This document shows, in pieces, positions 1 to 64,000 of a DNA stretch of 64,000 nucleotides. The stretch's first letter is position 1. Each line of letters opens with the position of its first letter. The DNA lies in the NCBI GenBank assembly GCA_963707215.1, contig CAVPPB010000001.1, forward strand, positions 832,001-896,000. Reading direction: 5' to 3'. Origin of the DNA: an uncultured Chloroflexia bacterium (lineage in GTDB: Bacteria > Chloroflexota > Limnocylindria > Limnocylindrales > CSP1-4). The translations under genes were made by a program, and so were the position numbers. Below the pieces are notes generated by a model that did no database searches, was not told where the DNA came from, and was given only the letters and a program-made list of their open reading frames with translations.

Positions 1-1229
1 GCGTAGGCGACGAGGATCCGGGCGAGCGGCCCGACCTCCATCGGCGTCTCGGCGTAGCGGGGTGCCTTGAGCCAGCTGTAGCCGTCCGAACCCTCCAGCG
101 AGGCGTACGGTAGCTCTGGTCCGGTGTAGTCCCGCTCCGTCTGGCCGACGGAGGGGTGGAGCAGGGCCTCGTCGCCGTCGTCGTAGCGGTACCACGAGTG
201 AGCCACTGTCTCGCCGATCTCGGCCTGATCGACCGGGTCGGAACCTGCCCGGATCGCCGCCTGTGACGCGGCCACGAGGCAGCAACCGCGGCGATTCGCC
301 CGTGTCGCCCTCGGGGAACTCGCCGGCGGACAGGTAGCTGCCTCCGCCGACCCCCCGACCGAGCCAGTCCTCGTGGTACCCCGCGACGGCAAGGACGTCC
401 GGGACGTACACGCGATCGACGAACGCCTGCATCTCGCTGATGAGGGCCTTGAGTTCGGCCAGTCCGTCGGGGCTCAGGGCCATCGGCGATTCCCGCTCGG
501 GCAGCCGGGGGTGCTCGCCGGTCAGCGGCTTGATCGGACCACCCCAGGGTGGGGCGAGCACCATGCCCCCGACGACGAAGGTCTGCGGATGCGGGTTCTT
601 GCCGCCGAGGAGGACGAAGGCGCGACTGATCCGGCGCTGCCAGTCGAAGGCCTCGAGGTAGTGGGCCATGACCATGAGGTCCGGCCTCCGGCGGCAGCTC
701 GTAGGCCGGGTGACCCCAGTAGCCGCCGGCGAACGGGCCGAGGCGCCCGGACGGCACGAGCCCCGCGAGCAGGTCCTGGACGCCCCCGAAGTAGGAGGCG
801 CTCGACGACGGCCAGTCGCTGATGGACCGAGCCAGCCTGGAGGTCGCCGTCGGGATCGGCCTCAGAGCGCCTCGACGTCGACCCAGTCGAGGACGCTCTG
901 CTGGTAGAACTGGAAGACGTGGTCGCTGGGCGAGGTGCGCCCCGGCGAGGAGGTTGCGGAGCAGCCGGGCATCCGTCGGGATCGACACGTGGAGGGCACT
1001 CTCGACGGCCCGAACGGAGGCCAGCGCGTGGGCGCCGCTGCAGGCGCCGCAGATCCGCTGGGCGAACAGCCAGGCATCGCGCGGGTCGCGGTCGCGGAGG
1101 ATCCGCTCCATGCCACGGAAGATCGTCCCGGTGCTCCAGGCATCGCCGGACGACGCCGTCGGCGACGTCGACCTCGATGCGGAGGTGGCCGCCGACCCGG
1201 GTGATGGGATCGATCGCGAGCCGGCTCAC
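1..1229 (-). CDS. Group 1 [NiFe]-hydrogenase large subunit, N-terminal part (frameshifted; runs off the window start)
   Basis: Reconstructed across indels: [37 protein letters not shown]1 motif [40 protein letters not shown] and [10 protein letters not shown]. Start overlaps the small-subunit stop. Confidence 0.9.
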
Positions 1230-2518
1230 CGGGTGGCTCCCTGCTCGTCGCGGTCATCCGTCGGCACCGTCGCGACGTCCATGGCGCCGGCGGCGGGAGG
1301 GTCCTCACGCCCGGCGCCCCGTCGGGCGGTGCCTCGGACTCGGTCCCGGGCTCGGGTCCCGCCTCGGCGACCGCCGTGCTCGGACCGGCGGACGCGGCGC
1401 ACGGATTCGCCATGTCCCCCGTGTCCGCCACTGCGGCGCTGGCGGACGTAGCTGGCCACGCCGTGCACGGCCGTCCCGGCCACGACCCCTCCGACGAGCA
1501 GCGCCCCGAGCTGGTCCACGGTGACCTGTGGCGAGATGAACGGCAGCGGCGCCGGGATGCGCCGATAGAACGGGCTCATCGCGTCCCAGAAGCCCGGCGA
1601 GTGGCAGCCGATGCAGCCGTGGCCCGCGCGGACCGGCCAGCTGGTGCCGCTCTGCGTACCGGATCGTCGGGCATTCGCCGAACGTCTCGGGACCCTTGCA
1701 GCCCATCTTGTAGAGGCACCAGCCCTTCTGGGCCCCCTCGTCGCCCCAGGCCAGGGCGAACTCGCCGTACTCGTAGTGAGGGCGTCGCTCGCACTGGTTG
1801 TGGATGAGCGACCCGTAGGCGAAGCAGGGGCCGTTGCATACCGTCGGTCGCCGGCCAGGCGCCGAAGGTGAGGTAGTGGACGAGCGTCGCGGTAAGGTAC
1901 TCGACGTTGATCGGGCAGCCGGGCAGGCGGATGAGGGTCCCGCCGGCGACCGCATCGGCGGCCCCGACCGCCCCGGTCGGTCCACCGCCGGCGGCCGGCG
2001 CCCCGCCGTCACAGGCGCACGAGCCGACGGCGATCGTCGCCAGGGCGCCGTCACAGACCTCCCGGGCGACGTCGCGGAAGGATCGACCGCCGATCGGTGC
2101 AGTGAGCGCGCCGTCGTCGGCGGTCGGGATCGAGCCCTCGATGACGGCGACGTAGCCGTCGGCGAACTCCTCCATCGCAGCGAGCCGGGCCTCGGTGGCG
2201 TCGAGCCCGGCGGGGGCCATGAGCGTCTCGTGGTACTCGACGGACAGCAGCTCCAGCATGAGCTGCCCGACGGTCGGGTCGGCGGCCCGCAGGAAGGCCA
2301 TCGTGTCGCCGGCGCAGTCCTGGCCACGGAGCCAGACGACGGGAAGGCGCGGCGCTGCGGACACGGCCCCGGCGATCCGCGGGGTATACGTGGCCGGGAG
2401 CGCAAGGACGGCCGCCATCGCCGCGGAGAACCGAAGGAACGAGCGTCGGGTCATGCCGCGCGCCGATCAGCGCGGCGTAAAGCCCCCGCTCCTGTCCCGT
2501 CGCCTTGGCTGTGCTCAC
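1226..2518 (-). CDS. Membrane-anchored [NiFe]-hydrogenase small subunit with Tat signal (about 3 frameshifts; alternative start 2454)
   Basis: TRRSFLR Tat motif; [19 protein letters not shown]; distal and medial cluster motifs [18 protein letters not shown] and GHGCIGC; C-terminal TM helix [17 protein letters not shown]. Pieces lie in ORFs 1576-2454, 1305-2405 and 1226-1579. Confidence 0.92.
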
Positions 2519-2812
2519 ATCGTATCGGCCACGGGCGCTGGGACGAGGTCGCACGCGGCCGCTCCTGGCGGTCACGCTTCGCCCTCGACTATGGACCGGG
2601 TCGGTGCATAGGGCCGCCTGCCGGACGGATCGTCACGGGGGGCCGACCGCCGGGACTGATGGGCCCGAATGGAGTACTCGCGGGGGGCCGACCGGTAGCC
2701 CGGCCTCGTGGGTCGCCCGGGCTCCCTCCGGTCGACGCGCAGCCCGACGACCATGGGCCGGGCAGCGGTCCCCGGGACGGATCGCTCCGCCGCCGCGACG
2801 ACGGGTCCGTCG

Positions 2813-3160
2813 CTAGGCGGTCGAACGGTTCGTCAGCGTGGCTGCCGGTGCCGATCCCAGGGCCCCGGCCGGGCGTCCTGCCGCCGGCTCGATCTCGCTG
2901 GCCAGCTGGCGGAAGCGCTCCACGGCCTCGGGGCGGATCGAGTACCAGATCCAGTTACCGCGGCGCTCCGGCGTGACCCAGCCGGTCTCGCGGAGCACCT
3001 TGAGGTGGTGCGAGATGGTCGGCTGGCTCACCTCGCAGCAGGCCGTGAAGTCGCACGCGCAGACCGGTCCCTCGATCGAAAGCTGGCGCAGGATCGCCAG
3101 GCGGGTCGGATCGGCTGCGCCCTGGAACAGGCGAACGTCGGGATCGGTCGCTCGCTTCAT
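2813..3160 (-). CDS. arsR: ArsR/SmtB-family arsenic-responsive repressor
   Basis: ADPTRLAIL...VCACDFTACCEVSQPTISHHLKVL helix-turn-helix with Cys box; divergent from arsM. Confidence 0.88.
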   Translation of the reverse strand: MKRATDPDVRLFQGAADPTRLAILRQLSIEGPVCACDFTACCEVSQPTISHHLKVLRETGWVTPERRGNWIWYSIRPEAVERFRQLASEIEPAAGRPAGALGSAPAATLTNRSTA

Positions 3161-3164
3161 GACC

Positions 3165-3201
3165 GAGGGTATTGACAGGCATCTATATAGTCAACTATCA
3201 A
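3165..3201. promoter_or_regulatory. Overlapping divergent promoters and probable ArsR operator
   Basis: AT-rich island with inverted repeat TTGAC(3172)-N13-GTCAA(3194). Minus strand has TTGACT-17bp-TACCCT ending 5 nt before the arsR ATG (leaderless). Plus strand has TTGACA at 3172. Confidence 0.7.
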
Positions 3202-3268
3202 TACAGTTCACGAGGAACAGCGCCGACGGTGCAGCCGAGCTCCGCGTCGTAGCCTGTAGGAGGATCCG

Positions 3269-3438
3269 ATGTCACCTATCCCGACCTCGTCCCGCACATC
3301 CAGGAGCAGCACGCTCGAGACATCGAGCGGGCCCGACTGGCACGGATCGCTTCGTGCGCCCGCGCCTGCTGCGCCGCCCCGGCCACCATCCTCGACCGGC
3401 TCGTTGGCGTCCTCCGGCCGACCCCACGCCCCTGCTGA
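3269..3438 (+). CDS. Putative ~56-aa Cys-containing small protein upstream of arsM (needs one inserted base after the ATG)
   Basis: AGGAGG RBS then ATG 3269. The frame from 3274 reads TYPDLVPHIQEQHARDIERARLARIASCARACCAAPATILDRLVGVLRPTPRPC* and its stop overlaps the arsM RBS. Confidence 0.5.
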
Positions 3439-3448
3439 GGAGCCCGAC

Positions 3449-4282
3449 GTGACCGACACCATCCACGAGACCGTCCGCGAGCACTATGCGCGGGCCGCGC
3501 TCCAGGTCCTCGAGACCGGCTCGAGCTGCTGCACCGACGAGACCGGCATCGGGGCCGAGCTCTACTCCGTCCTCGAGCGCGACGAGCTGCCGGAGGCCGC
3601 CGTCCTCGCGTCGCTCGGCTGCGGCAATCCGACCGCGGTCGCCGAGCTGCGTCCGGGCGAGCGGGTCCTCGACCTCGGCTCGGGAGGCGGCATCGACGTG
3701 CTGCTGTCGGCCAAGCGCGTCGGTCCGACCGGTCGAGCCTTCGGGCTCGACATGACCGACGAGATGCTGGCGCTGGCCCGGCGCAACGCAGCCGAGGCCG
3801 GGGCGACCAACGTCGAGTTCCTCAAGGGCACCATCGAGGCCATCCCCCTGCCGGCCGCGTCGATCGACGTCGTCATCAGCAACTGCGTCGTGAACCTCGC
3901 GGCCGACAAGTCGGCCGTCTTCCGCGAGATCGCCCGCGTCCTGCGGCCGGGTGGCCGGATCGGCATCAGCGACATCGTCGCCGACGACGAGCTGTCGTCG
4001 GCCGAGCGCGCCGAGCGAGGCTCCTACGCGGGCTGCATCGCCGGGGCGCTGTCGTTCGCGGAGTACGACGCGGGGTTGCGGGCTGCCGGCCTGTCCGACG
4101 TGACCATCACCGTGACCCACGGCGTGGTGCCCGGGCATGCACGGGGCGATCGTCAAGGCGACGAAGCCGACCGCTGACGACGCGAGTGGCCTTCCTGCGT
4201 CGCATGATGCCCGCCGGCCGGGCACCCGGCGACCGGGAGCACGTCGACCGGCGGCTGCTGCGGCCAGGATGGCCCCCGCTGA
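3449..4282 (+). CDS. arsM: Arsenite S-adenosylmethionine methyltransferase (C-terminus frameshifted)
   Basis: GAGGAG RBS then GTG 3449; SSCC, ASLGCGNP, VLDLGSGGGID, ISNCVVNL, GCIAGA. Continues after an indel near 4135 (MHGAIVKATKP) and probably ends in GGCCG...TGA at 4282. Confidence 0.9.
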
Positions 4283-4292
4283 GTACGGGCGC

Positions 4293-5055
4293 ATGGACCG
4301 CTGGAAGTACTTCGAGGTCACCCACGCCGACCACGTCGTCTGCAACCCGACCAGCCTGGCGAAGCTCGACGAGCTGATCTGGTTGCTCGATCTGCCCGCC
4401 GAGCCACGGATCCTGGAGATCGCGGCGGGCAAGGGCGAGCTGCTGGCCCGGATCACCGAGCGATACGGCGGCCCCGGCGGCGCCGGCGTGAGCGGCGTCG
4501 CCATCGACCTCTCGCCGTACTTCGTCCGGGACCTCCGGGCCCGGCTCGGACGCGCGCGTCCCGGACGCTCGGATCGAGGTCCTGGAGATGGACGGTGCGG
4601 CGTACCGGGCCGAGCCGGGCTCATTCGACCTGGCCGTCTGCCTCGGAGCGAGCTGGACCTTCGACGGGCACCGGGGCACGCTTCGAGCCCTCCGCGATGC
4701 CACCCGGCCCGGTGGCCAGGTGCTGGTCGGCGAGCCGTTCTGGCTGAAGGATCCCGACCCTGACTACCTGTCGAGCGCCGAGCTCGAGCGAGACGAGTTC
4801 GGGACGCACGCCGGGAACGTCGAGGTCGGCATCGAGGAGGGGCTCCAGCCGCTCCTGGCGCTCGTGAGCGACGGCGACGAGTGGGACCGCTACGAGACGC
4901 TCCAGTGGCGGGCCGCCGTCCGCTGGGCGGCGGCTCATCCCGACGATCCCGACGTGCCGGAGCTCCTGGAGCGGGTCGAGCGTGGCCGGCGCGAGTACCT
5001 CGAGCACGGCCGCGAGACCCTGGGCTGGGCCCTCTACCTGTTTCGCGTCCCCTGA
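4293..5055 (+). CDS. Class I SAM-dependent methyltransferase (YjhP-like; frameshift near 4570)
   Basis: RILEIAAGKGE motif I; FDLAVCLGASW; PGGQVLVGEPFW; RETLGWALYLF. Confidence 0.8.
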
Positions 5056-5096
5056 CCGGAGGCCGGTCAGGTCGGTCGGACCACGCCGGACGTCCC

Positions 5097-5366
5097 CTAC
5101 TCGAGGGTGATGCTCTCCCGGCGGCGGCGGCGCTCGGCCGGGGCCCGGTCCATCCGCTCGATCCAGTGATCGATGAACGACCTGGCCGCCAGGAGCTGCT
5201 CCTTGCGGGCCTTGCGGAGGTGCTCGCGCGACTCCGTCGGCAGGAACCCGCCCAGCAGCCGCTCGAACGGGTCGTCGGCCTGCTCCTGCGCCTCCAGCTC
5301 GGCCAGGCGCTCCTCGAGCAGGGCGATCCGGGCGGTCAGCTCGGCCTCGGATTCGGTCTTAGCCAT
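5097..5366 (-). CDS. Small helical hypothetical protein coupled to the ArsA-family ATPase
   Basis: 89-aa ORF overlapping the ATPase stop, AAAGGAG RBS, coiled-coil-like N-terminus. Confidence 0.7.
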   Translation of the reverse strand: MAKTESEAELTARIALLEERLAELEAQEQADDPFERLLGGFLPTESREHLRKARKEQLLAARSFIDHWIERMDRAPAERRRRRESITLE

Positions 5367-6570
5367 GGACCGTGGCTCCTTTCACGTCGGCGGCGGCATC
5401 ATCGGGCACCGCCGCGAACTCGATCCGCAGGGTGTGGTCGTGGAAGCCGGCGCTCCGGGTCGGCGCATCGATCAGGACCCGGGGCAGGATCAGGTTGCGA
5501 CGCCAGCTGCCGACCTGGATGACCAGCTCGTCGGCGAACCGGGTCAGGTGGACCTGCTCCTTCGAGGTGAACGGCAGGTCGAGCTCCAGGATGAATCCGT
5601 CGCCGTCGCGGCGGACGGTGTACGGCCGACCTCGGTAGTAGAAGTCGGTCGGGTCGTCGTCGCCGAAGACGGCGCTCCCGAGCGACCGGAGCATCCGCTC
5701 GCCAAGGACCTCCTCGTCGAAGAACGGCGCGGTCCGGACCGGCACCGGGGCGAAGGCCTCGTCGACGAGCGGGCGGTAGCGCTGCTGGGCCTCCCGCCAG
5801 GCCCCGAAGTAGGCGCCCGCGTCGGGCGGCAGGACCCGGTTGCAGACGACGAGGTCGGTCGGGTAGCCGTAGAGGTGGAAGTAGGTGAAGGAGCGCTGGG
5901 CCTCCTTGATGACCATCTTCTCGAGGTTGAGGACGATCCGGATCGACGTCCGCTCTGGGTCCGAGAGCAGCTCGTGCATGTGCTCGAGCTTGGCGAACAG
6001 CTCCTCGCCGGCGTTGAAGATCTCCTTGCCGGGCATGGGCATCCCGGTCACCCGACCCACGATGGGGCTGGTCAGCTGGGCGATCCGGCGCTGGACCGGG
6101 TAGATCTTCTCCAGCCACCAGCGACCCGCCTCGGGCAGGCTCAACAGCCGCAGGGTCTCGCCGGTCGGGGCTGCGTCGACGACGATGAGGTCGTACGCGC
6201 CGCGGTCGTGGTGCTCGGCGATCCAGAGCAGGCTTGCCAGCTCGTCCATGCCGGGCAGGACGCTCATCTCCTCGGCCACGATGGTGTCGAGCCCGCGCCA
6301 CTGGAGGACGCTGGAGACGTACGACTGGATCGTCCCCCAGTAGGTCTCGATGTTGTGGAAGACCTCGGACTCCTGGCCCCACAGGTTCGGGGCGATCTCG
6401 GTCGGCTCGGGACCGAGCGGGCGGTCGAACGAGTCGGCGAGGCTGTGGGCCGCGTCGGTCGAGAGGACGATCGTGCGGTAGCCGCGCTCGGCGGCGAGGA
6501 GACCGGTGGCCGCAGCCACGCTGGTCTTGCCGACCCCGCCCTTGCCCGTGTAGACGATGATCCGGGTCAC
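5359..6570 (-). CDS. ArsA/Get3-family ATPase with C-terminal HSP20-like domain
   Basis: GKGGVGKTS, STDAAHSLAD, PGMDE, DAAPTGET; C-terminal LELDLPF...ELVIQVGSWRRNLILP. Confidence 0.9.
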   Translation of the reverse strand: MTRIIVYTGKGGVGKTSVAAATGLLAAERGYRTIVLSTDAAHSLADSFDRPLGPEPTEIAPNLWGQESEVFHNIETYWGTIQSYVSSVLQWRGLDTIVAEEMSVLPGMDELASLLWIAEHHDRGAYDLIVVDAAPTGETLRLLSLPEAGRWWLEKIYPVQRRIAQLTSPIVGRVTGMPMPGKEIFNAGEELFAKLEHMHELLSDPERTSIRIVLNLEKMVIKEAQRSFTYFHLYGYPTDLVVCNRVLPPDAGAYFGAWREAQQRYRPLVDEAFAPVPVRTAPFFDEEVLGERMLRSLGSAVFGDDDPTDFYYRGRPYTVRRDGDGFILELDLPFTSKEQVHLTRFADELVIQVGSWRRNLILPRVLIDAPTRSAGFHDHTLRIEFAAVPDDAAADVKGATVHG

Positions 6571-6613
6571 CCCCGAATCCTACGCCCGAGGAGCGGAACG
6601 GGCCTCGGGCGGT

Positions 6614-7294
6614 CTAGCGAGCCTCCTGCCCGGGAGCGGCCGGCTCGCCGCGCAGGTAGCGGTAGACGAGGGCGCCGAGCGCGGCCCCAACGACCGGAGC
6701 CGCGAGGTAGATCCAGAGACCCGTGAGATCCCCCTCGACGAGCGCCGGGCCGAGCGACCGGGCGGGGTTCATGGACGCACCGCTGATGGGACCGCCGACG
6801 AGCGCGCCGAGCGCCACGGTGCCCCCGACGGCCAGGGCGGCAGCCTCGCCGACTGCCCGGGTGTCGGTCGCGACGGAGGTGATGACGAGCATGAGGGTGA
6901 AGCCGAGGACCGCCTCCCAGGCGAGAGCCTGGACGTCCGGGCCTGCCGGCCGGGTCACGCCGAGCGTGACGTCGCCGAGGGTGAGCCGCAGGACGAGGGC
7001 TCCCGCCACGGCGCCGAGCGACTGGGCCAGCGCGTAGGTCGCGACGCGGGGCCACGGGAAGTGCCGGCCGACGGCGAAGCCGATCGAGACCGCCGGGTTG
7101 AAGTGCGCGCCGGAGACATGGCCCAGGGCGTAGATCATCACGGCCACGACGAGGCCGAAGACCAGCGCCACACCACCGCTCTCGAGGCTGCCCACGGCGA
7201 TCGCGCCGCAGCCGAAGAGGACGAGTGCGAACGTCCCGATGACCTCCGCCAGGTGGGCTCGCACGATGGGTCGGGGATCGGCGGCGCTGGTCAG
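6614..7294 (-). CDS. MIP/aquaporin-family channel (possible arsenite channel); start uncertain (7294 or 7264)
   Basis: AEVIGTFALV, SGAHFNPAV and GASMNPARS (two NPA boxes); directly downstream of arsC. Confidence 0.9.
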   Translation of the reverse strand: MTSAADPRPIVRAHLAEVIGTFALVLFGCGAIAVGSLESGGVALVFGLVVAVMIYALGHVSGAHFNPAVSIGFAVGRHFPWPRVATYALAQSLGAVAGALVLRLTLGDVTLGVTRPAGPDVQALAWEAVLGFTLMLVITSVATDTRAVGEAAALAVGGTVALGALVGGPISGASMNPARSLGPALVEGDLTGLWIYLAAPVVGAALGALVYRYLRGEPAAPGQEAR

Positions 7295-8130
7295 GTCGCC
7301 GGGGTCCGGCGCGTCCGGCCGGCCGCCTTCAGCGACACCTCGACGAACGGCCGGATCCGCTGGGTGAGCTCCAGCGCCGTGTGCCGGAAGGCCGCCAGCT
7401 TCTCCTGGTCGGTGCCCTCGACCTCGGCCGGGTCCTCGAGGCCCCAGTGGAGCGAGTCGTACGAGCCTGGGAAGACCGGGCAGCTCTGGCGGGCTCGGTC
7501 GCAGACGGTGATGACGTAGTCGAACGGCTGGTCGACGTATGCCTCGACCGACTCGCTCCTCGCATCGGACCAGTCGATCCCGTGTTCGGCCAGGACGCGG
7601 ATCGCGTACGGGTTGACCCCCTTGGGCTCCGTCCCGGCCGAGAAGACCTCGAAGTCCGGGCCCCCGATCCGACCGAGCAGGGCCTCGCCGATCTGGCTGC
7701 GAGCCGAGTTGCCGGTGCAGACGAAGAGGACCCGGATGGGCGCATCGGACACGGGGAGATCCTTTCTGGCCGCCCTGGCACGGGACGCAGCGGAGATCGT
7801 GAGCTCGAGATCTTGCAGCTCGGCCTCGAGACGGTCGAGGTCGGCGCGCTGGCGGGCGATGGCCGCCCGCTGGTCGGCGAGGAGCGGGGCGAGGTCGGCG
7901 TGGACGGTGTCGTGCTCGAGACATTGCCGGGCCAGCCGTCCGGCGTCCTCGGGACCGAGTCCCAGCCGGCGAAGGGCGACCAGCAGGCGGACTCGAGCGA
8001 GATCCTCCGGGCCGTACTCCCGGTAGCCGTTGGCGCCGCGCGCGGGCCGTGGCAGGACCCCGACCGACTCGTACCAGCGAACGGCGGAAGCGGCGACGCC
8101 GGCCTGCTCGGCCAGCTGGGAGACCTTCAT
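7291..8130 (-). CDS. MerR-family regulator fused to a thioredoxin-type (LMW-PTP) arsenate reductase ArsC
   Basis: N-terminal MerR HTH (VSQLAEQAGVAASAVRWYE...RGANGYREY); C-terminal VLFVCTGNSARSQ, ITVCDRARQSCP and HWGLEDP. Confidence 0.85.
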   Translation of the reverse strand: MKVSQLAEQAGVAASAVRWYESVGVLPRPARGANGYREYGPEDLARVRLLVALRRLGLGPEDAGRLARQCLEHDTVHADLAPLLADQRAAIARQRADLDRLEAELQDLELTISAASRARAARKDLPVSDAPIRVLFVCTGNSARSQIGEALLGRIGGPDFEVFSAGTEPKGVNPYAIRVLAEHGIDWSDARSESVEAYVDQPFDYVITVCDRARQSCPVFPGSYDSLHWGLEDPAEVEGTDQEKLAAFRHTALELTQRIRPFVEVSLKAAGRTRRTPAT

Positions 8131-8136
8131 GGCCGG

Positions 8137-8167
8137 ACCGTACACCTTCGAGTCACTTCAAGGTCAA
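8137..8167 (-). promoter_or_regulatory. MerR-type promoter/operator with 19-bp spacer, leaderless transcript
   Basis: Minus strand TTGACC-ttgaagtgactcgaaggtg(19)-TACGGT, with dyad ACCTTcgAGT-c-ACTtcAAGGT overlapping the -35 and spacer; ATG lies 6 nt after the -10. Confidence 0.85.
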
Positions 8168-8357
8168 GCGCGAGCCGTCGGACCGATCCTCGCTCGGCGA
8201 GATCCTTGGATGACGACGCTGTCCGTTCGGCGGGCGACCCTTCCCTGTCGGCTCGGCCCGAGCGATGCCGTGGTCGCCCGGGTCGTCGTCGGGGTGCTGG
8301 ACGAGTCGGTTGGCCGAGTGGCTCACCCGGCAGGGCGAACGCCACCGGAGCCCGAGT

Positions 8358-8855
8358 TCAGAAGGGCGGCGCCTCGGAACCGACCTCCACGACAGTCACG
8401 GTCCTGATGCCCGCCGGCGTCTCGAAGCGGACCTCGTCCCCGGGGCCGGCCCCGAGCAGCGCACTCCCGAGGGGCGAGGCGATCGAGATCGCACCCCTGC
8501 CGGGGTCGCCTGCGCCCGGGATCACGAGCCGGAAGACGTCGATCTCGCCGTCGTCGGCGACCTTGACCTCGCGGCCGATCGCGGCCGAGGATCCGGCATC
8601 GACGATCTCGGCTGCCGCGACCGCCTCGCGCAGGGCCGCGAGCCGGCGATCGAGCGAGTCGGTGTCCCGGAGCCATTCTGCGATCGCCGCCGAGTCCGGC
8701 GTCTCGTCGGACCCACCGTCCGGCCCCACCTGCCGCGAGATGCTGGAGAGACGCCGCTCTTCCTCAGCCAGGTCCTGCCAGGCACGCTGGGTCATCGGAT
8801 ACGCCTCGACCTCCTCGATCCCGAGGCTGGCCGCGGTGGATGGCTGTCGATCCAT
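8358..8855 (-). CDS. GreA/GreB-family elongation factor-like protein
   Basis: MTQRAWQDL N-terminus; C-terminal ISIASPLGSALLGAGPGDEVRFETPAG. Confidence 0.8.
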   Translation of the reverse strand: MDRQPSTAASLGIEEVEAYPMTQRAWQDLAEEERRLSSISRQVGPDGGSDETPDSAAIAEWLRDTDSLDRRLAALREAVAAAEIVDAGSSAAIGREVKVADDGEIDVFRLVIPGAGDPGRGAISIASPLGSALLGAGPGDEVRFETPAGIRTVTVVEVGSEAPPF

Positions 8856-8923
8856 CGACGGGACCTCCGTGGTTCGTCGCAGTGCCGACCAGCCCCCGGG
8901 CCGATCGGTCCCTCCGGTCTCGG

Positions 8924-9232
8924 CTACTCGGTGCCGTCGTCTGCGCCTTCGCGACGCAGCACGAGCCGGGCCCCGTCGCCGGCCTCCTCGAGGTCGAGGG
9001 TGGCCTCGCCGACCACCGCGACGACCTCCGGGGCGACATAGGCCCTGAGCCCCGCCTCCTCGGTCACGGCATCCTCGGGCCCAGGCTTCGACACGAAATC
9101 GAAGCCGAACCGGGACCGTCCACCCTGCGGGTCGCGGGGAGCGAAGAAACGGACGCCATACGAATCCGGCGCCCCGACCTCGGAACGGGCCGCGGTGAGC
9201 GCCATGGCAGCAGCTGGGGTCATCTTCAGCAT
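8924..9232 (-). CDS. HesB/IscA-like domain protein lacking the cluster Cys residues
   Basis: GGGAGG RBS; MLKMTPAAA...GVRFF...PGPEDAVTEEAGLRAYVAPEV...TLD. Confidence 0.6.
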   Translation of the reverse strand: MLKMTPAAAMALTAARSEVGAPDSYGVRFFAPRDPQGGRSRFGFDFVSKPGPEDAVTEEAGLRAYVAPEVVAVVGEATLDLEEAGDGARLVLRREGADDGTE

Positions 9233-9326
9233 GAGGGGGTACCTCCCTTTCGGGTTGGACATACCACCCTGACCCCGCCCTCCCAGCCTGTCAAAGACCC
9301 GGGTCCCGGTTCGTTCGCGGCCCAGG

Positions 9327-9736
9327 TCAGCGTTGCCACAACGTTCCGCCGAGCGCGACCACCCGCTCGATGTCGGCCTCGTCGTTCCCCACGTGGGTCG
9401 AGAAGCGGATCGCCGTGCCACGAGTGCGCCCTGGTCCGACCACCTGGAAGGCGACCCCACGCGGGTAGAGCAGGTGCTTGTAGCCGGCGACGACGAGGTA
9501 GTCGACCCCGTCGATCAGGTCGTTGAGCGGCACCTGCGGGACGGCCTGGGTGCCGTCCACCAGGACCAGGGCGCCGACGGCCCGGGCCCGCGAGACCACG
9601 GCCGCCAAGTCGGCCATCCGACCAGCGCCGCCCGCATCGCCCGGACGGTCAGCTCTGGCGGCACGCCGTAGGTCGCCCAGTCGAGGTAGGCGCTTCCCGG
9701 CTGCGGCGCCAAGTGGGAGCAGGCGTCCGGCGGCAC
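9327..9736 (-). pseudogene. Degenerate, internally deleted class V aminotransferase remnant
   Basis: YLDWATYG (N-terminal), LVDGTQAV, DYLVVAGYKHLLYPRG and IRFSTHVGNDEADIE (C-terminal) are compressed into ~410 bp. Confidence 0.65.
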
Positions 9737-9823
9737 CGTCGCAGTCTACGGAGGGTGCGAGTGGCGCGCCGCGGGGTCGGCGCGAATGGCCGATCCGGGC
9801 GGCGATCGGGCGCCGAGGGAGGG

Positions 9824-10312
9824 TCAGGCGCCTGCGTCGACGGGCTGCCCGGCGATCCCCAGGGCGACCTCCTCGGCCCTGGCCTCGGCACCGCGCTCGA
9901 TGATGTCGATGTAGAGGTTCTCCTCGGCCAGGTGCACCTTCATCAGGGCGTACAACGAGAAGACGACGCGTCGGACGGCCAGAGCCTTGCCGAGCGAGTG
10001 ATGTGCGTCACGGACCTGCGGCCACAAGCGGGAATACTCGGCTGCCAGCTGCCGGATCCGGGCATGTTCACGGCGCAGCGGCGTCATCGAGTGCCGGTTC
10101 TGCATCAGGCGTTCGAGCTCGGGGAAGACCACCGGCTCGGCCGCGTCCATGTGCGGCAGGAGGGTCCCGTTCAGGAACTCGTCCATGTCGGCGAGGCGAG
10201 GCCGGAGCTCCTCCTCGGGCGCCGCGAGGAGCATGTCGCCGAGCTCGGGCATCAGGTCGACCGTGGCGACCATCTCGTCGTGCTGGGCGTGAGCGGCGTG
10301 CGCGGTCGTCAT
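9824..10312 (-). CDS. Hemerythrin-domain protein
   Basis: LLPHMDAAE, LRREH and KVHLAEE His/Glu pattern. Confidence 0.75.
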   Translation of the reverse strand: MTTAHAAHAQHDEMVATVDLMPELGDMLLAAPEEELRPRLADMDEFLNGTLLPHMDAAEPVVFPELERLMQNRHSMTPLRREHARIRQLAAEYSRLWPQVRDAHHSLGKALAVRRVVFSLYALMKVHLAEENLYIDIIERGAEARAEEVALGIAGQPVDAGA

Positions 10313-10460
10313 GACGACCCTCCGGTATGGCGGGCCGACGTGTTCGCTGGACCCCCGATCCCGGGAGCCGCGCGGGGACGACATCCGCAGGAGCGCGTCG
10401 GCCGATGCGCCCGCGGATGTCGGGGACGTGATAGGTCGATGGAGTCGGATCGACGGCCTG

Positions 10461-10829
10461 TCATCGGGTGGGACCGCCGGGACGGGAGGTGGTCGGTCGG
10501 TCGCCGGCGACCGCCGCGAGGCCCCCGAGTCGAGTGAGCCGTCGGATGAGGACCTCGCGCATAAGGCCGCAGGCGGACAGGATCTCGGGGTCGGTCAAGC
10601 GATAGATGACCGTTCGGCCGGCCCGATCCGCGGTGACGAGCCCGGCCGCCCGCATGGCGGCCAGGTGCTGGGAGGTCGCCGACTGGCTGAGCCCAAGCTC
10701 GCGGGCGAGGTCGGAGACGCCGATCGGCCCGCGGCCCAGGACGTGGATCAAGCGAAGGCGGTGGCCGCTGGCCAGGGTGCGGAGGATCGAGGCCTGGATC
10801 GCATCGATGTCGTCGACGGAGCCGAACAT
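10461..10829 (-). CDS. ArsR/SmtB-family transcriptional regulator
   Basis: LASGHRLRLI, VSDLARELGLSQSATSQHLAAMR, RAGRTVIYRL. Confidence 0.85.
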   Translation of the reverse strand: MFGSVDDIDAIQASILRTLASGHRLRLIHVLGRGPIGVSDLARELGLSQSATSQHLAAMRAAGLVTADRAGRTVIYRLTDPEILSACGLMREVLIRRLTRLGGLAAVAGDRPTTSRPGGPTR

Positions 10830-10976
10830 GGACCCCACCAGAGTGCGCTATCGGGCGCTACCTGCGCTCAGTCCTCATATTCGCCCTGGGTGCATGTGTC
10901 CCGACGGGCCGTCGGTCACGAACGGCAGCCCGTTCGGCCCGTTCGTCGGCCGGCGCCGGCGGCAGATGACGGGGCG

Positions 10977-11630
10977 TCAGACGCTGGCACCCACCAGTGC
11001 CTGGGCGACCCCGACCGCGCCCACCGCGTCCTCGCCGTAGCCATCCGCTCCGATCTCGTCGGCCCAGGCCTTGGTCACCGGCGCGCCGCCGACCATGACC
11101 TTGACGTTCGGCCGAAGACCGGCCGAGGCGAGCGCCTCGACGACGGTCCGCTGGCCGGTCATCGTGGTCGTGAGCAGGGCCGACACGCCGACCAGGTCGG
11201 CGCCGACCTCCTGGGCCTTCTCGACGAACCGCTCCGGCGAGACGTCGACGCCGAGGTCGTGGACCTCGAAGCCGTTCGCGGTGAGCATCATCCCGACGAG
11301 GTTCTTGCCGATCTCGTGGATGTCGCCCTGGACGGTCCCGATGACGACCCGCCCCGCGATCTTGCGCTGGGAGGCCCGGGCCATCATCTCCGGCTCGAGG
11401 ACACCGATCGCCGTCTGCATCGCCCGGGCGGCCAGCATCATGTCGGGCAGGAACAGGTCGCCGCAGCGGAACTGCTCGCCGACGTGCCGGATCCCGGGGA
11501 CGAAGGCCTCGTCGATGGCGACGAGCGGATCGATGCCCTCGGCGAGGGCCTGCTCTGCCAGCTTGCCGGCCGCGGTCGCATCGCCGTCGATGACGCTCTG
11601 GCGCATCGCGTCGAAGAGCTCCTGGGTCAT
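10977..11630 (-). CDS. Corrinoid (B12-binding) protein, MttC/MtbC-like
   Basis: GTVQGDIHEIGKNLV (DxHxxG), GVSALLTTT, KVMVGGAPVT. Confidence 0.93.
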   Translation of the reverse strand: MTQELFDAMRQSVIDGDATAAGKLAEQALAEGIDPLVAIDEAFVPGIRHVGEQFRCGDLFLPDMMLAARAMQTAIGVLEPEMMARASQRKIAGRVVIGTVQGDIHEIGKNLVGMMLTANGFEVHDLGVDVSPERFVEKAQEVGADLVGVSALLTTTMTGQRTVVEALASAGLRPNVKVMVGGAPVTKAWADEIGADGYGEDAVGAVGVAQALVGASV

Positions 11631-11697
11631 GGATGCTGCCTCCTGGGCTGGGGCCGGGCACGACTGGCTCGGCCGAGATGACCTGACTGGATCCGGT

Positions 11698-13188
11698 TCA
11701 TGCCATGGCGTCCGCCGGGCTGCGCGCCGACGCATCGGCGGTGGTGGCCCGGCCGAGGGCGAGGTCGGCCTCGGCGAGGACCCGGTCGAGCTCAGCCTGG
11801 ACATCATCGGGCAGTGGGTCGACGAGCGGCGCCCCGACGATCTCGCGGACCCGGTCCTGGGCCCGGTCGTACATCGACGGCGAGCCGGCCCCGAGCCAGG
11901 CCTCGCGCGACTGCCGGCCAAAGATCGTCGGCAGGAAGAACTCGCCACTCCGGGCGGCCCGGCGGGTCGTCTCGCTGAACAGGAAGTCGCCGCCGGGTCC
12001 GACCGCGGCGATCTCGTCGAACAGGCCGGCCTCGGGCCCGGTGGCCATCCCCGCCACGAGGCGCTCGCACATCCGGGCGAGCTCGTTGTCCACGAGGATC
12101 TGCTCCAGGACGAGCGTCTGGTCGCCATCGATCTCGCCGAACCCGACGACGATCGACGCCCCGGCCGACATCGGCGGCAGCATCGTCATCAGCTTGTCGA
12201 CGATCGCCTCGGCGCCGACGTCGTGGGCGTCGGACGCGCAGCCCGACGCGGTCGTCGGCAGGCCGTAGGAGCGACCCATCGTCGTGAGCACGCCCGACTG
12301 GATGCCGGCCTCCGGTGTCCCGCCGAGGAAGCCGCCGGTCCGGAAGTCCATCGAGGCGACGCAGCTGCTGTACATGAGCGGCCGACCAGGATGGGCGAGC
12401 TGGAAGACGACGATCGACGAGAGGGCCTCGGCGTTGGCCAGGCTGACGTTGGCGAACAGGCCGGCCGGGCCCGTGGTGCCGGCGATCGGCATCGGCATGA
12501 TCATCACCGGGACGTCGAGGGCGCCCAGGTCCAGGTAGGCGTCGAGCATCGGCCCGTCGTGCGTCAGCGGGGCGACCGGGCAGTAGATGACCGATGCCGG
12601 ATGACGCTCTCGGACCGCGGGCTCGCCGCCGAACACGACCCGCAGGACCTCGGCCAGGAAGGGCGCCTGCTCGCGGGTGTGGAGCTCGTGCTGGCCGTGC
12701 TTGGCGCAGGCCCGCAGCATCGTCGCGAACTCGTGGAGCGGCCGCGAGGCGCTCGGCATGTCCGAGGCGGCGACCGGCGGCCAGGCCAGGACGCCCATGT
12801 CGGCGGTGGCGAAGATCCGGCAGCCCAGCTCGATGTCGCGCCGGGTGCCGTAGCGACGCTCGCCGGTCTCGAAGTCGCGGGCGAAGGCGGCCGTGCCATC
12901 AAGCCCGAACCGGGTGCCCGGGGACGGCAGGGGGTAGTCGTGCTCGGGATCACGGGCTCCCAGGACGAACGAGCCGGGGGTCGAGGCCAGCGCCGATTCC
13001 ACGAGCGAGCGAGGGATCCGGGCGACCCCGGTCGCCCGGTCGACCTCCGCGCCGGCGTCCTCGAGGAGCGGCAGCGCCAGGTCACCGTGGTAGCGGACCC
13101 CGACCTCGGCCAGGATCCGCAGGCTCTGCTCGTGGATCCGGTCCCGGTCCGTGTCCGCCAGGAAGGTTGCCTCGTACCGCATCGTCAT
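11698..13188 (-). CDS. mttB: Trimethylamine:corrinoid methyltransferase family protein (non-Pyl), copy 4
   Basis: IHEQSLRILAEVGV, CPVAPL, AGTTGPA, ASMDFRTG, SDAH, VGPGGDFL. Confidence 0.88.
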   Translation of the reverse strand: MTMRYEATFLADTDRDRIHEQSLRILAEVGVRYHGDLALPLLEDAGAEVDRATGVARIPRSLVESALASTPGSFVLGARDPEHDYPLPSPGTRFGLDGTAAFARDFETGERRYGTRRDIELGCRIFATADMGVLAWPPVAASDMPSASRPLHEFATMLRACAKHGQHELHTREQAPFLAEVLRVVFGGEPAVRERHPASVIYCPVAPLTHDGPMLDAYLDLGALDVPVMIMPMPIAGTTGPAGLFANVSLANAEALSSIVVFQLAHPGRPLMYSSCVASMDFRTGGFLGGTPEAGIQSGVLTTMGRSYGLPTTASGCASDAHDVGAEAIVDKLMTMLPPMSAGASIVVGFGEIDGDQTLVLEQILVDNELARMCERLVAGMATGPEAGLFDEIAAVGPGGDFLFSETTRRAARSGEFFLPTIFGRQSREAWLGAGSPSMYDRAQDRVREIVGAPLVDPLPDDVQAELDRVLAEADLALGRATTADASARSPADAMA

Positions 13189-14636
13189 CCGACCCCGCCC
13201 GGGGTCGCTCCGTTCCGTGCTGCCTGCTCGATCCGTTCGAGCTCACGGGTCGTCGCCTCGTCCAGCCGCAGCGGCTCGTGGCCGGCGATCGTCGCGTCGA
13301 CGATCGACCGCGCCTCCTCGAGCAGCTCCGGTCGGCCGGCGGCGTCCCAGCGCTCGTACGTGTCGTGGACGCCCATCGTGTCGATGGACCACTCGCCGCG
13401 GTGGACCGCGTCCCGCGTGGCGGTCCGGGCGATGAAGTCGCCGCCGGGCCCGACATCGGCGATGGCGGCCTCGACGGGCTCGCCGGCGAGGTCCTCGATC
13501 CCCCGGTGGAGCCGTTCGCAGCGCCGGAAGACCTCGAGGTCGATGACCAGCTGCTCGAGGCTCAGGACGGTCGACCCGCTGAGGCAGCCCGGCCCCACGA
13601 GGATGTCGGGCCGGGCCAGCGCCGGCAGGACCCAGTCGGTGGCCCGCTCGTAGGCCGCCTGGATGCCCGGCACGTGATGGTCGCTGCTGCCGGTCGAGGC
13701 CATGACCGGCAGCCCGTAGCCCCGGGCGACCTCGACGGCGGCCGCGCCCAGGAGGCCGTGCTCCACGGCCCCGCCAGCCCAGCGCCCGGTCCGTGGCTCC
13801 ATGACCGCCAGCGCCGGGGCGTAGATGAACGGCGTCCCGGGCGCCGCGGCCTGGACCAGGCAGAGCATCGCCAGGATCTCGGCATTGCCGAGGACCACCG
13901 TCGAGAGCAGCCCCACCGGCGCGGTGAGGCCCATGACCGGCATGGGCATGACGGCGATCGGCAGGCCCCAGTCGAGGGTCGCCAGGCAGGCGTCCGTGTC
14001 GGGGCCCTCGAGGACCAGCGGCGAGAGCGGGCAGACGAGGAACGAGAAGGGATGCTGGCGACGGACCGCCTCGCGCCCACCGAAGACGGTGCCCAGCACC
14101 TCGAGGAGCCAGCCGACGTCGGCCGGATCGGTCGTCCCGTCCTGGACGTGCTTCGAGAAGAGCCCCAGCGCCTGGGTCCAGCGCCGGACGGCGACCCCCG
14201 GCCCGACCTCGCCGCGGCCGACCTCCACGGCCTCCCAGTAGACGCCGACGGCGTCGGTCGCGTCGATGAGCCGGGTGGCCCGCTCCCAGTCGTCGTTCGT
14301 CGCGGTCCGCCGGAGACCGGTCTCGGGGTCGATGACGTGGATCGCCTGGCCGTCGATGCAGAGGGTGCAGCCGCCCGCGTTCATCGCCAGCGACCAGCCG
14401 GGCCGCCGGCCACCCAGCGAGAAACGGCGGGGGGCCGCAGCGAGCGAGCGCTCGACCAGCTCGGGCGGGAAGCGGACGACCCGGGTCGCCTCGTCGACCG
14501 GGGCGCCGGCCTCGGCCAGGATCGCCCTGGCCCGCGCCGAATCGACCCGCAGGCCGGTCGTCCCGAGGACGGCCAGGGTCCGCTCGTGGACGGCGCTCCG
14601 GTCCTCGTCCGAGAGGACCTGGACGCGGGTCCTCAC
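13185..14636 (-). CDS. mttB: Trimethylamine:corrinoid methyltransferase family protein (non-Pyl), copy 3
   Basis: VHERTLAVL, CPLSPL, MGLTAP, MEPRTG, PGIQAAYE, VGPGGDF. Confidence 0.88.
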   Translation of the reverse strand: MRTRVQVLSDEDRSAVHERTLAVLGTTGLRVDSARARAILAEAGAPVDEATRVVRFPPELVERSLAAAPRRFSLGGRRPGWSLAMNAGGCTLCIDGQAIHVIDPETGLRRTATNDDWERATRLIDATDAVGVYWEAVEVGRGEVGPGVAVRRWTQALGLFSKHVQDGTTDPADVGWLLEVLGTVFGGREAVRRQHPFSFLVCPLSPLVLEGPDTDACLATLDWGLPIAVMPMPVMGLTAPVGLLSTVVLGNAEILAMLCLVQAAAPGTPFIYAPALAVMEPRTGRWAGGAVEHGLLGAAAVEVARGYGLPVMASTGSSDHHVPGIQAAYERATDWVLPALARPDILVGPGCLSGSTVLSLEQLVIDLEVFRRCERLHRGIEDLAGEPVEAAIADVGPGGDFIARTATRDAVHRGEWSIDTMGVHDTYERWDAAGRPELLEEARSIVDATIAGHEPLRLDEATTRELERIEQAARNGATPGGVG

Positions 14637-16180
14637 CGTCGGGCGCTCCCGTGGGCGGTCCGGGTCGCCGGCTCGCCGCCGCCCAGCTCGCGATCGGCCG
14701 CCGCGACGATCCGCTCGAGCTCGGTCGCCACCGCGTCCTCGAGGGGCTCCGGCCAGTGCTCGGCCAGGATCCGCTCGACGGAATGGCGGGCCACCTCGAC
14801 CGGGTCGACCGCGCTCCCGTCCACGGTGGTCCGACCGGTCAGCAGCGAGAAGGGCAGCTGGCGCAGGCCGTCCCGGGTGCTCGGCTCGTACAGGTAGTGA
14901 CCGCGGGGGCCGACCGACCGGATGACCTCGATGGCCAGCGCCTCGGGCGACGTGTCGAGTCCGGCCAGATCGACCCGGACCCGCTCGTGGAGGTCGGCGT
15001 CGAGGACCAGCTGCTCGGGGTAGAGCAGGGTGCAGCCCTCCAGCAGGCCCATCCCCGAGCCGGTCTCGGCACCCAGCAGGGAGCAGAGCGTCAGGCCGAC
15101 GGCGGCCTCGGCGGGGACCTGCCAGCCGGGCACCATCGCGTCGGTGCCGAAGACGCCGGCCAGCGTCGGCACTCCCCAGGCATGGGCGAGCTCGACCCCG
15201 GCCGCGTAGGCGACGTCCCCGGCGATGGCGGTGGCCAGGAAGCCGCCGGTCCGTGGGTCCATGACCCCGGGCATGAGGGAGTGGAAGACGGGGGCGCCCG
15301 GGTGGACGAGCTGGACGAGGACGAGCGCGGCGACGATCTCGGCGTCGCCCTGGACCACGGTCCCCGCGATCGAGGCCGGTCCGGTGGAGCCGGCGTTGGC
15401 CATCGACATGAAGCCGACCGGCAGCCCGGCCTCGGCCATGACCAGCGCCCCCTCGAGGCCCTCGGCGTCCTGGGCCAGCGGGGCGATGGCGCAGATGAGG
15501 GCGGACAGCGGCGGCCGGGTCCGCATCGTGGCCTCGTCGCCGGCCAGGACCCGGGCCATCTCGACGGCGTAGCGGGCCGTGGGCTCGCCCATGACCGTCT
15601 CGGTCTGGACGTGCTTCACGGTGCCGGCGTACGACGCCAGGAGCTCGTGGAGCGGGGCCGTCGCCGGATGGTCCTGGGCGCTGACGATGGGCCAGTAGAA
15701 GCCGACCGCCGGCAGGGCGTCGGCGACGCGGGCCATGTCGGCGACGTCCCGGGTCAGCGAGGCCCGCCGCTCGCGGGTATCCGGGTCGATGGTGGCGATG
15801 CCGCAGCCGTCGGTGGCGACGTACAGGGCCGTCCCGTCGAGGACGGCGTCATGGGCCGGGGTCCGGGCGCCCATCGTGTAGTGGCGCGGCGCCCGGGCCA
15901 TGGCCGCCTCGACGAGATCGGGCGGGATGCGGACGACCTGGGTCGCGTCGTCGACCTCCGCCCCATGCTCCCGGAACAGCTCCCGGCACTTCGCCGATGG
16001 GACGTGGACGCCGATCGTGGCCAGGATCTCCAGGGTCCCCGCTCGCAGGTCGGCGAGCTGGCCGTCGTCGAGGACCCGCAGCCGGTAGGCCGGCCGGATC
16101 GGCGCCAGGGGCGGCGTCGCGCTGGGGGAGACGGACGACGCGCCGGGGGAAGCGCCCGACGCCCCGGGGGCTCGGGTCAT
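14633..16180 (-). CDS. mttB: Trimethylamine:corrinoid methyltransferase family protein (non-Pyl), copy 2
   Basis: ATDGCG, CAIAPL, GSTGPAS, MDPRTG, VGPRGHYL; ATGA-coupled to copy 1. Confidence 0.88.
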   Translation of the reverse strand: MTRAPGASGASPGASSVSPSATPPLAPIRPAYRLRVLDDGQLADLRAGTLEILATIGVHVPSAKCRELFREHGAEVDDATQVVRIPPDLVEAAMARAPRHYTMGARTPAHDAVLDGTALYVATDGCGIATIDPDTRERRASLTRDVADMARVADALPAVGFYWPIVSAQDHPATAPLHELLASYAGTVKHVQTETVMGEPTARYAVEMARVLAGDEATMRTRPPLSALICAIAPLAQDAEGLEGALVMAEAGLPVGFMSMANAGSTGPASIAGTVVQGDAEIVAALVLVQLVHPGAPVFHSLMPGVMDPRTGGFLATAIAGDVAYAAGVELAHAWGVPTLAGVFGTDAMVPGWQVPAEAAVGLTLCSLLGAETGSGMGLLEGCTLLYPEQLVLDADLHERVRVDLAGLDTSPEALAIEVIRSVGPRGHYLYEPSTRDGLRQLPFSLLTGRTTVDGSAVDPVEVARHSVERILAEHWPEPLEDAVATELERIVAAADRELGGGEPATRTAHGSARR

Positions 16181-17634
16181 CCGCGAGCCTCCTCGTCGGC
16201 GGCCGCCAGGATCCGGGTCAGCTCGGCCTGCTGGGCCGGCTCGAGCGGCTCCGGATGATGGTTGGCCCGGATCCACTCGACCCGCTCGCGGGCGACCTCG
16301 ATGGGATCCCGGTAGCCGGTCCCCTCACCGAGCTCGTGGGTGAGCGCCCGGGTCATGGCCGTCCGCATGTGGGTGCGGGTGTGCGGCTCGTACAGGTAGT
16401 GGCCGCCGGGTCCGACCGCCGCGATGACGTCCACGGCCAGCGTCTCGTCGTCGACCTCGGCCGCCATCAGCGCGTAGCGGGCCCGCTGGTAGATGTCGTC
16501 GTCGAGGACGATCGCCTCCGGGTAGAGCAGCGTGTACGTCCGGTCGAGACCCAGGCCGGTGACGATCTCCGGGCTGGTCAGGCCGGCCAGGAACGGGTCG
16601 AGGGCCACCTCGACGCCCGCCTGCCAGGTCCCGGCCTCCTTCGAGTCCGTCCCGAAGCAGGCCGCCATCGACGGCAGGCCCCAGTGGTGGGCCATCTCGA
16701 CCGGGGCGTAGCGGACCCGGTTGTCGAGCGCGTAGCCGACGTAGCCGCCGGTCCGCGGGTCCGCCCAGGCCTTCATGATCGAGTGGAAGACCGGCGTCCC
16801 GGGATAGGCCAGCTGGAGCAGGACGATCGCGCTGATGACCTCCGCGTCGCCGACGACCAGCGAGCCCGCCGACGTGGCCGGAGAGGTCGTCCCCATCGTC
16901 GGCATGGCCAGGAACCCGACGGGGATGCCGGCCTCGGCGAAGACGAGCGACGCCTCGATGCCGGCCTCGTCCTGGACGAGCGGGGCGATGGAGCAGATCA
17001 GGTCGGAGAAGACGGGGCGCTCGCGCAGCGCCTCGCGGCTGCCGGCGATGACGGTCGCCATCTCGACGGCGCGACGGGCCTGCGTCTCGCCCATGACCAT
17101 GCCCTGGAAGTGCTTGACCGTGTTGTTGAAGGCCGCGTCGATCTCGTGGAGCTGGGAGGTCCGGCCGTGGTCCTGGGCGCTCACCGTCGGCCACATGAAG
17201 CCGATCGACGGCAGGTAGTCGGCGATCCGGGCGATCTGGGCGACGTCGGCCTTGGTCGAGGGGCGTTCCTTGCGGGTGTCCCAGTCGATCGTCGCCACGC
17301 CGCACCCATCGGTCGTGAAGTAGCTGACCCCGTCCTGCAGGTGGAGGTCGTAGGCCGGGTCGCGGGCCGCCATCGTGAAGTAGCGCGGCGCCGAGGCAAG
17401 GGCCCGGCGGACCAGGTCCCTGGGGAGGCGGACGACCTGGGACTCGCGGTCCACCTGGGCGCCGTGGTCGGCCAGGATGGCCAGGGCCTTCTCCGACGGG
17501 AAGCGGACGCCGACCCGCTCGAGCACCTCCAGGGTGGCGTCCTGGAGACGGTCGAGCTGCTCGTCGGCGAGGAAGCGCACCCGGTAGTCCGAGCGGATGG
17601 GCTGCAGCGGCGGCCGGGCGACGGCGACGGTCAT
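16177..17634 (-). CDS. mttB: Trimethylamine:corrinoid methyltransferase family protein (non-Pyl), copy 1
   Basis: TTDGCG, CSIAPL, GTTSPAT, ADPRTG, GTDSK, QAGVE, VGPGGHYL. Confidence 0.88.
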   Translation of the reverse strand: MTVAVARPPLQPIRSDYRVRFLADEQLDRLQDATLEVLERVGVRFPSEKALAILADHGAQVDRESQVVRLPRDLVRRALASAPRYFTMAARDPAYDLHLQDGVSYFTTDGCGVATIDWDTRKERPSTKADVAQIARIADYLPSIGFMWPTVSAQDHGRTSQLHEIDAAFNNTVKHFQGMVMGETQARRAVEMATVIAGSREALRERPVFSDLICSIAPLVQDEAGIEASLVFAEAGIPVGFLAMPTMGTTSPATSAGSLVVGDAEVISAIVLLQLAYPGTPVFHSIMKAWADPRTGGYVGYALDNRVRYAPVEMAHHWGLPSMAACFGTDSKEAGTWQAGVEVALDPFLAGLTSPEIVTGLGLDRTYTLLYPEAIVLDDDIYQRARYALMAAEVDDETLAVDVIAAVGPGGHYLYEPHTRTHMRTAMTRALTHELGEGTGYRDPIEVARERVEWIRANHHPEPLEPAQQAELTRILAAADEEARG

Positions 17635-17677
17635 GGTCGGCTCCTTCCGATGTGGGGGCTCGCTGGCGTGGTCCGGG

Positions 17678-18496
17678 TCATGGGCGCTCCGTCTCCGGGG
17701 CCGGCGCGCCGCGGGACCGGCGGCGGGCGCTGACCCGGAGGGAGACGAGGATCGCGATCGCGGTCGTCACGACGATGATCGTCGAGATCGCGTTGATCTC
17801 CGGCGTCACCCCGAAACGGATCCGTGAGTAGATGTAGAGCGGTAGCGTGGACGACCCGACGCCGGCGTTGAACGAGGTGATGATCAGGTCGTCGAACGAG
17901 AGGGCGAACGAGATGAGGGCCCCGGCGGCCACGGCCGGGGCGATGAGCGGCAGGGTCACGTGGAGGAACGCCTGCCGGGCCGACGCCCCCAGGTCGCGGG
18001 CAGCCTCCTCCATCCTGGGATCGAGTGACACGGCCCGGGCCCGAACGATGATCGCCACGTACGAGATCGAGAAGGCGATGTGGGCGATGGCGATCTGGAG
18101 CATCGAGCCGTTCGCCGAGAACAGCAGGGCGAAGAACAGCAGCAGGCTGATGCCCATGACCACCTCGGGGGTCACCATCGGCAGCAGGATCAGGGTGTCC
18201 GACGCGGTGGCGGCCCGGCCCGACCGGAGGCGCGCGAGGCCCAGCCCGAGCAGGGTCCCGATGGCTGTCGTCACGACGACCGAGATGAAGGCGACCTGGA
18301 GCGACACGCCCAGGGCCGCCAGCAGCGCATCGTTGCCGAACAGCTCCGGGTACCACTTCAGGGTGAAGCCGCGCCAGATGAAGTTCCGCTTGCTGTCGTT
18401 GAAGCTGAAGATGATCAGGACGACGATCGGGGCGAACAGGAACGCGTAGACAGCCAGGCCGTAGAGCGTGAGCCAGCGGTTCCGCTCGCGGCGCAT
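17678..18496 (-). CDS. potC: Polyamine ABC transporter permease
   Basis: IFSFN...GFTLKWY, EEAARDLGA, ALSFDD, TPEINA. Confidence 0.88.
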   Translation of the reverse strand: MRRERNRWLTLYGLAVYAFLFAPIVVLIIFSFNDSKRNFIWRGFTLKWYPELFGNDALLAALGVSLQVAFISVVVTTAIGTLLGLGLARLRSGRAATASDTLILLPMVTPEVVMGISLLLFFALLFSANGSMLQIAIAHIAFSISYVAIIVRARAVSLDPRMEEAARDLGASARQAFLHVTLPLIAPAVAAGALISFALSFDDLIITSFNAGVGSSTLPLYIYSRIRFGVTPEINAISTIIVVTTAIAILVSLRVSARRRSRGAPAPETERP

Positions 18497-19341
18497 CAGC
18501 CGATGACCTCGCGGCGCAGGATCCGCAGACCGCCGACGGTCGCCAGGATCGTCATGACGATGAGCAGGAAGCCCAGGGCGGCGCCGAACGGCCAGTCACG
18601 GGCCTGCAGGAAGAGCGTCTGGACCACCTTGGCGATCGTCGTGGTCTGGGCACCGCCCAGCAGGTCGGGCGTCACGAAATCGCCCATGGCCGGGATGAAC
18701 GTCAGCAGGGCCGCCGCGATGACCCCGGGCATGGTCAGCGGCAGGGTCACGTGCAGGAAGGCCGCCCGGCCGCTCGCGTAGAGGTCCCGGGCGGCCTGGG
18801 CCAGGGCCGGGTCCAGGCGATCGATCGAGACGTACAGGGGCAGGATGGCGAACGGCAGGAAGCCGTAGGTCATCCCCATGATCACCGCCAGGTCCGTGTT
18901 CAGGAGCTGGACGGGCTCGGTGAAGCCGATGGCCCCGAGGATGCCGTTCACCACGCCGTTGTCACGGAGCAGGATCATCCAGGCGTAGGTCCGGATCACC
19001 CAGCTGGTCCAGAACGGCAGCATCACCAGGACCAGCAGCAGGGCCTTGCGGCGACCGCCGTAGCGGCTGATCCAGTAGGCGACCGGATAGGCGATGGCGA
19101 TCGAGAAGACGGTCGTCGCCACCGCGTACTTGAACGAGTTGGCGACCGTCGGCAGGAAGCCGGGCTCCAGGGCCCGGACGTAGTTGTGGAAGCCGAGGGG
19201 CGAGAAGAGGACCCCGCCGTACTGGTCGCGGGTGCCCAGGCTGACGACGAAGATGATCGCCAGGGGCACGGCGAAGAAGATCAGCAGCCAGCCGAGCCCG
19301 GGGACGAGCAGGATCGCCTCCCGGGCTCGCTCGCGCTTCAT
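18496..19341 (-). CDS. potB: Polyamine ABC transporter permease
   Basis: LPFWTSWVIRTYAW, QAARDLYA, GDFVTPDLLGG, RDWPFGAA. Confidence 0.88.
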   Translation of the reverse strand: MKRERAREAILLVPGLGWLLIFFAVPLAIIFVVSLGTRDQYGGVLFSPLGFHNYVRALEPGFLPTVANSFKYAVATTVFSIAIAYPVAYWISRYGGRRKALLLVLVMLPFWTSWVIRTYAWMILLRDNGVVNGILGAIGFTEPVQLLNTDLAVIMGMTYGFLPFAILPLYVSIDRLDPALAQAARDLYASGRAAFLHVTLPLTMPGVIAAALLTFIPAMGDFVTPDLLGGAQTTTIAKVVQTLFLQARDWPFGAALGFLLIVMTILATVGGLRILRREVIG

Positions 19342-19371
19342 CGCGATCGCCGCGCGCTCTTGGCCCCTCGC

Positions 19372-20583
19372 TCAGGCGCCGGCGCGAAGCTTCGTGTAGC
19401 GCTCGCTGTACTTCACCTCGTCCTCGCCGAGGTCGAGGATCTCCTGGAGCTTCTCGACGGCCGACTGGTCGGGGTTCACCGTCGGATCCTCGAGGATGGC
19501 CGGGTCGATGAACTCCTTGGCGGCCTCGTTCGGCCCCATGTAGCCGATGTAGTTCGTGTTCGCCGCGGCCACCTCGGCGTCGAGCATGTAGTTGATGAAC
19601 AGGTTGGCTGCGATGGGGTGCTGCGCGTTGGCCAGCAGGACCATGGTGTCCGAGCCGCGGACGCCACCCTCCTCGGGGATGTAGTAGACGACGGTGTCGC
19701 GCTCGACCTGGACCTGGTAGACGTCGGCGCCCCAGGCGTGCATCACCCAGACGTCGCCGGTCGAGAGCACCCCGATGTCGTCCGTGGTGTAGGTCCGCAG
19801 CAGCGGCTTCTGCTCCTCGAGCAGCGCGAGGGCCTCGTCGAGCTCGCCATCGTCGGTGGTGTTGATGTCGTAGCCGAGGCGGATGAGCGCCGCCGCGAAG
19901 ACCTCGCGGACGTCGTCCAGCATCGCCATCTTGCCGGCCCAGCGCTCGTCCCAGAGGGCCGCCCAGGAGGTCAGCTCCTCGTCGATCTGGGCCGTGTCGT
20001 AGGCGACCCCGGTGGTCCACCACATGTAGGGCATGGAGTGCTCGTTGCCCGGGTCGTAGCCCGGATCCGCCCACTCGGCGCCCAGGTTGACGGCGTTCGG
20101 GATGAGGCTCAGGTCGAGCGGCTGGATCAGGCCCTGCTCGAGGAAGCCCTTGATGTAGGTCGAGGTCGGGAAGGTCACGTCGTAGCCGCTGTTGCCGCTG
20201 CTGATCTTGGCGGTCATCGTCTCGGCGCTGTCGAAGAAGTCGTAGGTGACCTTGACGCCGTACTCGTCCTCGAACCCGGCGATCGTCTCCTCACCGATGT
20301 AGTCGGCCCAGTTGTAGACGAACAGCTCGGCCTCGGGCTCCGGCGCGGAGCTCGGCGCGGTCGAGGCGCCCGCGCTGGGAGCGGCCTGGCTGGGCTCCGG
20401 CGTCGCGCCCGACGAGCAGGCGGCGAGGGCCGGGCCGATGGCGACCGTGGCCCCGGCGGCCGCCATGCCGCGGAGCACCGTCCGTCGGCTCATCCGGCGG
20501 GGCCCCGGCAGCAGCAGTCGTCGCTCCGGGACGATCAGCTGGCGCTGCCCGTCCGGGTCCTGGCTCGTCCTGCGGGTGGTCAT
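19372..20583 (-). CDS. potD: Polyamine ABC transporter substrate-binding lipoprotein (Tat signal)
   Basis: SRRTVL plus LAAC lipobox; LFVYNWADYI, DPGNEHSMPYMWWTTG, YYIPEEG. Confidence 0.88.
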   Translation of the reverse strand: MTTRRTSQDPDGQRQLIVPERRLLLPGPRRMSRRTVLRGMAAAGATVAIGPALAACSSGATPEPSQAAPSAGASTAPSSAPEPEAELFVYNWADYIGEETIAGFEDEYGVKVTYDFFDSAETMTAKISSGNSGYDVTFPTSTYIKGFLEQGLIQPLDLSLIPNAVNLGAEWADPGYDPGNEHSMPYMWWTTGVAYDTAQIDEELTSWAALWDERWAGKMAMLDDVREVFAAALIRLGYDINTTDDGELDEALALLEEQKPLLRTYTTDDIGVLSTGDVWVMHAWGADVYQVQVERDTVVYYIPEEGGVRGSDTMVLLANAQHPIAANLFINYMLDAEVAAANTNYIGYMGPNEAAKEFIDPAILEDPTVNPDQSAVEKLQEILDLGEDEVKYSERYTKLRAGA

Positions 20584-21758
20584 GGTCCTGCCTCCTCCCG
20601 GCCCCGCGACCGCGCCAGGACGAGCGCGTTCGCCGGGCTCCAGCCGATCCGGACCCGATCGCCGGCCGACCATCGCGGCGCCGATCGGGGGACGACCACG
20701 CTGAGTGCGAGGCCGCCCTCGGTCCGGATCTGGTGACTCACCGACGTCCCGAGGTACGCCGATTGCCCGATACGACCGAGCAGCGCTGGAGCGCCTGTCG
20801 CTCCCTCGCTCCCGGTCCCGTCATCGCCATCGAGCTCGACGGCCTCCGGCCGGATCGAGACATCGACGGCATCGCCGACCCGGACGCCGGTCGAGGCGGC
20901 CAGGCAGCGCTCGCCGCTCGACAGCCGGACGAGGACCGTCTCGCCGTCGACCGCTTCGACCGCTCCTTCGAGCAGGTTCGTCGTGCCGATGAAGTCGGCG
21001 ACGAACCGGGTGGCGGGCCGGTCGTAGAGCTCCTCCGGCGCGCCGAGCTGCTCGACCCGACCGCGGTCCATGACGGCGATCCGGTCGGACAGCGCGAGGG
21101 CCTCCTCCTGGTCATGGGTCACGTAGATGAACGTGATCCCGACCTCGAGCTGGACCCGCTTGAGCTCGACCTGGAGCTGGCGACGCAGCTTGAGGTCGAG
21201 CGCCCCGAGGGGCTCGTCGAGGAGCAGGACGGTCGGCTCGTTGACCAGCGCTCGCGCAAGGGCGACCCGCTGCTGCTGGCCGCCGGAGAGCTGATCGGGG
21301 CGCCGCTTGTCGAAACCGGGCAACCGGACGAGTTCGAGTGCCCGGCCCACCCGTCGCTTCACCTCCGGGTCGGGGACGCTCCGCCGGCGTAGCCCGAACG
21401 CCACGTTGTCGAAGACGCAGAGGTGGGGGAAGAGGGCGTAATTCTGGAAGACCATGTTGACCGGGCGGCGCTCCGGCGGCTCGGTCGTGATATCCGAGCC
21501 CCGCAGCTCGATCCTGCCGCCCGTCGGCAGCTCGAACCCGCCGATCATCCGGAGGGTCGTCGTCTTGCCGCAGCCCGAGGGACCCAGGAGCGAGAAGAAC
21601 TCGCCGGACCCGATCTCGAGCGAGATCCCGTCCACCGCGATGACGTCACCGAACCGCTTCGTCAGCTCGACGAGGCGGACCTCCGATCCGGGCGGATCGC
21701 TGGCCGGGGTGAGGGCTCCCGCCTCGACCCCTGGGACGCCGGGTGCCGCGGACGACAT
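20580..21758 (-). CDS. potA: Polyamine ABC transporter ATP-binding protein
   Basis: GPSGCGKTT, VFQNYALFPH, LSGGQQQR, LLLDEPLGALDLKLR, TOBE tail. Confidence 0.92.
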   Translation of the reverse strand: MSSAAPGVPGVEAGALTPASDPPGSEVRLVELTKRFGDVIAVDGISLEIGSGEFFSLLGPSGCGKTTTLRMIGGFELPTGGRIELRGSDITTEPPERRPVNMVFQNYALFPHLCVFDNVAFGLRRRSVPDPEVKRRVGRALELVRLPGFDKRRPDQLSGGQQQRVALARALVNEPTVLLLDEPLGALDLKLRRQLQVELKRVQLEVGITFIYVTHDQEEALALSDRIAVMDRGRVEQLGAPEELYDRPATRFVADFIGTTNLLEGAVEAVDGETVLVRLSSGERCLAASTGVRVGDAVDVSIRPEAVELDGDDGTGSEGATGAPALLGRIGQSAYLGTSVSHQIRTEGGLALSVVVPRSAPRWSAGDRVRIGWSPANALVLARSRGREEAGP

Positions 21759-21977
21759 CGCCACCACGCATCCTCGTCTCGGCCGCGGGATGCGGGGGCA
21801 CCCCACACGCGTCGCTGACTCTATCGACGCCCCATCCTCCGGGAGTCACCTGTCCCATGCTCCGGGCAGGCTGGCGCTCGTCGCATCACGGTCCACGGGC
21901 ACACCGACCGGCGCAAGAGCCGCTCGGACGGGGCCGGATGGCCCATCTTGCGGCGCCCGCCGAGGATCGCTGATCGG

Positions 21978-22817
21978 TCAGATCGGGCGCGGCGCGTTCC
22001 AGGGGATCCGGCCCACGACTGGATCCGCGAGCGCCGGCGGCTGCTGCCGGACCGGCACCGGCTGGATGGACACGAACCGGCCGTCCCAGGCCATCGGCAG
22101 CGGGTCGTACCTCCATGGCGTGAAGAAGCGCCGGAGCTGGTCGAGCGTCAGCTGCGTGTTCGGCCGCATGTCGTAGCCGTTGCGGCTCTGGAGGCCCCAG
22201 AGCGGCCCGACGACCCGGACGCTGGTCACCGTGAAGTCATCCGTCGTCGCCGGGTCGGCGGTGGCCGAGAACCCGGTCAGGATCCAGGCGTGGCCGCCGT
22301 CCGCCACGGTCAGGCCGACCGGGAGCCCGGTGCGCCGGATCCGCTCGACCGCAAGGCGGATCGCCCCGTCGAACGTCGCGCTGACCGTGAGCCGGTAGCG
22401 CTCGTCGACGAAGCGGCGGAGCCCGGCCTCCCAGCCCTGGGGATCCACCCCGGCCGAGACCGGCAGGTCGTACCGGTTGCGGCCGCGCATCCACTCGAAG
22501 TAGCGGGCCTGGCCGGCTCGTCCATGGTCGACCTCGTCGTGGACGATGTTGCGGATGATCTGGACGTCGGCGGCGGTGCACCAGAGCCAGGTCTGCTGGG
22601 TGCTGAAGACGCCGTCACGGTAGAGGTCGACCGAGCCGGTCCAGGCCGATGGCCCGGCGGCGAGCGCCACCCGCGGAGCGACGGCGGGGGCCGCTCCGAT
22701 GACGAGCAGCACTGCCACGAGGAGCGCGGCCAGGTGCCGGGGCCCTGACCGCGGGCCGCCGGCTCGGACCACCGACAGGCGTCGAGCCCCGAACGTCGTC
22801 GCCGGCTGGGTCCTCAT
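21978..22817 (-). CDS. Secreted hypothetical protein, papain/C39-like peptidase signature
   Basis: Signal peptide; QQTWLWCTAA (Q..C) and GGHAWILTGF (His). Confidence 0.55.
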   Translation of the reverse strand: MRTQPATTFGARRLSVVRAGGPRSGPRHLAALLVAVLLVIGAAPAVAPRVALAAGPSAWTGSVDLYRDGVFSTQQTWLWCTAADVQIIRNIVHDEVDHGRAGQARYFEWMRGRNRYDLPVSAGVDPQGWEAGLRRFVDERYRLTVSATFDGAIRLAVERIRRTGLPVGLTVADGGHAWILTGFSATADPATTDDFTVTSVRVVGPLWGLQSRNGYDMRPNTQLTLDQLRRFFTPWRYDPLPMAWDGRFVSIQPVPVRQQPPALADPVVGRIPWNAPRPI

Positions 22818-22833
22818 CGCCGATCCTCGGTGC

Positions 22834-23548
22834 TCAGGTCCGGTGGAGCGGGATCCGGGCCCCGGTCACCGTGCCAGCCGCCGGCGAGCAGAGGTAGAGG
22901 ACGGCTGCGGCGATCTCGTCGGGGGTCGTCCAGCCCGCGGTCCTGGCGCTGGGCTCGCGATCGCGGACCCCGTCGGCGTCGATCGCCCGGACCCGCAGGA
23001 CGTTGACCGTCACGCCGGTCGCAGCCGTCTCCCTGGCCAGGGCTGCCGATCATCGCTTCCTCAGCCGCCTTCCCGACGGTGTACGCGGCCGTTCGGGCCG
23101 GTGTCTCCGTTACGACCGGCGATGAGACCGCCACGATCCGGCCGAACCCGGCCTCGACCATCACCGGGACAACGGTCCGGGCCACGTTGACGGTCGTCCA
23201 GAGGTGCTGGTCGAGCATCGACCGGAACGCGTCGTCGGGGGTCTCGCTGGCCGGGACCCCGCCCGTCCAGCCCCCGACGAGGTGGGCCAGCACGTCGATC
23301 CGGCCGAACCGCTCCAGTACGGCGCCGACCGCATCACGCGCCTGGGCCGCGTCTCGAAGGTCCGCCCCGACCGCCAGCCAGCCGTCGCGATCCAGACCGA
23401 GCTCGTGGGCCACCGCCTCGACCCGCTCCAGCGTCGAGCCGATGAGCGCGACCCTTGCTCCCGCAGCGGCCAGGGCGGCGACGACCGCTCGCCCGGCAGG
23501 CCCGGCGGCGCCGGTCACCAGCGCCACCCGCTCGGAGAGATCGACCAT
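22834..23548 (-). CDS. SDR-family oxidoreductase (frameshift near 23045)
   Basis: VALVTGAAGPAG, YTVGK; alternative frame gives VTVNVLRVRAID...WTTPDEIAA...TGARIPL. Confidence 0.85.
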
Positions 23549-23633
23549 GGGTCCGCTATCGAGGCCGGCGTTCACTGGGCACCTCCTGCCTGCATCCCCC
23601 CCAGTATCCGCCGGAGGCCCACAGCCGTCACCG

Positions 23634-24059
23634 TCAGCCGCGGGTCGGGATCCGGTACAGGAAGACGAGCAGGATCGCGGCCGTCGCGGCTAGTCCCAAC
23701 CGCAGCACGAGCTGGTCCACGAGGACGATGGACACCCCGAAGGTCAGGGCGACGAGGACGAGCGCCCGGCCCTTGACGCCTGGCGGCAGCGACCGCGAGC
23801 GACGCCACTCGGCGATGATGGGGCCGAGCGCCGGCTGCCCCAGGAGCCATCCGTACAGGCGGGTCGAGGCGCGGGCATAGCAGGCCGCGGCCAGCAGCAG
23901 GAACGGGGTCGTCGGCAGGATCGGCAGCACGACCCCGGCGAGACCGAACCCGAGGGCGACCGTGCCGACGACCGCGCAGACCGCCCGGACCGGCAGCGAC
24001 GCGGCCGGGGGATGGGCCAGCTCGGGCGGTACTTCCTCGGGCTCCGGGGATCCCGTCAT
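23634..24059 (-). CDS. YbaN/DUF454-family membrane protein
   Basis: GVVLPILPTTPFLLLAAACYARAS...WLL...GPII.EW. Confidence 0.88.
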   Translation of the reverse strand: MTGSPEPEEVPPELAHPPAASLPVRAVCAVVGTVALGFGLAGVVLPILPTTPFLLLAAACYARASTRLYGWLLGQPALGPIIAEWRRSRSLPPGVKGRALVLVALTFGVSIVLVDQLVLRLGLAATAAILLVFLYRIPTRG

Positions 24060-24271
24060 GGACGTAGGATGCCCGCCCCGGGTCAGCTCGCGCCACCCGA
24101 GCCCGCCGCACGAGCCCGGATGCGTCCGCATCGCCCGTATCTACCCTCTCTGTATCCATCGGCACCTTCGCACCGGCGCCTCAGCGGTCGAACCTCTACG
24201 AACCCGATGCGTGTTCGACCGAGCCGGCGGGCGGCCGATCGGGCGGAGCTACGGTGGACGGAGAAGGATCG

Positions 24272-24733
24272 ATGGCGACCATCCCCGCGACCGACCAGGG
24301 CGGCGGCGTCCCCCGCCGACGGTTCCTGCGCTTCCTGCTCGGCTTCTCCGTGGTCTCGACCCTGGCCATGATCGCGGCCCCGGTCGTGGGCTTCCTCCTG
24401 CCCCCCAAGACCACCGGCGGTGGGGGCGGCGGCAAGATCCTGGTCGGGACGATCGCCGACATCCCGCTGGGCCAGGGCAAGGTCGTGCCCGTGGGCAGCA
24501 GCCCCGCGATCATCATCAACACGGACCAGGGGGTGAAGGGCTTCTCGGCCATCTGCACCCACCTGGGCTGCATCGTCGCCTGGGACCAGGGCGCCGCCAA
24601 CATCGTCTGCCCCTGCCATGACGGCCGCTTCAACGCCACGTCGGGGGCCGTCGTCTCGGGTCCTCCGCCGTCCGGCCTGCCCCCGGTCGAGGTGTCGGTC
24701 GAGGGCGAAGAGATCTACGTCGTGAGCGCTTGA
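24272..24733 (+). CDS. qcrA: Rieske [2Fe-2S] subunit of a menaquinol:cytochrome c oxidoreductase
   Basis: Tat RRRFL plus TM helix; CTHLGC, CPCHDGRF, GPPP. Confidence 0.9.
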   Translation: MATIPATDQGGGVPRRRFLRFLLGFSVVSTLAMIAAPVVGFLLPPKTTGGGGGGKILVGTIADIPLGQGKVVPVGSSPAIIINTDQGVKGFSAICTHLGCIVAWDQGAANIVCPCHDGRFNATSGAVVSGPPPSGLPPVEVSVEGEEIYVVSA

Positions 24734-24735
24734 CG

Positions 24736-25827
24736 ATGGCCGTCGACAGCCCGCCCGTCACGACCGGCAAGCCGACCACCGCGGGGCGCGTCGACGCGTG
24801 GCTCGAGGAGCGCCTGCGCTGGCATCAGCTCATGGACGTCCTCCTCCACGTCCGGGTCCCGCTGCAGGCCAAGACCTTCTTCTTCGGCGGGATCACGCTC
24901 TTCCTGTTCGGCGTGCAGGTGGCGACCGGGACCCTGCTGGCGCTCTACTACAAGCCCACCCCGGAGGCGGCCTACGACAGCGTCGTCTTCATCACCAGTG
25001 ACGTGGACTTCGGCTGGCTCATCCGCAGCGTCCACCACTGGGCCGCCAACCTGATGATCCTGTTCCTGGTCCTCCACATGATCAGGATCTTCTTCCAGGC
25101 CGCCTACAAGTACCCGCGCGAGCTGACCTGGCTCGTCGGCATGGGTCTGCTGGCCGTGACCATGGGCTTCGGCTTCACCGGCTATCTGCTGCCGTGGGAC
25201 CAGCGGGCCTACTGGGCGACGGTCGTCGGCACCGAGATCGCCGGAGGCATCCCGTTCATGGGTGACTTCCTGCTGGAGCTCCTCCGTGGCGGCGCCGACG
25301 TCTCCGAGGCGACCCTCAGCCGGTTCTTCGGCATCCACGTCCTGGTCCTGCCGCTGATGCTGGGAGCGATCGTCGCCATCCACCTGGTCTTCGTCCACCA
25401 GCAGGGCCTGGCCAACCCCAAGGAAGCCGATCCGCGGCCACCGGCCGTGCCGACCGGCCCGACCAAGCCCTTCTTCCCTCACTACATCCTCGAGGAGGTC
25501 ATCGCCTGGCTGTTCCTCCTGGCGATCCTCGTCGTGATGGCCTCGATCTGGCCGGCCGGCCTGGAGGAGGAGGCGAACCCCCTGGTGACCCCCGAGCACA
25601 CCAAGCCGGAGTGGTACTTCCTGGGGGTCTACGAGCTCCTCAAGCACATCCCCTGGAAGGTCGTCGGGATCCTCACTCCCATCGTCTTCCTTGCGATCAT
25701 CGGGCTGCTGCCCTTCCTCGACCGGAACCCGGCCGTCCAGGCCCGCAAGCGACCGGTCGCCATCGCCCTCGGGATCGTCACGATCGCCGTCCTCATCGGC
25801 CTGACGATCTGGGGCTACCTGAGCTGA
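24736..25827 (+). CDS. qcrB: Cytochrome b (b6-like N-half fused to a subunit IV-like C-half)
   Basis: GGITL, RSVHHWAANLMILFLVLHM, GFTGYLLPWDQRAYWA, RFFGIH-X14-H, KPEWYF. Confidence 0.92.
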   Translation: MAVDSPPVTTGKPTTAGRVDAWLEERLRWHQLMDVLLHVRVPLQAKTFFFGGITLFLFGVQVATGTLLALYYKPTPEAAYDSVVFITSDVDFGWLIRSVHHWAANLMILFLVLHMIRIFFQAAYKYPRELTWLVGMGLLAVTMGFGFTGYLLPWDQRAYWATVVGTEIAGGIPFMGDFLLELLRGGADVSEATLSRFFGIHVLVLPLMLGAIVAIHLVFVHQQGLANPKEADPRPPAVPTGPTKPFFPHYILEEVIAWLFLLAILVVMASIWPAGLEEEANPLVTPEHTKPEWYFLGVYELLKHIPWKVVGILTPIVFLAIIGLLPFLDRNPAVQARKRPVAIALGIVTIAVLIGLTIWGYLS

Positions 25828-25840
25828 GGTCCTGAAGACG

Positions 25841-27313
25841 ATGCGGATCGGGTCGGACACGCAGCGCCGCCTCCGCCATCTCCGCCTGGCCGTTCCCGCC
25901 GGCCCGATCATCCTGCTCGTCCTCGTCCTGGGCGGCGGTCCGGCGGCGGCCCAGGATCCGGAGCCCACGCCGACCCTCATCCCGGGCCCGCCGGCACCGA
26001 CGCCGATCGCCCACCCGGGTGACTCCGGCGATGACCAGTGCTACGCCTGCCACGTGGAGCTCGACGACCGGCAGCAGGCGATCTCCGAGGCGTGGGAGGC
26101 GAGCATCCACGGCGCCGGCGGCATCGGCTGTGCCGACTGCCACGGCGGCGATCCGAGGTCGGACAAGATCACCGTTGCCATGTCCGAGGAGGCCGGCTTC
26201 ATCGGCATCCCGTCACGCGACGTGACGGTGGGGGTCTGCGGCAGCTGCCACAGCGACCCGGAGCGGATGGGCCAGTACGGCCTCCCCACGGACCAGTACT
26301 CGAAGTACTGGACCAGCGTCCACGGCCAGCGCCTCCTCGAGGCGGACGACACCCGGGTCGCCATCTGCATCGACTGCCACGGGTCCCACGCGGTCAAGAA
26401 GGCTTCCGACCCGACGGCCGACGTCTACCCGCTCAACGTCCCCCAGATGTGCTCGCGGTGCCACTCGGATCCGTCGCTCATGGAGCCGTACGGCATCCCG
26501 ACGGACCAGTACGACGTCTACGAGCAGAGCATCCACGGCCAGGCGCTCATCGGGAACCAGGACGTCCGGGCGCCCTCGTGCACGTCGTGCCATGGCTCGC
26601 ACTCCGCCCAGCCGCCGCGCAGCTCCGAGGTCGTCGACGTCTGCGGGAAGTGCCACACCGCGACCCAGGACCTCTACCTCGAGAGCCGGCATGCCGAGCT
26701 GGAGACGGTCGCGCCCAAGTGCTGGACCTGCCACGGGACGCACGACGTGGCCAAGTCGAGCGAGGCGCTATTCCTCCACCCCGCGGGCGAGATGCCCGAC
26801 TACGACTGCACGACCTGCCACGAGCCACCCGACATGACCCTGAAGCTGAGCATCGAGCAGTTCGCGAACGAGGCCGATCGCCGCTGCGACACCTGCCACC
26901 ACCCCGAATCGGTGATCTACCCGCAGGTCGTCGCCATCCATGACGCCCTGGGCGGCGCCAGCGGAGCCCAGGCCTCGGCCGAGGAGAAGATCGCCAAGGC
27001 CCGCGGCCTGGGCATGCTCGTCGGCGACGCCGAGGTGACCCTCACCGAGGCGAAGACCGCCTATATCCAGGGCCAGGCCGCGGTCCACACGACCAAGCTG
27101 ACGACCGTCACCGCCCACACCGACGAGGCGGTCGCCAAGGCGGCCCGGGCCGAGGAGCTGGCCCAGGCGAAGCTCGACGAGAGCGACTTCCGCCGGCTGG
27201 CGATGATCGTCGTCATCGCCCTCATCCTGGTCAACGTCGTCATCCTCTACGTCGTCCTGCGCCGGATCGAGCACAGCCCGAACGAGGGCCCACCGCCCGA
27301 GCCGTCGCCATAG
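25841..27313 (+). CDS. Membrane-anchored decaheme cytochrome c
   Basis: Signal peptide; 10 CxxCH (CYACH, CADCH, CGSCH, CIDCH, CSRCH, CTSCH, CGKCH, CWTCH, CTTCH, CDTCH); helical stalk; C-terminal TM. Confidence 0.92.
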   Translation: MRIGSDTQRRLRHLRLAVPAGPIILLVLVLGGGPAAAQDPEPTPTLIPGPPAPTPIAHPGDSGDDQCYACHVELDDRQQAISEAWEASIHGAGGIGCADCHGGDPRSDKITVAMSEEAGFIGIPSRDVTVGVCGSCHSDPERMGQYGLPTDQYSKYWTSVHGQRLLEADDTRVAICIDCHGSHAVKKASDPTADVYPLNVPQMCSRCHSDPSLMEPYGIPTDQYDVYEQSIHGQALIGNQDVRAPSCTSCHGSHSAQPPRSSEVVDVCGKCHTATQDLYLESRHAELETVAPKCWTCHGTHDVAKSSEALFLHPAGEMPDYDCTTCHEPPDMTLKLSIEQFANEADRRCDTCHHPESVIYPQVVAIHDALGGASGAQASAEEKIAKARGLGMLVGDAEVTLTEAKTAYIQGQAAVHTTKLTTVTAHTDEAVAKAARAEELAQAKLDESDFRRLAMIVVIALILVNVVILYVVLRRIEHSPNEGPPPEPSP

Positions 27314-27511
27314 GCCCGGGGTCGGCCGCGGAGCGACCCTCGGGTCGCCACCGGGTCGGCCGGTCCGGACCGCAACGCAGGCGTCCCCGAAGGCGAGCGA
27401 CGGTCCCGTCGCGGACCGGCGGATCGGCCTGTGCGTCGGGGCCGCACGGTCCCGCGGGGGGCGGGCCGGACGGCACTGTCCGACATATTCGCGGATACGC
27501 ATGGTCGGGGC

Positions 27512-29317
27512 ATGCACCTGCCCCGCTGGGCCCGCGACCTGGAGCTCCTGAAGTGGATCGGCGTCATCCTGCCGATCGTCTTCATCTGGGTCTTCGAGCT
27601 CGTCCGCTTCTTCGTCGTCGAGGAGAGCGTCGGCGGCACCGAGACCCACGTCGTCTCGGCGCTCGTCATGGCCGGTGCCGTGGTCCTGTTCGGCATCGGG
27701 ATGGCCGCCCTCATCGACCGGACCGAGCGCGAGCTCGTCCGCCAGAACCGCGACTTGACGGCCACCCGCGCGGTCAGCGAGGCCGTCCGGGGGAACCGCC
27801 CGCTGCCGGAGGCCCTCGCCGAGGCCCTGGAGGGGCTGGCCCGCGAGACCGGCGCCGTCGCCGGCGTCATCCGGGTGCCCGGGGACGACGGTCGCGAGCT
27901 CGTGACGCGGCAGCCCCGGACCGTTCCGGCGGGCCTGGACTGGGCCGGGGCGCTCCTCGACGAGCCGGCGTCGACCCGTGCCGACGGCCCGCGCTACAGC
28001 GAGCGACGCGAGTTGGACACGACCCTTCTCGACCTCCCGCTCGCCTCCCGGGGGCAGCGCCTGGGATCGCTGCGCCTTGTCTTCCATCCCGCCCAACGAC
28101 CCGATCTCTCCGAGGAGGCGCTGTCCGACATCGCCGACGAGCTCGCCACCGCCATCCGGCTCCACCACCTGGTCGAGGACCTCCGGCGGCGCGAGCGGGA
28201 GCGGGCCGCCCTCTACGAGGTCGCCCTCCAACTCACCGAGCGGAGCGAGACGCGCCCGGCGCTCGACTCGATCGCGGAGCATGCTCGTGGACTGCTGGTG
28301 GCGGATCGCGCGGTCGTCTGCCTGGCCGAGCCCGACGCGGCGACCCGGTCCCGGCACGCGGCCGAGCGCCTGGCGCTCGCCGACGACGGTTCCGTCTGCC
28401 TGCTGGCCCAGGCTGGCGACGAGCCCGGCCACCGCAACCCCCTGTGCCCCGTTCAGATGGAGCGCGCTGGGAGCCAGTGGATGGCCCGACCGCTCCGCAG
28501 CGCCGACGGTCACCTCGGGGAGCTCTGCGTGGTGCGGGAGCAGGGTCCGGCCTTCTCCGACGCCGATCGGTCGCTGCTGGCCGCCCTGGCCGACATGGCC
28601 GCCATCGCCGTCACCACGGCCCGCCTCAAGGAGGCCGAGCAGCAGTGGACGATCGTCGCCGAGCGCGACCGTATCGCCCGCGAGCTGCACGACAGCCTGG
28701 CCCAGGTCCTGGGCCACATCCACCTGCGGCTGCGCGACATCGAGACCCGGCTCGACGGCGCCGCCCCGATCATCGGGGCCGAGCTGGCCGACCTGGCCGG
28801 CGTCGCCGACGAGGCCTACCGGGACGTCCGCGAGGCGATCCTGGGGTTGCGCGAGACGATCTCGTCCGAGGGCGGATTGGAGGGAGCGCTCCGCGAGTAC
28901 ATCGCCAAGTACGCCCGCCAGACGGGCATCAAGGCGAGCCTGGTGTGCGACGAGACCGCCCGGGCGGCGCTGCCGCCGCGGGCCGAGGTCCAGCTGCTCC
29001 GCGTCGTCCAGGAGGCCCTGACGAACGTCCGCAAGCACGCCGGCGCGACCCGGGTCGTCGTCCGGATGCGCTGCCCCGGCGGGATGCCGATCGTCGAGGT
29101 CGAGGACGACGGTGCCGGGTTCGACCCTTCGCGGCTGGAGAAGTCCTTCAGCGGCGGGTTCGGCCTGACCTCGATGCGCGAGCGCGTCGAGCAGGTCGGC
29201 GGTACCCTCGAGCTGCATACTGCCCCCGGTGAGGGGACCCGGATCGTGGTCCGCCTCCAGCCAGAGGACCCTCGTGTCGCACCAGCCACCACGTCTCCGG
29301 ATCCTGCTGGTCGATGA
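27512..29317 (+). CDS. Membrane sensor histidine kinase (2 TM, GAF-like domains, HisKA_3/NarX type)
   Basis: ERDRIARELHDSLAQ, QEALTNVRKHA, EDDGAGFD, FGLTSMRER. Confidence 0.92.
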   Translation: MHLPRWARDLELLKWIGVILPIVFIWVFELVRFFVVEESVGGTETHVVSALVMAGAVVLFGIGMAALIDRTERELVRQNRDLTATRAVSEAVRGNRPLPEALAEALEGLARETGAVAGVIRVPGDDGRELVTRQPRTVPAGLDWAGALLDEPASTRADGPRYSERRELDTTLLDLPLASRGQRLGSLRLVFHPAQRPDLSEEALSDIADELATAIRLHHLVEDLRRRERERAALYEVALQLTERSETRPALDSIAEHARGLLVADRAVVCLAEPDAATRSRHAAERLALADDGSVCLLAQAGDEPGHRNPLCPVQMERAGSQWMARPLRSADGHLGELCVVREQGPAFSDADRSLLAALADMAAIAVTTARLKEAEQQWTIVAERDRIARELHDSLAQVLGHIHLRLRDIETRLDGAAPIIGAELADLAGVADEAYRDVREAILGLRETISSEGGLEGALREYIAKYARQTGIKASLVCDETARAALPPRAEVQLLRVVQEALTNVRKHAGATRVVVRMRCPGGMPIVEVEDDGAGFDPSRLEKSFSGGFGLTSMRERVEQVGGTLELHTAPGEGTRIVVRLQPEDPRVAPATTSPDPAGR

Positions 29318-29981
29318 CCAGCCCCTCTTCCGCAAGGCCCTCGCGAGCCTGATCTCCGGCCAGTTCGACCTCAACGTCGTCGGCGAGGCCAGCGACGGGC
29401 GTGAGGCGCTGGAGCAGGTCCGCAACCTCCGACCCGACCTGGTAGTCATGGACGTCCAGATGCCCGGCGTAGACGGGATCGGCGGGGTCAAGGCCATCCG
29501 GACGGCCGGGATCGACGTCCCCATCGTCATGCTCACCATCTCCGACGAGGACGACGACCTCTTCGAGGCCGTCCAGGCCGGCGCCAACGGCTACCTGCTC
29601 AAGAACATGCGGCCGGAGCAGATCTTCGAAGGCATCCGCGGCGCGGCCAAGGGCGAGGCCCCGGTCGCCGGCGCTGTCGCCGGCAAGCTCCTCGAGGCAC
29701 TCCGCCACGGCGGGGTGGCGCCCAGCCGGGTCGCCACCGACGCCACGCCCGAGGAGATGTCGCTGACCCGTCGCGAGGCGGAGATCCTCCAGCTGATCGC
29801 GGCCGGCCTGTCCAACAAGGAGATCGCCGCTCGCCTGACGATCACCGAGGGCACGGTCAAGAACCACGTCCACCACGCCCTCGAGAAGCTCCACCTGACC
29901 AACCGGGTCCAGGCCGCGGCCTACGCGGTCCGCCACGGCTACGGTCGCGGGGACGGCACGGGATCCGAGCCGGCTGGCTGA
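29274..29981 (+). CDS. NarL/LuxR-family response regulator
   Basis: ILLVDDQ, DLVVMDVQMP, GYLLK, LTRREAEIL...GLSNKEIA...TVKNHV. Confidence 0.93.
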   Translation: MSHQPPRLRILLVDDQPLFRKALASLISGQFDLNVVGEASDGREALEQVRNLRPDLVVMDVQMPGVDGIGGVKAIRTAGIDVPIVMLTISDEDDDLFEAVQAGANGYLLKNMRPEQIFEGIRGAAKGEAPVAGAVAGKLLEALRHGGVAPSRVATDATPEEMSLTRREAEILQLIAAGLSNKEIAARLTITEGTVKNHVHHALEKLHLTNRVQAAAYAVRHGYGRGDGTGSEPAG

Positions 29982-30167
29982 CTCCTGGCGCTGCGTCAGC
30001 GAGCCGATGTGCGCCACGGGGTACATGCCGGTTCGCTTCACCCCGATGGTCACGGGATCGCCGTAGGCCGGACGATAGAGACGTGACCCAGGATTGTGCC
30101 GTCGGGCGGATGGTCGGCCTCGTGGACGGGCCCCTAGCATCCCGAGGGTGGGGCCCAAGGCGGGCCC

Positions 30168-30632
30168 GTGCACGGGGGCGCCGAATTGGCGGCCGATCCG
30201 ATCTCGGTCCTGCTGCTCTACGTCAACCCGCTTCTCGGCGAGGGGCTCGAGCGCCTGCTGACCGCCGAGCCGCGACTGTCGGTGACGGCACTCCACCTGG
30301 CCTGCTCCGCTCCTCTCGCGCCGATCGCCGATCAGGATGCCGACGTGGTCATCTTCGAGGAGGGTGGTCCGCTGGGCCTCGAGCAGCTCCTCGAGCGGAC
30401 CCGTGCTCCGATCGTCATCGCGGTCAGCCTCCACACGGGCGACGTCTGGACGCTTCGGCGCGACGACCTGCGCAAGCGTTCCGGTGATGTCGTCGACGAG
30501 ATCGTGGCGACCTGCCTGGGCCGCGCCGACGCCGCGGCCCGCGCCGTTCGGGGCGGGCGCCGACGACCGGTCGCGATCGAGGTGGCCGATGACCAGCGGA
30601 CGCCGACCCCCCGAGCGTATCGCCCCGCCTGA
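30168..30632 (+). CDS. Hypothetical protein, degenerate receiver-like domain
   Basis: SVLLLYVNPLLGEGLERLL...ADVVIFEE; lacks the canonical Asp pattern and has no output domain. Confidence 0.5.
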   Translation: MHGGAELAADPISVLLLYVNPLLGEGLERLLTAEPRLSVTALHLACSAPLAPIADQDADVVIFEEGGPLGLEQLLERTRAPIVIAVSLHTGDVWTLRRDDLRKRSGDVVDEIVATCLGRADAAARAVRGGRRRPVAIEVADDQRTPTPRAYRPA

Positions 30633-30656
30633 GCCGCCTCGGTATCCTTAGGTCCG

Positions 30657-31139
30657 ATGAGCCTTCCTTCCGGCCACCGCATGCCCCGCCGCCGCGCGCT
30701 CCTCGTCATCGGATCGAGCGTCGCCGCCATCGGCGCCACTCCCCTCGCCCTGGCCGGCTGCGAGCCGCCGGTGCCGGTGGACACGACGTTCGAGCTCGAC
30801 CCGGCAAGCCTGCCCGTGGGCGAACCGACGCTCATCGGCTTCGAGTTCGAGAAGCCCGACGGGTCGATCGGCCAGGGCTCGGCCTGGTTCCTGCGCAGCG
30901 ACGACGACGCGCTCGTTGCCTACGACCCGCGCTGCACCCACCAGGCTTGCGAGTACGCCTGGGAGCCGGCCCAGGCGCAGTTCACCTGCGTCTGCCACGA
31001 GGCCGCCTTCTCCCTGGACGGCGAGGTCTTGTTCGGCCCGCCGCCACGGCCGCTGGCTCGGTTCCCGATGGTCGTCAGCGGGACGTCGGTGACCCTCACG
31101 GTCCCCTCGAACCTGCAGGCGCCCAAGACCGAAGGCTGA
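30657..31139 (+). CDS. Second Rieske [2Fe-2S] protein (probable Tat lipoprotein)
   Basis: RRRALL plus LAGC; CTHQAC, CVCH, GPPPRPL. Confidence 0.85.
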   Translation: MSLPSGHRMPRRRALLVIGSSVAAIGATPLALAGCEPPVPVDTTFELDPASLPVGEPTLIGFEFEKPDGSIGQGSAWFLRSDDDALVAYDPRCTHQACEYAWEPAQAQFTCVCHEAAFSLDGEVLFGPPPRPLARFPMVVSGTSVTLTVPSNLQAPKTEG

Positions 31140-31369
31140 GCGAGCGGTTGCTGGGAACCCGGTCGCTCGGCGGCTGCCCACCGCGGGGTGCGACCGCCCA
31201 GGACCCTTGGCCCTGATCGGCTGATATACCCCCGGTGCGTGGACGCACCGCCGCCTGTGCCGAACATGTATCGCCCGGCGGATGGGTCCACGGGACGCTC
31301 CGCGCGACGATATCCACGGTCGACCGTCCCCGACGTGGCCGACCGTGTCCGCTAGTGGGGTGAAAACGA

Positions 31370-32365
31370 ATGTTCCGGGTCACGTCCCTGACCGCGATGT
31401 CGGACCGGCAGCTCGACCGCTGGATCAAGCGGATCGCGGCGCTGGCGCTGATCGCGCTCGTGGCGTTCGTGGCGTTCTACGTCTTCGACCGCTACCGCGA
31501 TCCCGGCCCGACGATGGTCGACCGCAACATCATCGCCCTCGAGGAAGTCGTCCGGGCCGACCCGGCCGACATCACCTCGCGGGGCCAGCTCGCCGACCTC
31601 TACACGGCCGCCGGCCGCTACGAGGATGCGATCGCCCAGTACGGGGCGATCCTCGAGACCGGCAAGGAGACCGAGCTGGCCCACTTCGGGCGGGCCAAGG
31701 CCTACCAGGCCAGCGGGCAGCTCGATGCCGCGGCCGCGGACTTCGAGGTGGTCGTGGGCATCGCCAAGGAAGGCGAGATGGCCCACGTCGACCCGATCCT
31801 GAATGCCGCCTACTTCGGTCTCGGAGCGATCGCCCTCGAGCAGGGCCGCCCGGACGACGCGGTCACCCACCTCACGGCGGCGGTCAACATCAAGCGGGCT
31901 GACGCCGACTCGTGGAACCTCCTCGGGGCGGCCCTGGTCGACGTCGGCGAGCCCGCCAAGGCCATCGAGGCCCTCCAGAAGGCCGTCGCCTTCGTGCCGC
32001 TCGGGTGGGTCGAGCCATACGTGACGATGGCCGAGGCCTACACCGCGCTCGGCCAGCCGGCCCGGGCGGAGTGGGCCAACGCGATGGCCGATCTCTCCGC
32101 CGGCAAGCCCGACGAGGCGAGGACCCGGCTCCTCGCCATCACCGAGGGCGAGACGGCCCTCGACGCCGCCATCGGCCTGGCGCTCATCGCCGAGACCGAG
32201 GGCGATGGGCCAGCGGCGGTGGAGTGGTACACGAAGGCGCTGGCGATCGATCCCGAGAACGCGGCCGCCCGGCTCGGTCTCGGCAGGGTCAGCGACCCAG
32301 CCGCCAGCGCGGCTCCACTGCCCGAGCTGCCCGAGCCCGGTGCCGTGGAAGGCGGCCAGGGCTGA
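31370..32365 (+). CDS. Membrane-anchored TPR protein (start may be 31397)
   Basis: N-terminal TM then multiple TPRs (LADLY..AGRYEDA, AYFGLGAIA, WNLLGAAL, ALAIDPENAAA). Confidence 0.85.
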   Translation: MFRVTSLTAMSDRQLDRWIKRIAALALIALVAFVAFYVFDRYRDPGPTMVDRNIIALEEVVRADPADITSRGQLADLYTAAGRYEDAIAQYGAILETGKETELAHFGRAKAYQASGQLDAAAADFEVVVGIAKEGEMAHVDPILNAAYFGLGAIALEQGRPDDAVTHLTAAVNIKRADADSWNLLGAALVDVGEPAKAIEALQKAVAFVPLGWVEPYVTMAEAYTALGQPARAEWANAMADLSAGKPDEARTRLLAITEGETALDAAIGLALIAETEGDGPAAVEWYTKALAIDPENAAARLGLGRVSDPAASAAPLPELPEPGAVEGGQG

Positions 32366-33432
32366 TGACGACCCCGCAGATGACGGCCGACACCGTCCCG
32401 CCGGCGGCTGACACCGCCCCCGACGCCCCCACCCCGACCGAGCTCTCCCCGGAAGAGGAGCAGAAGCGGCGACGGCGCAAGGCCATCATCTTCTTCCTGC
32501 TCCTCGGCTTCCTGGGGATCCTCCTGCTCCTGCTGCTCTGGTACCTGCTGTTCCGGCAGCCGCTGCCGATCGTCCCGCCGATCCCGGAGGCTCAGCTGCC
32601 CGGCTATGCGACCAGCGTCTACGGGGCCTCCAGCCCCGCCGGTGTCGCGGTGACGCCGGCCGGCGACCGCATCTACGTCACCGAGACCGGCGGCGACTAC
32701 GGGATCAAGATCTTCGACGGCGGCGGCGTCCAGGTCGGGGCCATGGAGTTCCCGGCCGACACGGGTACCGGGCACGTCCCGGTGTACATCGCGATCGACC
32801 CGCTCTCCAGCGAGGTGTACGTCTCCGATCGGCCGACCGGCTCGATCCACATCTTCGACCGCGACGGGAAGTACCAGCGCCAGTTCAACCCCGGCGAGGA
32901 GATCCCCGGCTGGCAGCCGCTCGGCCTGGCGTTCGACCCGAACGGCAACCTCTATGTCACCGACCTGGGTGGCGCGACCCAGAAGGTCCTGGTCTTCGAT
33001 CGCACCGGCACGGTCGTCCGGACCATCGGAGCCGACGCGGGCCTGGACTTCCCCAACGGGGTGGCCGTTGATGACGCAGGCCTGGTCTACGTCACCGACA
33101 GCAACAACGGCCGGCTGCTCATCTTCGGCCCCGATGGCTCGATCTCGGGCCAGATCGGCCGCGGCGCCGGCGCCGGCAATCTCGGGCTTCCCCGCGGCCT
33201 GGCCATCGATGGCCAGGGTCGCGTCTTCGTCGTCGACACCAGCGGGAACGGCGTCTTGCTGTACCGGACGCTGGGCGAGGACGAGCGGCGACCCGAATAC
33301 GTGGGGTTCTTCGGCGGTCACGGGCTCTCCGACGGCCAGTTCGCGTTCCCGATGGGCGCGGCCGTCGACGACCGGGGCCGCGTCTATGTGGCCGACACGG
33401 CCAACGGCCGTGTCCAAGTCTGGAGCTACTAG
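32365..33432 (+). CDS. Membrane-anchored NHL-repeat (6-bladed beta-propeller) protein
   Basis: TM helix then PAGVAV, PLGLAFD, FPNGVAVD, LPRGLAID, FPMGAAVD...YVADTANGRVQ. Confidence 0.9.
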   Translation: MTTPQMTADTVPPAADTAPDAPTPTELSPEEEQKRRRRKAIIFFLLLGFLGILLLLLLWYLLFRQPLPIVPPIPEAQLPGYATSVYGASSPAGVAVTPAGDRIYVTETGGDYGIKIFDGGGVQVGAMEFPADTGTGHVPVYIAIDPLSSEVYVSDRPTGSIHIFDRDGKYQRQFNPGEEIPGWQPLGLAFDPNGNLYVTDLGGATQKVLVFDRTGTVVRTIGADAGLDFPNGVAVDDAGLVYVTDSNNGRLLIFGPDGSISGQIGRGAGAGNLGLPRGLAIDGQGRVFVVDTSGNGVLLYRTLGEDERRPEYVGFFGGHGLSDGQFAFPMGAAVDDRGRVYVADTANGRVQVWSY

Positions 33433-33512
33433 CTCATGTGTAGAGAGGGAGGTGCGACCCGTCCAACGTCGATCCGCCGGCTGGGCCGGCTACCCACACA
33501 GCACACGACAGA

Positions 33513-33880
33513 GAGAAAGGAGGTAAGGACAGTGAAACGCCTGGCGCTCCTGATGACAGGCGGCGCCATCTGGCTGTTCCTTGCCGCACTCCCTGCCCTC
33601 GCTGACGGCGGACCCCACGTCTCGACGATCAACAACGGGTCGCTGGGGATCAACGCCGACAGCTGTGCCGGGTGCCACCGTGCGCACACGGCACAGGGTC
33701 CATTCCTCATCAATGCCGCCGACGAGGAGGCCCTCTGCCTGACGTGCCACGGCGCGGCCGGCACGGGCTCGACCGTCGACGTCATGACCGGCGTCCAGTA
33801 CACCCTGGGCGGAGACGGCCTCCGCGGTGGTGCCATCCTTGGTGCTGCCCGCAACGGCGGCTTCGACCAGGCCCGGATCG
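33513..33880 (+). repeat. 368-bp direct repeat, copy 1 (RBS plus 5' part of hexaheme cytochrome A)
   Basis: Matches 34838-35205. I see only two synonymous differences (cctgcc vs cccgct). Confidence 0.93.
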
Positions 33881-34789
33881 ACAGCTCGAACGCGACCCGC
33901 TCGTCGTACCTGCGGAATGCGACCGCCGTGTCGCAGCACCCGAAGGTCAGCGTGCTGGGCGCGGGCGAGGACGTCACCTCCGCGCACCTCGAGCCTGCCC
34001 GACAACGGCCTGACGATGCCGGGCATCGCCTGGGGCAACGGTGACTTCACGGCTGCGGTGGATCCGGGGCCGGCCTTCGAACTGAGCTGCGCGTCCTGCC
34101 ACAACCCGCATGGGAACGGGCAGTACCGCATCCTCAACCCGATCCCGAATGGGTCGGGCGCCACCACCGGCGTCGAAGTCGCCGACGCGGCCCTGCCGCC
34201 GGCTGGTGACACGCGCAACTACACGGTCATCCAGGAACTCGATCGCCGACGGCGGCTACGCTCTCTCGCGAGCGACGTCGTGGCCGGTGGCTTCGCCGCC
34301 ACCGACGGCGACTACTTCCGTCGGAACGTGCCGTGGGCACCCGAGATCGTCGACCCGGTCAACTGCGACCCGACGATCTTCCCGCGGCCGGATTGCCCGG
34401 TCGATACGAACAATGATGCACCGAACGGTGACCCCGACTTCAACGTCGCGATCACCGCCTGGTGCAGCCAGTGCCATACCCGGTACCTGGCCGATGGCAA
34501 CACCCCGGTCGCAGGCAACCCCTACGAGACGGACTCCGGTGACGCCATCTTCACGTACCGCCACCCGACGCGCTCGAACCGGACGTGCAACGTCTGCCAC
34601 GTCTCGCACGGCTCGAACGCCACGATGGATGGCACGTTCAGCGTCAACGCGACCTACCCGGATGGGACGGTCTCAGCCAGCAGCCGGCTCCTGAAGGTCG
34701 ACAACCGTGGCACCTGCCAGGCTTGTCACGATCCGACAGGGACCATCACGGCTGGCACGATCATCGGACCACCCGCGGGAGTGCCGTAG
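33532..34789 (+). CDS. Secreted hexaheme cytochrome c, OmcS-like, copy A (indels near 33993 and 34233-34265)
   Basis: AGAAAGGAGGT RBS, Sec signal; CAGCHRAH, CLTCH, LSCASCHNPHG..YRIL, WCSQCH, YRHP, CNVCHVSH, CQACH. Confidence 0.88.
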
Positions 34790-34797
34790 AAGCTCAG

Positions 34798-34829
34798 TCA
34801 CCGGAGGCCCCCTCGGGGGCTTCCGGTGA
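34798..34829 (+). terminator. Strong intergenic stem-loop between the two hexaheme genes (no U-tract; terminator or mRNA stabiliser)
   Basis: TCACCGGAGGCCCC-CTCG-GGGGCTTCCGGTGA, 14-bp stem with one G-U pair. Confidence 0.6.
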
Positions 34830-34837
34830 TCTCAGGC

Positions 34838-35205
34838 GAGAAAGGAGGTAAGGACAGTGAAACGCCTGGCGCTCCTGATGACAGGCGGCGCCATCTGGCT
34901 GTTCCTTGCCGCACTCCCCGCTCTCGCTGACGGCGGACCCCACGTCTCGACGATCAACAACGGGTCGCTGGGGATCAACGCCGACAGCTGTGCCGGGTGC
35001 CACCGTGCGCACACGGCACAGGGTCCATTCCTCATCAATGCCGCCGACGAGGAGGCCCTCTGCCTGACGTGCCACGGCGCGGCCGGCACGGGCTCGACCG
35101 TCGACGTCATGACCGGCGTCCAGTACACCCTGGGCGGAGACGGCCTCCGCGGTGGTGCCATCCTTGGTGCTGCCCGCAACGGCGGCTTCGACCAGGCCCG
35201 GATCG
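34838..35205 (+). repeat. 368-bp direct repeat, copy 2 (RBS plus 5' part of hexaheme cytochrome B)
   Basis: Matches 33513-33880. Confidence 0.93.
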
Positions 35206-36045
35206 GCTCGAGTGAGGTCTACCGGATCTCGACCGCGAGCGGCTCCCTTCGGACGAAGGTGCCGGTCCTGGCGACTCCGGCGGACGTCACGTCGTCCCAC
35301 CTCGAGCTGCCCGACAACGGCCTGACCAATCCTGGGCAACGCCTGGGGCAACGGCCCGGACGGGTCGGGTGCCGGCCGAGCGTCGAGCTGAGCTGCGCGT
35401 CCTGCCACAACCCGCATGGGAACGGGCAGTACCGCATCCTCAACCCGATCCCGGACCCCGCCGCGACGGCCGCCGGGGCCTTCTACCCGGTCGCGGCGCC
35501 GGGCGCTCTGGTCACCGACGCCGCGCTGCCACCGGCACGGCGACACCCGCAACTACACGGTCATCCAGACCGTCGCGAGCGCGCCGACCTTGCTGGCAAG
35601 CGACGTGCCGAGCGTTCCCGGCTACACGCCGACGGCGGGAGACTACTTCCACCGTGGCGTGCCGTGGAACACGCGGACGAACAACGACGCTCCGAACGGG
35701 CTGACCAGCTTCAACAGCGAGATCACTGCGTGGTGCAGCGCCTGCCACACGCGGTACTACTCGGAGGACGACGGGACCAACCCGACCCCGAACACCATCT
35801 TCAAGTACCAGCACAACACCCAGAGCAACCGGGCCTGCACGACCTGCCACGTGTCCCACGGCTCGAACGCCCAGATGGACGGCACCTACTCGTCGACGTA
35901 CACCTACCCGGATGGGCGGGTGTCGGCGAACAGCCGCCTCCTGAAGATCGACAACCGCGGCACCTGCCAGGCCTGCCATGACCCGACAGGGACCTTCGGC
36001 CCCAGCAACAGCGTGGGCCCGGTCCCGGTGCCGCTCGTCCCGTAA
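34857..36045 (+). CDS. Secreted hexaheme cytochrome c, OmcS-like, copy B (indels near 35335-35375 and 35537)
   Basis: CAGCHRAH, CLTCH, LSCASCHNPHG..YRIL, WCSACH, YQH, CTTCHVSH, CQACH. Confidence 0.88.
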
Positions 36046-36164
36046 TCCGAACCCCACTCGGCCCACCCCGGACCGAGCAAGAGGATCGGCTCACCGATCG
36101 TGGTGGCCGTGGCCGAGACCGCGGCCACCACGACGAACCAGATGAAAGTCGAGCGTCCTGACGG

Positions 36165-38963
36165 ATGAAGCGCCCACCGGCGCACCGAACCGGCCCAGCT
36201 GCCGCCGCGATCCTCCTGGTCGCGTCGCTGCTGCTGTCCGTCACCCCGGTCGTGCCCCGGGTCGGCGCCATCGACCCGACCCCGGTGCCGAGCGCGAGCG
36301 AGCCTGCTTCGCCGACGCCAGCACCCGCCCCGACCCCCACCGATCCGCCGTCCCCCGGCCCCTCCCCGACACCGTCGCCCACGCCGTCGCCCGACCCGAG
36401 CTCGAGCCCGGTTCCGACGCCGCCGTCGTCGCCGTCACCAGCCCCCACGTCGCCTCCGTCGGCGAGCCCCTCGCCGACGCCGAGCCCGGTTCCGAGCGAC
36501 CCCCCGTCGCCGCAGCCGTCGCCGACGCCCAAGCCATCGCCGAGCCCGCTTCCACTCGATGCGGTCGTGCTCCAGTCGGCGGATGCCCCTGAGGTCGGGG
36601 CTCGCCGCGTGGACCCCGGCGCGCTCGTCGCCATCACCCTCACGATCCTCGCCACGGGTCCGGTCACCGACGCCGAGCTCGTCGAGCAGGTGCCCATCGG
36701 CTGGCTCGTCGTCGATGCGGCCGGCGGCACCTACGATCTGGCCGAGCGGTCGGTCCGCTGGTCCGTGTCGAGCCTGGTGGCCGGCAGTACCTGGGAGCGA
36801 AGGGTCGTCGTTCGAGCGCCATCGCTCGGAGCCGGCGACCCGGTGCTCGATGCTCGCTTCGAGGCGAAGCTCGTCGGGCGAAGTGATCGGGTCCTCGCCG
36901 CGCCGCTCGACCTGCTCGTCGCGCCGGAGCTCGTCATCGCCGAGACCACGTTCGCCACCATCGACGACCTGAGCCAGGTCCCGACCTACCTCACCCCCGG
37001 CGAGGCCCTTGACGCGGTCGCAGCCTTCGACCGGATCCGGCTCCGATTCCAGGTCCGCAACCCTGATTCCATCCCCGTCACGATCGTCCCCGACCTCGAG
37101 TACCGGGCCGTAGGTGACGCTCGCTTCGTCGCCTTGCCGGCCGGCGACCCGGCGCGTGGGGTCCCCTTCTACCTGGCGACCGAGTGGCGACCGGCTGGCA
37201 AGGGGAAGACCGGCACGGTCGTAGGTCCGCCCACGGAACCCATCCCGCCTGGCGACCTCAAGGCCGACGTCAAGGACGACCCGTCCCAGCGACCTTCCCA
37301 GGGGCGCCGGTTCATGGGCACGGACCCGGAGGCCGAGGTCATCGTGCCGGCGAACAGCTACACGGAGATCGAGTTCACCCTTCGGGCTTCGATCGACGCC
37401 CCGTACGGGCGCTCGTTCGAGCTTCGGCTGGTCGATGACGGCCGACCGGTGGCGGCGGCCGTCATCGCCTCGCTCGCGACCGGCCCGAGGCCGCCGCTCG
37501 TGCTGACGCCCGGTCAGCGCAACGGCCTGGATGTCGGGGCGCCGGTCGACGCCGGGGCCGCGCCGGCGTCGCTGTCGCCGACCGCTGCTCGGCAGAGCGG
37601 CGTCGACCACGCCCTGCTGCCGCCCGACCGCATCGTCGACGCACGGAGTGCGGTCGCGACCGGGCTGCCGCGCTACCGACTCGCGATCGCCCAGCTCACC
37701 GAGCCCGATGCCGCGGGACCTCTCGCAGCCCCCTTCGATTCGCCCCACGTCCCGGATACGTCCCTGGTGACCGACACCTGCGCCCGATGCCACAGCGCAC
37801 ACACCGGACAGGGACCCATGCTGCTGCCCGACCCGAACCCCCAGAGCTCCCTCTGCCTGTCATGCCACGACGGGAGCGGCTCGGACATCGACGTGGCCGG
37901 GCGGTACGCCGACCAGGACGTGCCCGCGAACGACGAGGCCACTCGGTCCACCTACCGCCACGACGCGCTGGCGCCGTCGGTCCACACGCTGGCCGGCGAC
38001 GACGAGTTCGGCGGGCTCCTCGAGCGCCACAGCGAGTGCGCCGACTGCCACAACCCGCACAACTCGGTGGCGACCGATGCGACGCAGACGACGACCGGCT
38101 GGACGGTGTCCGGCCGCCAGGCCGCCCTCTCCGGGGTCGCCGTGACCAACGGCCCGGCGGGGACCGCCCCCACATACGCCTTCCTGGACGGGAGCGCGAA
38201 TGCCCAGCCGACCCGCGAATACGAGATCTGCCTCAAGTGCCACTCCGGCTACACCGTCCTGCCCTCGAACGTCGGCCAGCCGCCGTCCCGGTACGCCCTG
38301 GACAAAGGCCTCGAGCTCAACCCCGGCAACGCCTCCTACCACCCGGTCGAGGCCGCGGGCACCAACCAGACGGCAGCCATGGCCAACGGGCTGGCCGGCA
38401 CCTCGCCCTACAAGCTCTGGGACTTCACGACGGCAGGGACGGTCCGCTGCGTCAACTGCCACGCCGATCCGGCGGTCCTGGACCCGGACCAGCCGCCGAC
38501 AGCCGGCAGCGCCCTGGCCCCGCACGTGAGCCAGAACCGGGGGCTCCTGCTCCAGCCATACCGCGACAGATCGCTCAAGCCCGTCGGCGAGCCGTATTCG
38601 GCCGCGGACTTCGCTCTCTGCTACGTCTGTCACTCGGAGGCGCCGTACCTGAACATCAGGACGGGGGCCACGGCGTTCGACTTCCACGCCCTGCACGTTT
38701 CGGACCTGCCGGGGGGCAGCGGCGGGCTGGACATCGACACGCCCGGCGCCGGGCAGGGCTACGCGGTCTGCGCCGAGTGCCACTTCCGCCTCCATTCGAC
38801 CGCCCAGGCCGTCAACGATGGCGACCGGGACAACAGCCGACTGGTGAACTTCGCCCCCAATGTCGTGCCGAACAACGGGGTGCTTGAGTGGCAGAAGGTC
38901 GGCGCGGGCGGGACCTGCACGCTGACCTGCCACGGCGAGCCTCACCGGAACGCCGACTACTAG
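36165..38963 (+). CDS. Large secreted multidomain cytochrome: signal, Pro/Ser/Thr linker, beta-sandwich-like domains, octaheme domain
   Basis: [38 protein letters not shown] plus atypical CTLTCH. Confidence 0.88.
36275..36555 (+). repeat. Low-complexity PSP/PTP linker-coding region
   Basis: About 90 aa of repeated PSPTP/PPSP units. Confidence 0.75.
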
Positions 38964-39241
38964 ATGGAGCGGCCTGCCCGGCGCATCTGACCACCGCGAG
39001 CCCAGCAGGACGGTCCCACCCGCGCCATCAGGGGAATCGGTGCGAAGGCACGCCAGCGTGCACGGTCGCGGCTCGGGGCCGACGGAACCCCGTCGCCGTC
39101 ACGCCTGATGACGCGCACCCCAAGCACTCACGTCGCCGCGGCGACCGCTCCCGAGCGTTGACCCAGGTCGGCGGACGATGGTGGCGGAGCCCGGGGATCG
39201 GGAGCGTCGTCCTGGCCCCCGCCTTGTCGCCCGCTCCTGCG

Positions 39242-39261
39242 CATATATCCAGGGATACATG
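39242..39261. promoter_or_regulatory. Palindromic candidate regulator-binding site upstream of the maturation operon
   Basis: CATATATCC-AG-GGATACATG (8/9 dyad); a related site, CATATTC-GC-GGATACG, lies at 27484-27499. Confidence 0.45.
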
Positions 39262-39473
39262 GCCCGGGCCGTTCCTCCATCCCCCGGCCGGCCGAATGGC
39301 CCCCGAAATGTGCCCGCTGACGGATAGGTCGGCGGCCTGGCCCTCCGGACAATCGCCTCAGGTGTCAATGGGCTCGCGACGCGATCGCGAGCAGGAAGAG
39401 AGGGCGATCCGATGGAAGCCATGCGAAGCGGTGGTCGGACGCGCGCCGCGCGTCCCCGCCGGAGCGGTCGGTC

Positions 39474-40644
39474 ATGACCGCTCCGACCGCGCGATCCGAC
39501 TCCCACCAGCAGGTCCTGCTGGCTCGTCTGGGTCTCGACGACCGGGCCACGCCCGAGGACGTCGAGGTCACCCATGACGAGCTCGTCGGCATTCCTGACG
39601 ACCGCACCGCGGTCGCTCCGCGCCTGGGCCCGTGTCCAGGCCGAGGCGGCCGACGAGGCCTTCGCTCTTCTCACGGACCCGGACGCACCCGGGATCCCCG
39701 GAGCCCTCTCGGGATCCAAGGGACGTGCGACGGTCCAGCCCGACGGGCCGGCGACACCTCCGGCCCGTCGGGCACCCTCGCCCGCACCGGAAGCGGCCGC
39801 CGTGGCCGCCGCGGCTGTCGCGGCCGAGGGCGCCATCGACGACGGGGCGGAGGAGCTCGAGGCGGACGAGGACGTCAGCTTCGAGGAACTCCTCGCCGAG
39901 GTCACCCCGGGCACCCACCGGGAGAGCCTGGCCCCGAAGGGCTCGAAGCCCAAGGCGAAGGGGAAGGGAGCCGCCGAGGCGGCCCCGGTCGCCGCGGCCA
40001 CCGTCGCGACGGGCCAGCCGGCCGGTGGCAGCTCCCGGGTCAAGCGCTTCGGCATCATCGGCGCCGTCGCCGTCGCGGCGGTCGTCGTGGTCGCCGGGGT
40101 CTACCAGCTCGGCGCGGCGTCGAACTCGCCCGGCAGCATCGCCTCTGCGAGCCAGCAGCCGCAGGCGAGCGCCGGCGTCGACCAGGCCCGGGTCTCCGAC
40201 CTGATGGCCAAGGTCCAGGCCGACCCGACCGATAGCGCCTCGATGATGCAGCTGGGTGACGTCTTCTACGTCGCCGGCGACTTCGGTGCGGCCGCCACCT
40301 GGTTCGGCAAGGCGCTGGCGGTCGACCCGACCGACAGCGACGCCCAGCTCGCCCTGGGGGCCGCCCTCTTCAACGCCGGCGATATGGAGGGTGCCGAGGC
40401 GGCCTGGATCGCCGTCGTCGAGCGCGAGCCCGACAACGTCGAGGCCCATTACGACCTCGGCTTCCTCTATCTGAACCAGGAGCCGCCGGACATGGACGGC
40501 GTCCAGCGCGAGTGGGGCAAGGTCGTCGAGCTGGCCCCCGACTCGGATGTCGCCCAGACGGTCAAGGCCCACCTCGACGCCTTCGAGAGCCCGGCGGCCA
40601 GCACGGCCCCGAGTGCCTCGCCTGAAGGATCCGTCGAGCCATGA
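39474..40644 (+). CDS. TPR protein, CcmI/NrfG-like (frameshift near 39590)
   Basis: Internal TM then TPRs (MQLGDVFY, ALAVDPTDSDAQLALG, EAHYDLGFLY); overlaps the ccdA start. Confidence 0.8.
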
Positions 40645-41369
40645 TCGAAGTCGGGATCCTGGTCGCGTTCCTCGGCGGGATCCTCTCGTTCGCTTCGCCC
40701 TGCTGCCTGCCGCTCGTGCCCGCCTACGTGGGCTACATGGTCGGCACGGCCACGGAAGGACCCGGCGCCCGGCGCCGCACGCTCCTCCACGGGCTAGCCT
40801 TCGTCCTCGGCTTCTCGGTCGTATTCGTGGCCTTCTGGGCCTCCATCGGGCTCGTCGGCTACGTGCTGGCCGATCAGGCCTGGATCCTGCGGCGGCTCGG
40901 CGGGGTCGTGCTCGTCGTCCTCGGCCTCCAGGTGGCCGGGGTCATCAACCTGCGGGCGCTCTGGCGCGACACTCGGCCGATGCCGGCGATGGCCGCCGGC
41001 CCCGGCCTGGGGACGGCCACGACGTCGGCTCCCGGCTACGGGCGGTCGCTCGCCTTCGGCACCTTCTTCGCCGCCGGCTGGAGCCCGTGCATCGGGCCCA
41101 TCCTCGGCGGGATCCTCGGCCTCGCGACGGTGACCGCCAGCGTCGCCCAGGGGACCGTCCTCCTGGTCGCCTACGCGGCCGGACTGGCGATCCCCTTCCT
41201 TGCCGTGGCCCTCGGTGCCGACTGGGTCGCCCACCGGCTCACCTGGGTCGGGCGTCACCACCGAGCCGTTTCCATCATCACCGGCGCCTCGCTCGTCGCG
41301 ATCGGCGTCCTGATGCTCACCGACACCCTGACCCGGCTGGCGGCCCTGACGTCGCCGCTGGGCATCTGA
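40641..41369 (+). CDS. ccdA: Cytochrome c biogenesis protein CcdA
   Basis: SFASPCCLPLVPAY and GWSPCIGPIL. Confidence 0.93.
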   Translation: MIEVGILVAFLGGILSFASPCCLPLVPAYVGYMVGTATEGPGARRRTLLHGLAFVLGFSVVFVAFWASIGLVGYVLADQAWILRRLGGVVLVVLGLQVAGVINLRALWRDTRPMPAMAAGPGLGTATTSAPGYGRSLAFGTFFAAGWSPCIGPILGGILGLATVTASVAQGTVLLVAYAAGLAIPFLAVALGADWVAHRLTWVGRHHRAVSIITGASLVAIGVLMLTDTLTRLAALTSPLGI

Positions 41370-41383
41370 CCGGAGGACATGCG

Positions 41384-42916
41384 ATGACCCAGCAGGCACG
41401 GACCGGCCGCCTCCCGGGCGACGCGTCCCCGGCCCCGGCCGAGGTCGAGCGCGATTCCGGGTTCGGGATCGACGACCTCCTGGAGCGCGCCTGGCACCTC
41501 CTCACCTCGATGAAGTTCGGGGTGTTCATCATCCTGATCCTGGCCGGCCTCGGGCTCATCGGCTCGATGATCATCCAGGCCCCACCGGGGATCGCCGCCG
41601 ACCCGGCCGCCAAGGCCGACTGGCTGGCCGAGATCGCCCCCAAGATCCTGCCCGGCATCGAGTTCCTGCAGTCGATCCCGATCGTGGGAGCGCTGGTCCC
41701 GACGGTCCGCTACGGCGACGTCTCGGGCACCTTCGACGCGCTCCAGATCTTCAGCATCTTCGACTCGATCTGGTTCCGGGCCCTGGGGGCGCTCCTGACG
41801 GCGAGCCTCATCGCCTGCTCGTCGCACCGGCTGCCGGGTCTCTGGAAGTCGGCCACCAAGCCGCACGTCGCCATCGGCGAGGCGTTCTTCACCCACGCCC
41901 CCCAGCATGAGTTCATCTCGGTCAAGGGGACGCCGGAGGAGATCCAGCAGCGGGTCACCTCGGTGATGAAGAAGCACCACTACCGGGTCGTCACCGAGGA
42001 CGACGGGGTGACCCACCTCTACGCCGACAAGTTCCGCTGGGGGCCCTTCGGGACGGTCATCGGCCACCTGAGCCTGGTCGTCATCCTGGCCGGCGCGATC
42101 GTCGGCTCGATGTTCGGTTTCCGGGACAACGGTTTCGTGGTGGCGGAGGGCTCGACGGTGCCGGTCGCCACGGATGACGGCATCTCGGTCGAGCTGATCC
42201 AGTTCCAGGACGCCTACTACACCGACACCGGCGCCCCGGCCGACTACGCCAGCGACGTCGTCGTCTACCAGGACGGTGCCGAGGTCGCCCGCCATACCGT
42301 CCGCGTCAACGAGCCGCTCCGCTACGGCGGCCTGTCGTTCTACCAGTCGTTCTACGGCCCGGCCGCGGCGATGAGCGTCGCCGACGCCGAGGGCACCGAG
42401 GTCTTCGCCGACGGCGTCCCGCTCGCCTGGAGCGATGGCGACTCCGGACGCCGCGTCGGCACCTTCGTCATCCCCGGCGCGAACCTGACCGTCTGGGTCA
42501 TCGGGACCGCCGGGACCGGTGACACGGTCGTCGCCCCGGGCCAGATGCGCGTCGAGGTCTACAACGGCAGCGACGGCAGCCCGGTGGCCGGCGAGACGAT
42601 CGACCAGGGTGACACGGTCGAGGTGGCCGGCTATGGCTTCACCTTCCAGCGGGAGATGCAGTTCACCGGCCTGTCGGTCGCCCGGGACCCGGGCACGCCG
42701 CTCATCTGGCTCGGTTCCGGTCTCATGATCGCTGGCTTCGTCCTGGTCCTGATGTTCCCCCACCGGCGGGTCTGGGGTCGCCTGGTCACCCGGCCGGGTG
42801 GCCGCGGGACCCTCTCCCTGGCCGGAGCAGGCCGACGCGACGTCGGCTCGAACACCGAGTTCACCGACCTGGTCACCGAGATCCGGGCGGCATCCACCAC
42901 GCCGACGGGAGGCTGA
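41384..42916 (+). CDS. resB: System II cytochrome c maturation protein ResB/Ccs1
   Basis: LTSMKFG, IFDSIWF, GHLSLVVIL, VRVNEPLRYGG..FYQSFY, FTGLSVARDPG. Confidence 0.9.
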   Translation: MTQQARTGRLPGDASPAPAEVERDSGFGIDDLLERAWHLLTSMKFGVFIILILAGLGLIGSMIIQAPPGIAADPAAKADWLAEIAPKILPGIEFLQSIPIVGALVPTVRYGDVSGTFDALQIFSIFDSIWFRALGALLTASLIACSSHRLPGLWKSATKPHVAIGEAFFTHAPQHEFISVKGTPEEIQQRVTSVMKKHHYRVVTEDDGVTHLYADKFRWGPFGTVIGHLSLVVILAGAIVGSMFGFRDNGFVVAEGSTVPVATDDGISVELIQFQDAYYTDTGAPADYASDVVVYQDGAEVARHTVRVNEPLRYGGLSFYQSFYGPAAAMSVADAEGTEVFADGVPLAWSDGDSGRRVGTFVIPGANLTVWVIGTAGTGDTVVAPGQMRVEVYNGSDGSPVAGETIDQGDTVEVAGYGFTFQREMQFTGLSVARDPGTPLIWLGSGLMIAGFVLVLMFPHRRVWGRLVTRPGGRGTLSLAGAGRRDVGSNTEFTDLVTEIRAASTTPTGG

Positions 42917-42926
42917 GGAGCGTTCC

Positions 42927-43811
42927 ATGTACAAGATGTCGGAATACGCGTTCATCGCCGCGATCCTGGCCACCGGCCTGGCGCTGCTTCTGTACCTCGC
43001 CTATGCCCTGTCCGGGCTGCGGGCGGCCAGGATGCAGACGGCCGGCACCGGCACGCGGACGGGAGTCCTGGCCTTCGCCGCGGGACCCCGGACCGCCGCC
43101 CTCGGGCGCTACGCCACGATCCTCGGCTGGCTGGGCTTCGCCTTCCTGACGGCCTGGCTCGTCTTCCGGACGTTCGCCACCGGTCACGGCCCCTTCGCCA
43201 ACATGTACGAGTTCAGCGTTTCGTTCGCCTGGGGCATCCTCGGCGCCTACTACTGGTTCGAGCACCGCTACCACCAGCGGATGCTGGGCCTCTTCGCCCT
43301 GCCGGTCGCCCTGGCCCTGATGCTCTACGCGATGACGATCCCGTCCGACGTGGAGCCGCTGGTCCCGGCCCTCCAGAACAACCTGCTCCTGTCGGTCCAC
43401 GTCGCGGTCGCGATCGTCGCCTACGGTTCGTTCACCATCGCCGCCGCGGCAGCCCTGCTCTACCTCATCCAGCCAGAGGGCGGCCGCTGGGGCCTGCCCA
43501 AGCCCGAAGTGCTCGACGAGATCGGCTACAAGGCCATCGTCGTGGGCTTCCCCTTCCTGACCGCGGTCATCGTCCTGGGCGCCATCTGGGCCGACGTGGC
43601 CTGGGGCCGCTACTGGAGCTGGGATCCCAAGGAGACGGCCTCGCTCGTCACCTGGCTCATCTACGGCGCCTACCTTCACGCCCGAGTCGTCCGCAACTGG
43701 CGCGGCAAGAAGTCCGCCTACCTGCTCCTCCTGGGCTTCGGGGCGACCCTCTTCACCTACTTCGGCAACCTCTGGTTCGGCGGCCTCCACAGCTACTCGG
43801 GGCTGGGCTGA
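42927..43811 (+). CDS. ccsA: System II cytochrome c synthase ResC/CcsA
   Basis: PFANMYE, PALQ, WGRYWSWDPKET, YLHAR, GLHSY. Confidence 0.93.
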   Translation: MYKMSEYAFIAAILATGLALLLYLAYALSGLRAARMQTAGTGTRTGVLAFAAGPRTAALGRYATILGWLGFAFLTAWLVFRTFATGHGPFANMYEFSVSFAWGILGAYYWFEHRYHQRMLGLFALPVALALMLYAMTIPSDVEPLVPALQNNLLLSVHVAVAIVAYGSFTIAAAAALLYLIQPEGGRWGLPKPEVLDEIGYKAIVVGFPFLTAVIVLGAIWADVAWGRYWSWDPKETASLVTWLIYGAYLHARVVRNWRGKKSAYLLLLGFGATLFTYFGNLWFGGLHSYSGLG

Positions 43812-43844
43812 GCCCCGGCACTGCTGGTCGCCAGGAGACTTGAC

Positions 43845-44453
43845 ATGGATGCGATGCGGATCCAGGCCCCGGCCTCGCGGGGCGGGCGCTTCGGCAGCGA
43901 GCGGCTGCGGACGATCGCGGTGCTGCTCGTCGTCGGGATCGCCCTCGTCGGGGTCGCCGTCGTCGTCGAGCAGCCCGGCGGACGACGGCTTCACCGGCGT
44001 CGACCCTGCCGGATGGCGCCGCGGCTGCCGCGCCGGCCGTCGGCGCGCTGGCCCCGGACTTCCAGACGACGACGATCGACGGCACGCCGGTCAGCCTGTC
44101 GCGACTACCAGGGCCAGCCAGTGTGGCTGACCTTCGGGGCGAGCTGGTGCCGCGGACTGCCGAGGTGAGGCACCGGACCTCCAGGCCACGTACGAGAAGT
44201 ACGCGGCGCAGGGGCTCTGGTCCTGTCCGTCTCGATCCAGGAGGACGAGCAGGCGGTCCGCGACTACGCCGAGCGGGTCGGCCTGACCTTCACCCAGATC
44301 GCCGATCCAAGGACGGTCATCGCCGGCCGTTACCGGATCATCGGCGTCCCGACCCACTACTTCATCTCGCCCGACGGGAACATCGAGGAGGTCCGCCTGG
44401 GCGGCCTGCCGCCGGCCGAGATGGAGAGCCTGGTCCAGACGATCGTCCAGTAG
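43845..44453 (+). CDS. ResA/TlpA-family thiol-disulfide oxidoreductase (several frameshifts)
   Basis: TM; APDF.TTIDG, VWLTFGASWC(AD)C, YRIIGVPTHYFI. Confidence 0.8.
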
Positions 44454-44462
44454 GGACGGAGC

Positions 44463-46337
44463 ATGACGATGAGCGGCGCGCCGCGCGAGCCCGGGCAGCC
44501 CGAGGAAGGGCAGCCGGTCGAGGCCGAGCCCTCGACGCCGGCGATCCAGCCCGGGCCCGAGGCCGTCCCGGAGACTGCGCCCGAAGCCGCGCCCGTCGGC
44601 GAGGCGGCTCCAGCCGAGGACGCCGCGGCGACGCCCGAGGTCGAGGCGACGGCCGGTGAGGCGAGTCCGACCGCCGGAACCGACGGCGACCAGGCGGACG
44701 GCGACCAGGTCGTGGCCGCCGCAGCCGCCGACGATGCCGCTCCGGACGGAGCCGCCGCCCCGCCGCCATCGCGCCGGAGCCGGATCCGCCGGTTCTTCCG
44801 GCTGCCGCGGTCTCGCCGCGCGCTCGGGGCGCTGATCCTGATCGGCGGCGCTTTCGGGATCGTCGGCATGATCGGCGGCTACCAGGTCATCCACTGGACG
44901 GAGACCGCCGACTTCTGCGGCCGCTGCCACACGATGGGACCCGAGCTGGCGGCCCACGAAGCCGGTCCCCACCAGCAGGTGTCCTGCGGCGAGTGCCACG
45001 TCGAGCCGGGCGTCCAGGGCTGGATCGCTGCGAAGATGAACGGCACCCGCCAGCTGGTCGAGATCATCCTGGGGACCTTCCCCGAGCCCATCCCGCCTCC
45101 CGAGCACGACGCCCTGCCGCCCGCCGAGAGCACCTGCCAGCACTGCCACGAGGTCGCCCGTCTGAACCCGTCGGGGATGCTCGCCCGGGTCCAGTACACC
45201 GAGGACGAGCCGAACACCCGTCAGTTCGTCGGCCTGATGGTCCGGCCGGCCAGCAGCGACGTCTTCGACACCAGCCGGGGCGTCCACTGGCACGTCATCC
45301 AGGACGTCGAGTACTGGACCGACGATCCGTTCGCCCAGGACATCGACCTCGTGGAGGCGACCCAGACCGACGGCAGCACCCGGACGTTCATCGCCCAGGA
45401 CCGGATCATGGTCGCCGAGGACGCCGACCCCGACGTCGAGGCGCTCAAGGCCGACCTCGACCAGGTCCGGATGAGCTGCTACGACTGCCACAATCGCGTC
45501 GGCCATCCGATCCCGAACCCGCGCGAGGGCCTCGATGCCTCGTTGTCCGCGGGGCGGATCGATCAATCCCTCCCGTACATCAAGCGCGAGGGGATGCGGA
45601 TCCTCTGGTCGAGCTACCCGACGGTCGAGGCTGCCGACGCCGAGGCCGAGAAGCTCTCCAACTTCTACGCTCTCTACTACCCCGAGGTCATGCGGACCAA
45701 GCCGTTCGCGGTCAATGCGGCGATCGACCAGATCCAGTTCCTCTATCGCCTGACAGCGACGCCCGAGATGAAGATCACCGCGCAGACCTACCCCGACTCG
45801 CTGGGTCACACTGACTACCCGGGTTGCTTCCGCTGCCACGACGGCGGCCACTTCCTGGTGGCCGACGGGGCGGTCACCCGGACGACCATCCCGTCGAGCT
45901 GCGACACCTGCCACACCTTCCCCCAGATCGGCGGGGCGGTGGCCAGCCTGCCCATCGGCATCCCGCCGGAGAGCCACGACGACACCCAGTACGTCTTCAG
46001 CCACCGCGACTACGCGACGTCCGAGGACCCGGGCGGGACGTCCTGCGGCGAGTGCCACGCCCGCGACTACTGCGTCAACTGCCACGAGACGGGCGCGGTG
46101 ACCGTGGAGCACGACCAGATGCTCATCAGCCACGCCGAGTCGATCCGGCAGTCGCCGACCGGCAGCGAGGCCTGCGCCTACTGCCACCAGCCGGCCTACT
46201 GCTCGCGCTGCCACACGGAGCCGGTGCTCCCCGGCAGCGCCCCCTGGACCGCTGCCGATCCGGGCGCGCTGCCCAAGGGCCCGCCGGGCCTCGAGTGGCC
46301 GCTCTTCGCCGTCCTGCCCGTCGCGACCTCGCCCTGA
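44463..46337 (+). CDS. NapC/NirT-family (ImcH-like) membrane decaheme quinol oxidase
   Basis: TM then WTETADFCGRCH; CGECH, CQHCH, CYDCHNR, LPYIKREG, GCFRCHDG, CDTCH; C-terminal CGECH/CVNCH and CAYCH/CSRCH pairs. Confidence 0.88.
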   Translation: MTMSGAPREPGQPEEGQPVEAEPSTPAIQPGPEAVPETAPEAAPVGEAAPAEDAAATPEVEATAGEASPTAGTDGDQADGDQVVAAAAADDAAPDGAAAPPPSRRSRIRRFFRLPRSRRALGALILIGGAFGIVGMIGGYQVIHWTETADFCGRCHTMGPELAAHEAGPHQQVSCGECHVEPGVQGWIAAKMNGTRQLVEIILGTFPEPIPPPEHDALPPAESTCQHCHEVARLNPSGMLARVQYTEDEPNTRQFVGLMVRPASSDVFDTSRGVHWHVIQDVEYWTDDPFAQDIDLVEATQTDGSTRTFIAQDRIMVAEDADPDVEALKADLDQVRMSCYDCHNRVGHPIPNPREGLDASLSAGRIDQSLPYIKREGMRILWSSYPTVEAADAEAEKLSNFYALYYPEVMRTKPFAVNAAIDQIQFLYRLTATPEMKITAQTYPDSLGHTDYPGCFRCHDGGHFLVADGAVTRTTIPSSCDTCHTFPQIGGAVASLPIGIPPESHDDTQYVFSHRDYATSEDPGGTSCGECHARDYCVNCHETGAVTVEHDQMLISHAESIRQSPTGSEACAYCHQPAYCSRCHTEPVLPGSAPWTAADPGALPKGPPGLEWPLFAVLPVATSP

Positions 46338-46362
46338 GCGAGGTCGAGGAAGGAGTCGTCCC

Positions 46363-46932
46363 ATGCGCGCCCCGTCTGCTCCCGGAACCGGTCGGCGACC
46401 TCTTGTCGTCGCCTGGTTGCCGATCTTCCTCGTCCTCGTCCTCGGCGGCGCCGTCGCCGGCTGCTCGGCGCAGCACGACGGCAGTGGTCCGCCGGTCAGC
46501 GCCATGCCGAGCCACACGCCCGAGGCCCACGCCTCGATGGCCCCGGACGAGGCCGGAGATGTCCCGACCGCGGACGAGGTCGCCGCGGCCTGGGCGATGC
46601 GCCCCGACTTCGTCTCGGGGGCGGACCAGCAGACCCAGGCGGCCTACGCCTTCGCCGTGGCCCGGCCCGACGTCGTCCAGTGGCTGCCCTGCTACTGCGG
46701 CTGCGGGGCGATGGGCCACCTGAGCAACCTCGACTGCTTCGTCAAGCCCACCGAGGGCGCGCCGGTCGTCTTCGAGGAGCACGGCTCCTACTGCGGCGTC
46801 TGCGTGGAGACGGCCCTGATGGCCCAGGACATGCTCGCCAAGGGCGCCACCCTGATCCAGATGCGGGCCGCCGTCGACATCGAGTTCGGCGACCTCGCCC
46901 CGGGTACTCCGACGGATCTGCCGCCCGGCTGA
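46363..46932 (+). CDS. PCYCGC-motif lipoprotein
   Basis: VAGC lipobox; WLPCYCGCGAMGHLSNLDCF, HGSYCGVC. Confidence 0.9.
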   Translation: MRAPSAPGTGRRPLVVAWLPIFLVLVLGGAVAGCSAQHDGSGPPVSAMPSHTPEAHASMAPDEAGDVPTADEVAAAWAMRPDFVSGADQQTQAAYAFAVARPDVVQWLPCYCGCGAMGHLSNLDCFVKPTEGAPVVFEEHGSYCGVCVETALMAQDMLAKGATLIQMRAAVDIEFGDLAPGTPTDLPPG

Positions 46933-47056
46933 GCCCCGCCCGGGCGCGATCCCGGATCCGAGCCGTTGCACCGGGGTGCGACACTGCACGGACCGGCCGC
47001 CCCCCGACGGATCGCCCCTGGTCCGACGGGTCGGCCGCGCGACGGAGGGCCCACCC

Positions 47057-47377
47057 ATGCCCAAGTACCTCTTCAAGGCGGCATACACGAGCGCCGGCGC
47101 TGCCGGTCTGCTCAAGGACGGCGGCTCGGGCCGCAAGGAGGCGGTCGAGGCCCTGGTGGCCAGCGTCGGCGGGACCGTCGAGTCGATGTACTGGGCGCTC
47201 GGCGCGGACGACTTCTTCCTCGTCGCCGACGTGCCGGATGCCGCGGCCGCCGCCTCGGCCAGCCTCACCGTCGGGGCCAGTGGTGCGGCCCGGGTCGAGA
47301 CCGTTCAGCTCCTCACGCCGGCCGACGTGGACGAGGCCGTCAAGCGGCGGGTGGAATACCGGGCCCCGGGCAGCTGA
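47057..47377 (+). CDS. GYD-domain protein
   Basis: MPKYLFKAAYT...R.EAVEALVASVGG.VES.YWALG..D...ETVQLLT. Confidence 0.85.
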   Translation: MPKYLFKAAYTSAGAAGLLKDGGSGRKEAVEALVASVGGTVESMYWALGADDFFLVADVPDAAAAASASLTVGASGAARVETVQLLTPADVDEAVKRRVEYRAPGS

Positions 47378-47504
47378 CCCCGGACCGAAGCGCGATCGGG
47401 CCGGCCGTACCAGCCGACGGCCGGCCTTCGCATGCCCCCCGCGCCCGGACCGGCCTCCCCGGGCGCGCGCCGGCCCGACGCGATCCGGGCTACGCTTGGC
47501 CACG

Positions 47505-48470
47505 ATGATCGTCGACGTCCAGACCCTGTCGCGCCGCTTCGGCAAGCTGGAGGCGGTCAAGGACGTCTCGTTCGGCGTCGCCGAGGGCGAGGTCTTCGGG
47601 TTCCTGGGCCCCAATGGCGCCGGCAAGACGACGACGATCAACATGCTCTGCACGCTGCTCACCCCCACTTCGGGCGGGGCGACCGTCAATGGCTTCGACA
47701 TCGTCCGCCAGCGAAGCGACGTCCGGCGCTCCATCGGCCTGGTCTTCCAGCAGCCGACCCTCGACGAGTACCTCACGGCTGAGCAGAACCTGCGCTTCCA
47801 CGGCTACGCCTACGGCATGCCGAAGAACGTCCGCGAGCCTCGCATGCGCGAGCTCCTCGAGATGGTCGAACTCTGGGACCGTCGCAAGAGCGACGTCCGG
47901 ACCTACTCCGGCGGGATGAAGCGCCGCCTGGAGATCGCCCGCGGACTCCTCCACCACCCGCGGGTGCTGTTCCTCGACGAGCCGACCCTGGGCCTGGACC
48001 CGCAGACCCGCCGCCGGATCTGGCAGTACCTCCTGGACCTCCGCGAGCGCGAGGGACTGACGATCTTCATGACGACCCACTACATGGACGAGGCCGAGTA
48101 CTGCGACCGGATCGCGGTCATCGACCACGGCGGGATCGTGGGACTCGACACGCCGCGAGCCCTCAAGGACGCCGTCGGGGGCGACCTCATCAGCCTTCGG
48201 GCCGCCGACGAGGAGGCGGCCGTCGCCGAGATCCGGGCCCGCTACGGGATCGATCCCCAGGTGACCGACGGGACCATCCGCTTCCACGTCCCCGACGGCG
48301 AGACCTTCCTGCCCGAGCTGGTCCGCACGTTCGGCCAGCCGATGACCTCGGTCGGTCTCCAGCGACCGACCCTCGACGACGTCTTCCTGACCCTGACCGG
48401 CCACGAGATCCGCGACGAGGAAGTGTCGGGCTACGACCAGATGCTCCGCCGCGGCCGGGGACCCCACTGA
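47505..48470 (+). CDS. ABC-2 (DrrA-like) exporter ATP-binding protein
   Basis: GPNGAGKTT, YSGGMKRR, FLDEPT, TTHYMDEA. Confidence 0.92.
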   Translation: MIVDVQTLSRRFGKLEAVKDVSFGVAEGEVFGFLGPNGAGKTTTINMLCTLLTPTSGGATVNGFDIVRQRSDVRRSIGLVFQQPTLDEYLTAEQNLRFHGYAYGMPKNVREPRMRELLEMVELWDRRKSDVRTYSGGMKRRLEIARGLLHHPRVLFLDEPTLGLDPQTRRRIWQYLLDLREREGLTIFMTTHYMDEAEYCDRIAVIDHGGIVGLDTPRALKDAVGGDLISLRAADEEAAVAEIRARYGIDPQVTDGTIRFHVPDGETFLPELVRTFGQPMTSVGLQRPTLDDVFLTLTGHEIRDEEVSGYDQMLRRGRGPH

Positions 48471-49264
48471 TGGCCGAGGACTGGCGCGGCGTCTGGGTCG
48501 TCGCCTACCGCGAGCTGCTGCGCTTCGTCCGCGACCGCTCCCGGCTCGTCTCGTCGTTCGCCTTCCCGCTGCTCTTCCTGGTCATCTTCGGGGCCGGCTT
48601 CTCGCAGACGATGGGCACGCTCGCGCCGGGCGTCGACTTCGTCCAGTTCATGTACCCGGGCATCATCGCGATGACCGTCCTGACGACCTCGCTCTTCGCC
48701 GGCATCAGCGTCGTCTGGGACCGCGAGTTCGGGTTCCTCAAGGAGGTCCTGGTCGCCCCGATGGGCCGGACGGGCATCACCCTGGGCAAGGCCTTCGGGG
48801 CCGTGGTGGTCGCCGGCATCCAGGTCGGGATCATGCTCGTGCTGGCACCGATCGTGGGGGTGCCCCTGGACCTGGCGACCATCGTCGCCCTCGTGCCGAT
48901 CGTCACGATCCTCTCGCTCGGGCTCGCCGGCCTGGGGATCCTGGTCGCCTCGTTCATGCGGTCCCAGCAGGGCTTCCAGCTGCTCATCCAGATCATCATC
49001 TTCCCGTTGATCTTCCTGGCCGGGGTCTTCTTCCCGGTCAACGCGGTCCCCCTCTGGCTCGAGGTCATCTCCAAGCTCAACCCGCTGACCTACGGCGTCG
49101 ACGCCATCCGCCAGGTCCTGCTGGGCCCCGAGGCGGCCCAGGCCGGTCTCGGGGTGACCGTCTTCGGCCACACCATGACCGTCGTCGAGGACGTCCTGGT
49201 CGTCGCCGCGCTCGGCTCGGTGCTCCTCGGCGCCGCGGTCTGGGCCTTCCGCCGCCAGGAGTAG
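48470..49264 (+). CDS. ABC-2 type exporter permease
   Basis: PGIIAM, DREFGFLKEVLVAP, NPLTYGVDAIR. Confidence 0.9.
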   Translation: MAEDWRGVWVVAYRELLRFVRDRSRLVSSFAFPLLFLVIFGAGFSQTMGTLAPGVDFVQFMYPGIIAMTVLTTSLFAGISVVWDREFGFLKEVLVAPMGRTGITLGKAFGAVVVAGIQVGIMLVLAPIVGVPLDLATIVALVPIVTILSLGLAGLGILVASFMRSQQGFQLLIQIIIFPLIFLAGVFFPVNAVPLWLEVISKLNPLTYGVDAIRQVLLGPEAAQAGLGVTVFGHTMTVVEDVLVVAALGSVLLGAAVWAFRRQE

Positions 49265-49352
49265 CCCCCGGCTGCAACGCTCGCGCCTCTCCGGCGTCCC
49301 CTCTCTGGCCGCACCTCGACGATGACGGCCGCCGAGCGTGAGGGAGCGAGCG

Positions 49353-52300
49353 ATGGAACGCGCAGGACCGCCCGCCGACAGCGGGCTCGAAGCCAGGATC
49401 GAGGCACTCGAGACGCGCCTCGGACGCCTGGAGGCCGAGACCGACGCTGACGCGCCAGGCTCGCTGGCCGGCCGGATCCGGACGCTCGAGACGGCGATGC
49501 GGAGCCTCCCGCGACAGCCCCCCTCGGCCGTGCGCCCGATCCCCGCCTCGCGACGCGCGGACGCAGCCGGGACCGAGACGCCCGAGCGGGCGGCTGCGAC
49601 GCCGGCCGTCCCGATAGCGCGCCCGGTGGCTGCCGCTGCCGCGAAAGTCTCGAGACCACCGACCGCCGATCAGAGGCCGGCCGCGGCCGCCCAGCCGCCC
49701 GTCGCCGCCGCTCGGCCGCCGGTCGCTCCCCGACCGGACACGGCGCCGGCCTGGACGCCGGCGCCCGGGCCGTCCTTCGCCCTCCCGGCCGCGGTCCGGG
49801 ACCGGCTGCCGGAGCTCGATTCCCGCGAGGCCCTGGGTCGGTTCATCCAGGAGAACACCGGCCGGGCGCTGGCCTGGGTCGGCGGCACGGCCGTCGTCGT
49901 GGCCGCCATCGTCTTCCTGGGCTGGGGCATCCAGACCGGGATGATCACCGAGCCCTGGCGGGTCCTCATCGGCCTGGTCGCTGGCAGCGCCGCCGTCGCT
50001 CTGGGGGCCTGGTTCCTGGAGCGCAGGAACGTCCTGCTGGGCCACGTCCTGACCCCCGTCGGCCTCGCCATCATCATGATCGCCCTCGTCGCCGGGACCA
50101 GGCTCTACGAGCTCTTCCCGGTGCCGGTGGGGCTGGCGGTCGCCCTGTTCGCGGCCGCCCTGACGGCCCTGATCGCCGTCCGGGCCGACTCCCAGCTCGT
50201 GGCCGGCTTCGGCCTGGTCAGCGTCCTGGCGGCACCGCCGCTCCTTGGCGCGTCGCCGGACCTGGTGACCCTCGCCTTCGTCGGGACGGCCCTCGTGGGC
50301 ACGACGGCCATCGCCCTCTGGAGGACCTGGTCGTGGCTGCCGCCGGTGGCCTTCGTCCTGGCCGCTCCGCAGGCGGCGAACTGGCTCATGGGCGAGACCG
50401 ACGTGGCCTTCGGCCTCGTCGGACTGGCCGCCTTCTGGACCCTCAATGCGGTCGCCGCCGGAGGCGAGGAGTTCCGCCGCCGCCGGCTCGACCTCAGCCC
50501 ATCGTCGGCGACGCTCGTCCTGGCCGACGCGGCCTTCCTCGTCTGGGGCGGCTTCGTCCTGCTCGACGGCGATCTCGTGTCCTGGCGGGGATCGTTCCTC
50601 GTCGTCGCGGCCATCGCCAACCTCGCCCTCGGCGCCTGGTTCCTGCTCCGGGATGGCGACCAGAGCCTGTTCGGGCTCCTGGTCGCCGGGACCGGCGTCG
50701 CGGTCCTGACGCTGGCCGCCCCGGTCGGTCTTGGGGCTCCCGCGGTCCCGATCGCCTGGACGGCCGAGGCCGTCGCCCTCGCCTGGCTCGCCTCGCGACG
50801 CAGTCATGCCTACAGCGCCATCGTCGGAGCGATCCTCTATGGGCTGGCAGCTGCCTACCTCCTGGTGGTCGTCTTCCCGTTCGCCGCCGCCTGGGACGGC
50901 GTGGCCTTCCCCGGCGCCCCGCTGGCCCTCGTCGCCTTCGACGCCGGGCTGGTCCTGGGAGCAGCCCTCGTCCGCGACCGCTCGGCCTGGAGCGTGCTCG
51001 CGACGGTCGGCCTGCTGGTGACCGCCTGGTCGATCGGCGTCGCCGCCGAGAGCACCTGGGCCGTCGTCGGCCTGACCGTGCTGGTCGTCGCCGGCGCGGC
51101 GATCCGCCGGGCCCTGCCGCTGCTGCCGGAGCACCGGCTCGCCTGGACCTCCGGCGGCCGGATCGTCATCGCCCACGAGCAGGAGGCGGGGCTTCGAGAC
51201 CTCGCTCGCTCGACCCTGCCGGCAGCCGTCCTCGCGGTCGGTGGGGCCGCCACGGTCCTCGTCGTCGGCGTCACCGCGACCAGCGTGACCGGCGACCGTC
51301 CGTTCCTCGATGCCGCGGGAGGGGCCCTGGGCCTCTACCTCGTCGGCCTCGCGGCTGCCGGGGTCATCGAGCGGTCCTGGACGACCCGCCAGGCGCTCGC
51401 GGCGCTCGGGGTCCTCGTCCTCGGCTGGGCCTGTGCGTGGGAGCTCGACGGCATCGTCCTTGTCGCGGCCTGGACAGCCCTGGCCGTCGTGGCGACCGCC
51501 GCCTGGCGCGGCCTCCGCTACGGCGAGGCGCTCGAGGCGGCTGGGACGAGCGCGGCGACGACACGGCCGAGCGCCGGACGCCCGTCGAGCATGGGTGGTC
51601 TCCCGGTGTCCGGCCTGGTCCTGCCCGGGGCGACCGCCATCGTCGGCTTCCTGGCCGTCGTCCACGTCATCACCAACGAGCTTCCGTACTGGGACTTCGG
51701 CCGGGCCTACCCGCCCGACGTGCCGTTCGCCGACACCGGGTCGCTGGCCGCCGCGATCCTGGCCGGCGGCGCGATCGCCATCGGCCTGCTGGTCGGCGGC
51801 CCGACCGCCCGTCGAGCCGGCGTCCTGGCGGCCGGGATCGCCGCCGCCTACCTCGTCCCGTTCGAGGTCTTCGCCTGGGCGGTGGCCTCGATCTGGGCCG
51901 GCATGGCCGTCGCGGCGGTCGTCGCCTCGCGGATCGACCGGTCCGATCCGGGCGCCTTCCGGATCGCCTCGGGCGCCATCCTGGTGGCCGCGGCGGCGGT
52001 CGCCGTCGGCATCGTGGCCCCACCCGTGCGGCTGTTGCTGCCGGAGGGCGGCCTGACCGTCGGCGCCGCGGTCGAGACGGCGGTGGCCCTGGGCTGGGTC
52101 GTCCTGGCGGGCGCCGTGGTCGCCTGGAACGAGCTAACCGAGCGCTGGGGCCGCGCCATCGAGGTGGCTGTCGCGGTCGGCTTCGTCTATGCCCTCTCCG
52201 TGATCACGGTCGACGTCTTCGCGACGCAGGTCGGCGGTGCGATCCCGACCGAGGATCTTCGGTCCCAGGCCCAGCTCGCGATGAGCGTGCTGTGGGTGGT

Positions 52301-52553
52301 CCTGGGCGCGATCAGCTTCATGCTCGGGCTCTGGCGCGGTCGCGACGACCTGCGGCTCGGCGGACTGGCGCTGTTGGCGCTCGCCGCGGTCAAGGTGTTC
52401 GTCTTCGACACGGCCTCGCTCGAGGGCATCTACCGGGCCGGCTCGTTCTTCTTCCTCGGCCTGGCGCTGCTGGGTCTGGCCTGGCTCTGGCAGCACTTCC
52501 GCCCCGGCGGCCCCATTCGAGGTCCGCACGCGCCGGGACGACCGGCCCACTGA
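49353..52553 (+). CDS. Large DUF2339-family multi-pass membrane protein
   Basis: Pro/Ala-rich N-terminus, GRALAWVGG...; C-terminal SVLW...LRLGGLALL..KVFVFD...YRAGSFFFLG. Confidence 0.85.
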   Translation: MERAGPPADSGLEARIEALETRLGRLEAETDADAPGSLAGRIRTLETAMRSLPRQPPSAVRPIPASRRADAAGTETPERAAATPAVPIARPVAAAAAKVSRPPTADQRPAAAAQPPVAAARPPVAPRPDTAPAWTPAPGPSFALPAAVRDRLPELDSREALGRFIQENTGRALAWVGGTAVVVAAIVFLGWGIQTGMITEPWRVLIGLVAGSAAVALGAWFLERRNVLLGHVLTPVGLAIIMIALVAGTRLYELFPVPVGLAVALFAAALTALIAVRADSQLVAGFGLVSVLAAPPLLGASPDLVTLAFVGTALVGTTAIALWRTWSWLPPVAFVLAAPQAANWLMGETDVAFGLVGLAAFWTLNAVAAGGEEFRRRRLDLSPSSATLVLADAAFLVWGGFVLLDGDLVSWRGSFLVVAAIANLALGAWFLLRDGDQSLFGLLVAGTGVAVLTLAAPVGLGAPAVPIAWTAEAVALAWLASRRSHAYSAIVGAILYGLAAAYLLVVVFPFAAAWDGVAFPGAPLALVAFDAGLVLGAALVRDRSAWSVLATVGLLVTAWSIGVAAESTWAVVGLTVLVVAGAAIRRALPLLPEHRLAWTSGGRIVIAHEQEAGLRDLARSTLPAAVLAVGGAATVLVVGVTATSVTGDRPFLDAAGGALGLYLVGLAAAGVIERSWTTRQALAALGVLVLGWACAWELDGIVLVAAWTALAVVATAAWRGLRYGEALEAAGTSAATTRPSAGRPSSMGGLPVSGLVLPGATAIVGFLAVVHVITNELPYWDFGRAYPPDVPFADTGSLAAAILAGGAIAIGLLVGGPTARRAGVLAAGIAAAYLVPFEVFAWAVASIWAGMAVAAVVASRIDRSDPGAFRIASGAILVAAAAVAVGIVAPPVRLLLPEGGLTVGAAVETAVALGWVVLAGAVVAWNELTERWGRAIEVAVAVGFVYALSVITVDVFATQVGGAIPTEDLRSQAQLAMSVLWVVLGAISFMLGLWRGRDDLRLGGLALLALAAVKVFVFDTASLEGIYRAGSFFFLGLALLGLAWLWQHFRPGGPIRGPHAPGRPAH

Positions 52554-52736
52554 CGAACGGTCCTCCGGGGATCGTCCCGCCCCTCACCGGGGCGATCCCC
52601 GGGCAACCACCACCCGGCCCAGCCGGTCCCGCGACCGGGCGCCGGGCGCTCGACGTCTCGCTCGACGCCCCGCGCGACGTCCCGCTCCCCGGTCCCGTCG
52701 GCCCGCGACCCCCGGCGCTCGGCCATCCTGCCCGCC

Positions 52737-54440
52737 ATGGCCGCCGGCGCACCCTCGGCACCCCCCTTCCCCCGCCTGTTCGCGCCCCTCCGGATCGGCG
52801 GTGTGACGCTGCCGAACCGGATCGTCTCGACGGGTCACGACACCGTCATGGCGGCGGACGGCCTGGTGACCGACCGGCTCGTCGCCTACCAGGAGGCCCG
52901 GGCGGCCGGCGGGGTCGGGCTGATCGTCATCCAGGTGGCCGGGGTCCACCCGACGGCCGAGTACACCTCGCATGCCCTGATGGCCCACGACGACGCCTGC
53001 ATCCCGGGCTTCCGACGGCTGGCCCGGGCGATCCAGGGCCACGGGGTGCCCGTGTTCGGCCAGATCTTCCACGGGGGGCGCGAGGTCATGGACTCCGAGG
53101 ACGGGTCGCTCGCGCTCGCCGTCGCCCCGTCGGCCGTGCCGAGCGAGCGCTTCCACGTCATCCCCATGGCGATGCCGATCCCGCTGATCGAGGAGATCGT
53201 CGCCGGCTACGCCGCGGCCGCCGGCCGGCTCCAGGTCGCCGGCCTGGACGGGGTCGAGATCATCGCCAGCCACGGCTACCTGCCGGCCCAGTTCCTCAAC
53301 CCGCGGGTCAACCTGCGGACCGACCGCTACGGCGGCGACGACGAGGGCCGCCTGCGGTTCCTCCGCGAGACGATCGCCGCGGTGCGCGGGGTGGTCGGCG
53401 ACGAGCTCGTCGTCGGCCTGCGGGTCTCGCTCGACGAGATCGGCCACGACGGCCTGACCGCCGAAGAGTTCCTGGCCGCCGTGACCGCCCTCGACCGCGA
53501 TGGCGGACTGAGCTACGTCAGCGTCGCGGCCGGCTCCTCGGCGACCCTCGCCGGCTCGGTCCACATCGTCCCGCCGATGAGCGAGCCGAACGCCTACACG
53601 GCTCCGCTGGCGGCACGGGTCCGGGCGGCCGTGTCCGTCCCGGTGATCGTCGCCGGGCGGGTCAATCAGCCCCAGGAGGCCGAGGCGATCCTGGCGGCCG
53701 GCCAGGCCGATGCGGTGGCCATGACCCGGGCGCTCATCAGCGATCCGCTCCTGCCGCGGAAGGCCCTGGAGGGCCGGCTCGACGACATCCGCGCCTGCGT
53801 GGGCTGCGACCAGGCCTGCATCGGCCACTTCCACGCCGGCTACCCCATCTCCTGCATCCAGTACCCGGAGTCCGGCCGTGAGCTCGAGTACGGTCGTCGG
53901 GTGCCGGCACGACCGGCGCGGGACGTCGTCGTCGTCGGTGGCGGTCCGGGAGGGCTCAAGGCGGCGGCCGTGGCCGCCGAGCGCGGGCATCGGGTGACCC
54001 TCTTCGAGGCGGCCCGCCGGGTCGGCGGCCAGGTCCTCCTGGCCGAGAAGCTGCCCGGTCGAGCCGAGTTCGGCGGAGTGGCCATCAACCTGCTCGGCGA
54101 GGCGCGACGGGCCGGGGTCGCCATCGAGACGAGCGTGCGGGTGGATGCCGCGACGATCCACGGGCTTGCGCCCGACGCCGTCATCGTGGCGACCGGGGCC
54201 ACGCCACGGAGGCCGCCGCTCGAACTGGTCGGCGAGCCGCTCGTCCTCGACGCCTGGGAGGTCCTGGGCGGGGCCGACGTCCCCGACGGCCGGGTCGTCG
54301 TCGCCGACTGGCGGTGCGACTGGGTCGGCCTGGGCATCGCCGAGCTGCTGGGCCGGCGGGGCCGCCGGGTCACGCTCGCCTCGACCGGCTACATGGCCGG
54401 TCAGCGGATCCAGCAGTACGTGCGTGACACGATGACGGCC
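52737..54440 (+). CDS. NADH:flavin oxidoreductase (OYE/FadH/TMADH-like), truncated at the apparent junction
   Basis: LPNRIVSTGH, SHGYLPAQFLNP, RTDRYGG, CVGCDQAC...C, VVVGGGPGG. Recognisable homology stops after QQYVRDTM; the ORF tail to 54506 is unrelated. Confidence 0.85.
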
Positions 54441-54608
54441 GCGCCATCGGCGTGGTGTTGTTTCTGCGGCGGCACACGCGGTCGGATGACGAAGGCCCGG
54501 AAGTAGCCTGAACGCCAGGACGCCGGACGATCGCCGGCCTCCCGCAGCCAATCGGTGAGGGCGTTATGATTGCCCGCAGGCTCCCTCAGTTACGTTGGAG
54601 AATCGACC

Positions 54609-55715
54609 GTGAAGCTGGCGCTCGCCGTAACGTTGATCATTGCCGTTCTTCCGTCGGTGTGGCTGCCGTTGCCCGCCGCGCAGGAGACCGAGAACGTCGT
54701 CTTGTTGACCCTCGATGGGCTGCGCTGGCAGGAGGTTTTCGCCGGCGCGGATGAAGCTCTGCTGACCGAAGAGGCGGGCGGCGTCGATGACGTCGACGCG
54801 CTGCGCGAAGAATTCTGGCGGCCGGCTCCGGAGCAGCGCCGCAGCGTGCTGATGCCGTTTCTGTGGAACATCATCGTTCCCTCGGGGCAACTGTTCGGCA
54901 ACGCCTGGCGCGGCAGCGAGGTGCGGGTTACCAATGGCCGCAACTTCTCCTATCCGGGGTATCAGGAAATCCTCGGAGGCTTTCCCGACGATCGCATCGA
55001 CAGCAACGACAAGCGCCTCAATCCCAATCCCAACGTGCTCGAGTGGATCGCGGCGCAGCCCGGTTTCGAGGGTCGCGTCGCCGCGTTCGCTTCCTGGGAC
55101 GTGTTCCCCTTCATCCTCAACGAGCCACGCGCCGGCATACCGGTCAACGCCGGCTGGGAGCCTATCGACGACCTGCCGACGACCCCGCGACTCCAGCTAC
55201 TCAACGACCTGATTCGTACCAGCCGACGAGACGGCGACGGCGTGCGCCACGACGAGCTCACCTTCTTCGCCGCACTCGAGTACCTCGAGCAGGCGCAACC
55301 ACGGGTTCTCTACATCTCGTTCGATGGCACCGACACCGATGCCCACTCGCGGAGGTACGACCGCTACCTGCGCTCGGCCCGTCTCGGCGACGAATACCTC
55401 CGAATGCTCTGGGAGAAGCTGCAATCGATGGAGCAGTACGCCGGCAAGACGACCTTGATCCTCACCACCGACCACGGCCGCGGCGATCCCCCGGACGAGT
55501 GGCGCAGCCACGGCGAGGACGTCGTCGGTTCGGAGCTGATGTGGCTGGCCGCGATGGGGCCCGGCACCGCCGCACTCGGCGAGCGCGCCGATACGGCGGG
55601 GCTGACGCAGTCGCAGGTGGCGGCCACCGTCGCGGCGCTCCTCGGCCTCGACTACCGGGCCGCGGTTCCCGAGGCGGCGCCACCGATCGCTCAGGTCGTC
55701 GGGAACGGTCGCTGA
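54609..55715 (+). CDS. Secreted alkaline-phosphatase superfamily protein
   Basis: Signal peptide; NVVLLTLDGLRWQE, FSYPGY, TDTDAH, TTDHGRG. Confidence 0.8.
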   Translation: MKLALAVTLIIAVLPSVWLPLPAAQETENVVLLTLDGLRWQEVFAGADEALLTEEAGGVDDVDALREEFWRPAPEQRRSVLMPFLWNIIVPSGQLFGNAWRGSEVRVTNGRNFSYPGYQEILGGFPDDRIDSNDKRLNPNPNVLEWIAAQPGFEGRVAAFASWDVFPFILNEPRAGIPVNAGWEPIDDLPTTPRLQLLNDLIRTSRRDGDGVRHDELTFFAALEYLEQAQPRVLYISFDGTDTDAHSRRYDRYLRSARLGDEYLRMLWEKLQSMEQYAGKTTLILTTDHGRGDPPDEWRSHGEDVVGSELMWLAAMGPGTAALGERADTAGLTQSQVAATVAALLGLDYRAAVPEAAPPIAQVVGNGR

Positions 55716-55976
55716 GGGCACCTGATCGTGCGCGGCTGCGCCGCGCGGAGATCCACCCCGGCGACTCCGCGAGGAAGCTCTGGCCCGGCTCGACGCGTCT
55801 GCATTCTCGAGAAGAGTTTTGATCACTTTTACGTAGATATGCACAGTTTTATTGGTCTTTTACACAGGCTCCATCTGAATCGAGCTGGAAACGGCGACGA
55901 AAGGGTGTTATCTACCTTCATAGCCCAGCCGGTTACGCAGCAAGAGAACCCAACTCGCTAGGTTAGGGAGGTCAAG

Positions 55977-56666
55977 GTGACCCGGAGCATCCTCCTGACA
56001 GGTCTGCTCACGACTCTTTTGTGCGCTTCGGCGCAGGCTCAGTCCCCCACCACGCCGGTCGAGCCCCGGACGACGTTCTCCGCCGGCGCGTCCGCCGGCT
56101 ACTACTCCGGCTTCGGCGTCGAGTTCAACGGTACGTTCGAGAACTTCGCCCGCGGCTTGCCGATGGCGGCACGCTTTGCCCTCGGCTACGCCGTCGTCGA
56201 CCCGGGATCGGCGGCGGACGCTCGCCGCATCTTCATCAACGACGCAAGAAACGGCCAGCCCGAGAAGTCCGGTCGCATACTCGACCTCCGCTTCGACGCC
56301 ATGTTTCGCATGACCTCGGAATCCGCGACCCCGGCCTATTTCTACGCCGGGCCGCGATACTCGAGCTTCCGCGGCAACTTCCGCTTCGTCGGCGGCAACG
56401 AGGACTTCGACGTGACCTCCGGCCAGTGGGGGCTCGGCACCGGGCTCGAGGGTCACTTCGGCATGGGTCGCTCCGGCGCGCTCGTCATCGGCGGCGGCGT
56501 CGATTATTTCTTCGATGCCCCGTTGAAGGGACACGACACCGTGTACACGCCTTCCGGCGACGATACCAACGCGCGACGCAATTACACCTTCGAGGACGCC
56601 GACGCGGCCATCAAGCAGCCGCGTTGGGTGCCACGATTCATGGTGGGGTTCAACTACACGTTCTAG
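55977..56666 (+). CDS. Outer-membrane beta-barrel-like protein
   Basis: GGGAGG RBS, Sec signal (AQA), Gly/aromatic alternating strands, C-terminal MVGFNYTF. Confidence 0.7.
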   Translation: MTRSILLTGLLTTLLCASAQAQSPTTPVEPRTTFSAGASAGYYSGFGVEFNGTFENFARGLPMAARFALGYAVVDPGSAADARRIFINDARNGQPEKSGRILDLRFDAMFRMTSESATPAYFYAGPRYSSFRGNFRFVGGNEDFDVTSGQWGLGTGLEGHFGMGRSGALVIGGGVDYFFDAPLKGHDTVYTPSGDDTNARRNYTFEDADAAIKQPRWVPRFMVGFNYTF

Positions 56667-56977
56667 CTCTAGCCACGACGCGCCGATGCCCTGTGGCGGG
56701 CGGCCGCAGTGAGCGTCGACGATCGCCTACCTGCTCCGCCGGCCGCTTCCGCCCGGCACGCAGTCGGCGGTCAACCGCTACCTGGACTGCGGCATCTTTG
56801 CCCGCGGCTTCGCCCAGGGGTCAGCCGCTTCATTCGATGTATGCTTCTCGCGAGCGATACCACGAGGTCATGGAGCGCTCGCAGACGCCGAGGGTACGTG
56901 ACCGGCCCTGATGAAACGGTGAACACCATGTGCGGGGCTGGTCGCGATGCCGACCGGGCTTCTGCAAAGGACCGACC

Positions 56978-59482
<2,505 letters not shown>

Positions 59483-59555
59483 AGCCCCACGCGGCCGCCG
59501 CGCGGCGCGTTGTCGCGAAACGTTGCTCGACACGGCATGAGCACGGGAGGTGGGT

Positions 59556-60643
59556 GTGAATCGACGTATTGGAGTTCTGACCGGCGGCGGCGATTGCCCA
59601 GGACTCAACGCGGTCATTCGCGCGGTCGCCAAGGCGGCCAACCGGCACGGCTGGGAAACGGTGGGCATTCTCGGAGGCTACGAGGGGCTGCTCGAGCCCC
59701 TGCGCTCCCGCACGCTCGACTACCGCGAGCTGGGCGGCCTGCTCACCCGCGGCGGCACGATCCTCGGCACCAGCAACCGCGGCCGCTTCGCCGCCAAGGT
59801 GGGGCACGGCGACACGCAACGGATCCCGACCGAGGTGCTCGACGACGCGAAGCGCGGATGCGAGGCGCTCGGACTGTCGGCCTTGATCGCGATTGGCGGC
59901 GACGGGTCACTGAGCATCGCGCAGCAGCTGTTCGAGCACGGCCTGCCCGATCGTCGGCGTGCCCAAGACCATCGACAACGACCTGGCGGCGACCGTGATG
60001 ACCTTCGGCTTCGACTCGGCCGTGGCCTGCGCGACCGACGCGCTGGACCGGCTGCACAGCACGGCCGAGAGCCACGAGCGCGTCATGGTCCTGGAGGTGA
60101 TGGGGCGATACGCGGGGTGGATCGCCATCTACGCGGGCATCGCCGGCGGCGCCGACGTGATTCTCATCCCCGAGATTCCGTTTCGCTACGATGCCGGATC
60201 TGCGGCGAAGATCGCCGAGCGCGAACAGGCGGGCCGTCACTTCAGCATTGTGGTGGTGGCCGAGGGCGCCCGGCCGGAGGGCGGCGCGTTCGTGACCACC
60301 GGCGACCAGCCCGCGGACCGCGAGGCGCGCCTGGGTGGCATCGGCGCGCAGGTGGCGGCCGAGCTCGAGCGTCGCACGGGCAAGGAGACGCGCGCCGTGG
60401 TGCTCGGCCATCTGCAGCGCGGCGGCGGTCCCACCAACTTCGACCGCGCGCTCTGCTCGCTCTTCGGGACCACGGCGGTGGAGCTGGCGGCCGAGGGCCG
60501 GTTCGGCCGCATGGTGACCTACACCGGCGACGCAGATCAGCAGCGTGCCGCTGGCCGACGCGATCGGGCGGCTGCGGACGGTTCCGCTCGACGGCGGGTT
60601 CGCGCGCGGTGCCCGAGCGCTCGGCATCTGCCTCGGCGAGTGA
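59556..60643 (+). CDS. pfkA: 6-phosphofructokinase (PfkA family; GGDG suggests ATP-dependent; frameshifts)
   Basis: LTGGGDCPGLN, GGTILG, GGDGS, PKTIDND, EVMGR, LGHLQRGG. Confidence 0.9.
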
Positions 60644-60810
60644 CGCGCGGAATGGAGCCGATCGCATGGGTCTGCCGGCGAACAAGTGGACTGCCGCAGT
60701 CAGCTGCCGCCGCGTGCCCGTGGCCGACGCATGCCTGAGCGACCCTCGGCGGATACCTAATTGAACCGTGAGACGAGCGCGTCTCATACACTGGAGCGCA
60801 GGAGCACACG

Positions 60811-61835
60811 ATGCCAGTCGCCAATCATGAGATCTTCTGCCGGATGCTGGACCGTGCCCGCGAGCAACGGTTCGCCTATCCGGCCATCAACGTCACGTCG
60901 CTGACAACCGCGAATGCCGTCTTGCGCGGTCTGGCGGAGAGCCGGAGCGACGGGATCATCCAGGTCTCGACCGGCGGGGGCGCCTTTGCGTCGGGCTCGT
61001 CCGTCAAGGACATGGCCCTCGGCGCAATCTCGATCGCCGAGCACGTCCATAGGGTCGCCGAGCGCTATCCCATCTACGTAGCGCTGGCGACCGACCACTG
61101 CCTCGCTGACAAGCTCGATCGGTTCGTCGTCCCGCTAGTGGAAGAAACCGAGAAGCGCCGGGCCACCGGGCGGCCGAATCTCTTCAACCTGCACATGTTC
61201 GACGGCAGCAACCTCTCCCTGCAGGAGAACCTCGACATCGCGGTGCCGCTGCTCGAGCGGTTTCGCGAGAACGAGCTCGTTCTCGAAGTCGAGGCGGGCG
61301 TGGTGGGCGGCGAAGAGGATGGCGTTGTCGGCAACGCCCCCGACAAGCTGTACACGACTCCGGAGGACACCTTGGAGGTGGCGCGGCGTCTCAACGCCGT
61401 GACTGGGGGACGCTATCTGCTGGCGGCGACCTTCGGCAACGTGCACGGCGTCTACAAGCCGGGACGCGTGGCGCTGAAGCCCGAGGTGCTGCGGGACGTG
61501 TCAGAATGAGGTCGTGAAGGCGTACGGCGAGGCCGCACGCTTCTACTTCGTGTTTCATGGAGGCTCCGGCTCCGCCCTGCACGAGATCCACGCCGCTGTC
61601 GACTACGGGGTGGTGAAGATGAACGTCGACACCGACATGCAGTACACGTTCACCCGCGCCATCGCTGATCACATGTTCAGGTATTACGACGGTGTGCTTG
61701 CGGGTCGACGGCGAGGTCGGGAACAAGAAGTTCTACGATCCACGCTCGTACCTGGCGCTGGCCGAGGCGGCGATGGCCGCCCGCGTGGCGCAGGCGGCAA
61801 GCGACCTCCGGGCACTGGGGACCACGGCCTGCTAG
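60811..61835 (+). CDS. fbaA: Class II fructose-bisphosphate aldolase (frameshifts near 61505 and 61700)
   Basis: AYPAINV, TDHC, HMFDGS, GGEEDG, FGNVHGVYK, FHGGSGS, KMNVDTD, KKFYDPRS. Confidence 0.92.
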
Positions 61836-62125
61836 CGGCCGGGACGCGCGGCCTCGCCCCGGTCGGAGACTTGCTTTCGCATCAGCCCCGCAGCGGGCAG
61901 CAGGACGATGAGCGCCGTGAGTGTGGTGACAATGACCATCACCGACACATTGGGGTCGGTAAAGTTCTGCGTGCTCACGATCAACGCAGCCGGGAAACTC
62001 AGCCTGGCGTTTCGGAGCGGCGCCACGATTTGTGGCAGCCTCAGCCCCAGGCCGATCTCGGACATGCTCGAAACGAGGAAGACCAAAACGGATACCTGCG
62101 CAACGGCCGCGAGGAATTCAGTCAT
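61832..62125 (-). pseudogene. Internally deleted bile acid:sodium symporter-family remnant
   Basis: N-terminal VLVFLVSSM..GLGL...IVAPLRNARL joined directly to C-terminal AALIVSTQNFTDPNVSVMV. Confidence 0.55.
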
Positions 62126-62137
62126 AGAGACGCCGGG

Positions 62138-62500
62138 TCAACGCGCCTTGGCGATCACCAGCAAGAAGGCCGCCGCGTCGACGCCGCGCACGGAATGTCG
62201 AACTCCGGGGGCGAAGACGACGGAACAACCGGCCTCCACTTCGCGCTCGGCGTCGCCGCTGATGAACACGACCTTGCCCTCGATCACGGTGAGGGTTACC
62301 GAACCCGGCGCCTCGTGCTCGTCGAGCGACACCCCCTCGTTGATGACCGTCAGCAAGACGTTCATTTCGGGGGCCTTGGCGAGCGTCTGCGCGCTGCGCC
62401 CGTTGTTGGCGTATTCGGGGCTGGCCCGCAGGGCGGCGGCAACCGCTTTAAGGTCGAAGGTCTCCACCGCGGATCCACTGATATCGATCGGCATGCTCAT
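62138..62500 (-). CDS. Cupin-domain protein
   Basis: AQTLAK, LDEHEAPGSVTLTVIEG, PGVRHSV. Confidence 0.8.
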   Translation of the reverse strand: MSMPIDISGSAVETFDLKAVAAALRASPEYANNGRSAQTLAKAPEMNVLLTVINEGVSLDEHEAPGSVTLTVIEGKVVFISGDAEREVEAGCSVVFAPGVRHSVRGVDAAAFLLVIAKAR

Positions 62501-62582
62501 GTTCGCTCCCCTTTCATCTGTGGCTTCTCGAACTGTCGTGAGATCATAGCCGCGATGACGCTGACGTAACCCGGAGGAAGCG

Positions 62583-64000
62583 ATGAGAAGAACCCCCACC
62601 GCCGTGTCGCCCCGAGCCGCCCTGACCGCCTCGACACGCGCCCTGTCGAGGAAGGTCGTGTCTACGGGCCAAGCCGTAAGGCCATTTGTTGTGGCGGTCG
62701 CAGCGATCGCGGCGATCGCGGCAGCCGCGCCCGCCGCGGTGATCGGCCAGCAGGCAGACGGCAACGCGGCGGCCGCGGATGCGCAGCACTTTCCCGGCGA
62801 CGCGGTAACTCAGAGCAGTGTCACGATTGGTGGCGAGACCGTCGAGTACACGGCGCGCGCCGGCACCTTGCCGCTCGCAGACGAGGCCGGCAACACTTTG
62901 GCGAACGTCTTCTACATCTCCTACACGAAGAACGGCGTCACTGACCTCTCCGAGCGGCCGCTGCTGTTCTCGTTCAACGGCGGCCCGGGCTCGGCTTCGA
63001 TGTGGATGCACATCGGCCTGGTCGGTCCGCGCCGTGTCCGGCTCGGCGATGGCGGCGGCGTGCATCGCGATCATTCGCCCGCCCGCCTGGCGCCGCCGGC
63101 CGAGATGATCGACAACGAATACTCCCTGCTGGACCTCGCCGACCTGGTGTTCATCGACCCGGTATCGACGGGCTACAGCCGCGCGCTACCCGGGGTCGAC
63201 GCCGGCCGGTTCCACGGCTTCGCGGAGGACATCGCCGCGGTCGGTGAGTTCATTCGCCTGTATGTGTCACGCAACGAGCGTTGGGACTCGCCCAAGTTCA
63301 TCATCGGCGAGAGCTATGGCACGCGCCGCGCCGCGGGTTTGTCGGCGGCGCTGCAGGGCGGCATGGGGATGGACCTGAACGGCCTCATCCTCGTGTCGGC
63401 GGGCTCGATCGGCGAGCAGTTCGGCAACTTCGGCATCCTGGAGTACGCCATCAACCTCCCCCACGCCGCCGCCACGGCCTGGTACCACGGAAAGCTGCCG
63501 GCGGATCTGCAGTCGAGACCCCTGCGCGGGCTCCTCGACGAGGTCGAGGCGTTCGCCCTCGACGACTTCGCCCTGGCGCTGCTGCAAGGCAACAAGCTCA
63601 CCGAACAAGAGCGCGCCGAGATTGTCGCCGAGGTAGCTCGTTACACCGGCCTGTCGGAGGAGTATGTCGACGCCGTCCACTTCCGCATCAACCTCGATCG
63701 CTTCCGCAAGGAGCTGCTGCGCGACCAGGGCCTGACCGTCGGTCGACTGGACTCCCGCTTCACCGGCAACGACTACGACTCGGGGGGAGAGACCTACGAG
63801 TACGACGCCTCGATGGCCGCCATCCGTGGACCCTTCACCCAGACCTTCAACAGCTACGTGCGCGATGAGCTCGGCTACCACTCCGACCTCGACTACGCGG
63901 TCTCGGGCAACGTGCGGCCCTGGAACGATCCTCCTCCCGGCATGAACCTGCTCGAGACCCTACGCAGCTCGATGGCGCAGAACCCACATCTGTACGTGAT
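62583..64000 (+). CDS. Secreted S10-family serine carboxypeptidase (runs off the window end)
   Basis: FSFNGGPGSAS, DLVFIDPVSTGYS, IGESYGT, VGRLDSRF. Confidence 0.9.
   Translation, partial: MRRTPTAVSPRAALTASTRALSRKVVSTGQAVRPFVVAVAAIAAIAAAAPAAVIGQQADGNAAAADAQHFPGDAVTQSSVTIGGETVEYTARAGTLPLADEAGNTLANVFYISYTKNGVTDLSERPLLFSFNGGPGSASMWMHIGLVGPRRVRLGDGGGVHRDHSPARLAPPAEMIDNEYSLLDLADLVFIDPVSTGYSRALPGVDAGRFHGFAEDIAAVGEFIRLYVSRNERWDSPKFIIGESYGTRRAAGLSAALQGGMGMDLNGLILVSAGSIGEQFGNFGILEYAINLPHAAATAWYHGKLPADLQSRPLRGLLDEVEAFALDDFALALLQGNKLTEQERAEIVAEVARYTGLSEEYVDAVHFRINLDRFRKELLRDQGLTVGRLDSRFTGNDYDSGGETYEYDASMAAIRGPFTQTFNSYVRDELGYHSDLDYAVSGNVRPWNDPPPGMNLLETLRSSMAQNPHLYV

Follow-up and report, generated by a model that had tools for sequence, protein, structure and literature searches.

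The window analysed here is a stretch of 64,000 nucleotides from the genome of an uncultured Chloroflexota bacterium of the order Limnocylindrales. GC3 frame analysis and Pfam searches delineate a block of co-oriented genes on its + strand, positions 24254-46932 (Table 1). A sequence-only reading of this DNA had described such a block of multi-heme cytochrome genes; it is there as described, except that recount gives 19 genes in place of 18, while the tally of 10+6+6+8+10 = 40 hemes holds on motif recount. In a census of the 3.26-Mb genome, open reading frames with at least three CXXCH motifs and high GC3 are confined to this locus, plus one heptaheme gene adjoining a hydrogenase. Pfam recognises no beta-barrel gene within the block, and nothing in the genome matches Omp85, in agreement with the earlier claim that a porin gene is absent.

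Table 1. The 19 genes of the block in window order, with the evidence for each
No.	Product	Position	Strand	Evidence
1	Rieske [2Fe-2S] subunit, N-terminal membrane anchor	24254..24733	+	Pfam Rieske E=7.2e-12; PetC anchor match; hydrophobic segment residues 24-52
2	Cytochrome b, fused b6/subunit IV type	24730..25827	+	Pfam Cytochrome_B E=3.8e-56; Cytochrom_B_C E=1e-18
3	Decaheme c-type cytochrome, N-terminal signal/anchor and C-terminal transmembrane helix	25841..27313	+	10 CXXCH; hydrophobic segments ~11-38, 448-478
4	GAF-domain histidine kinase, HisKA_3 type	27431..29317	+	Pfam HATPase_c, HisKA_3, GAF; in 44/47 loci
5	NarL/LuxR-type response regulator	29229..29981	+	Pfam Response_reg E=2.9e-30, GerE E=8.9e-21; in 45/47 loci
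6	Conserved 154-aa protein, no known family	30168..30632	+	In 41/47 loci
7	Second Rieske-domain protein	30657..31139	+	Pfam Rieske E=2.8e-9; N-terminus with RRR motif, ending ...LAGC
8	Membrane-anchored TPR protein	31370..32365	+	Several TPR Pfam matches; hydrophobic segment residues 17-42; in 47/47 loci
9	Membrane-anchored NHL-repeat beta-propeller protein	32362..33432	+	Pfam NHL E=7.3e-33, three stretches; hydrophobic segment residues 38-72
10	Hexaheme 1, secreted OmcS-like cytochrome	33532..34789	+	tblastn of intact 419-aa homologue P0002
11	Hexaheme 2, tandem paralogue	34857..36045	+	P0002 tblastn match in two frames; frame breaks near 35335, 35376, 35536
12	Octaheme protein	36165..38963	+	N-terminal anchor, 94-residue Pro/Ser/Thr stalk, ~390-residue non-heme domain, C-terminal 8-heme domain
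13	Membrane-anchored TPR protein beside maturation genes	39574..40644	+	TPR matches; hydrophobic segment residues 155-183; in 44/47 loci
14	CcdA, DsbD-type thiol reductant transporter	40641..41369	+	Pfam DsbD_TM E=3.5e-15; paralogue on contig C3
15	ResB/CcsB, System II cytochrome c synthase subunit	41366..42916	+	Pfam ResB E=1.5e-69; paralogue on contig C3
16	CcsA/ResC, System II heme-handling subunit	42798..43811	+	Pfam Cytochrom_C_asm E=1.2e-44; paralogue on contig C3
17	ResA/TlpA-like membrane-anchored thioredoxin-fold protein	43845..44456	+	Three frames in assembly; ...WLTFGASWC... and downstream thioredoxin-like stretches
18	Membrane-anchored decaheme, N-terminal NrfH/NapC-type quinol dehydrogenase module	44463..46337	+	10 CXXCH; Pfam Cytochrom_NNT E=2.3e-11
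19	PCYCGC-motif lipoprotein, no known function	46363..46932	+	Pfam PCYCGC E=3.5e-24; within flanks in 7/47 loci

Both of the quinol-oxidising entry points proposed earlier are borne out by Pfam and PDB matches. At the 5' end, the Rieske and cytochrome b genes are followed by a decaheme with Pfam matches to cytochrome c7/c3 and paired-CXXCH families, which fills the position of cytochrome c1. The other entry point, put forward as ImcH-like in the earlier reading, is the decaheme near the 3' end, residues 123-253 of which match NrfH (PDB 2j7a_C, E=2.4e-8), a likeness that covers its NrfH/NapC module; it is kept in 44 of the 47 related loci with full flanks. The second Rieske protein, kept in 43 of these loci, is by its N-terminal sequence probably a Tat-exported lipoprotein. 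The Rieske/cytochrome b pair and the System II set, which had been called private to the locus, are extra copies, because paralogues sit elsewhere in the genome: a second Rieske/cytochrome b pair on contig C2, with a cytochrome b 44% identical to the locus copy, and the three maturation genes listed in Table 1.

The two-component system and the TPR and NHL accessory proteins are likewise recognised by Pfam. The NHL gene lies directly 5' of a hexaheme in 47/47 full-flank loci. The TPR protein beside the maturation genes has a CcmH/CycH TPR match below threshold (33.7 bits, cut-off 42), and the C-terminal piece of the thioredoxin-fold gene matches AhpC/TSA (E=1.7e-7). The 154-aa protein has no Pfam or NCBIfam match, no signal peptide and no hydrophobic segment. 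The starts of the response regulator and of CcsA probably lie 3' of 29229 and 42798, respectively.

As assembled, neither hexaheme is a single open frame. Hexaheme 1 starts at 33532, not 33436, and is broken by four single-base insertions (~33990, 34237, 34257, 34264). In one frame it matches residues 1-153 of the intact homologue (88.9%), and in another residues 154-419 (84.6%). Over its first 349 coding bases and the 19 bases upstream, hexaheme 2 differs from hexaheme 1 at only two positions. Given at least seven indels in the assembled hexaheme pair and several others in the ResA-like gene, the hexahemes and the thioredoxin gene might be true pseudogenes in a decaying module that no longer works; we regard this as very improbable. 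Contigs from other runs do not have the extra base at any of the four sites in hexaheme 1, and the contig from run X1, 99% identical to the window, does not have the base at 35536; the frameshifts are thus assembly errors at five of the seven hexaheme sites, and putative ones at the remaining two in hexaheme 2 and in the ResA-like gene. The correct hexaheme frames are free of in-frame stops and their GC3 stays high. The NiFe hydrogenase large subunit gene at window 1-1117 (minus strand) is split into four frame pieces in the same manner, a sign of a general problem with consensus errors.

Both hexahemes have a Sec signal that ends ALA/DGGPH, and conservation in the family is highest over the N-terminal segment DGGPH...CAGCHRAH that follows. 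Exactly six non-motif histidines (H29, H52, H152, H193, H343 and H358) are conserved, which matches the number of hemes and fits six bis-His electron-transfer hemes. A broad family profile matches OmcS (6ef8_A) with E=4.1e-5, profile positions 195-326 aligning to OmcS 132-250, with weaker colinear pieces over hemes 1-2, 5 and 6; MtrA scores equally with this profile, via repeated motifs. Signatures common to both proteins stand at heme 1 (CxxCHxxH), heme 3 (CxxCHxPHG), heme 4 (WCxxCH) and heme 5 (CxxCHxAH). A narrower profile has no OmcS match at E up to 10, nor does a single-sequence search at E up to 1. The AF2 model of a single chain is of mediocre quality (pLDDT 65.3, pTM 0.66). OmcS ranks first in two fold searches, the Foldseek row itself being not significant (E=1.5, TM 0.09). 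The mature hexaheme has 395 residues against 407 in OmcS, the latter figure from the accessible part of PMC6584659, whereas heme spacings in the C-terminal half are 41 and 43 residues against 89 and 72.

Modelling of two mature copies with 4 hemes gave a confident head-to-tail pair, with a median ipSAE of 0.64 (0.54-0.74) against 0.00 for the best control, partner pLDDT of at least 87 and contact agreement of at least 89%. Of 30 proteins solved as one-chain pairs, 20 attain the mark used for such dimers, against 1 of the 23 solved as single chains. Four of the 12 hemes were supplied, with an author-made alignment as input, and the pass may reflect the solved OmcS filament as memorised by the model. 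The two copies meet at an asymmetric predicted interface, in which residues 28-59, 96-97 and 193-195 of one face residues 317-411 and 119-137 of the other, with His52 contacting 317, 339-343 and 375; such an arrangement suggests open-ended assembly, not a closed dimer. Taken with the profile match and the fold ranking, the model gives real but modest support to the hexahemes as remote homologues of Geobacter OmcS; of the earlier 'OmcS-like' claim, the two hexahemes stand in full and the kinship at that strength.

The stalked octaheme is confirmed; its hemes are bound at seven CXXCH and one CTLTCH motifs, its stalk is 81% P/S/T, and it has an MtrC/MtrF domain match above cut-off. This match and the long stalk, together with the weak fold support for OmcS, would suit hexahemes that are not filament subunits, but soluble or wall-associated monomers or small oligomers shuttling electrons across the wall to the octaheme as the real terminal reductase, in line with a proposal on the surface cytochromes of Gram-positive iron reducers. 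We consider this possible, though on the doubtful side: the modelled interface is head-to-tail and open-ended, its 'head' is formed by the segment with the highest conservation in the family, and no conserved histidine would be to spare if His52 acts in trans. On the other hand, among the Geobacter hexaheme paralogues OmcS alone is known to form a wire, according to the accessible part of PMC12977616.

The locus is kept as a unit. Eight core genes (TPR, NHL, hexaheme, octaheme, TPR, ResB, CcsA and the NapC-like decaheme) are all present and co-oriented in 44 of the 47 loci with full 10-kb flanks, so that the 'self-contained' part of the proposed export module holds as well as its synteny. NrfH/NapC-type quinol dehydrogenases usually serve reductases of soluble substrates, and the NrfH match could thus signify ordinary respiration of a nitrogen, sulfur, arsenic or selenium oxyanion at the membrane surface, the multi-heme proteins being wiring to a catalytic subunit encoded elsewhere; arsenic-related genes indeed lie upstream in the window. 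This is quite improbable, as neither Pfam nor NCBIfam recognises a catalytic subunit among the 19 genes, be it a molybdopterin, HAO-type or copper enzyme or one with an NrfA-type CXXCK heme, the conserved unit comprises only cytochromes, TPR/NHL, maturation genes and regulators, and the histidine count of the hexahemes fits electron transfer.

A Limnocylindria-type host agrees with the labels of related loci, 75 of 76 being Chloroflexota. The closest, labelled Limnocylindrales, shows 70-94% amino acid identity over 15 locus proteins and 50-61% in the hexaheme, octaheme and small thioredoxin piece. The habitat of the host is soil or sediment. Omp85, LpxC and OEP/TolC have no match in the 84.8%-complete genome, these markers being detected in 7, 4 and 7 of 14 control genomes, respectively; as surmised earlier, the cell probably has a single membrane. 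Our literature search returned nothing on this cluster in Limnocylindria, in keeping with a lineage not known as electroactive, but the phylum does include an electroactive isolate, Ardenticatena maritima (PMC5808234, accessible part). The hydrogenase noted earlier is real and lies, with the heptaheme cytochrome, ~23-26 kb upstream of the locus; the nearby 'demethylation genes' are a tandem array of four MttB-family genes, accompanied by an ABC transporter. The source record title of one related locus (L049) carries 'Mn', as a label only.

The cluster probably moves respiratory electrons between the membrane and the outside. The reading towards which we lean, at a little better than even, is that of a dedicated porin-independent module for electron exchange between the quinone pool and the exterior. 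Menaquinol would be oxidised at the extra Rieske/cytochrome b complex, with the membrane-anchored decaheme as its c-type subunit, and also at the NrfH/NapC-type decaheme. At the outer face of the membrane, electrons would pass to the two Sec-secreted hexahemes and the stalked octaheme. The hexahemes would most likely stack head-to-tail, the heme-1 end against the heme-6 end of the previous subunit, with His52 (CAGCH-RA-H) as the putative counterpart of the histidine that OmcS donates to the heme of its neighbour. The TPR and NHL proteins encoded directly 5' may aid folding or assembly, the extra CcdA/ResB/CcsA/ResA set would load the 40 hemes, and the GAF kinase and NarL-type regulator would switch the module on.

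The Rieske-type high-potential chain suits electron uptake equally well, and Rieske/cytochrome b complexes as such belong to high-potential chains. Run in reverse, surface cytochromes would be fed by a partner cell, by the hydrogenase/heptaheme pair or by extracellular Fe(II), Mn(II) or reduced humics, passing the electrons downhill to a heme-copper oxidase, which the host genome encodes, and uphill into the quinone pool via the NrfH-type decaheme and the Rieske/cytochrome b complex. The conserved, probably exported Rieske lipoprotein, the proximity of the hydrogenase pair and, as a mere label, the 'Mn' title favour this direction. Nothing in the sequence fixes it, Pfam recognises no Cyc2-type or other known iron-oxidase gene in the locus, and outward transfer is the role for which OmcS-type and NrfH/CymA-type parts are best known; we judge reversed flow rather unlikely.

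Several known systems resemble the porin-independent module in part. MtrCAB and the Geobacter Pcc/Ext conduits differ in that their defining beta-barrel is missing here. In Candidatus Methanoperedens and in anammox bacteria, Rieske/cytochrome b with a multi-heme c-type partner is proposed as the connection between the quinol pool and further cytochromes; those complexes belong to another domain or phylum, have other partner cytochromes and lack an OmcS-like hexaheme in a TPR/NHL context. Thermincola OcwA and Carboxydothermus OmhA/Smh are alike in crossing a monoderm wall without a porin by membrane-anchored or wall-associated cytochromes (PMC6703420, PMC7911101, PMC7829351). In the accessible parts of these sources, the proteins of such iron reducers have 9 to 11 hemes, no relationship to OmcS is reported for them, and a single cluster with its own bc complex or maturation set is not seen; OmcS, NHL, TPR and ResB are nowhere mentioned in that of PMC7829351. 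Another likeness is to Geobacter sulfurreducens OmcS, a hexaheme of ~400 mature residues with tandem paralogues, colinear hemes and common flanking histidines, despite an identity too low for single-sequence detection and the different C-terminal spacing. In the OmcS/osc operon, too, accessory genes adjoin the hexaheme, a propeller-type protein among them. OscD is said to be propeller-like, in work attributed to Shen et al. 2025. Roles of the osc genes are described in the accessible parts of PMC13194489 and PMC12977616; Pfam and NCBIfam recognise no prolyl isomerase, channel-like or OscEFG-like gene in the Limnocylindria locus. Unlike Geobacter, its host has no outer-membrane markers, so that neither a porin nor a secretion channel would be needed to cross a second membrane. 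Beyond the OmcS system, the locus has its own Rieske/cytochrome b/decaheme complex, NrfH-type decaheme, System II set and stalked octaheme.

Because the window is about 72% G+C, frames were picked by third-position G+C (GC3) and then checked with Pfam. By these means the cytochrome locus is a single co-oriented block on the + strand, with the gene order listed in the table. The sequence-only reading had described such a block and put it at 18 genes; the block stands, and the number of genes is 19. Its tally of 40 c-heme motifs (10+6+6+8+10) holds, with the octaheme contributing seven CXXCH and one CTLTCH, and its description of the locus as porin-free agrees with Pfam and NCBIfam, in which no β-barrel family is found among the 19 genes. 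No barrel of the porin-cytochrome conduit type is encoded together with the cytochromes, and the 84.8%-complete genome has no match to Omp85, LpxC or OEP/TolC. No catalytic subunit was recognised among the 19 genes by the same two libraries, and the paired-CXXCH domain is the sole NCBIfam family above cut-off for any locus protein. Rfam has no match anywhere in the window, and a promoter and terminator scan of the window gave a result at chance level. Between the octaheme and the second TPR gene lie 611 bases in which no frame shows a clear coding signal and Rfam has no match; the start of that TPR gene is uncertain, since the first 150 residues of the protein are of low complexity.

Features of the window and its immediate surroundings (window coordinates, except those prefixed C1, the contig that carries the window)
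Feature	Position	Strand	Remark
Heptaheme cytochrome, 260 aa	C1:829928-830707	-	just outside the window, beside hydrogenase
NiFe hydrogenase large subunit	1-1117	-	continues to C1:831516
SAM methyltransferase, arsenic-type	3269-4177	+	first of three arsenic-type genes (3269-8145)
ArsA ATPase	5359-6570	-	
MerR/low-molecular-weight phosphatase fusion	7291-8145	-	
MttB-superfamily methyltransferases, then ABC transporter	11698-21806	-	four tandem MttB genes; transporter of two permeases, solute-binding protein, ATPase
Cytochrome locus	24254-46932	+	19 genes
Genes 1-3: Rieske protein, cytochrome b, decaheme		+	
Genes 4-5: GAF histidine kinase, LuxR/NarL-type response regulator		+	
Gene 6: conserved 154-aa protein (p155)		+	without family
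Gene 7: second Rieske protein	30657-31139	+	N-terminus twin-arginine, lipoprotein-type
Genes 8-9: TPR protein, NHL propeller		+	both membrane-anchored
Genes 10-12: two hexahemes, then octaheme	33532-34789, 34857-36045, 36165-38963	+	
Segment common to both hexaheme genes	33513-33880, 34838-35205		368 bases, 2 differences
Gap, octaheme to second TPR gene	38964-39573		
Genes 13-16: second TPR protein, CcdA, ResB, CcsA		+	
Genes 17-19: thioredoxin-fold gene, decaheme with NapC/NirT module, PCYCGC-motif lipoprotein		+	

The locus encodes two putative points of quinol oxidation. Genes 1-3 form a Rieske/cytochrome b complex, with the Rieske 2Fe-2S domain and the N- and C-terminal domains of cytochrome b all above the Pfam cut-off. 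Its c-type subunit is a decaheme and not c1 or f; this first decaheme carries a signal or anchor at its N-terminus and a transmembrane helix at its C-terminus, and occupies the cytochrome c1 position. The second decaheme is a quinol dehydrogenase of the NapC/NirT/NrfH type: it matches Cytochrom_NNT in Pfam with 44.2 bits (cut-off 24.1), and its residues 123-253 match the NrfH structure 2j7a_C with E=2.4e-8 over 131 residues. A hydrophobic segment (residues 119-143) lies ahead of the NrfH-type module, and six further hemes are fused to it. Cytochrome maturation System II is represented by ResB, Cytochrom_C_asm and DsbD_TM in Pfam, together with a thioredoxin-fold piece, whose gene is broken in the assembly and whose WC...C region is visible across frames. 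A second Rieske/cytochrome b pair is found on contig C2 of the same genome, and a second CcdA, ResB and CcsA, with 31-42% identity, on contig C3. In view of these paralogues, the bc-type complex and System II of the locus are extra copies that travel with the cytochromes, and the maturation set can be called private to the locus, as the earlier reading had it.

As assembled, each of the two hexaheme genes falls into more than one reading frame. The intact 419-residue homologue P0002, which is 86% identical, aligns to hexaheme 1 (tblastn) in two pieces, residues 1-153 at 33532-33990 and residues 154-419 at 33992-34786 in a different frame, and hexaheme 2 is split likewise (34857-35537 and 35539-36042). 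At the DNA level, hexaheme 1 has single surplus bases near 33990, ~34237, ~34257 and ~34264; in hexaheme 2, one base is surplus near 35335 and another at 35536, and one is missing near 35376. We checked these indels by aligning contigs from four public runs to window positions 33400-36100. One base fewer is seen at 33990 in three contigs from two runs, at 34237, 34257 and 34264 in one contig, and at 35536 in one contig that differs from the window by just one other letter. Because five of the seven sites are contradicted by other runs (the sites near 35335 and 35376 are not reported by those contigs), we read the breaks as consensus errors of the assembly, and not as gene decay. Programmed frameshifting was considered and rejected, since the sites differ between the paralogues, relatives are intact, and the extra bases are absent from other samples. 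For sampled words of the hexaheme region, no public run had a share above 0.20. Two other genes are broken: the small gene after ccsA, a ResA/TlpA-like thioredoxin, is read in three frames, and at the window start the NiFe hydrogenase gene is divided into four frame pieces, which looks like an effect of assembly indels.

The segment common to both hexaheme genes consists of 19 upstream bases and the first 349 coding bases; the remainder is 56-69% identical at the protein level. The near-identical "head" ends point to recent gene conversion or to an assembly effect. In the tandem paralogues of 7 other genomes, the N-terminal 90 residues are 66-91% alike, compared to 48-65% for the rest.

P0002 has six CXXCH motifs in 395 mature residues, both window genes have six motifs across their frames, and the Sec signal of the family ends in ALA, directly before DGGPH. 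The size and heme number are those of OmcS-type cytochromes (six hemes in about 400 mature residues); OmcS itself is given in passages of PMC6584659 as 407 residues with six hemes. Exactly six histidines outside the motifs are conserved, H29, H52, H152, H193, H343 and H358 in P0002 numbering, so that the family has twelve conserved histidines, the number required for six bis-histidine hemes. A single-sequence search of PDB with the C-terminal piece of hexaheme 1 gave no match at E up to 1, and the narrow profile A1 (75 close members) gave only heme-motif matches, with no OmcS at E up to 10. The broad profile A2 (58 sequences, more divergent members included) matches OmcS (6ef8/6nef) with E=4.1e-5 and 26 bits over a stretch of 120-130 residues, profile 195-326 against OmcS 132-250, spanning heme motifs 3 to 4, with weaker colinear pieces over hemes 1-2, 5 and 6. 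Signatures are common at four of the six hemes in this alignment: CAGCH-RA-H in the window family and CEGCH-TM-H in OmcS at heme 1, CH-N-P-H-G and CH-D-P-H-G at heme 3, W-CxxCH in both at heme 4, and CH-V-A-H and CH-R-A-H at heme 5. MtrA scores equally with A2, via the repeated motifs, and the spacing of hemes 4-5-6 is 41 and 43 residues in the window family, compared to 89 and 72 in OmcS; we therefore rate homology of the hexahemes to OmcS as likely and not settled. Searches of ESM Atlas returned only generic "doubled CXXCH" clusters (Chloroflexota, Actinomycetota, Bacillota, Thermodesulfobacteriota and others).

The AlphaFold2 model of P0002 with A1 has pLDDT 65.3 and pTM 0.66; Foldseek ranks OmcS first for this model, but with E=1.5 and TM 0.09. 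Self-association was modelled by docking two mature copies (residues 25-419, A2) with four hemes, alongside three controls. The median ipSAE is 0.64 (0.64, 0.54 and 0.74 in separate runs), compared to 0.00 for the best control, with partner pLDDT of at least 87 and contact agreement of at least 89%. Of proteins solved as one-chain pairs, 20 of 30 reach the same mark; of those solved as single chains, 1 of 23 does. These counts are only rough here, because our own alignment and ligands were used. The pass may also reflect the model's memory of the solved OmcS filament, in which case it would speak for likeness to OmcS and not for binding. The modelled interface is asymmetric, and a head-to-tail contact of this kind is open-ended, a requirement for a filament. 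From copy 1 it takes residues 119-137 and 317-411, among them those around hemes 5 and 6 and the conserved C-terminus rich in proline; from copy 2 it takes residues 28-59, 96-97 and 193-195, where the stretch 28-59 comprises the DGGPH tail, the heme-1 motif and His52. Such a contact would also mirror OmcS, in which hemes run along the fibre in motif order and heme 505 receives one of its ligands from the adjacent molecule (passages of PMC6584659). His52, which sits in the modelled interface, aligns with the second His of the OmcS signature CEGCH-TM-H. The histidine donated in OmcS is reportedly the one after the first motif (Wang et al. 2019).

The contig that carries the window has 912,779 bp and belongs to a genome of 3.26 Mb in 5 contigs, rated 84.8% complete and 0.9% contaminated. 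Omp85, LpxC and OEP/TolC have no match in this 84.8%-complete genome, and 7, 4 and 7 of 14 control genomes, respectively, are positive. As far as a genome 85% complete can tell, this fits a host cell that lacks an outer membrane. The hexaheme profile retrieved 76 related loci, 75 of them labelled Chloroflexota (Limnocylindrales, Limnocylindria, "Chloroflexia" and two "Anaerolineaceae") and one Deferrimicrobiaceae; together with the envelope searches, these labels fit the probable monoderm, Limnocylindria-like host suggested earlier. The odd locus, L067, is at a contig end, is labelled Candidatus Deferrimicrobiaceae, and has the same order of kinase, regulator, p155, TPR, NHL and hexaheme; its label could result from a binning error or transfer. 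In the closest locus, labelled Candidatus Limnocylindrales, 15 of the 18 proteins compared are 70-94% identical, and the remaining three (hexaheme, octaheme and the small thioredoxin piece) 50-61%.

Synteny was established by tblastn of the window proteins against the 76 loci, counting the 47 with full 10-kb flanks. The kept order is kinase, regulator, p155, Rieske-2, TPR, NHL and hexaheme (one to three genes), followed by octaheme, TPR, CcdA, ResB, CcsA and the NapC-like decaheme; the Rieske/cytochrome b/decaheme trio is found upstream or downstream. TPR-1, NHL, hexaheme and octaheme occur in all 47 loci, and ResB, CcsA, TPR-2 and the NapC-like decaheme in 44; all eight are together in 44. 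The probably exported, lipoprotein-type Rieske protein of gene 7, distinct from the bc-complex subunit, is kept in 43 of the 47. A long hexaheme form is common in relatives (P0022 and other members of 510-550 aa, in loci such as L010, L012 and L014), with about 120 residues inserted between heme 3 and the GDTRNYTV motif, and the short form is often adjacent. As to the Pro/Ser/Thr stalk, 12 of 22 ORF pieces from relatives have a segment of at least 60%, a rough count, as the pieces were chosen by partial HSPs. Distribution of the trait is patchy across the class and the phylum: at E<=1e-20 the hexaheme profile matches 16 of 201 genomes sampled from the class, the window's own counted (13 of 60 in its family; 9 of 44 genera). 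Among 401 genomes sampled from the phylum it matches 13, only 4 of them outside the class and more weakly. In a representative library of 1.84 billion proteins there are 1775 matches at E<=0.001 and 393 at E<=1e-30.

The most economical reading of the locus is a path from menaquinol to the cell exterior. Electrons would have two entrances, the NrfH-type decaheme and the dedicated Rieske/cytochrome b/decaheme complex, where a Q-cycle would conserve energy. From there they would pass to cytochromes exported to the outside of a single membrane; the OmcS-like hexahemes would form chains there, and the stalk of the octaheme would hold it away from the membrane. The NHL propeller and TPR proteins adjoin the hexaheme genes (Pfam) and, as constant companions of the hexaheme, are candidate folding or assembly helpers; no prolyl isomerase domain is found in the locus by Pfam. 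In Geobacter, the osc operon beside omcS encodes folding, secretion and morphology factors, according to passages of PMC13194489 and PMC12977616. Direction of electron flow is not fixed by sequence, and electron uptake is a serious rival to export: the host genome encodes a heme-copper oxidase, the Rieske chain is of high potential, and the neighbouring hydrogenase comes with a heptaheme. The latter cytochrome is the one exception in a six-frame census of the whole genome, where ORFs with at least three CXXCH motifs and high GC3 are otherwise confined to the locus. The hydrogenase and demethylation genes that had been put forward as possible electron sources for export are present near the locus (see the table); the MttB genes and the ABC transporter suggest that a methylated amine or betaine is taken up and demethylated. 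Returning to export, we tentatively propose, giving it somewhat less than an even chance, that Limnocylindria build OmcS-type filaments on a single membrane with only Sec, a private System II and TPR/NHL helpers, charged directly by the Rieske/cytochrome b/decaheme complex.

The cluster is conserved in many genomes of a Chloroflexota class common in soil, sediment and freshwater, and this suggests a role of an abundant, uncultured lineage in the redox cycling of iron, manganese or humics. The cluster's Rieske/cytochrome b complex might pass electrons straight to extracellular cytochromes, an arrangement that would conserve energy in extracellular respiration. The literature searched holds no account of this cluster in Limnocylindria or of OmcS-like proteins in Chloroflexota; Shen et al. 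2025 (Cell Chem Biol), which is said to report the spread of the osc cluster, may list Chloroflexota homologues. Term look-ups in 10.1101/2021.08.23.457424, 10.64898/2026.05.27.727921, PMC13212565 and PMC12954529, two of them on Limnocylindria and the Chloroflexi supergroup, turned up no description of the cluster, and "Gram-positive" and "Chloroflex" do not occur in the last of these, a nanowire review. Subunit export and polymerisation of cytochrome nanowires are still described as an open question in passages of PMC12307469 and PMC12954529. The combination of an OmcS-like subunit, very few helpers and the lack of an outer membrane would make for a simpler system in which to test assembly factors. 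If the proposal is true, it would define a minimal porin-free assembly pathway and suggest that the OmcS fold is ancient and arose in Terrabacteria-like lineages. In the same passages, the solved bacterial cytochrome nanowires belong to Geobacter-type diderms, and the others named are two archaeal structures (PMC12307469, PMC12954529); the present system, if real, would be the first bacterial one outside diderm hosts of the Desulfuromonadia type. We class the locus as putative OmcS-type cytochrome machinery that brings its own quinol oxidases and maturation system and is set in an envelope without porins.

Follow-up and report, generated by a model that had tools for sequence, protein, structure and literature searches.

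Could a bacterium of the Limnocylindria make a haem wire of the kind that OmcS forms in Geobacter sulfurreducens? Structures of cytochrome nanowires are available for a few Desulfuromonadia and archaea. The Limnocylindria are abundant, barely cultured organisms of soil, freshwater and estuarine sediment, and neither they nor the Actinomycetota lineages concerned here are regarded as electroactive. The question is raised by a stretch of 64,000 nucleotides from an uncultured member of the Chloroflexota (the window), in which an earlier note had read two tandem, frame-broken genes as coding for OmcS-like cytochromes.

The tandem genes and their family

The two genes lie at 33532-36045, where the earlier note had placed them, each with the six CxxCH motifs it had counted (Table 1). 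The near-perfect ribosome binding site claimed for both is an AGGAGG located 8 nt 5' of each GTG start (33518-33523 for gene 1, 34843-34848 for gene 2). For the analysis of the products, each gene was translated across its frame breaks with an X at every break (the read-throughs). The sole hydrophobic segment that a hydropathy scan detected in them is signal-peptide-like and covers N-terminal residues 3-21, ending in ALA with DGGPH after the cleavage site; for both genes, the scan found no lipobox cysteine past this site and no TM-like segment downstream. Judged from these features, both genes encode hexahaem c-type cytochromes that are secreted by means of a Sec signal peptide, so that the products of about 400 aa, free of a TM or lipid anchor, are as previously described. 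The series of motifs listed in the earlier note was also found in both proteins; as a set it is far beyond chance, with intact relatives running into the thousands.

PF09699 is matched by both pieces of gene 1 (E 5.4e-9 and 3.7e-10) and of gene 2 (E 5.7e-9 and 1.6e-7), with scores of 31-40 bits in all four against a curated cut-off of 20.6, while intact relatives match TIGR01905 at 53-60 bits (curated cut-off 25.2). The N-terminal module that matches these models is CxxCHxxH-(16 aa)-CxxCH. The two read-throughs are paralogues with 74.4% identity, and that of gene 1 is 88.5% identical to P0002, an intact homologue of 419 aa. A repeat that comprises the ribosome binding site and the first 116 codons occurs in both genes with two mismatches and then diverges abruptly, a pattern suggestive of gene conversion or of an effect of the assembly. 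Between the genes lies a G+C-rich stem-loop (-36.3 kcal/mol, z -4.07, 0 of 200 shuffles equally stable); a scan of 33300-36300 for consensus promoters and terminators gave no match.

By sequence, the genes are members of a large family without a name, whose main range is the Limnocylindria and which has shorter relatives in the Actinomycetota. Among 2908 candidates, 1363 proteins, mostly of 400-430 aa, match at E<=1e-3; of clusters at 50% identity, 2886 match at E<=1e-3, 1405 at 1e-10 and 476 at 1e-30, and the best 150 of the matching clusters are all at or below about 1e-67. A relative is encoded in 395 of 593 candidate stretches, from which 76 loci were kept, 72 of them labelled Chloroflexota and mostly from Limnocylindria-type MAGs. 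Neither NCBIfam nor Pfam yielded a match to an OmcS-specific model, the NCBIfam matches being at domain level only, and a search of the accessible literature found no description of the family or its gene island in Limnocylindria.

An alignment of 38 diverse members contains exactly 12 invariant histidines, six in the CxxCH motifs and six others (H29, H52, H152, H193, H343 and H358 in P0002 numbering), which by count suffice for six bis-His haems. I take H52, the last residue of the first CxxCHxxH, to be the counterpart of OmcS His16, on an alignment that pairs C9 of OmcS with C45 of the family. The earlier note had stressed that this polymerisation histidine is retained; it is indeed invariant, but its retention does not inform on polymerisation, as six bis-His haems require all 12 histidines whether H52 binds in cis or in trans. 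A Pro-rich C-terminal tail is likewise conserved throughout the family.

Table 1. Features of the window around the two hexahaem genes (all on the + strand)
Feature	Position	Strand	Remarks
Cytochrome b	24730-25827	+	Pfam-based annotation
Decahaem cytochrome	25841-27313	+	N- and C-terminal hydrophobic segments; annotation and hydropathy scan
GAF/HisKA_3 histidine kinase and LuxR-type response regulator	27431..29981	+	in 49 and 51 of 76 loci
Rieske 2Fe-2S protein	30657..31139	+	in 46/76 loci
TPR protein, membrane-anchored	31370..32365	+	Pfam, hydropathy; in 65/76 loci
NHL-repeat beta-propeller, membrane-anchored	32365..33432	+	PF01436 E 6.3e-34; TM-like segment 37-55
368-nt repeat (ribosome binding site and first 116 codons)	33513..33880	+	again at 34838-35205; 2 mismatches, then sudden divergence
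Hexahaem cytochrome gene 1	33532..34789	+	GTG 33532, TAG 34787-34789; read-through 419 aa, 6 CxxCH
Gene 1, indel 1	33990..33996	+	+1 near 33994; extra base, GAG C CTG; frame switch
Gene 1, indels 2 and 3	34237..34266	+	+1 near 34238, -1 near 34263-34266; compensating pair
Stem-loop between genes 1 and 2	34797..34830	+	15 bp, G+C-rich, no T tract after it
Hexahaem cytochrome gene 2	34857..36045	+	GTG 34857, TAA 36043-36045; read-through 397 aa, 6 CxxCH
Gene 2, indels 1 and 2	35336..35379	+	+1 near 35337, -1 near 35376-35378; compensating pair
Gene 2, indel 3	35535..35540	+	+1 near 35538; extra base ahead of GDTRNY; frame switch
932-aa multihaem protein	36165..38963	+	signal peptide; in 49/76 loci
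CcmH-like TPR, CcdA, ResB, ResC/CcsA (System II)	39574..43811	+	in 47-50 of 76 loci (CcmH-like TPR 50, ResB 49, CcdA 48, ResC 47)

Frame breaks

The length of both genes is 1 mod 3, and the reading frame switches within each. Inspection of the three frames against intact homologues located three 1-nt indels per gene; the earlier note was thus right that indels split both genes, but it understated their extent. Within its compensating pair, gene 1 reads ELDRRRRLRS in frame and the homologue-like SIADGGYAL in the other frame, and in gene 2 the AWGNG motif is likewise regained in the other frame. That such genes are easy to miss is borne out by the annotation, as only a 257-aa fragment (P0001) was called in this genome; indels in long-read MAGs conceal hexahaem genes from gene callers. 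Programmed frameshifting was considered as a cause and rejected, since each gene has three breaks, four of the six form compensating pairs, and orthologues are intact in 86 of 91 scorable relatives.

Contigs from other libraries speak to some of these sites. A 92%-identical short contig over 33797-34141 is one base shorter (gene 1, indel 1), an RNA-library contig of about 90% identity is without single bases at 34237, 34257 and 34264, and a 99%-identical short contig aligns 151 nt to 152 nt of the window (35445-35596) with one mismatch and one gap (gene 2, indel 3). The material compared consists of contigs of relatives and a few identical short pieces, the best run containing 20% of the sampled words, and stretches that the compared runs leave uncovered carry no information.

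I consider it likely that the six indels arose as consensus errors when long metagenomic reads were assembled across a hypervariable and duplicated locus, and both hexahaem genes are probably intact in the organism. If instead the frameshifts were real, the two genes would be recently inactivated pseudogenes in an island that is otherwise kept. This fits the local excess of breaks, since six indels fall within 2.45 kb and each of the 12 flanking genes (about 13 kb) aligns with the relative L066 as one full-length HSP free of frame breaks, so that general error alone is an insufficient explanation; it also fits the varying copy number of the hexahaem gene in related loci (one or two) and is eased by the origin of the compared reads from relatives. 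Nevertheless, both read-throughs retain 80 of 80 invariant family columns, including the 12 histidines and six CxxCH motifs, with no stop codon, and 63 or 64 of 68 near-invariant columns, where intact members retain 52-68; gene 1 is moreover close to its intact homologue, and the 99%-identical short-read contig is one base short at one of the breaks. Essential genes are frame-split elsewhere in the same assembly (5 contigs, genome completeness 84.8%), namely dnaE and a class I aminoacyl-tRNA synthetase on contig C3, and the five broken copies among the 91 scorable genes all come from one MAG series with Flye-style, long-read-type contig names (5/50 vs. 0/41 elsewhere), a contrast with a Fisher p of only 0.06. 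Preserved residues, absent stops, split essential genes and the confinement of broken copies to one series suggest errors, not decay, as the source of the indels, and I regard inactivation as unlikely.

Relation to OmcS

At the sequence level, similarity to OmcS falls short of significance. A profile of the family searched against the PDB reached OmcS (6ef8_A) with a non-significant E of 0.067, the addition of the short forms from Actinomycetota brought no gain (E 0.26), and the single pieces of gene 1 gave E 2.2 or no match. With this second, more diverse profile, the best PDB sequence match was a chain of the Mtr complex, 6r2q_A (E 2.9e-4), by way of a generic paired-CxxCH module, so that H52 could be an ordinary cis ligand. 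The earlier note had further claimed a common order of motifs, which stands in part. GPMLL...CLNCH, LHCSSCHDPHG, AYRILGG, WCANCH and CLSCHRAHASG of OmcS are visible in the printed 6ef8_A alignment, and three HMM-aligned stretches have the same order in the family and in OmcS. The proposed equivalence of YRIL with YRIL, however, is probably out of register, since HMMER pairs CHNPHGNGQYRIL of the family with CHDPHGK-YRRF of OmcS and not with the later AYRILGG.

Predicted structures point more strongly to OmcS: for gene-1-type and gene-2-type proteins alike, no other solved structure is closer. Against 48161 chains, VIA-align places 6ef8_A first for the gene-1-type model (Z 6.9, rmsd 4.4 A, 207 aligned residues, 22% identity; next matches Z 3.8 and 2.5) and for the gene-2-type model (Z 7.8, rmsd 4.2 A, 209 aligned, 24% identity; next matches Z 4.5 and 2.2), although values of Z below 8 count as 'middling' and commonly met on this scale, and the models lack haems and align over about half of each chain. 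The match is co-linear over the whole chain (40/41-401 of the model vs. 1-407), and only 3 of the 48161 chains reach Z>=2 in each search. Foldseek, run on a haem-free AF2 model, also ranks 6ef8_A first of 96 matches, weakly (E 0.36, TM 0.25), and returned no match at E<=0.001. A beta-sheet block at residues 88-147 or so of the model has no stated counterpart in OmcS. On these models, the subunit fold is probably OmcS-like.

A prediction of two copies with four haems gave ipSAE values of 0.62, 0.49 and 0.50, whereas the highest-scoring of three controls reached 0.00. The run used an alignment built for this analysis and 4 of 12 haems and hence lay outside the calibration of the tool, in which the ipSAE mark is passed by 20 of 30 solved homomers and by 1 of 23 single-chain structures. 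The partner has a pLDDT of 90 or more, and the runs share 93% or more of their contacts. The predicted interface is asymmetric, formed by residues 317, 330-343, 354, 366-375 and 388-411 of copy 1 and by residues 28-59, 95-97 and 193-195 of copy 2; H52 of copy 2 contacts residues 339 and 375 of copy 1, and C354 of the haem-5 motif and C394 of the haem-6 motif also fall within it. The predicted dimer is thus head to tail, with H52 beside the neighbour's haem-5 and haem-6 motifs, but this prediction may partly echo memory of the solved OmcS filament.

Filament subunit or carrier

The likeness to OmcS need not mean homology. Any protein of about 400 aa that wraps a linear chain of six haems might yield a similar trace, and the likeness could then be convergent, with no shared mode of assembly; OmcS and OmcE themselves are reported to be alike in haem packing without likeness in fold or sequence (PMC13712944, PMC9473688), and both the profile E-values (0.067-0.26) and the VIA-align scores (within the range deemed common for that tool) would agree with it. 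Convergence does not readily account for a match that is co-linear along the whole chain at 22-24% identity, for the scarcity of chains at Z>=2 in both searches, or for three aligned stretches that keep their order, and I consider it improbable.

More weight belongs to the possibility that the proteins do not polymerise at all, being hexahaem carriers that are monomeric or docked to either the NHL propeller or the surface multihaem protein, with H52 a cis ligand. Such carriers might link the Rieske/cytochrome b-decahaem module to a terminal partner by ferrying electrons between them, an arrangement that I hold possible to the same limited degree. The non-significant sequence similarity to OmcS and the generic nature of the N-terminal PF09699/TIGR01905 module agree with this, as does that module's best PDB match, the Mtr complex not being a homopolymer; moreover, the 12 invariant histidines would satisfy six haems equally in cis or in trans. 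Among four Geobacter paralogues OmcS is the only known wire former, and attempts to distinguish nanowire formers across genera by sequence models are reported to fail (PMC12977616). On the other hand, the predicted self-interface is head to tail, reproducible and set against controls at 0.00, and it includes the Pro-rich tail conserved family-wide; OmcS, not MtrA, was the clear top fold match twice, the whole-protein match to the Mtr chain 6r2q_A being weaker (Z 3.8 and 4.5 vs. 6.9 and 7.8). In both OmcS and OmcE, an interfacial haem is ligated by a histidine of the adjacent subunit (PMC12954529, PMC9473688). Filament formation is, as far as the models go, plausible, though I would not put it quite at an even chance. 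The analysis itself establishes the gene content, the family, its synteny and invariant ligands, the closest fold and a predicted asymmetric self-interface; trans ligation by H52, a polymer, its conductivity and a physiological role are inferred.

Gene island and proposed pathway

The hexahaem genes are very probably part of a conserved electron-transfer island (Table 1). Directly upstream, the start of the NHL propeller gene overlaps the stop codon of the TPR gene, and downstream follows the 932-aa multihaem protein, with a Pro/Ser/Thr-rich N-terminal half and seven CxxCH motifs and one CxxxCH motif in its C-terminal half. Pfam revealed neither a prolyl isomerase nor an outer-membrane channel-like protein among the genes scanned. 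An ORF at 38888-39577 was rejected as a gene, its translation being Arg-rich and matching no family.

In the pathway that I propose, the hexahaem cytochromes would be the middle link of an extracytoplasmic electron-transfer island, along which electrons could pass in either direction from quinol through the Rieske/cytochrome b proteins and the membrane-anchored decahaem to the hexahaem cytochrome(s), then to the large multihaem protein at the surface and a redox partner outside the cell. System II would attach the haems, and the NHL propeller and the TPR protein may serve as assembly or docking factors. Subunits would stack head to tail, the haem-1 region with H52 inserting against the haem-5/haem-6 region and the Pro-rich C-terminal tail of the next subunit, and the stack would form an OmcS/CwcA-type haem wire across the envelope. 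As a whole, the explanation that these are OmcS-like wire subunits of an electron-export island, with artefactual indels, seems to me evenly poised between right and wrong. Somewhat more tentatively, Limnocylindria and some Actinomycetota may build OmcS/CwcA-type wires that are assembled by the NHL/TPR pair and fed by the Rieske/cytochrome b-decahaem module. If true, this would be a separate and widespread route of extracellular electron exchange, serving mineral or humic reduction or the oxidation of Fe or Mn, and it would bear on the spread of nanowires across bacteria and on their assembly in cells without a Geobacter-type envelope. The family, with its 12 invariant histidines and a conserved island of 12-14 genes in a Chloroflexota lineage that is common worldwide, is a testable candidate for a wall-spanning haem wire, for which the island also offers a likely feeder complex and assembly factors.

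Comparison with known systems

OmcS (PDB 6EF8/6NEF) and the family have in common a secreted product of about 400 aa with six CxxCH motifs and bis-His ligation, the first motif being CxxCHxxH. Tandem paralogues and repeated duplication are seen in the family and are also described for OmcS (PMC12977616), and the predicted contact of the haem-1 histidine with the haem-5/6 region mirrors its trans-His interface (PMC12954529, PMC9473688). The family differs in the spacing of the haem-3/4, 4/5 and 5/6 motifs, in its extra beta-sheet block, in its Chloroflexota host and in the linked Rieske/cytochrome b and System II genes; and whereas the OmcS filament has been solved, a filament of the family is a prediction. 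MtrA/DmsE decahaem cytochromes share the PF09699/TIGR01905 module with it at domain level only.

OscD is propeller-like. The osc-type assembly genes are reported to act in folding (OscH), secretion (OscEFG) and morphology (OscD) (PMC13194489), and the gene cluster of the OmcE nanowire includes a beta-propeller lipoprotein (PMC13712944). In the island here, the NHL beta-propeller directly adjoins the hexahaem gene on its upstream side in 70 of 76 loci, and the TPR gene is present in 65.

The earlier note had called the lineage unexpected. The host is indeed a member of the Limnocylindria, but the concept of an OmcS-like polymer in a Gram-positive wall has a precedent in CwcA of Thermincola (Tfer_0075 / TherJR_1122), a hexahaem cytochrome about 18% identical to OmcS from a cell with a Gram-positive-type wall, which has been modelled on 6EF8 as a wall-crossing polymer in which the next subunit supplies a ligand to haem 5 (PMC7911101). 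CwcA is placed between membrane decahaem and surface multihaem cytochromes, a logic that the island shares; unlike the latter, the pathway in Thermincola, a member of the Bacillota, is described with neither a Rieske/cytochrome b module nor an NHL propeller (PMC7911101). Separately, an Atlas cluster from the Bacillota (339 aa, score 0.93) was encountered, which serves only as a lead to a CwcA-like relative.

Results

The window (G000:C1:832001-896000) belongs to a 3.26-Mb genome (5 contigs, about 72% G+C). Its two tandem genes almost certainly encode functional OmcS-like hexahaem cytochromes that are secreted and form part of a conserved electron-transfer island of Limnocylindria. Each gene has a length of 1 mod 3, and a tblastn query with P0002, an intact 419-aa homologue, splits each over two frames; three-frame inspection places three 1-nt indels in each (Table). 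Reading through these, with X at each break, gives products of 419 and 397 aa, 74.4% identical, each with six CxxCH motifs and no stop codon. The sole hydrophobic segment in both is the N-terminal signal peptide, ending ALA|DGGPH. The note's description of two tandem, indel-split hexahaem genes whose products have no transmembrane segment is borne out.

The 5' ends of the genes form a 368-nt direct repeat with 2 mismatches and abrupt divergence beyond, spanning the RBS and the first 116 codons. Because the repeat covers both 5' ends, the putative N-terminal 'plug' region would be identical in both paralogues. In other genomes the 5' ends of tandem copies are less alike, and the repeat points to recent gene conversion or to an effect of the assembly. 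Between the genes lies a perfect 15-bp G+C-rich stem-loop (-36.3 kcal/mol, z -4.07), lacking a T tract 3' of the stem; the element may stabilise or attenuate the transcript.

Features of the window, of other parts of the source genome and of related loci (window numbering unless prefixed; G000, source genome)
Feature	Coordinates	Strand	Details
Gene 1	33532-34789	+	GTG to TAG; AGGAGG 8 nt upstream of start
Gene 1 indels	near 33994; ~34238 and 34263-34266	+	+1; compensating +1/-1 pair
Gene 2	34857-36045	+	GTG to TAA; AGGAGG 8 nt upstream of start
Gene 2 indels	~35337 and 35376-35378; near 35538	+	compensating pair; +1
Direct repeat	33513-33880 and 34838-35205
Stem-loop	34797-34830
X1 piece	35445-35596
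Large multihaem protein	36165-38963		932 aa; 7 CxxCH and one CxxxCH (CTLTCH, residue 918)
Rejected ORF	38888-39577		229 aa
NapC/NirT-type cytochrome	44463-46337		624 aa; 10 CxxCH; one TM-like segment
Paired-CxxCH cytochrome genes	G000:C2:165454-165564; C2:168109-168228		open frames of 675 and 481 aa
Class I aminoacyl-tRNA synthetase	G000:C3:314999-316679		PF00133
dnaE	G000:C3:1104766-1105969		PF07733
Further synthetase match	C3:1126563-1127141		internal TAG
Short Actinomycetota forms	L068:8001-8999; L075:6803-8957		~320-345 aa

The six indels are probably artefacts of the assembly, which would have arisen where a mixed population made a duplicated and hypervariable locus hard to polish. Against this, twelve flanking genes (~13 kb) align to the closest relative, locus L066, in single full-length HSPs, so the indels are locally concentrated. 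In favour of it, the read-throughs, which are free of stops, retain all 80 invariant columns in an alignment of 75 family members and 63 or 64 of its 68 near-invariant ones, of which intact members keep 52-68, and gene 1 shares 88.5% identity with P0002. Across the 76 related loci the frame runs unbroken from the N-terminal to the C-terminal motif in 86 hexahaem genes, whereas 3 have a frameshift, 2 contain a stop and 12 are without a C-terminal motif, mostly at contig ends; all five broken genes belong to one MAG series with Flye-style contig names (5/50 vs. 0/41 elsewhere, Fisher p 0.06).

Genuine mutation also sits badly with the rest of the source genome, in which the relevant Pfam domains of dnaE and of a class I aminoacyl-tRNA synthetase are likewise divided between open frames and a further synthetase match is interrupted; rpoB and secA are intact. 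Essential genes thus seem to be hit by indel errors of the assembly as well, which fits its estimated completeness of 84.8%. Among short contigs from run X1 that are identical to the window, a 151-nt piece covers 152 window bases with one gap, across the third break of gene 2, and this too speaks for the artefact.

The likeness to OmcS lies in the predicted fold and is not significant in sequence. PDB searches gave no significant similarity to the OmcS nanowire subunit 6ef8_A (E 0.067 with family profile A1, E 0.26 with the more diverse A2); it was second of 10 rows with A1, in three co-linear stretches, and the best A2 match was a generic paired motif of the Mtr-complex chain 6r2q_A (E 2.9e-4). 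For an AF2 model of P0002 (pLDDT 71.6), 6ef8_A was the first Foldseek row at E 0.36. In an exhaustive VIA-align comparison with 48161 chains, where Z below 8 can mean a common arrangement, only three chains reached Z>=2, OmcS at Z 6.9 (rmsd 4.4 A, 207 aligned, 22% identity; model 41-401, chain 1-407) and the next at 3.8 and 2.5. A second, independent model of the gene-2-type homologue P0016 (pLDDT 80.4) gave Z 7.8 (rmsd 4.2 A, 209 aligned, 24% identity), followed by 4.5 and 2.2. As modelled, the OmcS match is isolated, spans the full length and is reproduced, pointing with moderate strength to an OmcS-like fold.

In 38 diverse members exactly 12 histidines are invariant, six in CxxCH and six others. 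Among them is H52 (P0002 numbering), the last His of CxxCHxxH, which the earlier note took for a polymerisation ligand; its retention alone does not discriminate, since 12 His fit six bis-His haems in cis or in trans. A two-copy prediction (residues 25-419, 4 of 12 haems), outside the tool's calibration because it used a custom family alignment and ligands, gave ipSAE 0.62, 0.49 and 0.50 vs. 0.00 for the best of three controls, with pLDDT of at least 90 and at least 93% of contacts common to runs. It thereby passed a mark reached by 20 of 30 solved homomers vs. 1 of 23 single chains, although the pass may come from the predictor having been trained on 6EF8. The predicted interface is asymmetric and open-ended: the C-terminal region of copy 1 (338-343 with H343, C354 of the haem-5 motif, 388-396 with C394 of the haem-6 motif, and the conserved tail 399-411) meets N-terminal 28-59 (haem-1 motif and H52), 95-97 and 193-195 of copy 2, whose H52 contacts residues 339 and 375 of its partner.

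In OmcS, His16 is presumably the ligand of haem 5. The predicted interface with H52 resembles the trans arrangement described for OmcS, in which the haem at the interface takes a His ligand from the neighbouring subunit (PMC12954529, PMC9473688). The note's reading as conductive filament subunits holds in part: the secreted, OmcS-like hexahaem cytochromes stand, and among mechanisms a haem wire built head to tail has the best support, though it is unproven, with slightly less than an even chance of being correct.

Upstream of the hexahaem genes the island encodes, in order, cytochrome b, a decahaem cytochrome with terminal hydrophobic segments, a histidine kinase and response regulator, a Rieske protein, and membrane-anchored TPR and NHL propeller proteins; downstream follow the large multihaem protein, with a Pro-rich N-terminal half, a CcmH-like TPR protein, CcdA, ResB and ResC. 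Among the 76 loci, many on short contigs so that counts are lower bounds, NHL is present in at least 70, TPR in 65, response regulator in 51, second TPR in 50, large multihaem protein, ResB and kinase in 49 each, CcdA in 48, ResC in 47 and Rieske in 46. The haem domain of the large protein opens with a CxxCHxxH...GPxLL...CLxCH module, as in the hexahaems. The rejected ORF has an Arg-rich translation and no family match, and is probably not a gene. Just 3' of the maturation genes, the NapC/NirT-type protein gives the pathway another candidate quinol dehydrogenase; two more paired-CxxCH cytochrome genes lie on contig C2. Eight of the 20 runs holding part of the stretch are RNA libraries; metatranscriptome X8 yields 45 contigs of 85-99+% identity to the locus, which are contigs of relatives and not proof of transcription of the window copy.

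Discussion

No paper on this hexahaem family in Limnocylindria was found in literature searches, and a Chloroflexi-supergroup preprint, as far as its accessible part goes, deals only with cytochromes of at least 20 haems (10.1101/2021.08.23.457424). The closest conceptual match to the island is the chain of membrane decahaem, hexahaem and surface multihaem proteins described for Thermincola, whose cell-wall hexahaem CwcA (18% identity to OmcS) was modelled on 6EF8 as a polymer whose haem 5 has a trans ligand (Faustino et al. 2021, PMC7911101). A beta-propeller lipoprotein is reported in the OmcE nanowire gene cluster (PMC13712944), and the Geobacter osc operon is said to provide OmcS with factors for its folding, secretion and morphology (PMC13194489, PMC12977616). 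Of four Geobacter paralogues a wire is described as known only for OmcS, and nanowire formers in other genera as beyond identification by sequence models (PMC12977616).

The family is large, with 1363 protein matches at E<=1e-3 and 2886, 1405 and 476 clusters of 50% identity at 1e-3, 1e-10 and 1e-30, respectively; curated libraries gave the hexahaem proteins no match other than the paired-CxxCH domain. A relative is encoded in 395 of 593 candidate stretches (one-genome-per-species contigs). The 76 loci kept are labelled Chloroflexota (72, of which 13, L066 included, explicitly Limnocylindria or Limnocylindrales), Actinomycetota (3) and Deferrimicrobiaceae (1). Two tandem genes are common among relatives, and a midpoint-rooted FastTree of 88 sequences, indicative only, shows old as well as lineage-specific duplications. 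The MAG record title of locus L045 includes 'Mn-Chloroflexi', and this title, the sole basis, hints at a possible link to manganese cycling. In Actinomycetota MAGs the shorter forms are missing the stretch that separates the haem-3 motif from the haem-4 motif but retain the full set of 12 His and have TPR-NHL neighbours as in the window, with 2 or 3 tandem copies in L075.

Follow-up and report, generated by a model that had tools for sequence, protein, structure and literature searches.

In a 64,000-nucleotide stretch of DNA from an uncultured Chloroflexia bacterium of the Limnocylindria (hereafter the window, meaning the whole stretch that was analysed), two neighbouring genes for six-haem cytochromes, A and B, are nearly or fully identical in two blocks and strongly diverged elsewhere. 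This pattern is probably best explained by a recent, partial gene conversion from A to B, which covered the predicted docking head of old OmcS-like paralogues. The 5′ module of A, consisting of the ribosome-binding site, signal peptide, mature N-terminus and haems 1 and 2, would recently have been copied onto B; at haem 3, a further short tract is likewise identical, and the loop between the tracts and the whole C-terminal half would have kept their old divergence. Strong purifying selection, which appears to keep the module alike in all paralogues, would make such conversion possible, and the conversion was probably tolerated or favoured through the same selection. By prediction, this module forms the "head" in a head-to-tail, OmcS-like polymer, where it would dock on the C-terminal "tail" of the following subunit.

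The gene cluster and its identity blocks

The features of the cluster are as follows.

31370..32365, + strand: TPR-repeat protein gene, the upstream cluster neighbour; intact ORF of 331 aa (Pfam TPR_2, E 2e-23, plus numerous further TPR families)
32365..33432, + strand: NHL-repeat beta-propeller gene directly upstream of A; intact (Pfam NHL, E 6e-34, 5 stretches)
33433..33512, + strand: leader unique to A, from the alignment of upstream regions
33513..33880, + strand: block 1, copy A; ribosome-binding site, GTG start at 33532, signal peptide, mature N-terminus ADGGPH, haem 1 CAGCHRAH, haem 2 CLTCH
33532..34789, + strand: gene A, hexahaem cytochrome; ORFs 33436-34044 and 33827-34789
33881..34081, + strand: apparently unconverted island (variable loop) between the blocks; model residues ~95-150
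34082..34147, + strand: block 2, copy A; haem 3 CASCHNPHGNGQYRILNPIP; 66/66 identical to 35388-35453
34346..34405, + strand: C-x9-C loop insertion, present in A and missing from B
34792..34837, + strand: strong stem-loop between the A stop and block 1 of B, without a T-run; the B repeat copy begins right after it
34838..35205, + strand: block 1, copy B; bears A-type ribosome-binding site and leader letters
34857..36045, + strand: gene B, hexahaem cytochrome; ORFs 34857-35981 and 35416-36045
35388..35453, + strand: block 2, copy B; identical to 34082-34147
36165..38963, + strand: large secreted multihaem cytochrome of 932 aa, the downstream cluster partner; intact ORF with a Pro/Ser/Thr-rich N-terminal linker

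The preliminary description of this DNA had reported a 368-bp near-identical block with two synonymous differences, an identical 66-bp block at haem 3, strong divergence outside the blocks and an extra C-x9-C insertion in A, and each of these observations was reproduced. With a repeat finder and a MAFFT alignment of both copies, block 1 was recovered as 33513-33880 versus 34838-35205 (368 bp, 2 mismatches) and block 2 as 34082-34147 versus 35388-35453 (66/66 bp, haem 3, SCASCHNPHGNGQYRILNPIP). The mismatches of block 1, at 33594 (T/C) and 33597 (C/T) in A and at 34919 and 34922 in B, lie within signal peptide codons and are both synonymous third positions (CCT/CCC, Pro; GCC/GCT, Ala). Block 1 begins 19 nt 5′ of the GTG starts at 33532 (A) and 34857 (B) and contains a GGAGG ribosome-binding site, the signal peptide (MKRLALL…ALA/DGGPH in both genes), CAGCH of haem 1 and CLTCH of haem 2. 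The insertion is a 60-nt stretch found in the alignment in A only, a gap in B, and encodes C-DPTIFPRPD-C. Both genes carry six CXXCH motifs across their frame pieces, in about 400 mature residues.

The mosaic identity pattern is confirmed by the alignment of A and B (1166 columns, 81% identity), in which the three longest uninterrupted matches measure 289, 81 and 66 nt; when the match and mismatch columns were shuffled 5000 times, the longest run averaged 27, was at least 66 once and was never 289 or more. Synonymous and nonsynonymous divergence was calculated per block as Nei-Gojobori pS and pN. Block 1 has a pS of 0.021 and a pN of 0 over 116 codons, and block 2 has 0 for both over 22 codons. 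The stretch between the blocks (33880-33993 versus 35205-35306) has a pS of 0.67 and a pN of 0.41 over 34 aligned codons, and the C-terminal part 0.51 and 0.25 over 163 codons, so that a pS of 0.51-0.67 outside the blocks stands against 0.02 in block 1. Given the pS of the C-terminal part, the probability of two or fewer synonymous differences in ~95 sites is ~1e-26, and synonymous sites in the tract are homogenised about 25-fold or more compared with the remainder of the same gene pair. Since the identity extends to synonymous sites, purifying selection alone was rejected as the cause; the identical blocks are, as judged from these alignments, the product of gene conversion.

The stop of the NHL gene (…VWSY, then stop) directly abuts the A-type leader, both here and in relatives. 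This leader holds a short GCCGGC-TGG-GCCGGC hairpin at 33476-33490, which is kept upstream of A-type copies in other genera. The stem-loop at 34792-34837 has a predicted RNA folding energy of -35.3 kcal/mol (z -5.0), with 0 of 200 shuffles equally stable, and was not called by the consensus terminator scan. No consensus promoter or terminator was called in 33300-36300, and no riboswitch or leader family was found by Rfam in 30500-36500, where the single match, to a microRNA family with E 0.045, was discarded as chance. Downstream, the 932-aa cytochrome matches Pfam Paired_CXXCH_1, Cytochrome_C7 and MtrC/MtrF II-IV and has a paired CXXCH N-terminal motif in common with A (match to the A N-terminus, E 2e-8). 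It is kept downstream in four related genomes (G001, G002, G013 and G018).

Frame breaks and read support

In the assembly, both genes are frame-broken under table 11, with one break in A and three in B. These breaks were missing from the preliminary, sequence-only description. In A, one extra base is present near 33990-33994 (GAGC[C]TGCCC versus GAGCTGCCC in B), and a short out-of-frame stretch may also be present at ~34231-34270. In B, the breaks are a +1 near 35327, a -1 near 35373 and a +1 near 35534-35536, and tblastn with the orthologue of the same-genus genome G001 changes frame at these three sites. GC3 tracks the shifted frames in both genes at 0.85-1.0, no stop-creating substitutions were seen, and the TPR, NHL and 932-aa genes on either side have intact frames.

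Short-read Logan contigs of four public runs were used as a read check, no public run containing more than 0.19 of the sampled locus words. The contig cover is patchy: 35280-35373 is uncovered in all four runs, and 33400-34433 is uncovered in the near-identical run X1. The frame-break sites with contig cover are 33990 in A and 35536 in B, the other two of B and the suspected double shift in A being uncovered. Contigs of runs X2 and X5 (92-94% alike) skip one base at 33990, and a single X1 contig of depth 2.2 (1 mismatch in 151 nt) skips one base at 35536. Because contigs from other runs lack these two extra bases, the frame breaks are probably assembly consensus errors at a repeated, strain-variable locus and not biology. 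Programmed frameshifting was also considered and was rejected, the breaks of A and B being at different, non-slippery sites and the related reads being without the extra bases.

It is unlikely that both genes are true pseudogenes in this organism, with real frame breaks and with identical blocks as a relic of conversion before the decay. Such decay would fit the at least four frame changes in 2.5 kb, with none over 4.9 kb in the adjacent TPR, NHL and 932-aa genes, and the break sites, which are not long homopolymers. However, contigs of three public runs are without the extra base at two sites, the high GC3 is kept in the shifted frames, stop-creating substitutions were not seen and the pN of block 1 is 0. 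In addition, broken copies of the family are confined to one assembly class: with 48 partial matches excluded, 8 of 52 full-length copies are broken in MFD… records (contigs named contig_N), but none of 48 in the remaining records (Fisher p 0.006). Probable consensus errors carry a practical warning, namely that the repeated locus draws indel errors in contiguous assemblies, in which both genes then appear dead.

The same contigs bear on whether the block identity is itself an artefact of assembly or polishing, in which cross-mapped reads homogenised the consensus. Several probable consensus indels at the locus are in line with this, as is block 1 of A, for which no contig matches at 100%; the best, from run X3, covers 33408-33677 with 8 mismatches, and the cover by relatives is 92-97%. 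Against it, X1 contigs are identical to B over 34821-35033 and 35124-35274, cross both edges of its block 1 and bear its two variant bases. The two A/B differences also persist in the assembly, and other assemblies show the same pattern (G018) or imply it through contig breaks (G002). An artefact of this kind is thus highly improbable.

Recurrence and probable direction of the conversion

The signature of the window is also found in other genomes, which, together with the roughly 25-fold synonymous homogenisation, bears out the earlier suggestion of gene conversion between the copies. In the G018 pair, a stretch of 589 bp is free of mismatches and stops at the same NPIP boundary, and in G002 two contigs both break at the same N-terminal point. 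Among 24 tandem pairs surveyed at 71 loci, the N-part pS is at or below 0.17 in five (L025, L033, L052, L053 and L061). The other 19 pairs have an N-part pS of 0.26-0.64 and no recent conversion, and in 18 of them the N-part pN (0.07-0.35) is lower than the C-part pN (0.27-0.43). Conversion thus appears to be sporadic across the family, with the N-terminal module apparently under strong purifying selection throughout, and since 19 of the 24 pairs are without recent conversion, the system works without it. The constant N-terminus with variable loops, as first described for this locus, is a feature of the whole family.

The direction is suggested by the leaders. B bears A-type ribosome-binding and leader sequence: in comparison with four relatives, its 37-nt leader agrees at 27-28 of 37 positions with A-type copies and at 19-22 with B-type copies. 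In upstream alignments, the b copies of four relatives without conversion have their own, different ribosome-binding site. The conversion therefore seems to have run from A to B. The same-genus genome G001 has one gene only, in which an A-type leader precedes a B-type body, the product expected of recombination between the repeats, which agrees with the preliminary proposal that the repeat allows recombinational swapping or copy-number change.

In the N-part tree, A and B of the window are identical, as are L025_a and L025_b, and a separate clade (99) unites the a copies of five near relatives. In the C-part tree, A groups with L025_a (98), B with L033_b (98), and L025_b with the single G001 gene (100). 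The N-part rows being identical, the AU test was applied to the C-part only; A and B as sister genes were not rejected (p 0.41), and the G018 pair gave p 0.069. Therefore, phylogenetic incongruence is not statistically established for this window. The AU result leaves room for a mosaic of reversed origin, in which the whole gene was duplicated recently and the 3′ variable part was then replaced by recombination with a diverged allele of another strain (cassette import), without any 5′ homogenisation. An X3 contig that joins the same conserved blocks with different loop lengths, pointing to many natural loop variants, is also compatible with such an import. It is nevertheless decidedly unlikely: the C-parts are positional orthologues, A grouping with the upstream copy of G018 and B with the downstream copy of L033 (98 each), and near relatives keep distinct a- and b-type N-parts and leaders, while B has an a-type leader here.

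The partial conversion from A to B would have left the loops untouched. At the site of the C-x9-C insertion of A, the A-type orthologue of G018 has a C-x10-C loop, and in alignment A2 the variable segments take up inserts as long as 96 residues, with entire additional domains in longer relatives. Because such insertions are tolerated, the variable segments are unlikely to be buried, and the loops between the conserved haem-binding blocks most likely lie on the surface, as judged from conservation, insertion sites and the predicted contact list. In this respect the preliminary claim of surface loops is supported; their diversification for acceptor specificity or phage evasion, proposed in the same description, is a conjecture.

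The predicted subunit interface

A homodimer of the G001 orthologue was predicted by ESMFold2 with a score of 0.45, versus 0.00 for the best of three controls; of proteins solved as one-chain pairs, 20 of 30 reached this mark, as did 1 of 23 solved as single chains. The dimer was modelled on this orthologue without haems, not on A or B, and the solved OmcS filament may have contributed to its passing score. Between runs, at least 95% of the contacts are shared, with a partner pLDDT of at least 87. The predicted interface is asymmetric and head-to-tail, with the N-side of one copy on the C-side of the next. In the model, H30 of copy 2, the histidine of CxxCHxxH, sits in the haem pocket of its neighbour, touching residues 140, 308-313 and 346-348 of copy 1.

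On the N-side, contacts are predicted for residues 9-38 and 162-167. A and B agree in 29/29 of these contacts, and all 29 fall inside the two identical blocks, block 2 bearing contacts 162 and 164-167. The island between the blocks bears the predicted C-side contacts 95-100, 112 and 140-141. Of all predicted C-side contacts, 31/44 are identical between A and B, compared with 103/193 aligned non-contacts in 95-399 (Fisher p 0.044). The earlier idea that conversion keeps the polymerisation interface identical thus fits the predicted N-side; since 13/44 C-side contacts differ, mixed polymers are not assured.

It is quite possible, if on balance doubtful, that the conversion is real and functionally neutral, tandem paralogues recombining where they are most alike with no need for any co-polymer or interface logic. 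The likeness of the N-terminal module would then stem, for instance, from the secretion signal, haem attachment or the core fold, and not from polymerisation. This would agree with the distinct N-parts of 19 of the 24 tandem pairs (pS 0.26-0.64), 18 of which conserve the N-part protein above the C-part, with tract limits that vary by genome (368+66 bp here, 589 bp in G018), and with the ribosome-binding site and signal peptide, which are in the tract and outside any mature interface. The coincidence of both blocks with all 29 predicted N-side contacts, including the separate haem-3 block, is less easily reconciled with neutrality, as is the stretch between the blocks, which is off the N-side and stayed unconverted.

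On the favoured reading, a conversion of the predicted docking head, the locus is a natural experiment, in which the predicted head of a distant OmcS-like protein is identical between old paralogues in some Limnocylindria genomes. The pattern gives a concrete prediction of polymer-interface residues and of whether mixed filaments occur in a widespread, uncultured group. A further step can be put forward tentatively and is itself rather unlikely: two subunit types would share one interchangeable, His-donating head, and recurrent conversion with occasional deletion between the repeats would keep the heads compatible, so that loop and domain variants mix in one wire. If true, this would be a cassette-like diversification of a conductive polymer in an abundant uncultured lineage of soil and sediment. 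Cytochrome nanowires are structurally known from few cultured organisms only.

Comparison with OmcS and other filament systems

With somewhat better than even confidence, A and B can be assigned to a Limnocylindria family of secreted c-type cytochromes with six haems and an OmcS-like build, within which they are old tandem paralogues. In 76 family sequences (alignment A2), six CXXCH motifs and 12 histidines are invariant, namely the CXXCH histidines H27, H50, H161, H286, H329 and H379 and the further histidines H7, H30, H126, H164, H313 and H332. This count matches bis-histidine ligation of six haems, as a sequence proxy. OmcS of Geobacter sulfurreducens (GSU2504; PDB 6EF8/6NEF), a hexahaem nanowire subunit, likewise has six CXXCH in about 400 mature residues. 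According to the available text of 10.1101/492645 and PMC9473688, it has 12 His ligands, one of which comes from the adjacent subunit; the number given in 10.1101/492645 is matched by the twelve conserved histidines of the A/B family, which is also predicted to be head-to-tail, with an N-terminal histidine in the haem pocket of the neighbour. OmcS has tandem paralogues in one cluster, OmcT (GSU2503) and OscC (GSU2501), as far as described in the available parts of PMC12977616 and PMC13194489, and A and B are likewise tandem. The osc genes are presented as omcS companion assembly genes in the available text of PMC13194489, citing Shen et al. 2025. In that of PMC12977616, OmcS-type copies are explained by duplication and loss, the word "recombination" is absent, and the functional relation of the paralogues OmcS, OmcT and OmcJ is named as an open problem. 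A literature search found no report of partial gene conversion among OmcS paralogues.

Several features set the A/B family apart from OmcS. Significant sequence similarity is absent (phmmer E 2.2 for a single protein; E 0.79 for a profile of seven sequences). In the PDB, sequence and profile searches returned generic haem-motif matches only, Foldseek against the PDB gave no match at E ≤0.001, Pfam found only the generic Paired_CXXCH_1 and Cytochrome_C7 on A and B, and a protein atlas returned only Paired_CXXCH_1 clusters. The host belongs to the Chloroflexota and not to the Desulfuromonadia, and the family has an N-terminal extension with an invariant DGGPH motif, loops that take large domain insertions, and, by Pfam annotation, an NHL propeller, a TPR protein and a 700-1000-aa multihaem protein as neighbours. 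OmcS forms filaments; for the A/B family, filament formation is a prediction.

Pilin, flagellin and archaellin loci show concerted evolution of a constant N-terminal assembly part next to a variable surface part, in multiple copies with recombination between them. Unlike pilins and flagellins, A and B are haem-packed cytochromes of other folds, in only two copies and with no silent cassettes; evidence for programmed variation is absent, and conversion is sporadic (5/24 pairs). By analogy, A and B would nevertheless resemble pilin, flagellin and archaellin loci in their constant N-terminal part, variable parts, tandem copies and recombination.

Homogenised blocks of the tandem pair

The window (G000:C1:832001-896000, from an assembly of 3.26 Mb in 5 contigs, 84.8% complete) carries two tandem cytochrome genes, A and B, in the following neighbourhood:

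31370-32365, TPR gene, upstream of the A/B pair
32365-33432, NHL-propeller gene, upstream of the A/B pair
33532-34789, same strand as B, gene A, secreted c-type cytochrome with six CXXCH
34857-36045, same strand as A, gene B, secreted c-type cytochrome with six CXXCH
36165-38963, multihaem cytochrome gene (932 aa), downstream of the A/B pair

In Pfam, the cytochromes of this cluster match generic families alone (Paired_CXXCH_1, Cytochrome_C7 and MtrC/MtrF II-IV). An N-terminal paired-CXXCH module (CxxCHxxHT.QGP…C.sCH) is common to the 932-aa cytochrome and the hexahaem pair (E 2e-8 in the window), and tblastn matches to query residues ~20-95 recur in relatives, ~2.5 kb downstream of the pair, at ~45 related loci. 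A very stable stem-loop (34792-34837; -35.3 kcal/mol, z -5.0) separates the stop of A from B's repeat copy. It has neither a T-run nor a consensus terminator call and may terminate transcription without a U-tract or affect mRNA stability; other hairpins occupy the equivalent position in relatives.

Two blocks are shared by A and B, and their coordinates and mismatch counts in the preliminary description are correct. Block 1, of 368 bp, pairs 33513-33880 with 34838-35205 and contains two mismatches (33594 and 33597), both synonymous third positions within the signal peptide. Block 2, of 66 bp, is identical throughout (34082-34147 and 35388-35453), and the extra C-x9-C of A is found in a 60-nt insertion at 34346-34405. 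The A/B alignment spans 1166 columns at 81% identity, with longest exact runs of 289, 81 and 66 nt; the longest run averaged 27 nt over 5000 shuffles, with at least 66 nt in one and at least 289 nt in none. The strong divergence claimed for the loops between and after the blocks is evident at synonymous sites.

Table. Nei-Gojobori proportions of synonymous (pS) and nonsynonymous (pN) differences between A and B
Part; codons; pS; pN
Block 1; 116; 0.021; 0
Stretch between blocks; 34; 0.67; 0.41
Block 2; 22; 0; 0
C-terminal part; 163; 0.51; 0.25

Homogenisation extends to synonymous sites, which purifying selection by itself would not bring about. Gene conversion, as proposed earlier, is well supported, with A to B as its direction. 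No public sequencing run contained more than 0.19 of the sampled words of the locus; four runs (X1, X2, X3 and X5) were compared as Logan contigs. Both edges of B's block 1 are crossed by exact X1 contigs in which B's two variant bases are present. Block 1 of A is covered by contigs from relatives alone, the best being from X3 over 33408-33677 with 8 mismatches.

Direction and recurrence of the conversion

A leader (…GAGAAAGGAGGTRRGGACAGTG) with a small hairpin is common to the upstream (a-type) copies of many relatives, and in relatives without conversion the downstream (b-type) copies have a different RBS. When compared with four relatives, B's 37-nt leader matches a-type leaders at 27-28 of 37 positions and b-type leaders at 19-22, indicating that A-type sequence was copied onto B. 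Across genera, the DNA of the a-type leader is conserved (GGAGGT…CCGCCGGC-NGG-GCCGGC…GAGAAAGGAGGT), at 33440-33512 in the window, at ~4300-4378 in locus L020 and ahead of the upstream copies in L024, L026, L027, L030 and L057. It matched no Rfam family and may be a regulatory leader.

The design of an identical N-terminal part is repeated in independent assemblies; the named relatives are Chloroflexota MAGs, labelled mostly Limnocylindrales or Limnocylindria. In G018, from a different genus of the same family, the tandem copies are intact ORFs with a mismatch-free stretch of 589 bp in common (L020 4422-5010 and 6141-6729). It starts in the middle of the signal peptide and ends at the same NPIP boundary, behind haem 3, beyond which the copies diverge. 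In G002, two contigs both start at the same N-terminal point (CHRAHTAQ…), which is short-read assembler behaviour at a repeat. G013 has two diverged copies with a large cytochrome gene between them, and G001, from the genus of the window, has a single copy.

Of the 71 related loci retrieved, 24 have two complete hexahaem copies. Five of these pairs (L025, which is the G018 pair, L033, L052, L053 and L061) have an N-part pS of at most 0.17, and in the other 19 it is 0.26-0.64. In 18 of the 19, N-part pN (0.07-0.35) is lower than C-part pN (0.27-0.43), the exception being L031 (0.175 and 0.343, pS 0.26). The low pN in most pairs and the low pS in few point to two layers, namely strong purifying selection on the N-terminal module everywhere and sporadic conversion on top.

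In the N-part DNA tree, A and B are equal, as are the two L025 copies, and the upstream copies of L026, L027, L029, L030 and L057 make up a separate clade (support 99). The C-part protein tree groups A with L025_a (98), B with L033_b (98) and L025_b with the single G001 gene (100). In AU tests on the C-part, a clade of A and B was not rejected (p 0.41), and a clade of both L025 copies gave p 0.069; for the window, the incongruence between the two trees is no more than suggestive. The single G001 gene (loci L022/L024; L022 5038-6303, minus strand) has a b-type body, and its leader, immediately after the NHL gene, is of the a-type. It looks like an a-b pair reduced to one gene by a deletion between the repeats, which would fit the earlier remark that the repeat allows copy-number change.

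Frame breaks in both copies

Both A and B are frame-broken in the assembly, a point absent from the preliminary description. In A, the N-terminal 154 codons and the remaining 264 are in different frames, with the break at 33990-33994 (GAGCCTGCCC in A and GAGCTGCCC in B near 33994). At ~34231-34270 of A, read as ELDRRRRLRSL, GC3 is higher in another frame, and a further shift in this stretch is possible. Three frame changes, tracked by tblastn with the intact same-genus orthologue, lie in B near 35327, 35373 and 35534-35536.

That A and B are real pseudogenes is improbable. GC3 in the shifted frames is still 0.85-1.0, the neighbouring TPR, NHL and 932-aa genes have intact frames, and contigs from public runs lack two of the extra bases. 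The X1 pieces at 34575-34731, 34821-35033 and 35124-35274 have 0 mismatches to the window, and the piece at 35445-35596 (depth 2.2) has 1 mismatch and one base fewer at 35536, B's last break. Contigs of X2 and X5 (92-94% alike) have one base fewer at 33990, A's break. Contig cover reached these two breaks, not B's other two nor A's suspected pair. Among relatives, frame-split copies make up 8 of 52 full-length copies in records with isolate names starting MFD and contigs named contig_N, and 0 of 48 elsewhere (Fisher p 0.006; 48 partial matches set aside), the 8 being a lower bound, as L073 and L085, with in-frame stops, were not flagged. Consensus errors at a locus that is repeated and varies between strains are the probable cause of the breaks, and automatic annotation of this genome will probably call both genes pseudogenes or fragments.

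Predicted interface, variable loops and likeness to OmcS

For the G001 orthologue, a two-copy prediction (alignment A2, 76 family sequences) passed with a score of 0.45, the best of 3 controls being 0.00; for comparison, 20 of 30 proteins with solved one-chain pairs reach this mark, as does 1 of 23 solved as a single chain. Agreement between runs covers at least 95% of contacts, and partner pLDDT is at least 87. The orthologue was modelled without haems, and the pass may reflect resemblance to a complex of known structure, in this case the OmcS filament. In the predicted, asymmetric head-to-tail interface, residues 9-38 and 162-167 of one subunit would contact 95-100, 112, 140-141, 289-296, 308-313, 338-348 and 369-392 of the other, with H30, the second His of CxxCHxxH, placed against the neighbour's 140, 308-313 and 346-348. 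The two identical blocks contain all 29 predicted N-side contact residues, none of which differs between A and B. Of the 44 predicted C-side contact residues, 31 are the same in both, compared with 103 of the 193 aligned residues in 95-399 that make no contact (Fisher p 0.044).

The N-side contacts are the strongest support for the earlier claim that the homogenised parts form the polymerisation surface, a claim that stands as a prediction from a haem-free orthologue model. Conversion may also be a neutral by-product of similarity, a less likely reading. From the model, it is plausible that the proteins form head-to-tail polymers like OmcS, the converted blocks serving as the head.

The best-conserved ten-residue windows in A2 are 21-30 (0.94), 161-170 (0.96) and 371-380 (0.93). 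Insertions cluster after residues 171-180 (up to 96 aa), 251-260 (up to 50), 271-280, 291-310 and 351-360, and longer relatives carry whole extra domains at these sites (an E1_FCCH-like match of 34.2 bits in G013's first copy). Since the loops take in whole domains, burial is unlikely, in line with the surface position claimed for them. The inserted domains are repeated, 60-100 aa long, with the motif HG[FYL]xxGDxVxI and weak E1_FCCH-like Pfam matches; they sit in the loops that follow haem 3 and those that precede haem 5, and the longest copies reach ~700-860 residues. Members are:

L021 3846-6416 (G013), copy with inserted domains
L018 268-2361 (G002), copy with inserted domains
L020 4379-5953 (G018), copy with inserted domains

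A 252-nt X3 contig from a related population, placed on 35453>35538 and 35569>34301 of the window, joins the haem-3, GDTRNYTVIQ and GDYF…VPW blocks with much shorter loops, so a third loop-length variant of the hexahaem gene exists in nature. This contig does not speak for A/B recombination in the window.

Sequence searches gave no link to OmcS (E 2.2 and 0.79), and a Foldseek search with the AlphaFold2 model of the G001 orthologue (pLDDT 71, pTM 0.77; residues 1-39 below 50) gave no match at E 0.001 or lower in the PDB; membership of the OmcS family is unproven. No relevant literature linking gene conversion with OmcS and OmcT was found, and the A/B family is not described among the matches listed for Limnocylindria with multihaem or OmcS with Chloroflexota. 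In G. sulfurreducens, OmcS, OmcT and OscC are tandem paralogues of the osc operon (PMC13194489). Multiple duplications of omcS-like genes have been reported, with three mutually closest copies in G. bemidjiensis; that article puts the copies down to duplication and loss and does not contain the word 'recombination' (PMC12977616). OmcS is a hexahaem protein of 407 residues with 12 His ligands, one of which comes from the neighbouring subunit (10.1101/492645; PMC9473688). The A/B family has exactly 12 invariant His, six in CXXCH and six others, a count alike to that of OmcS, and it likely works like OmcS.
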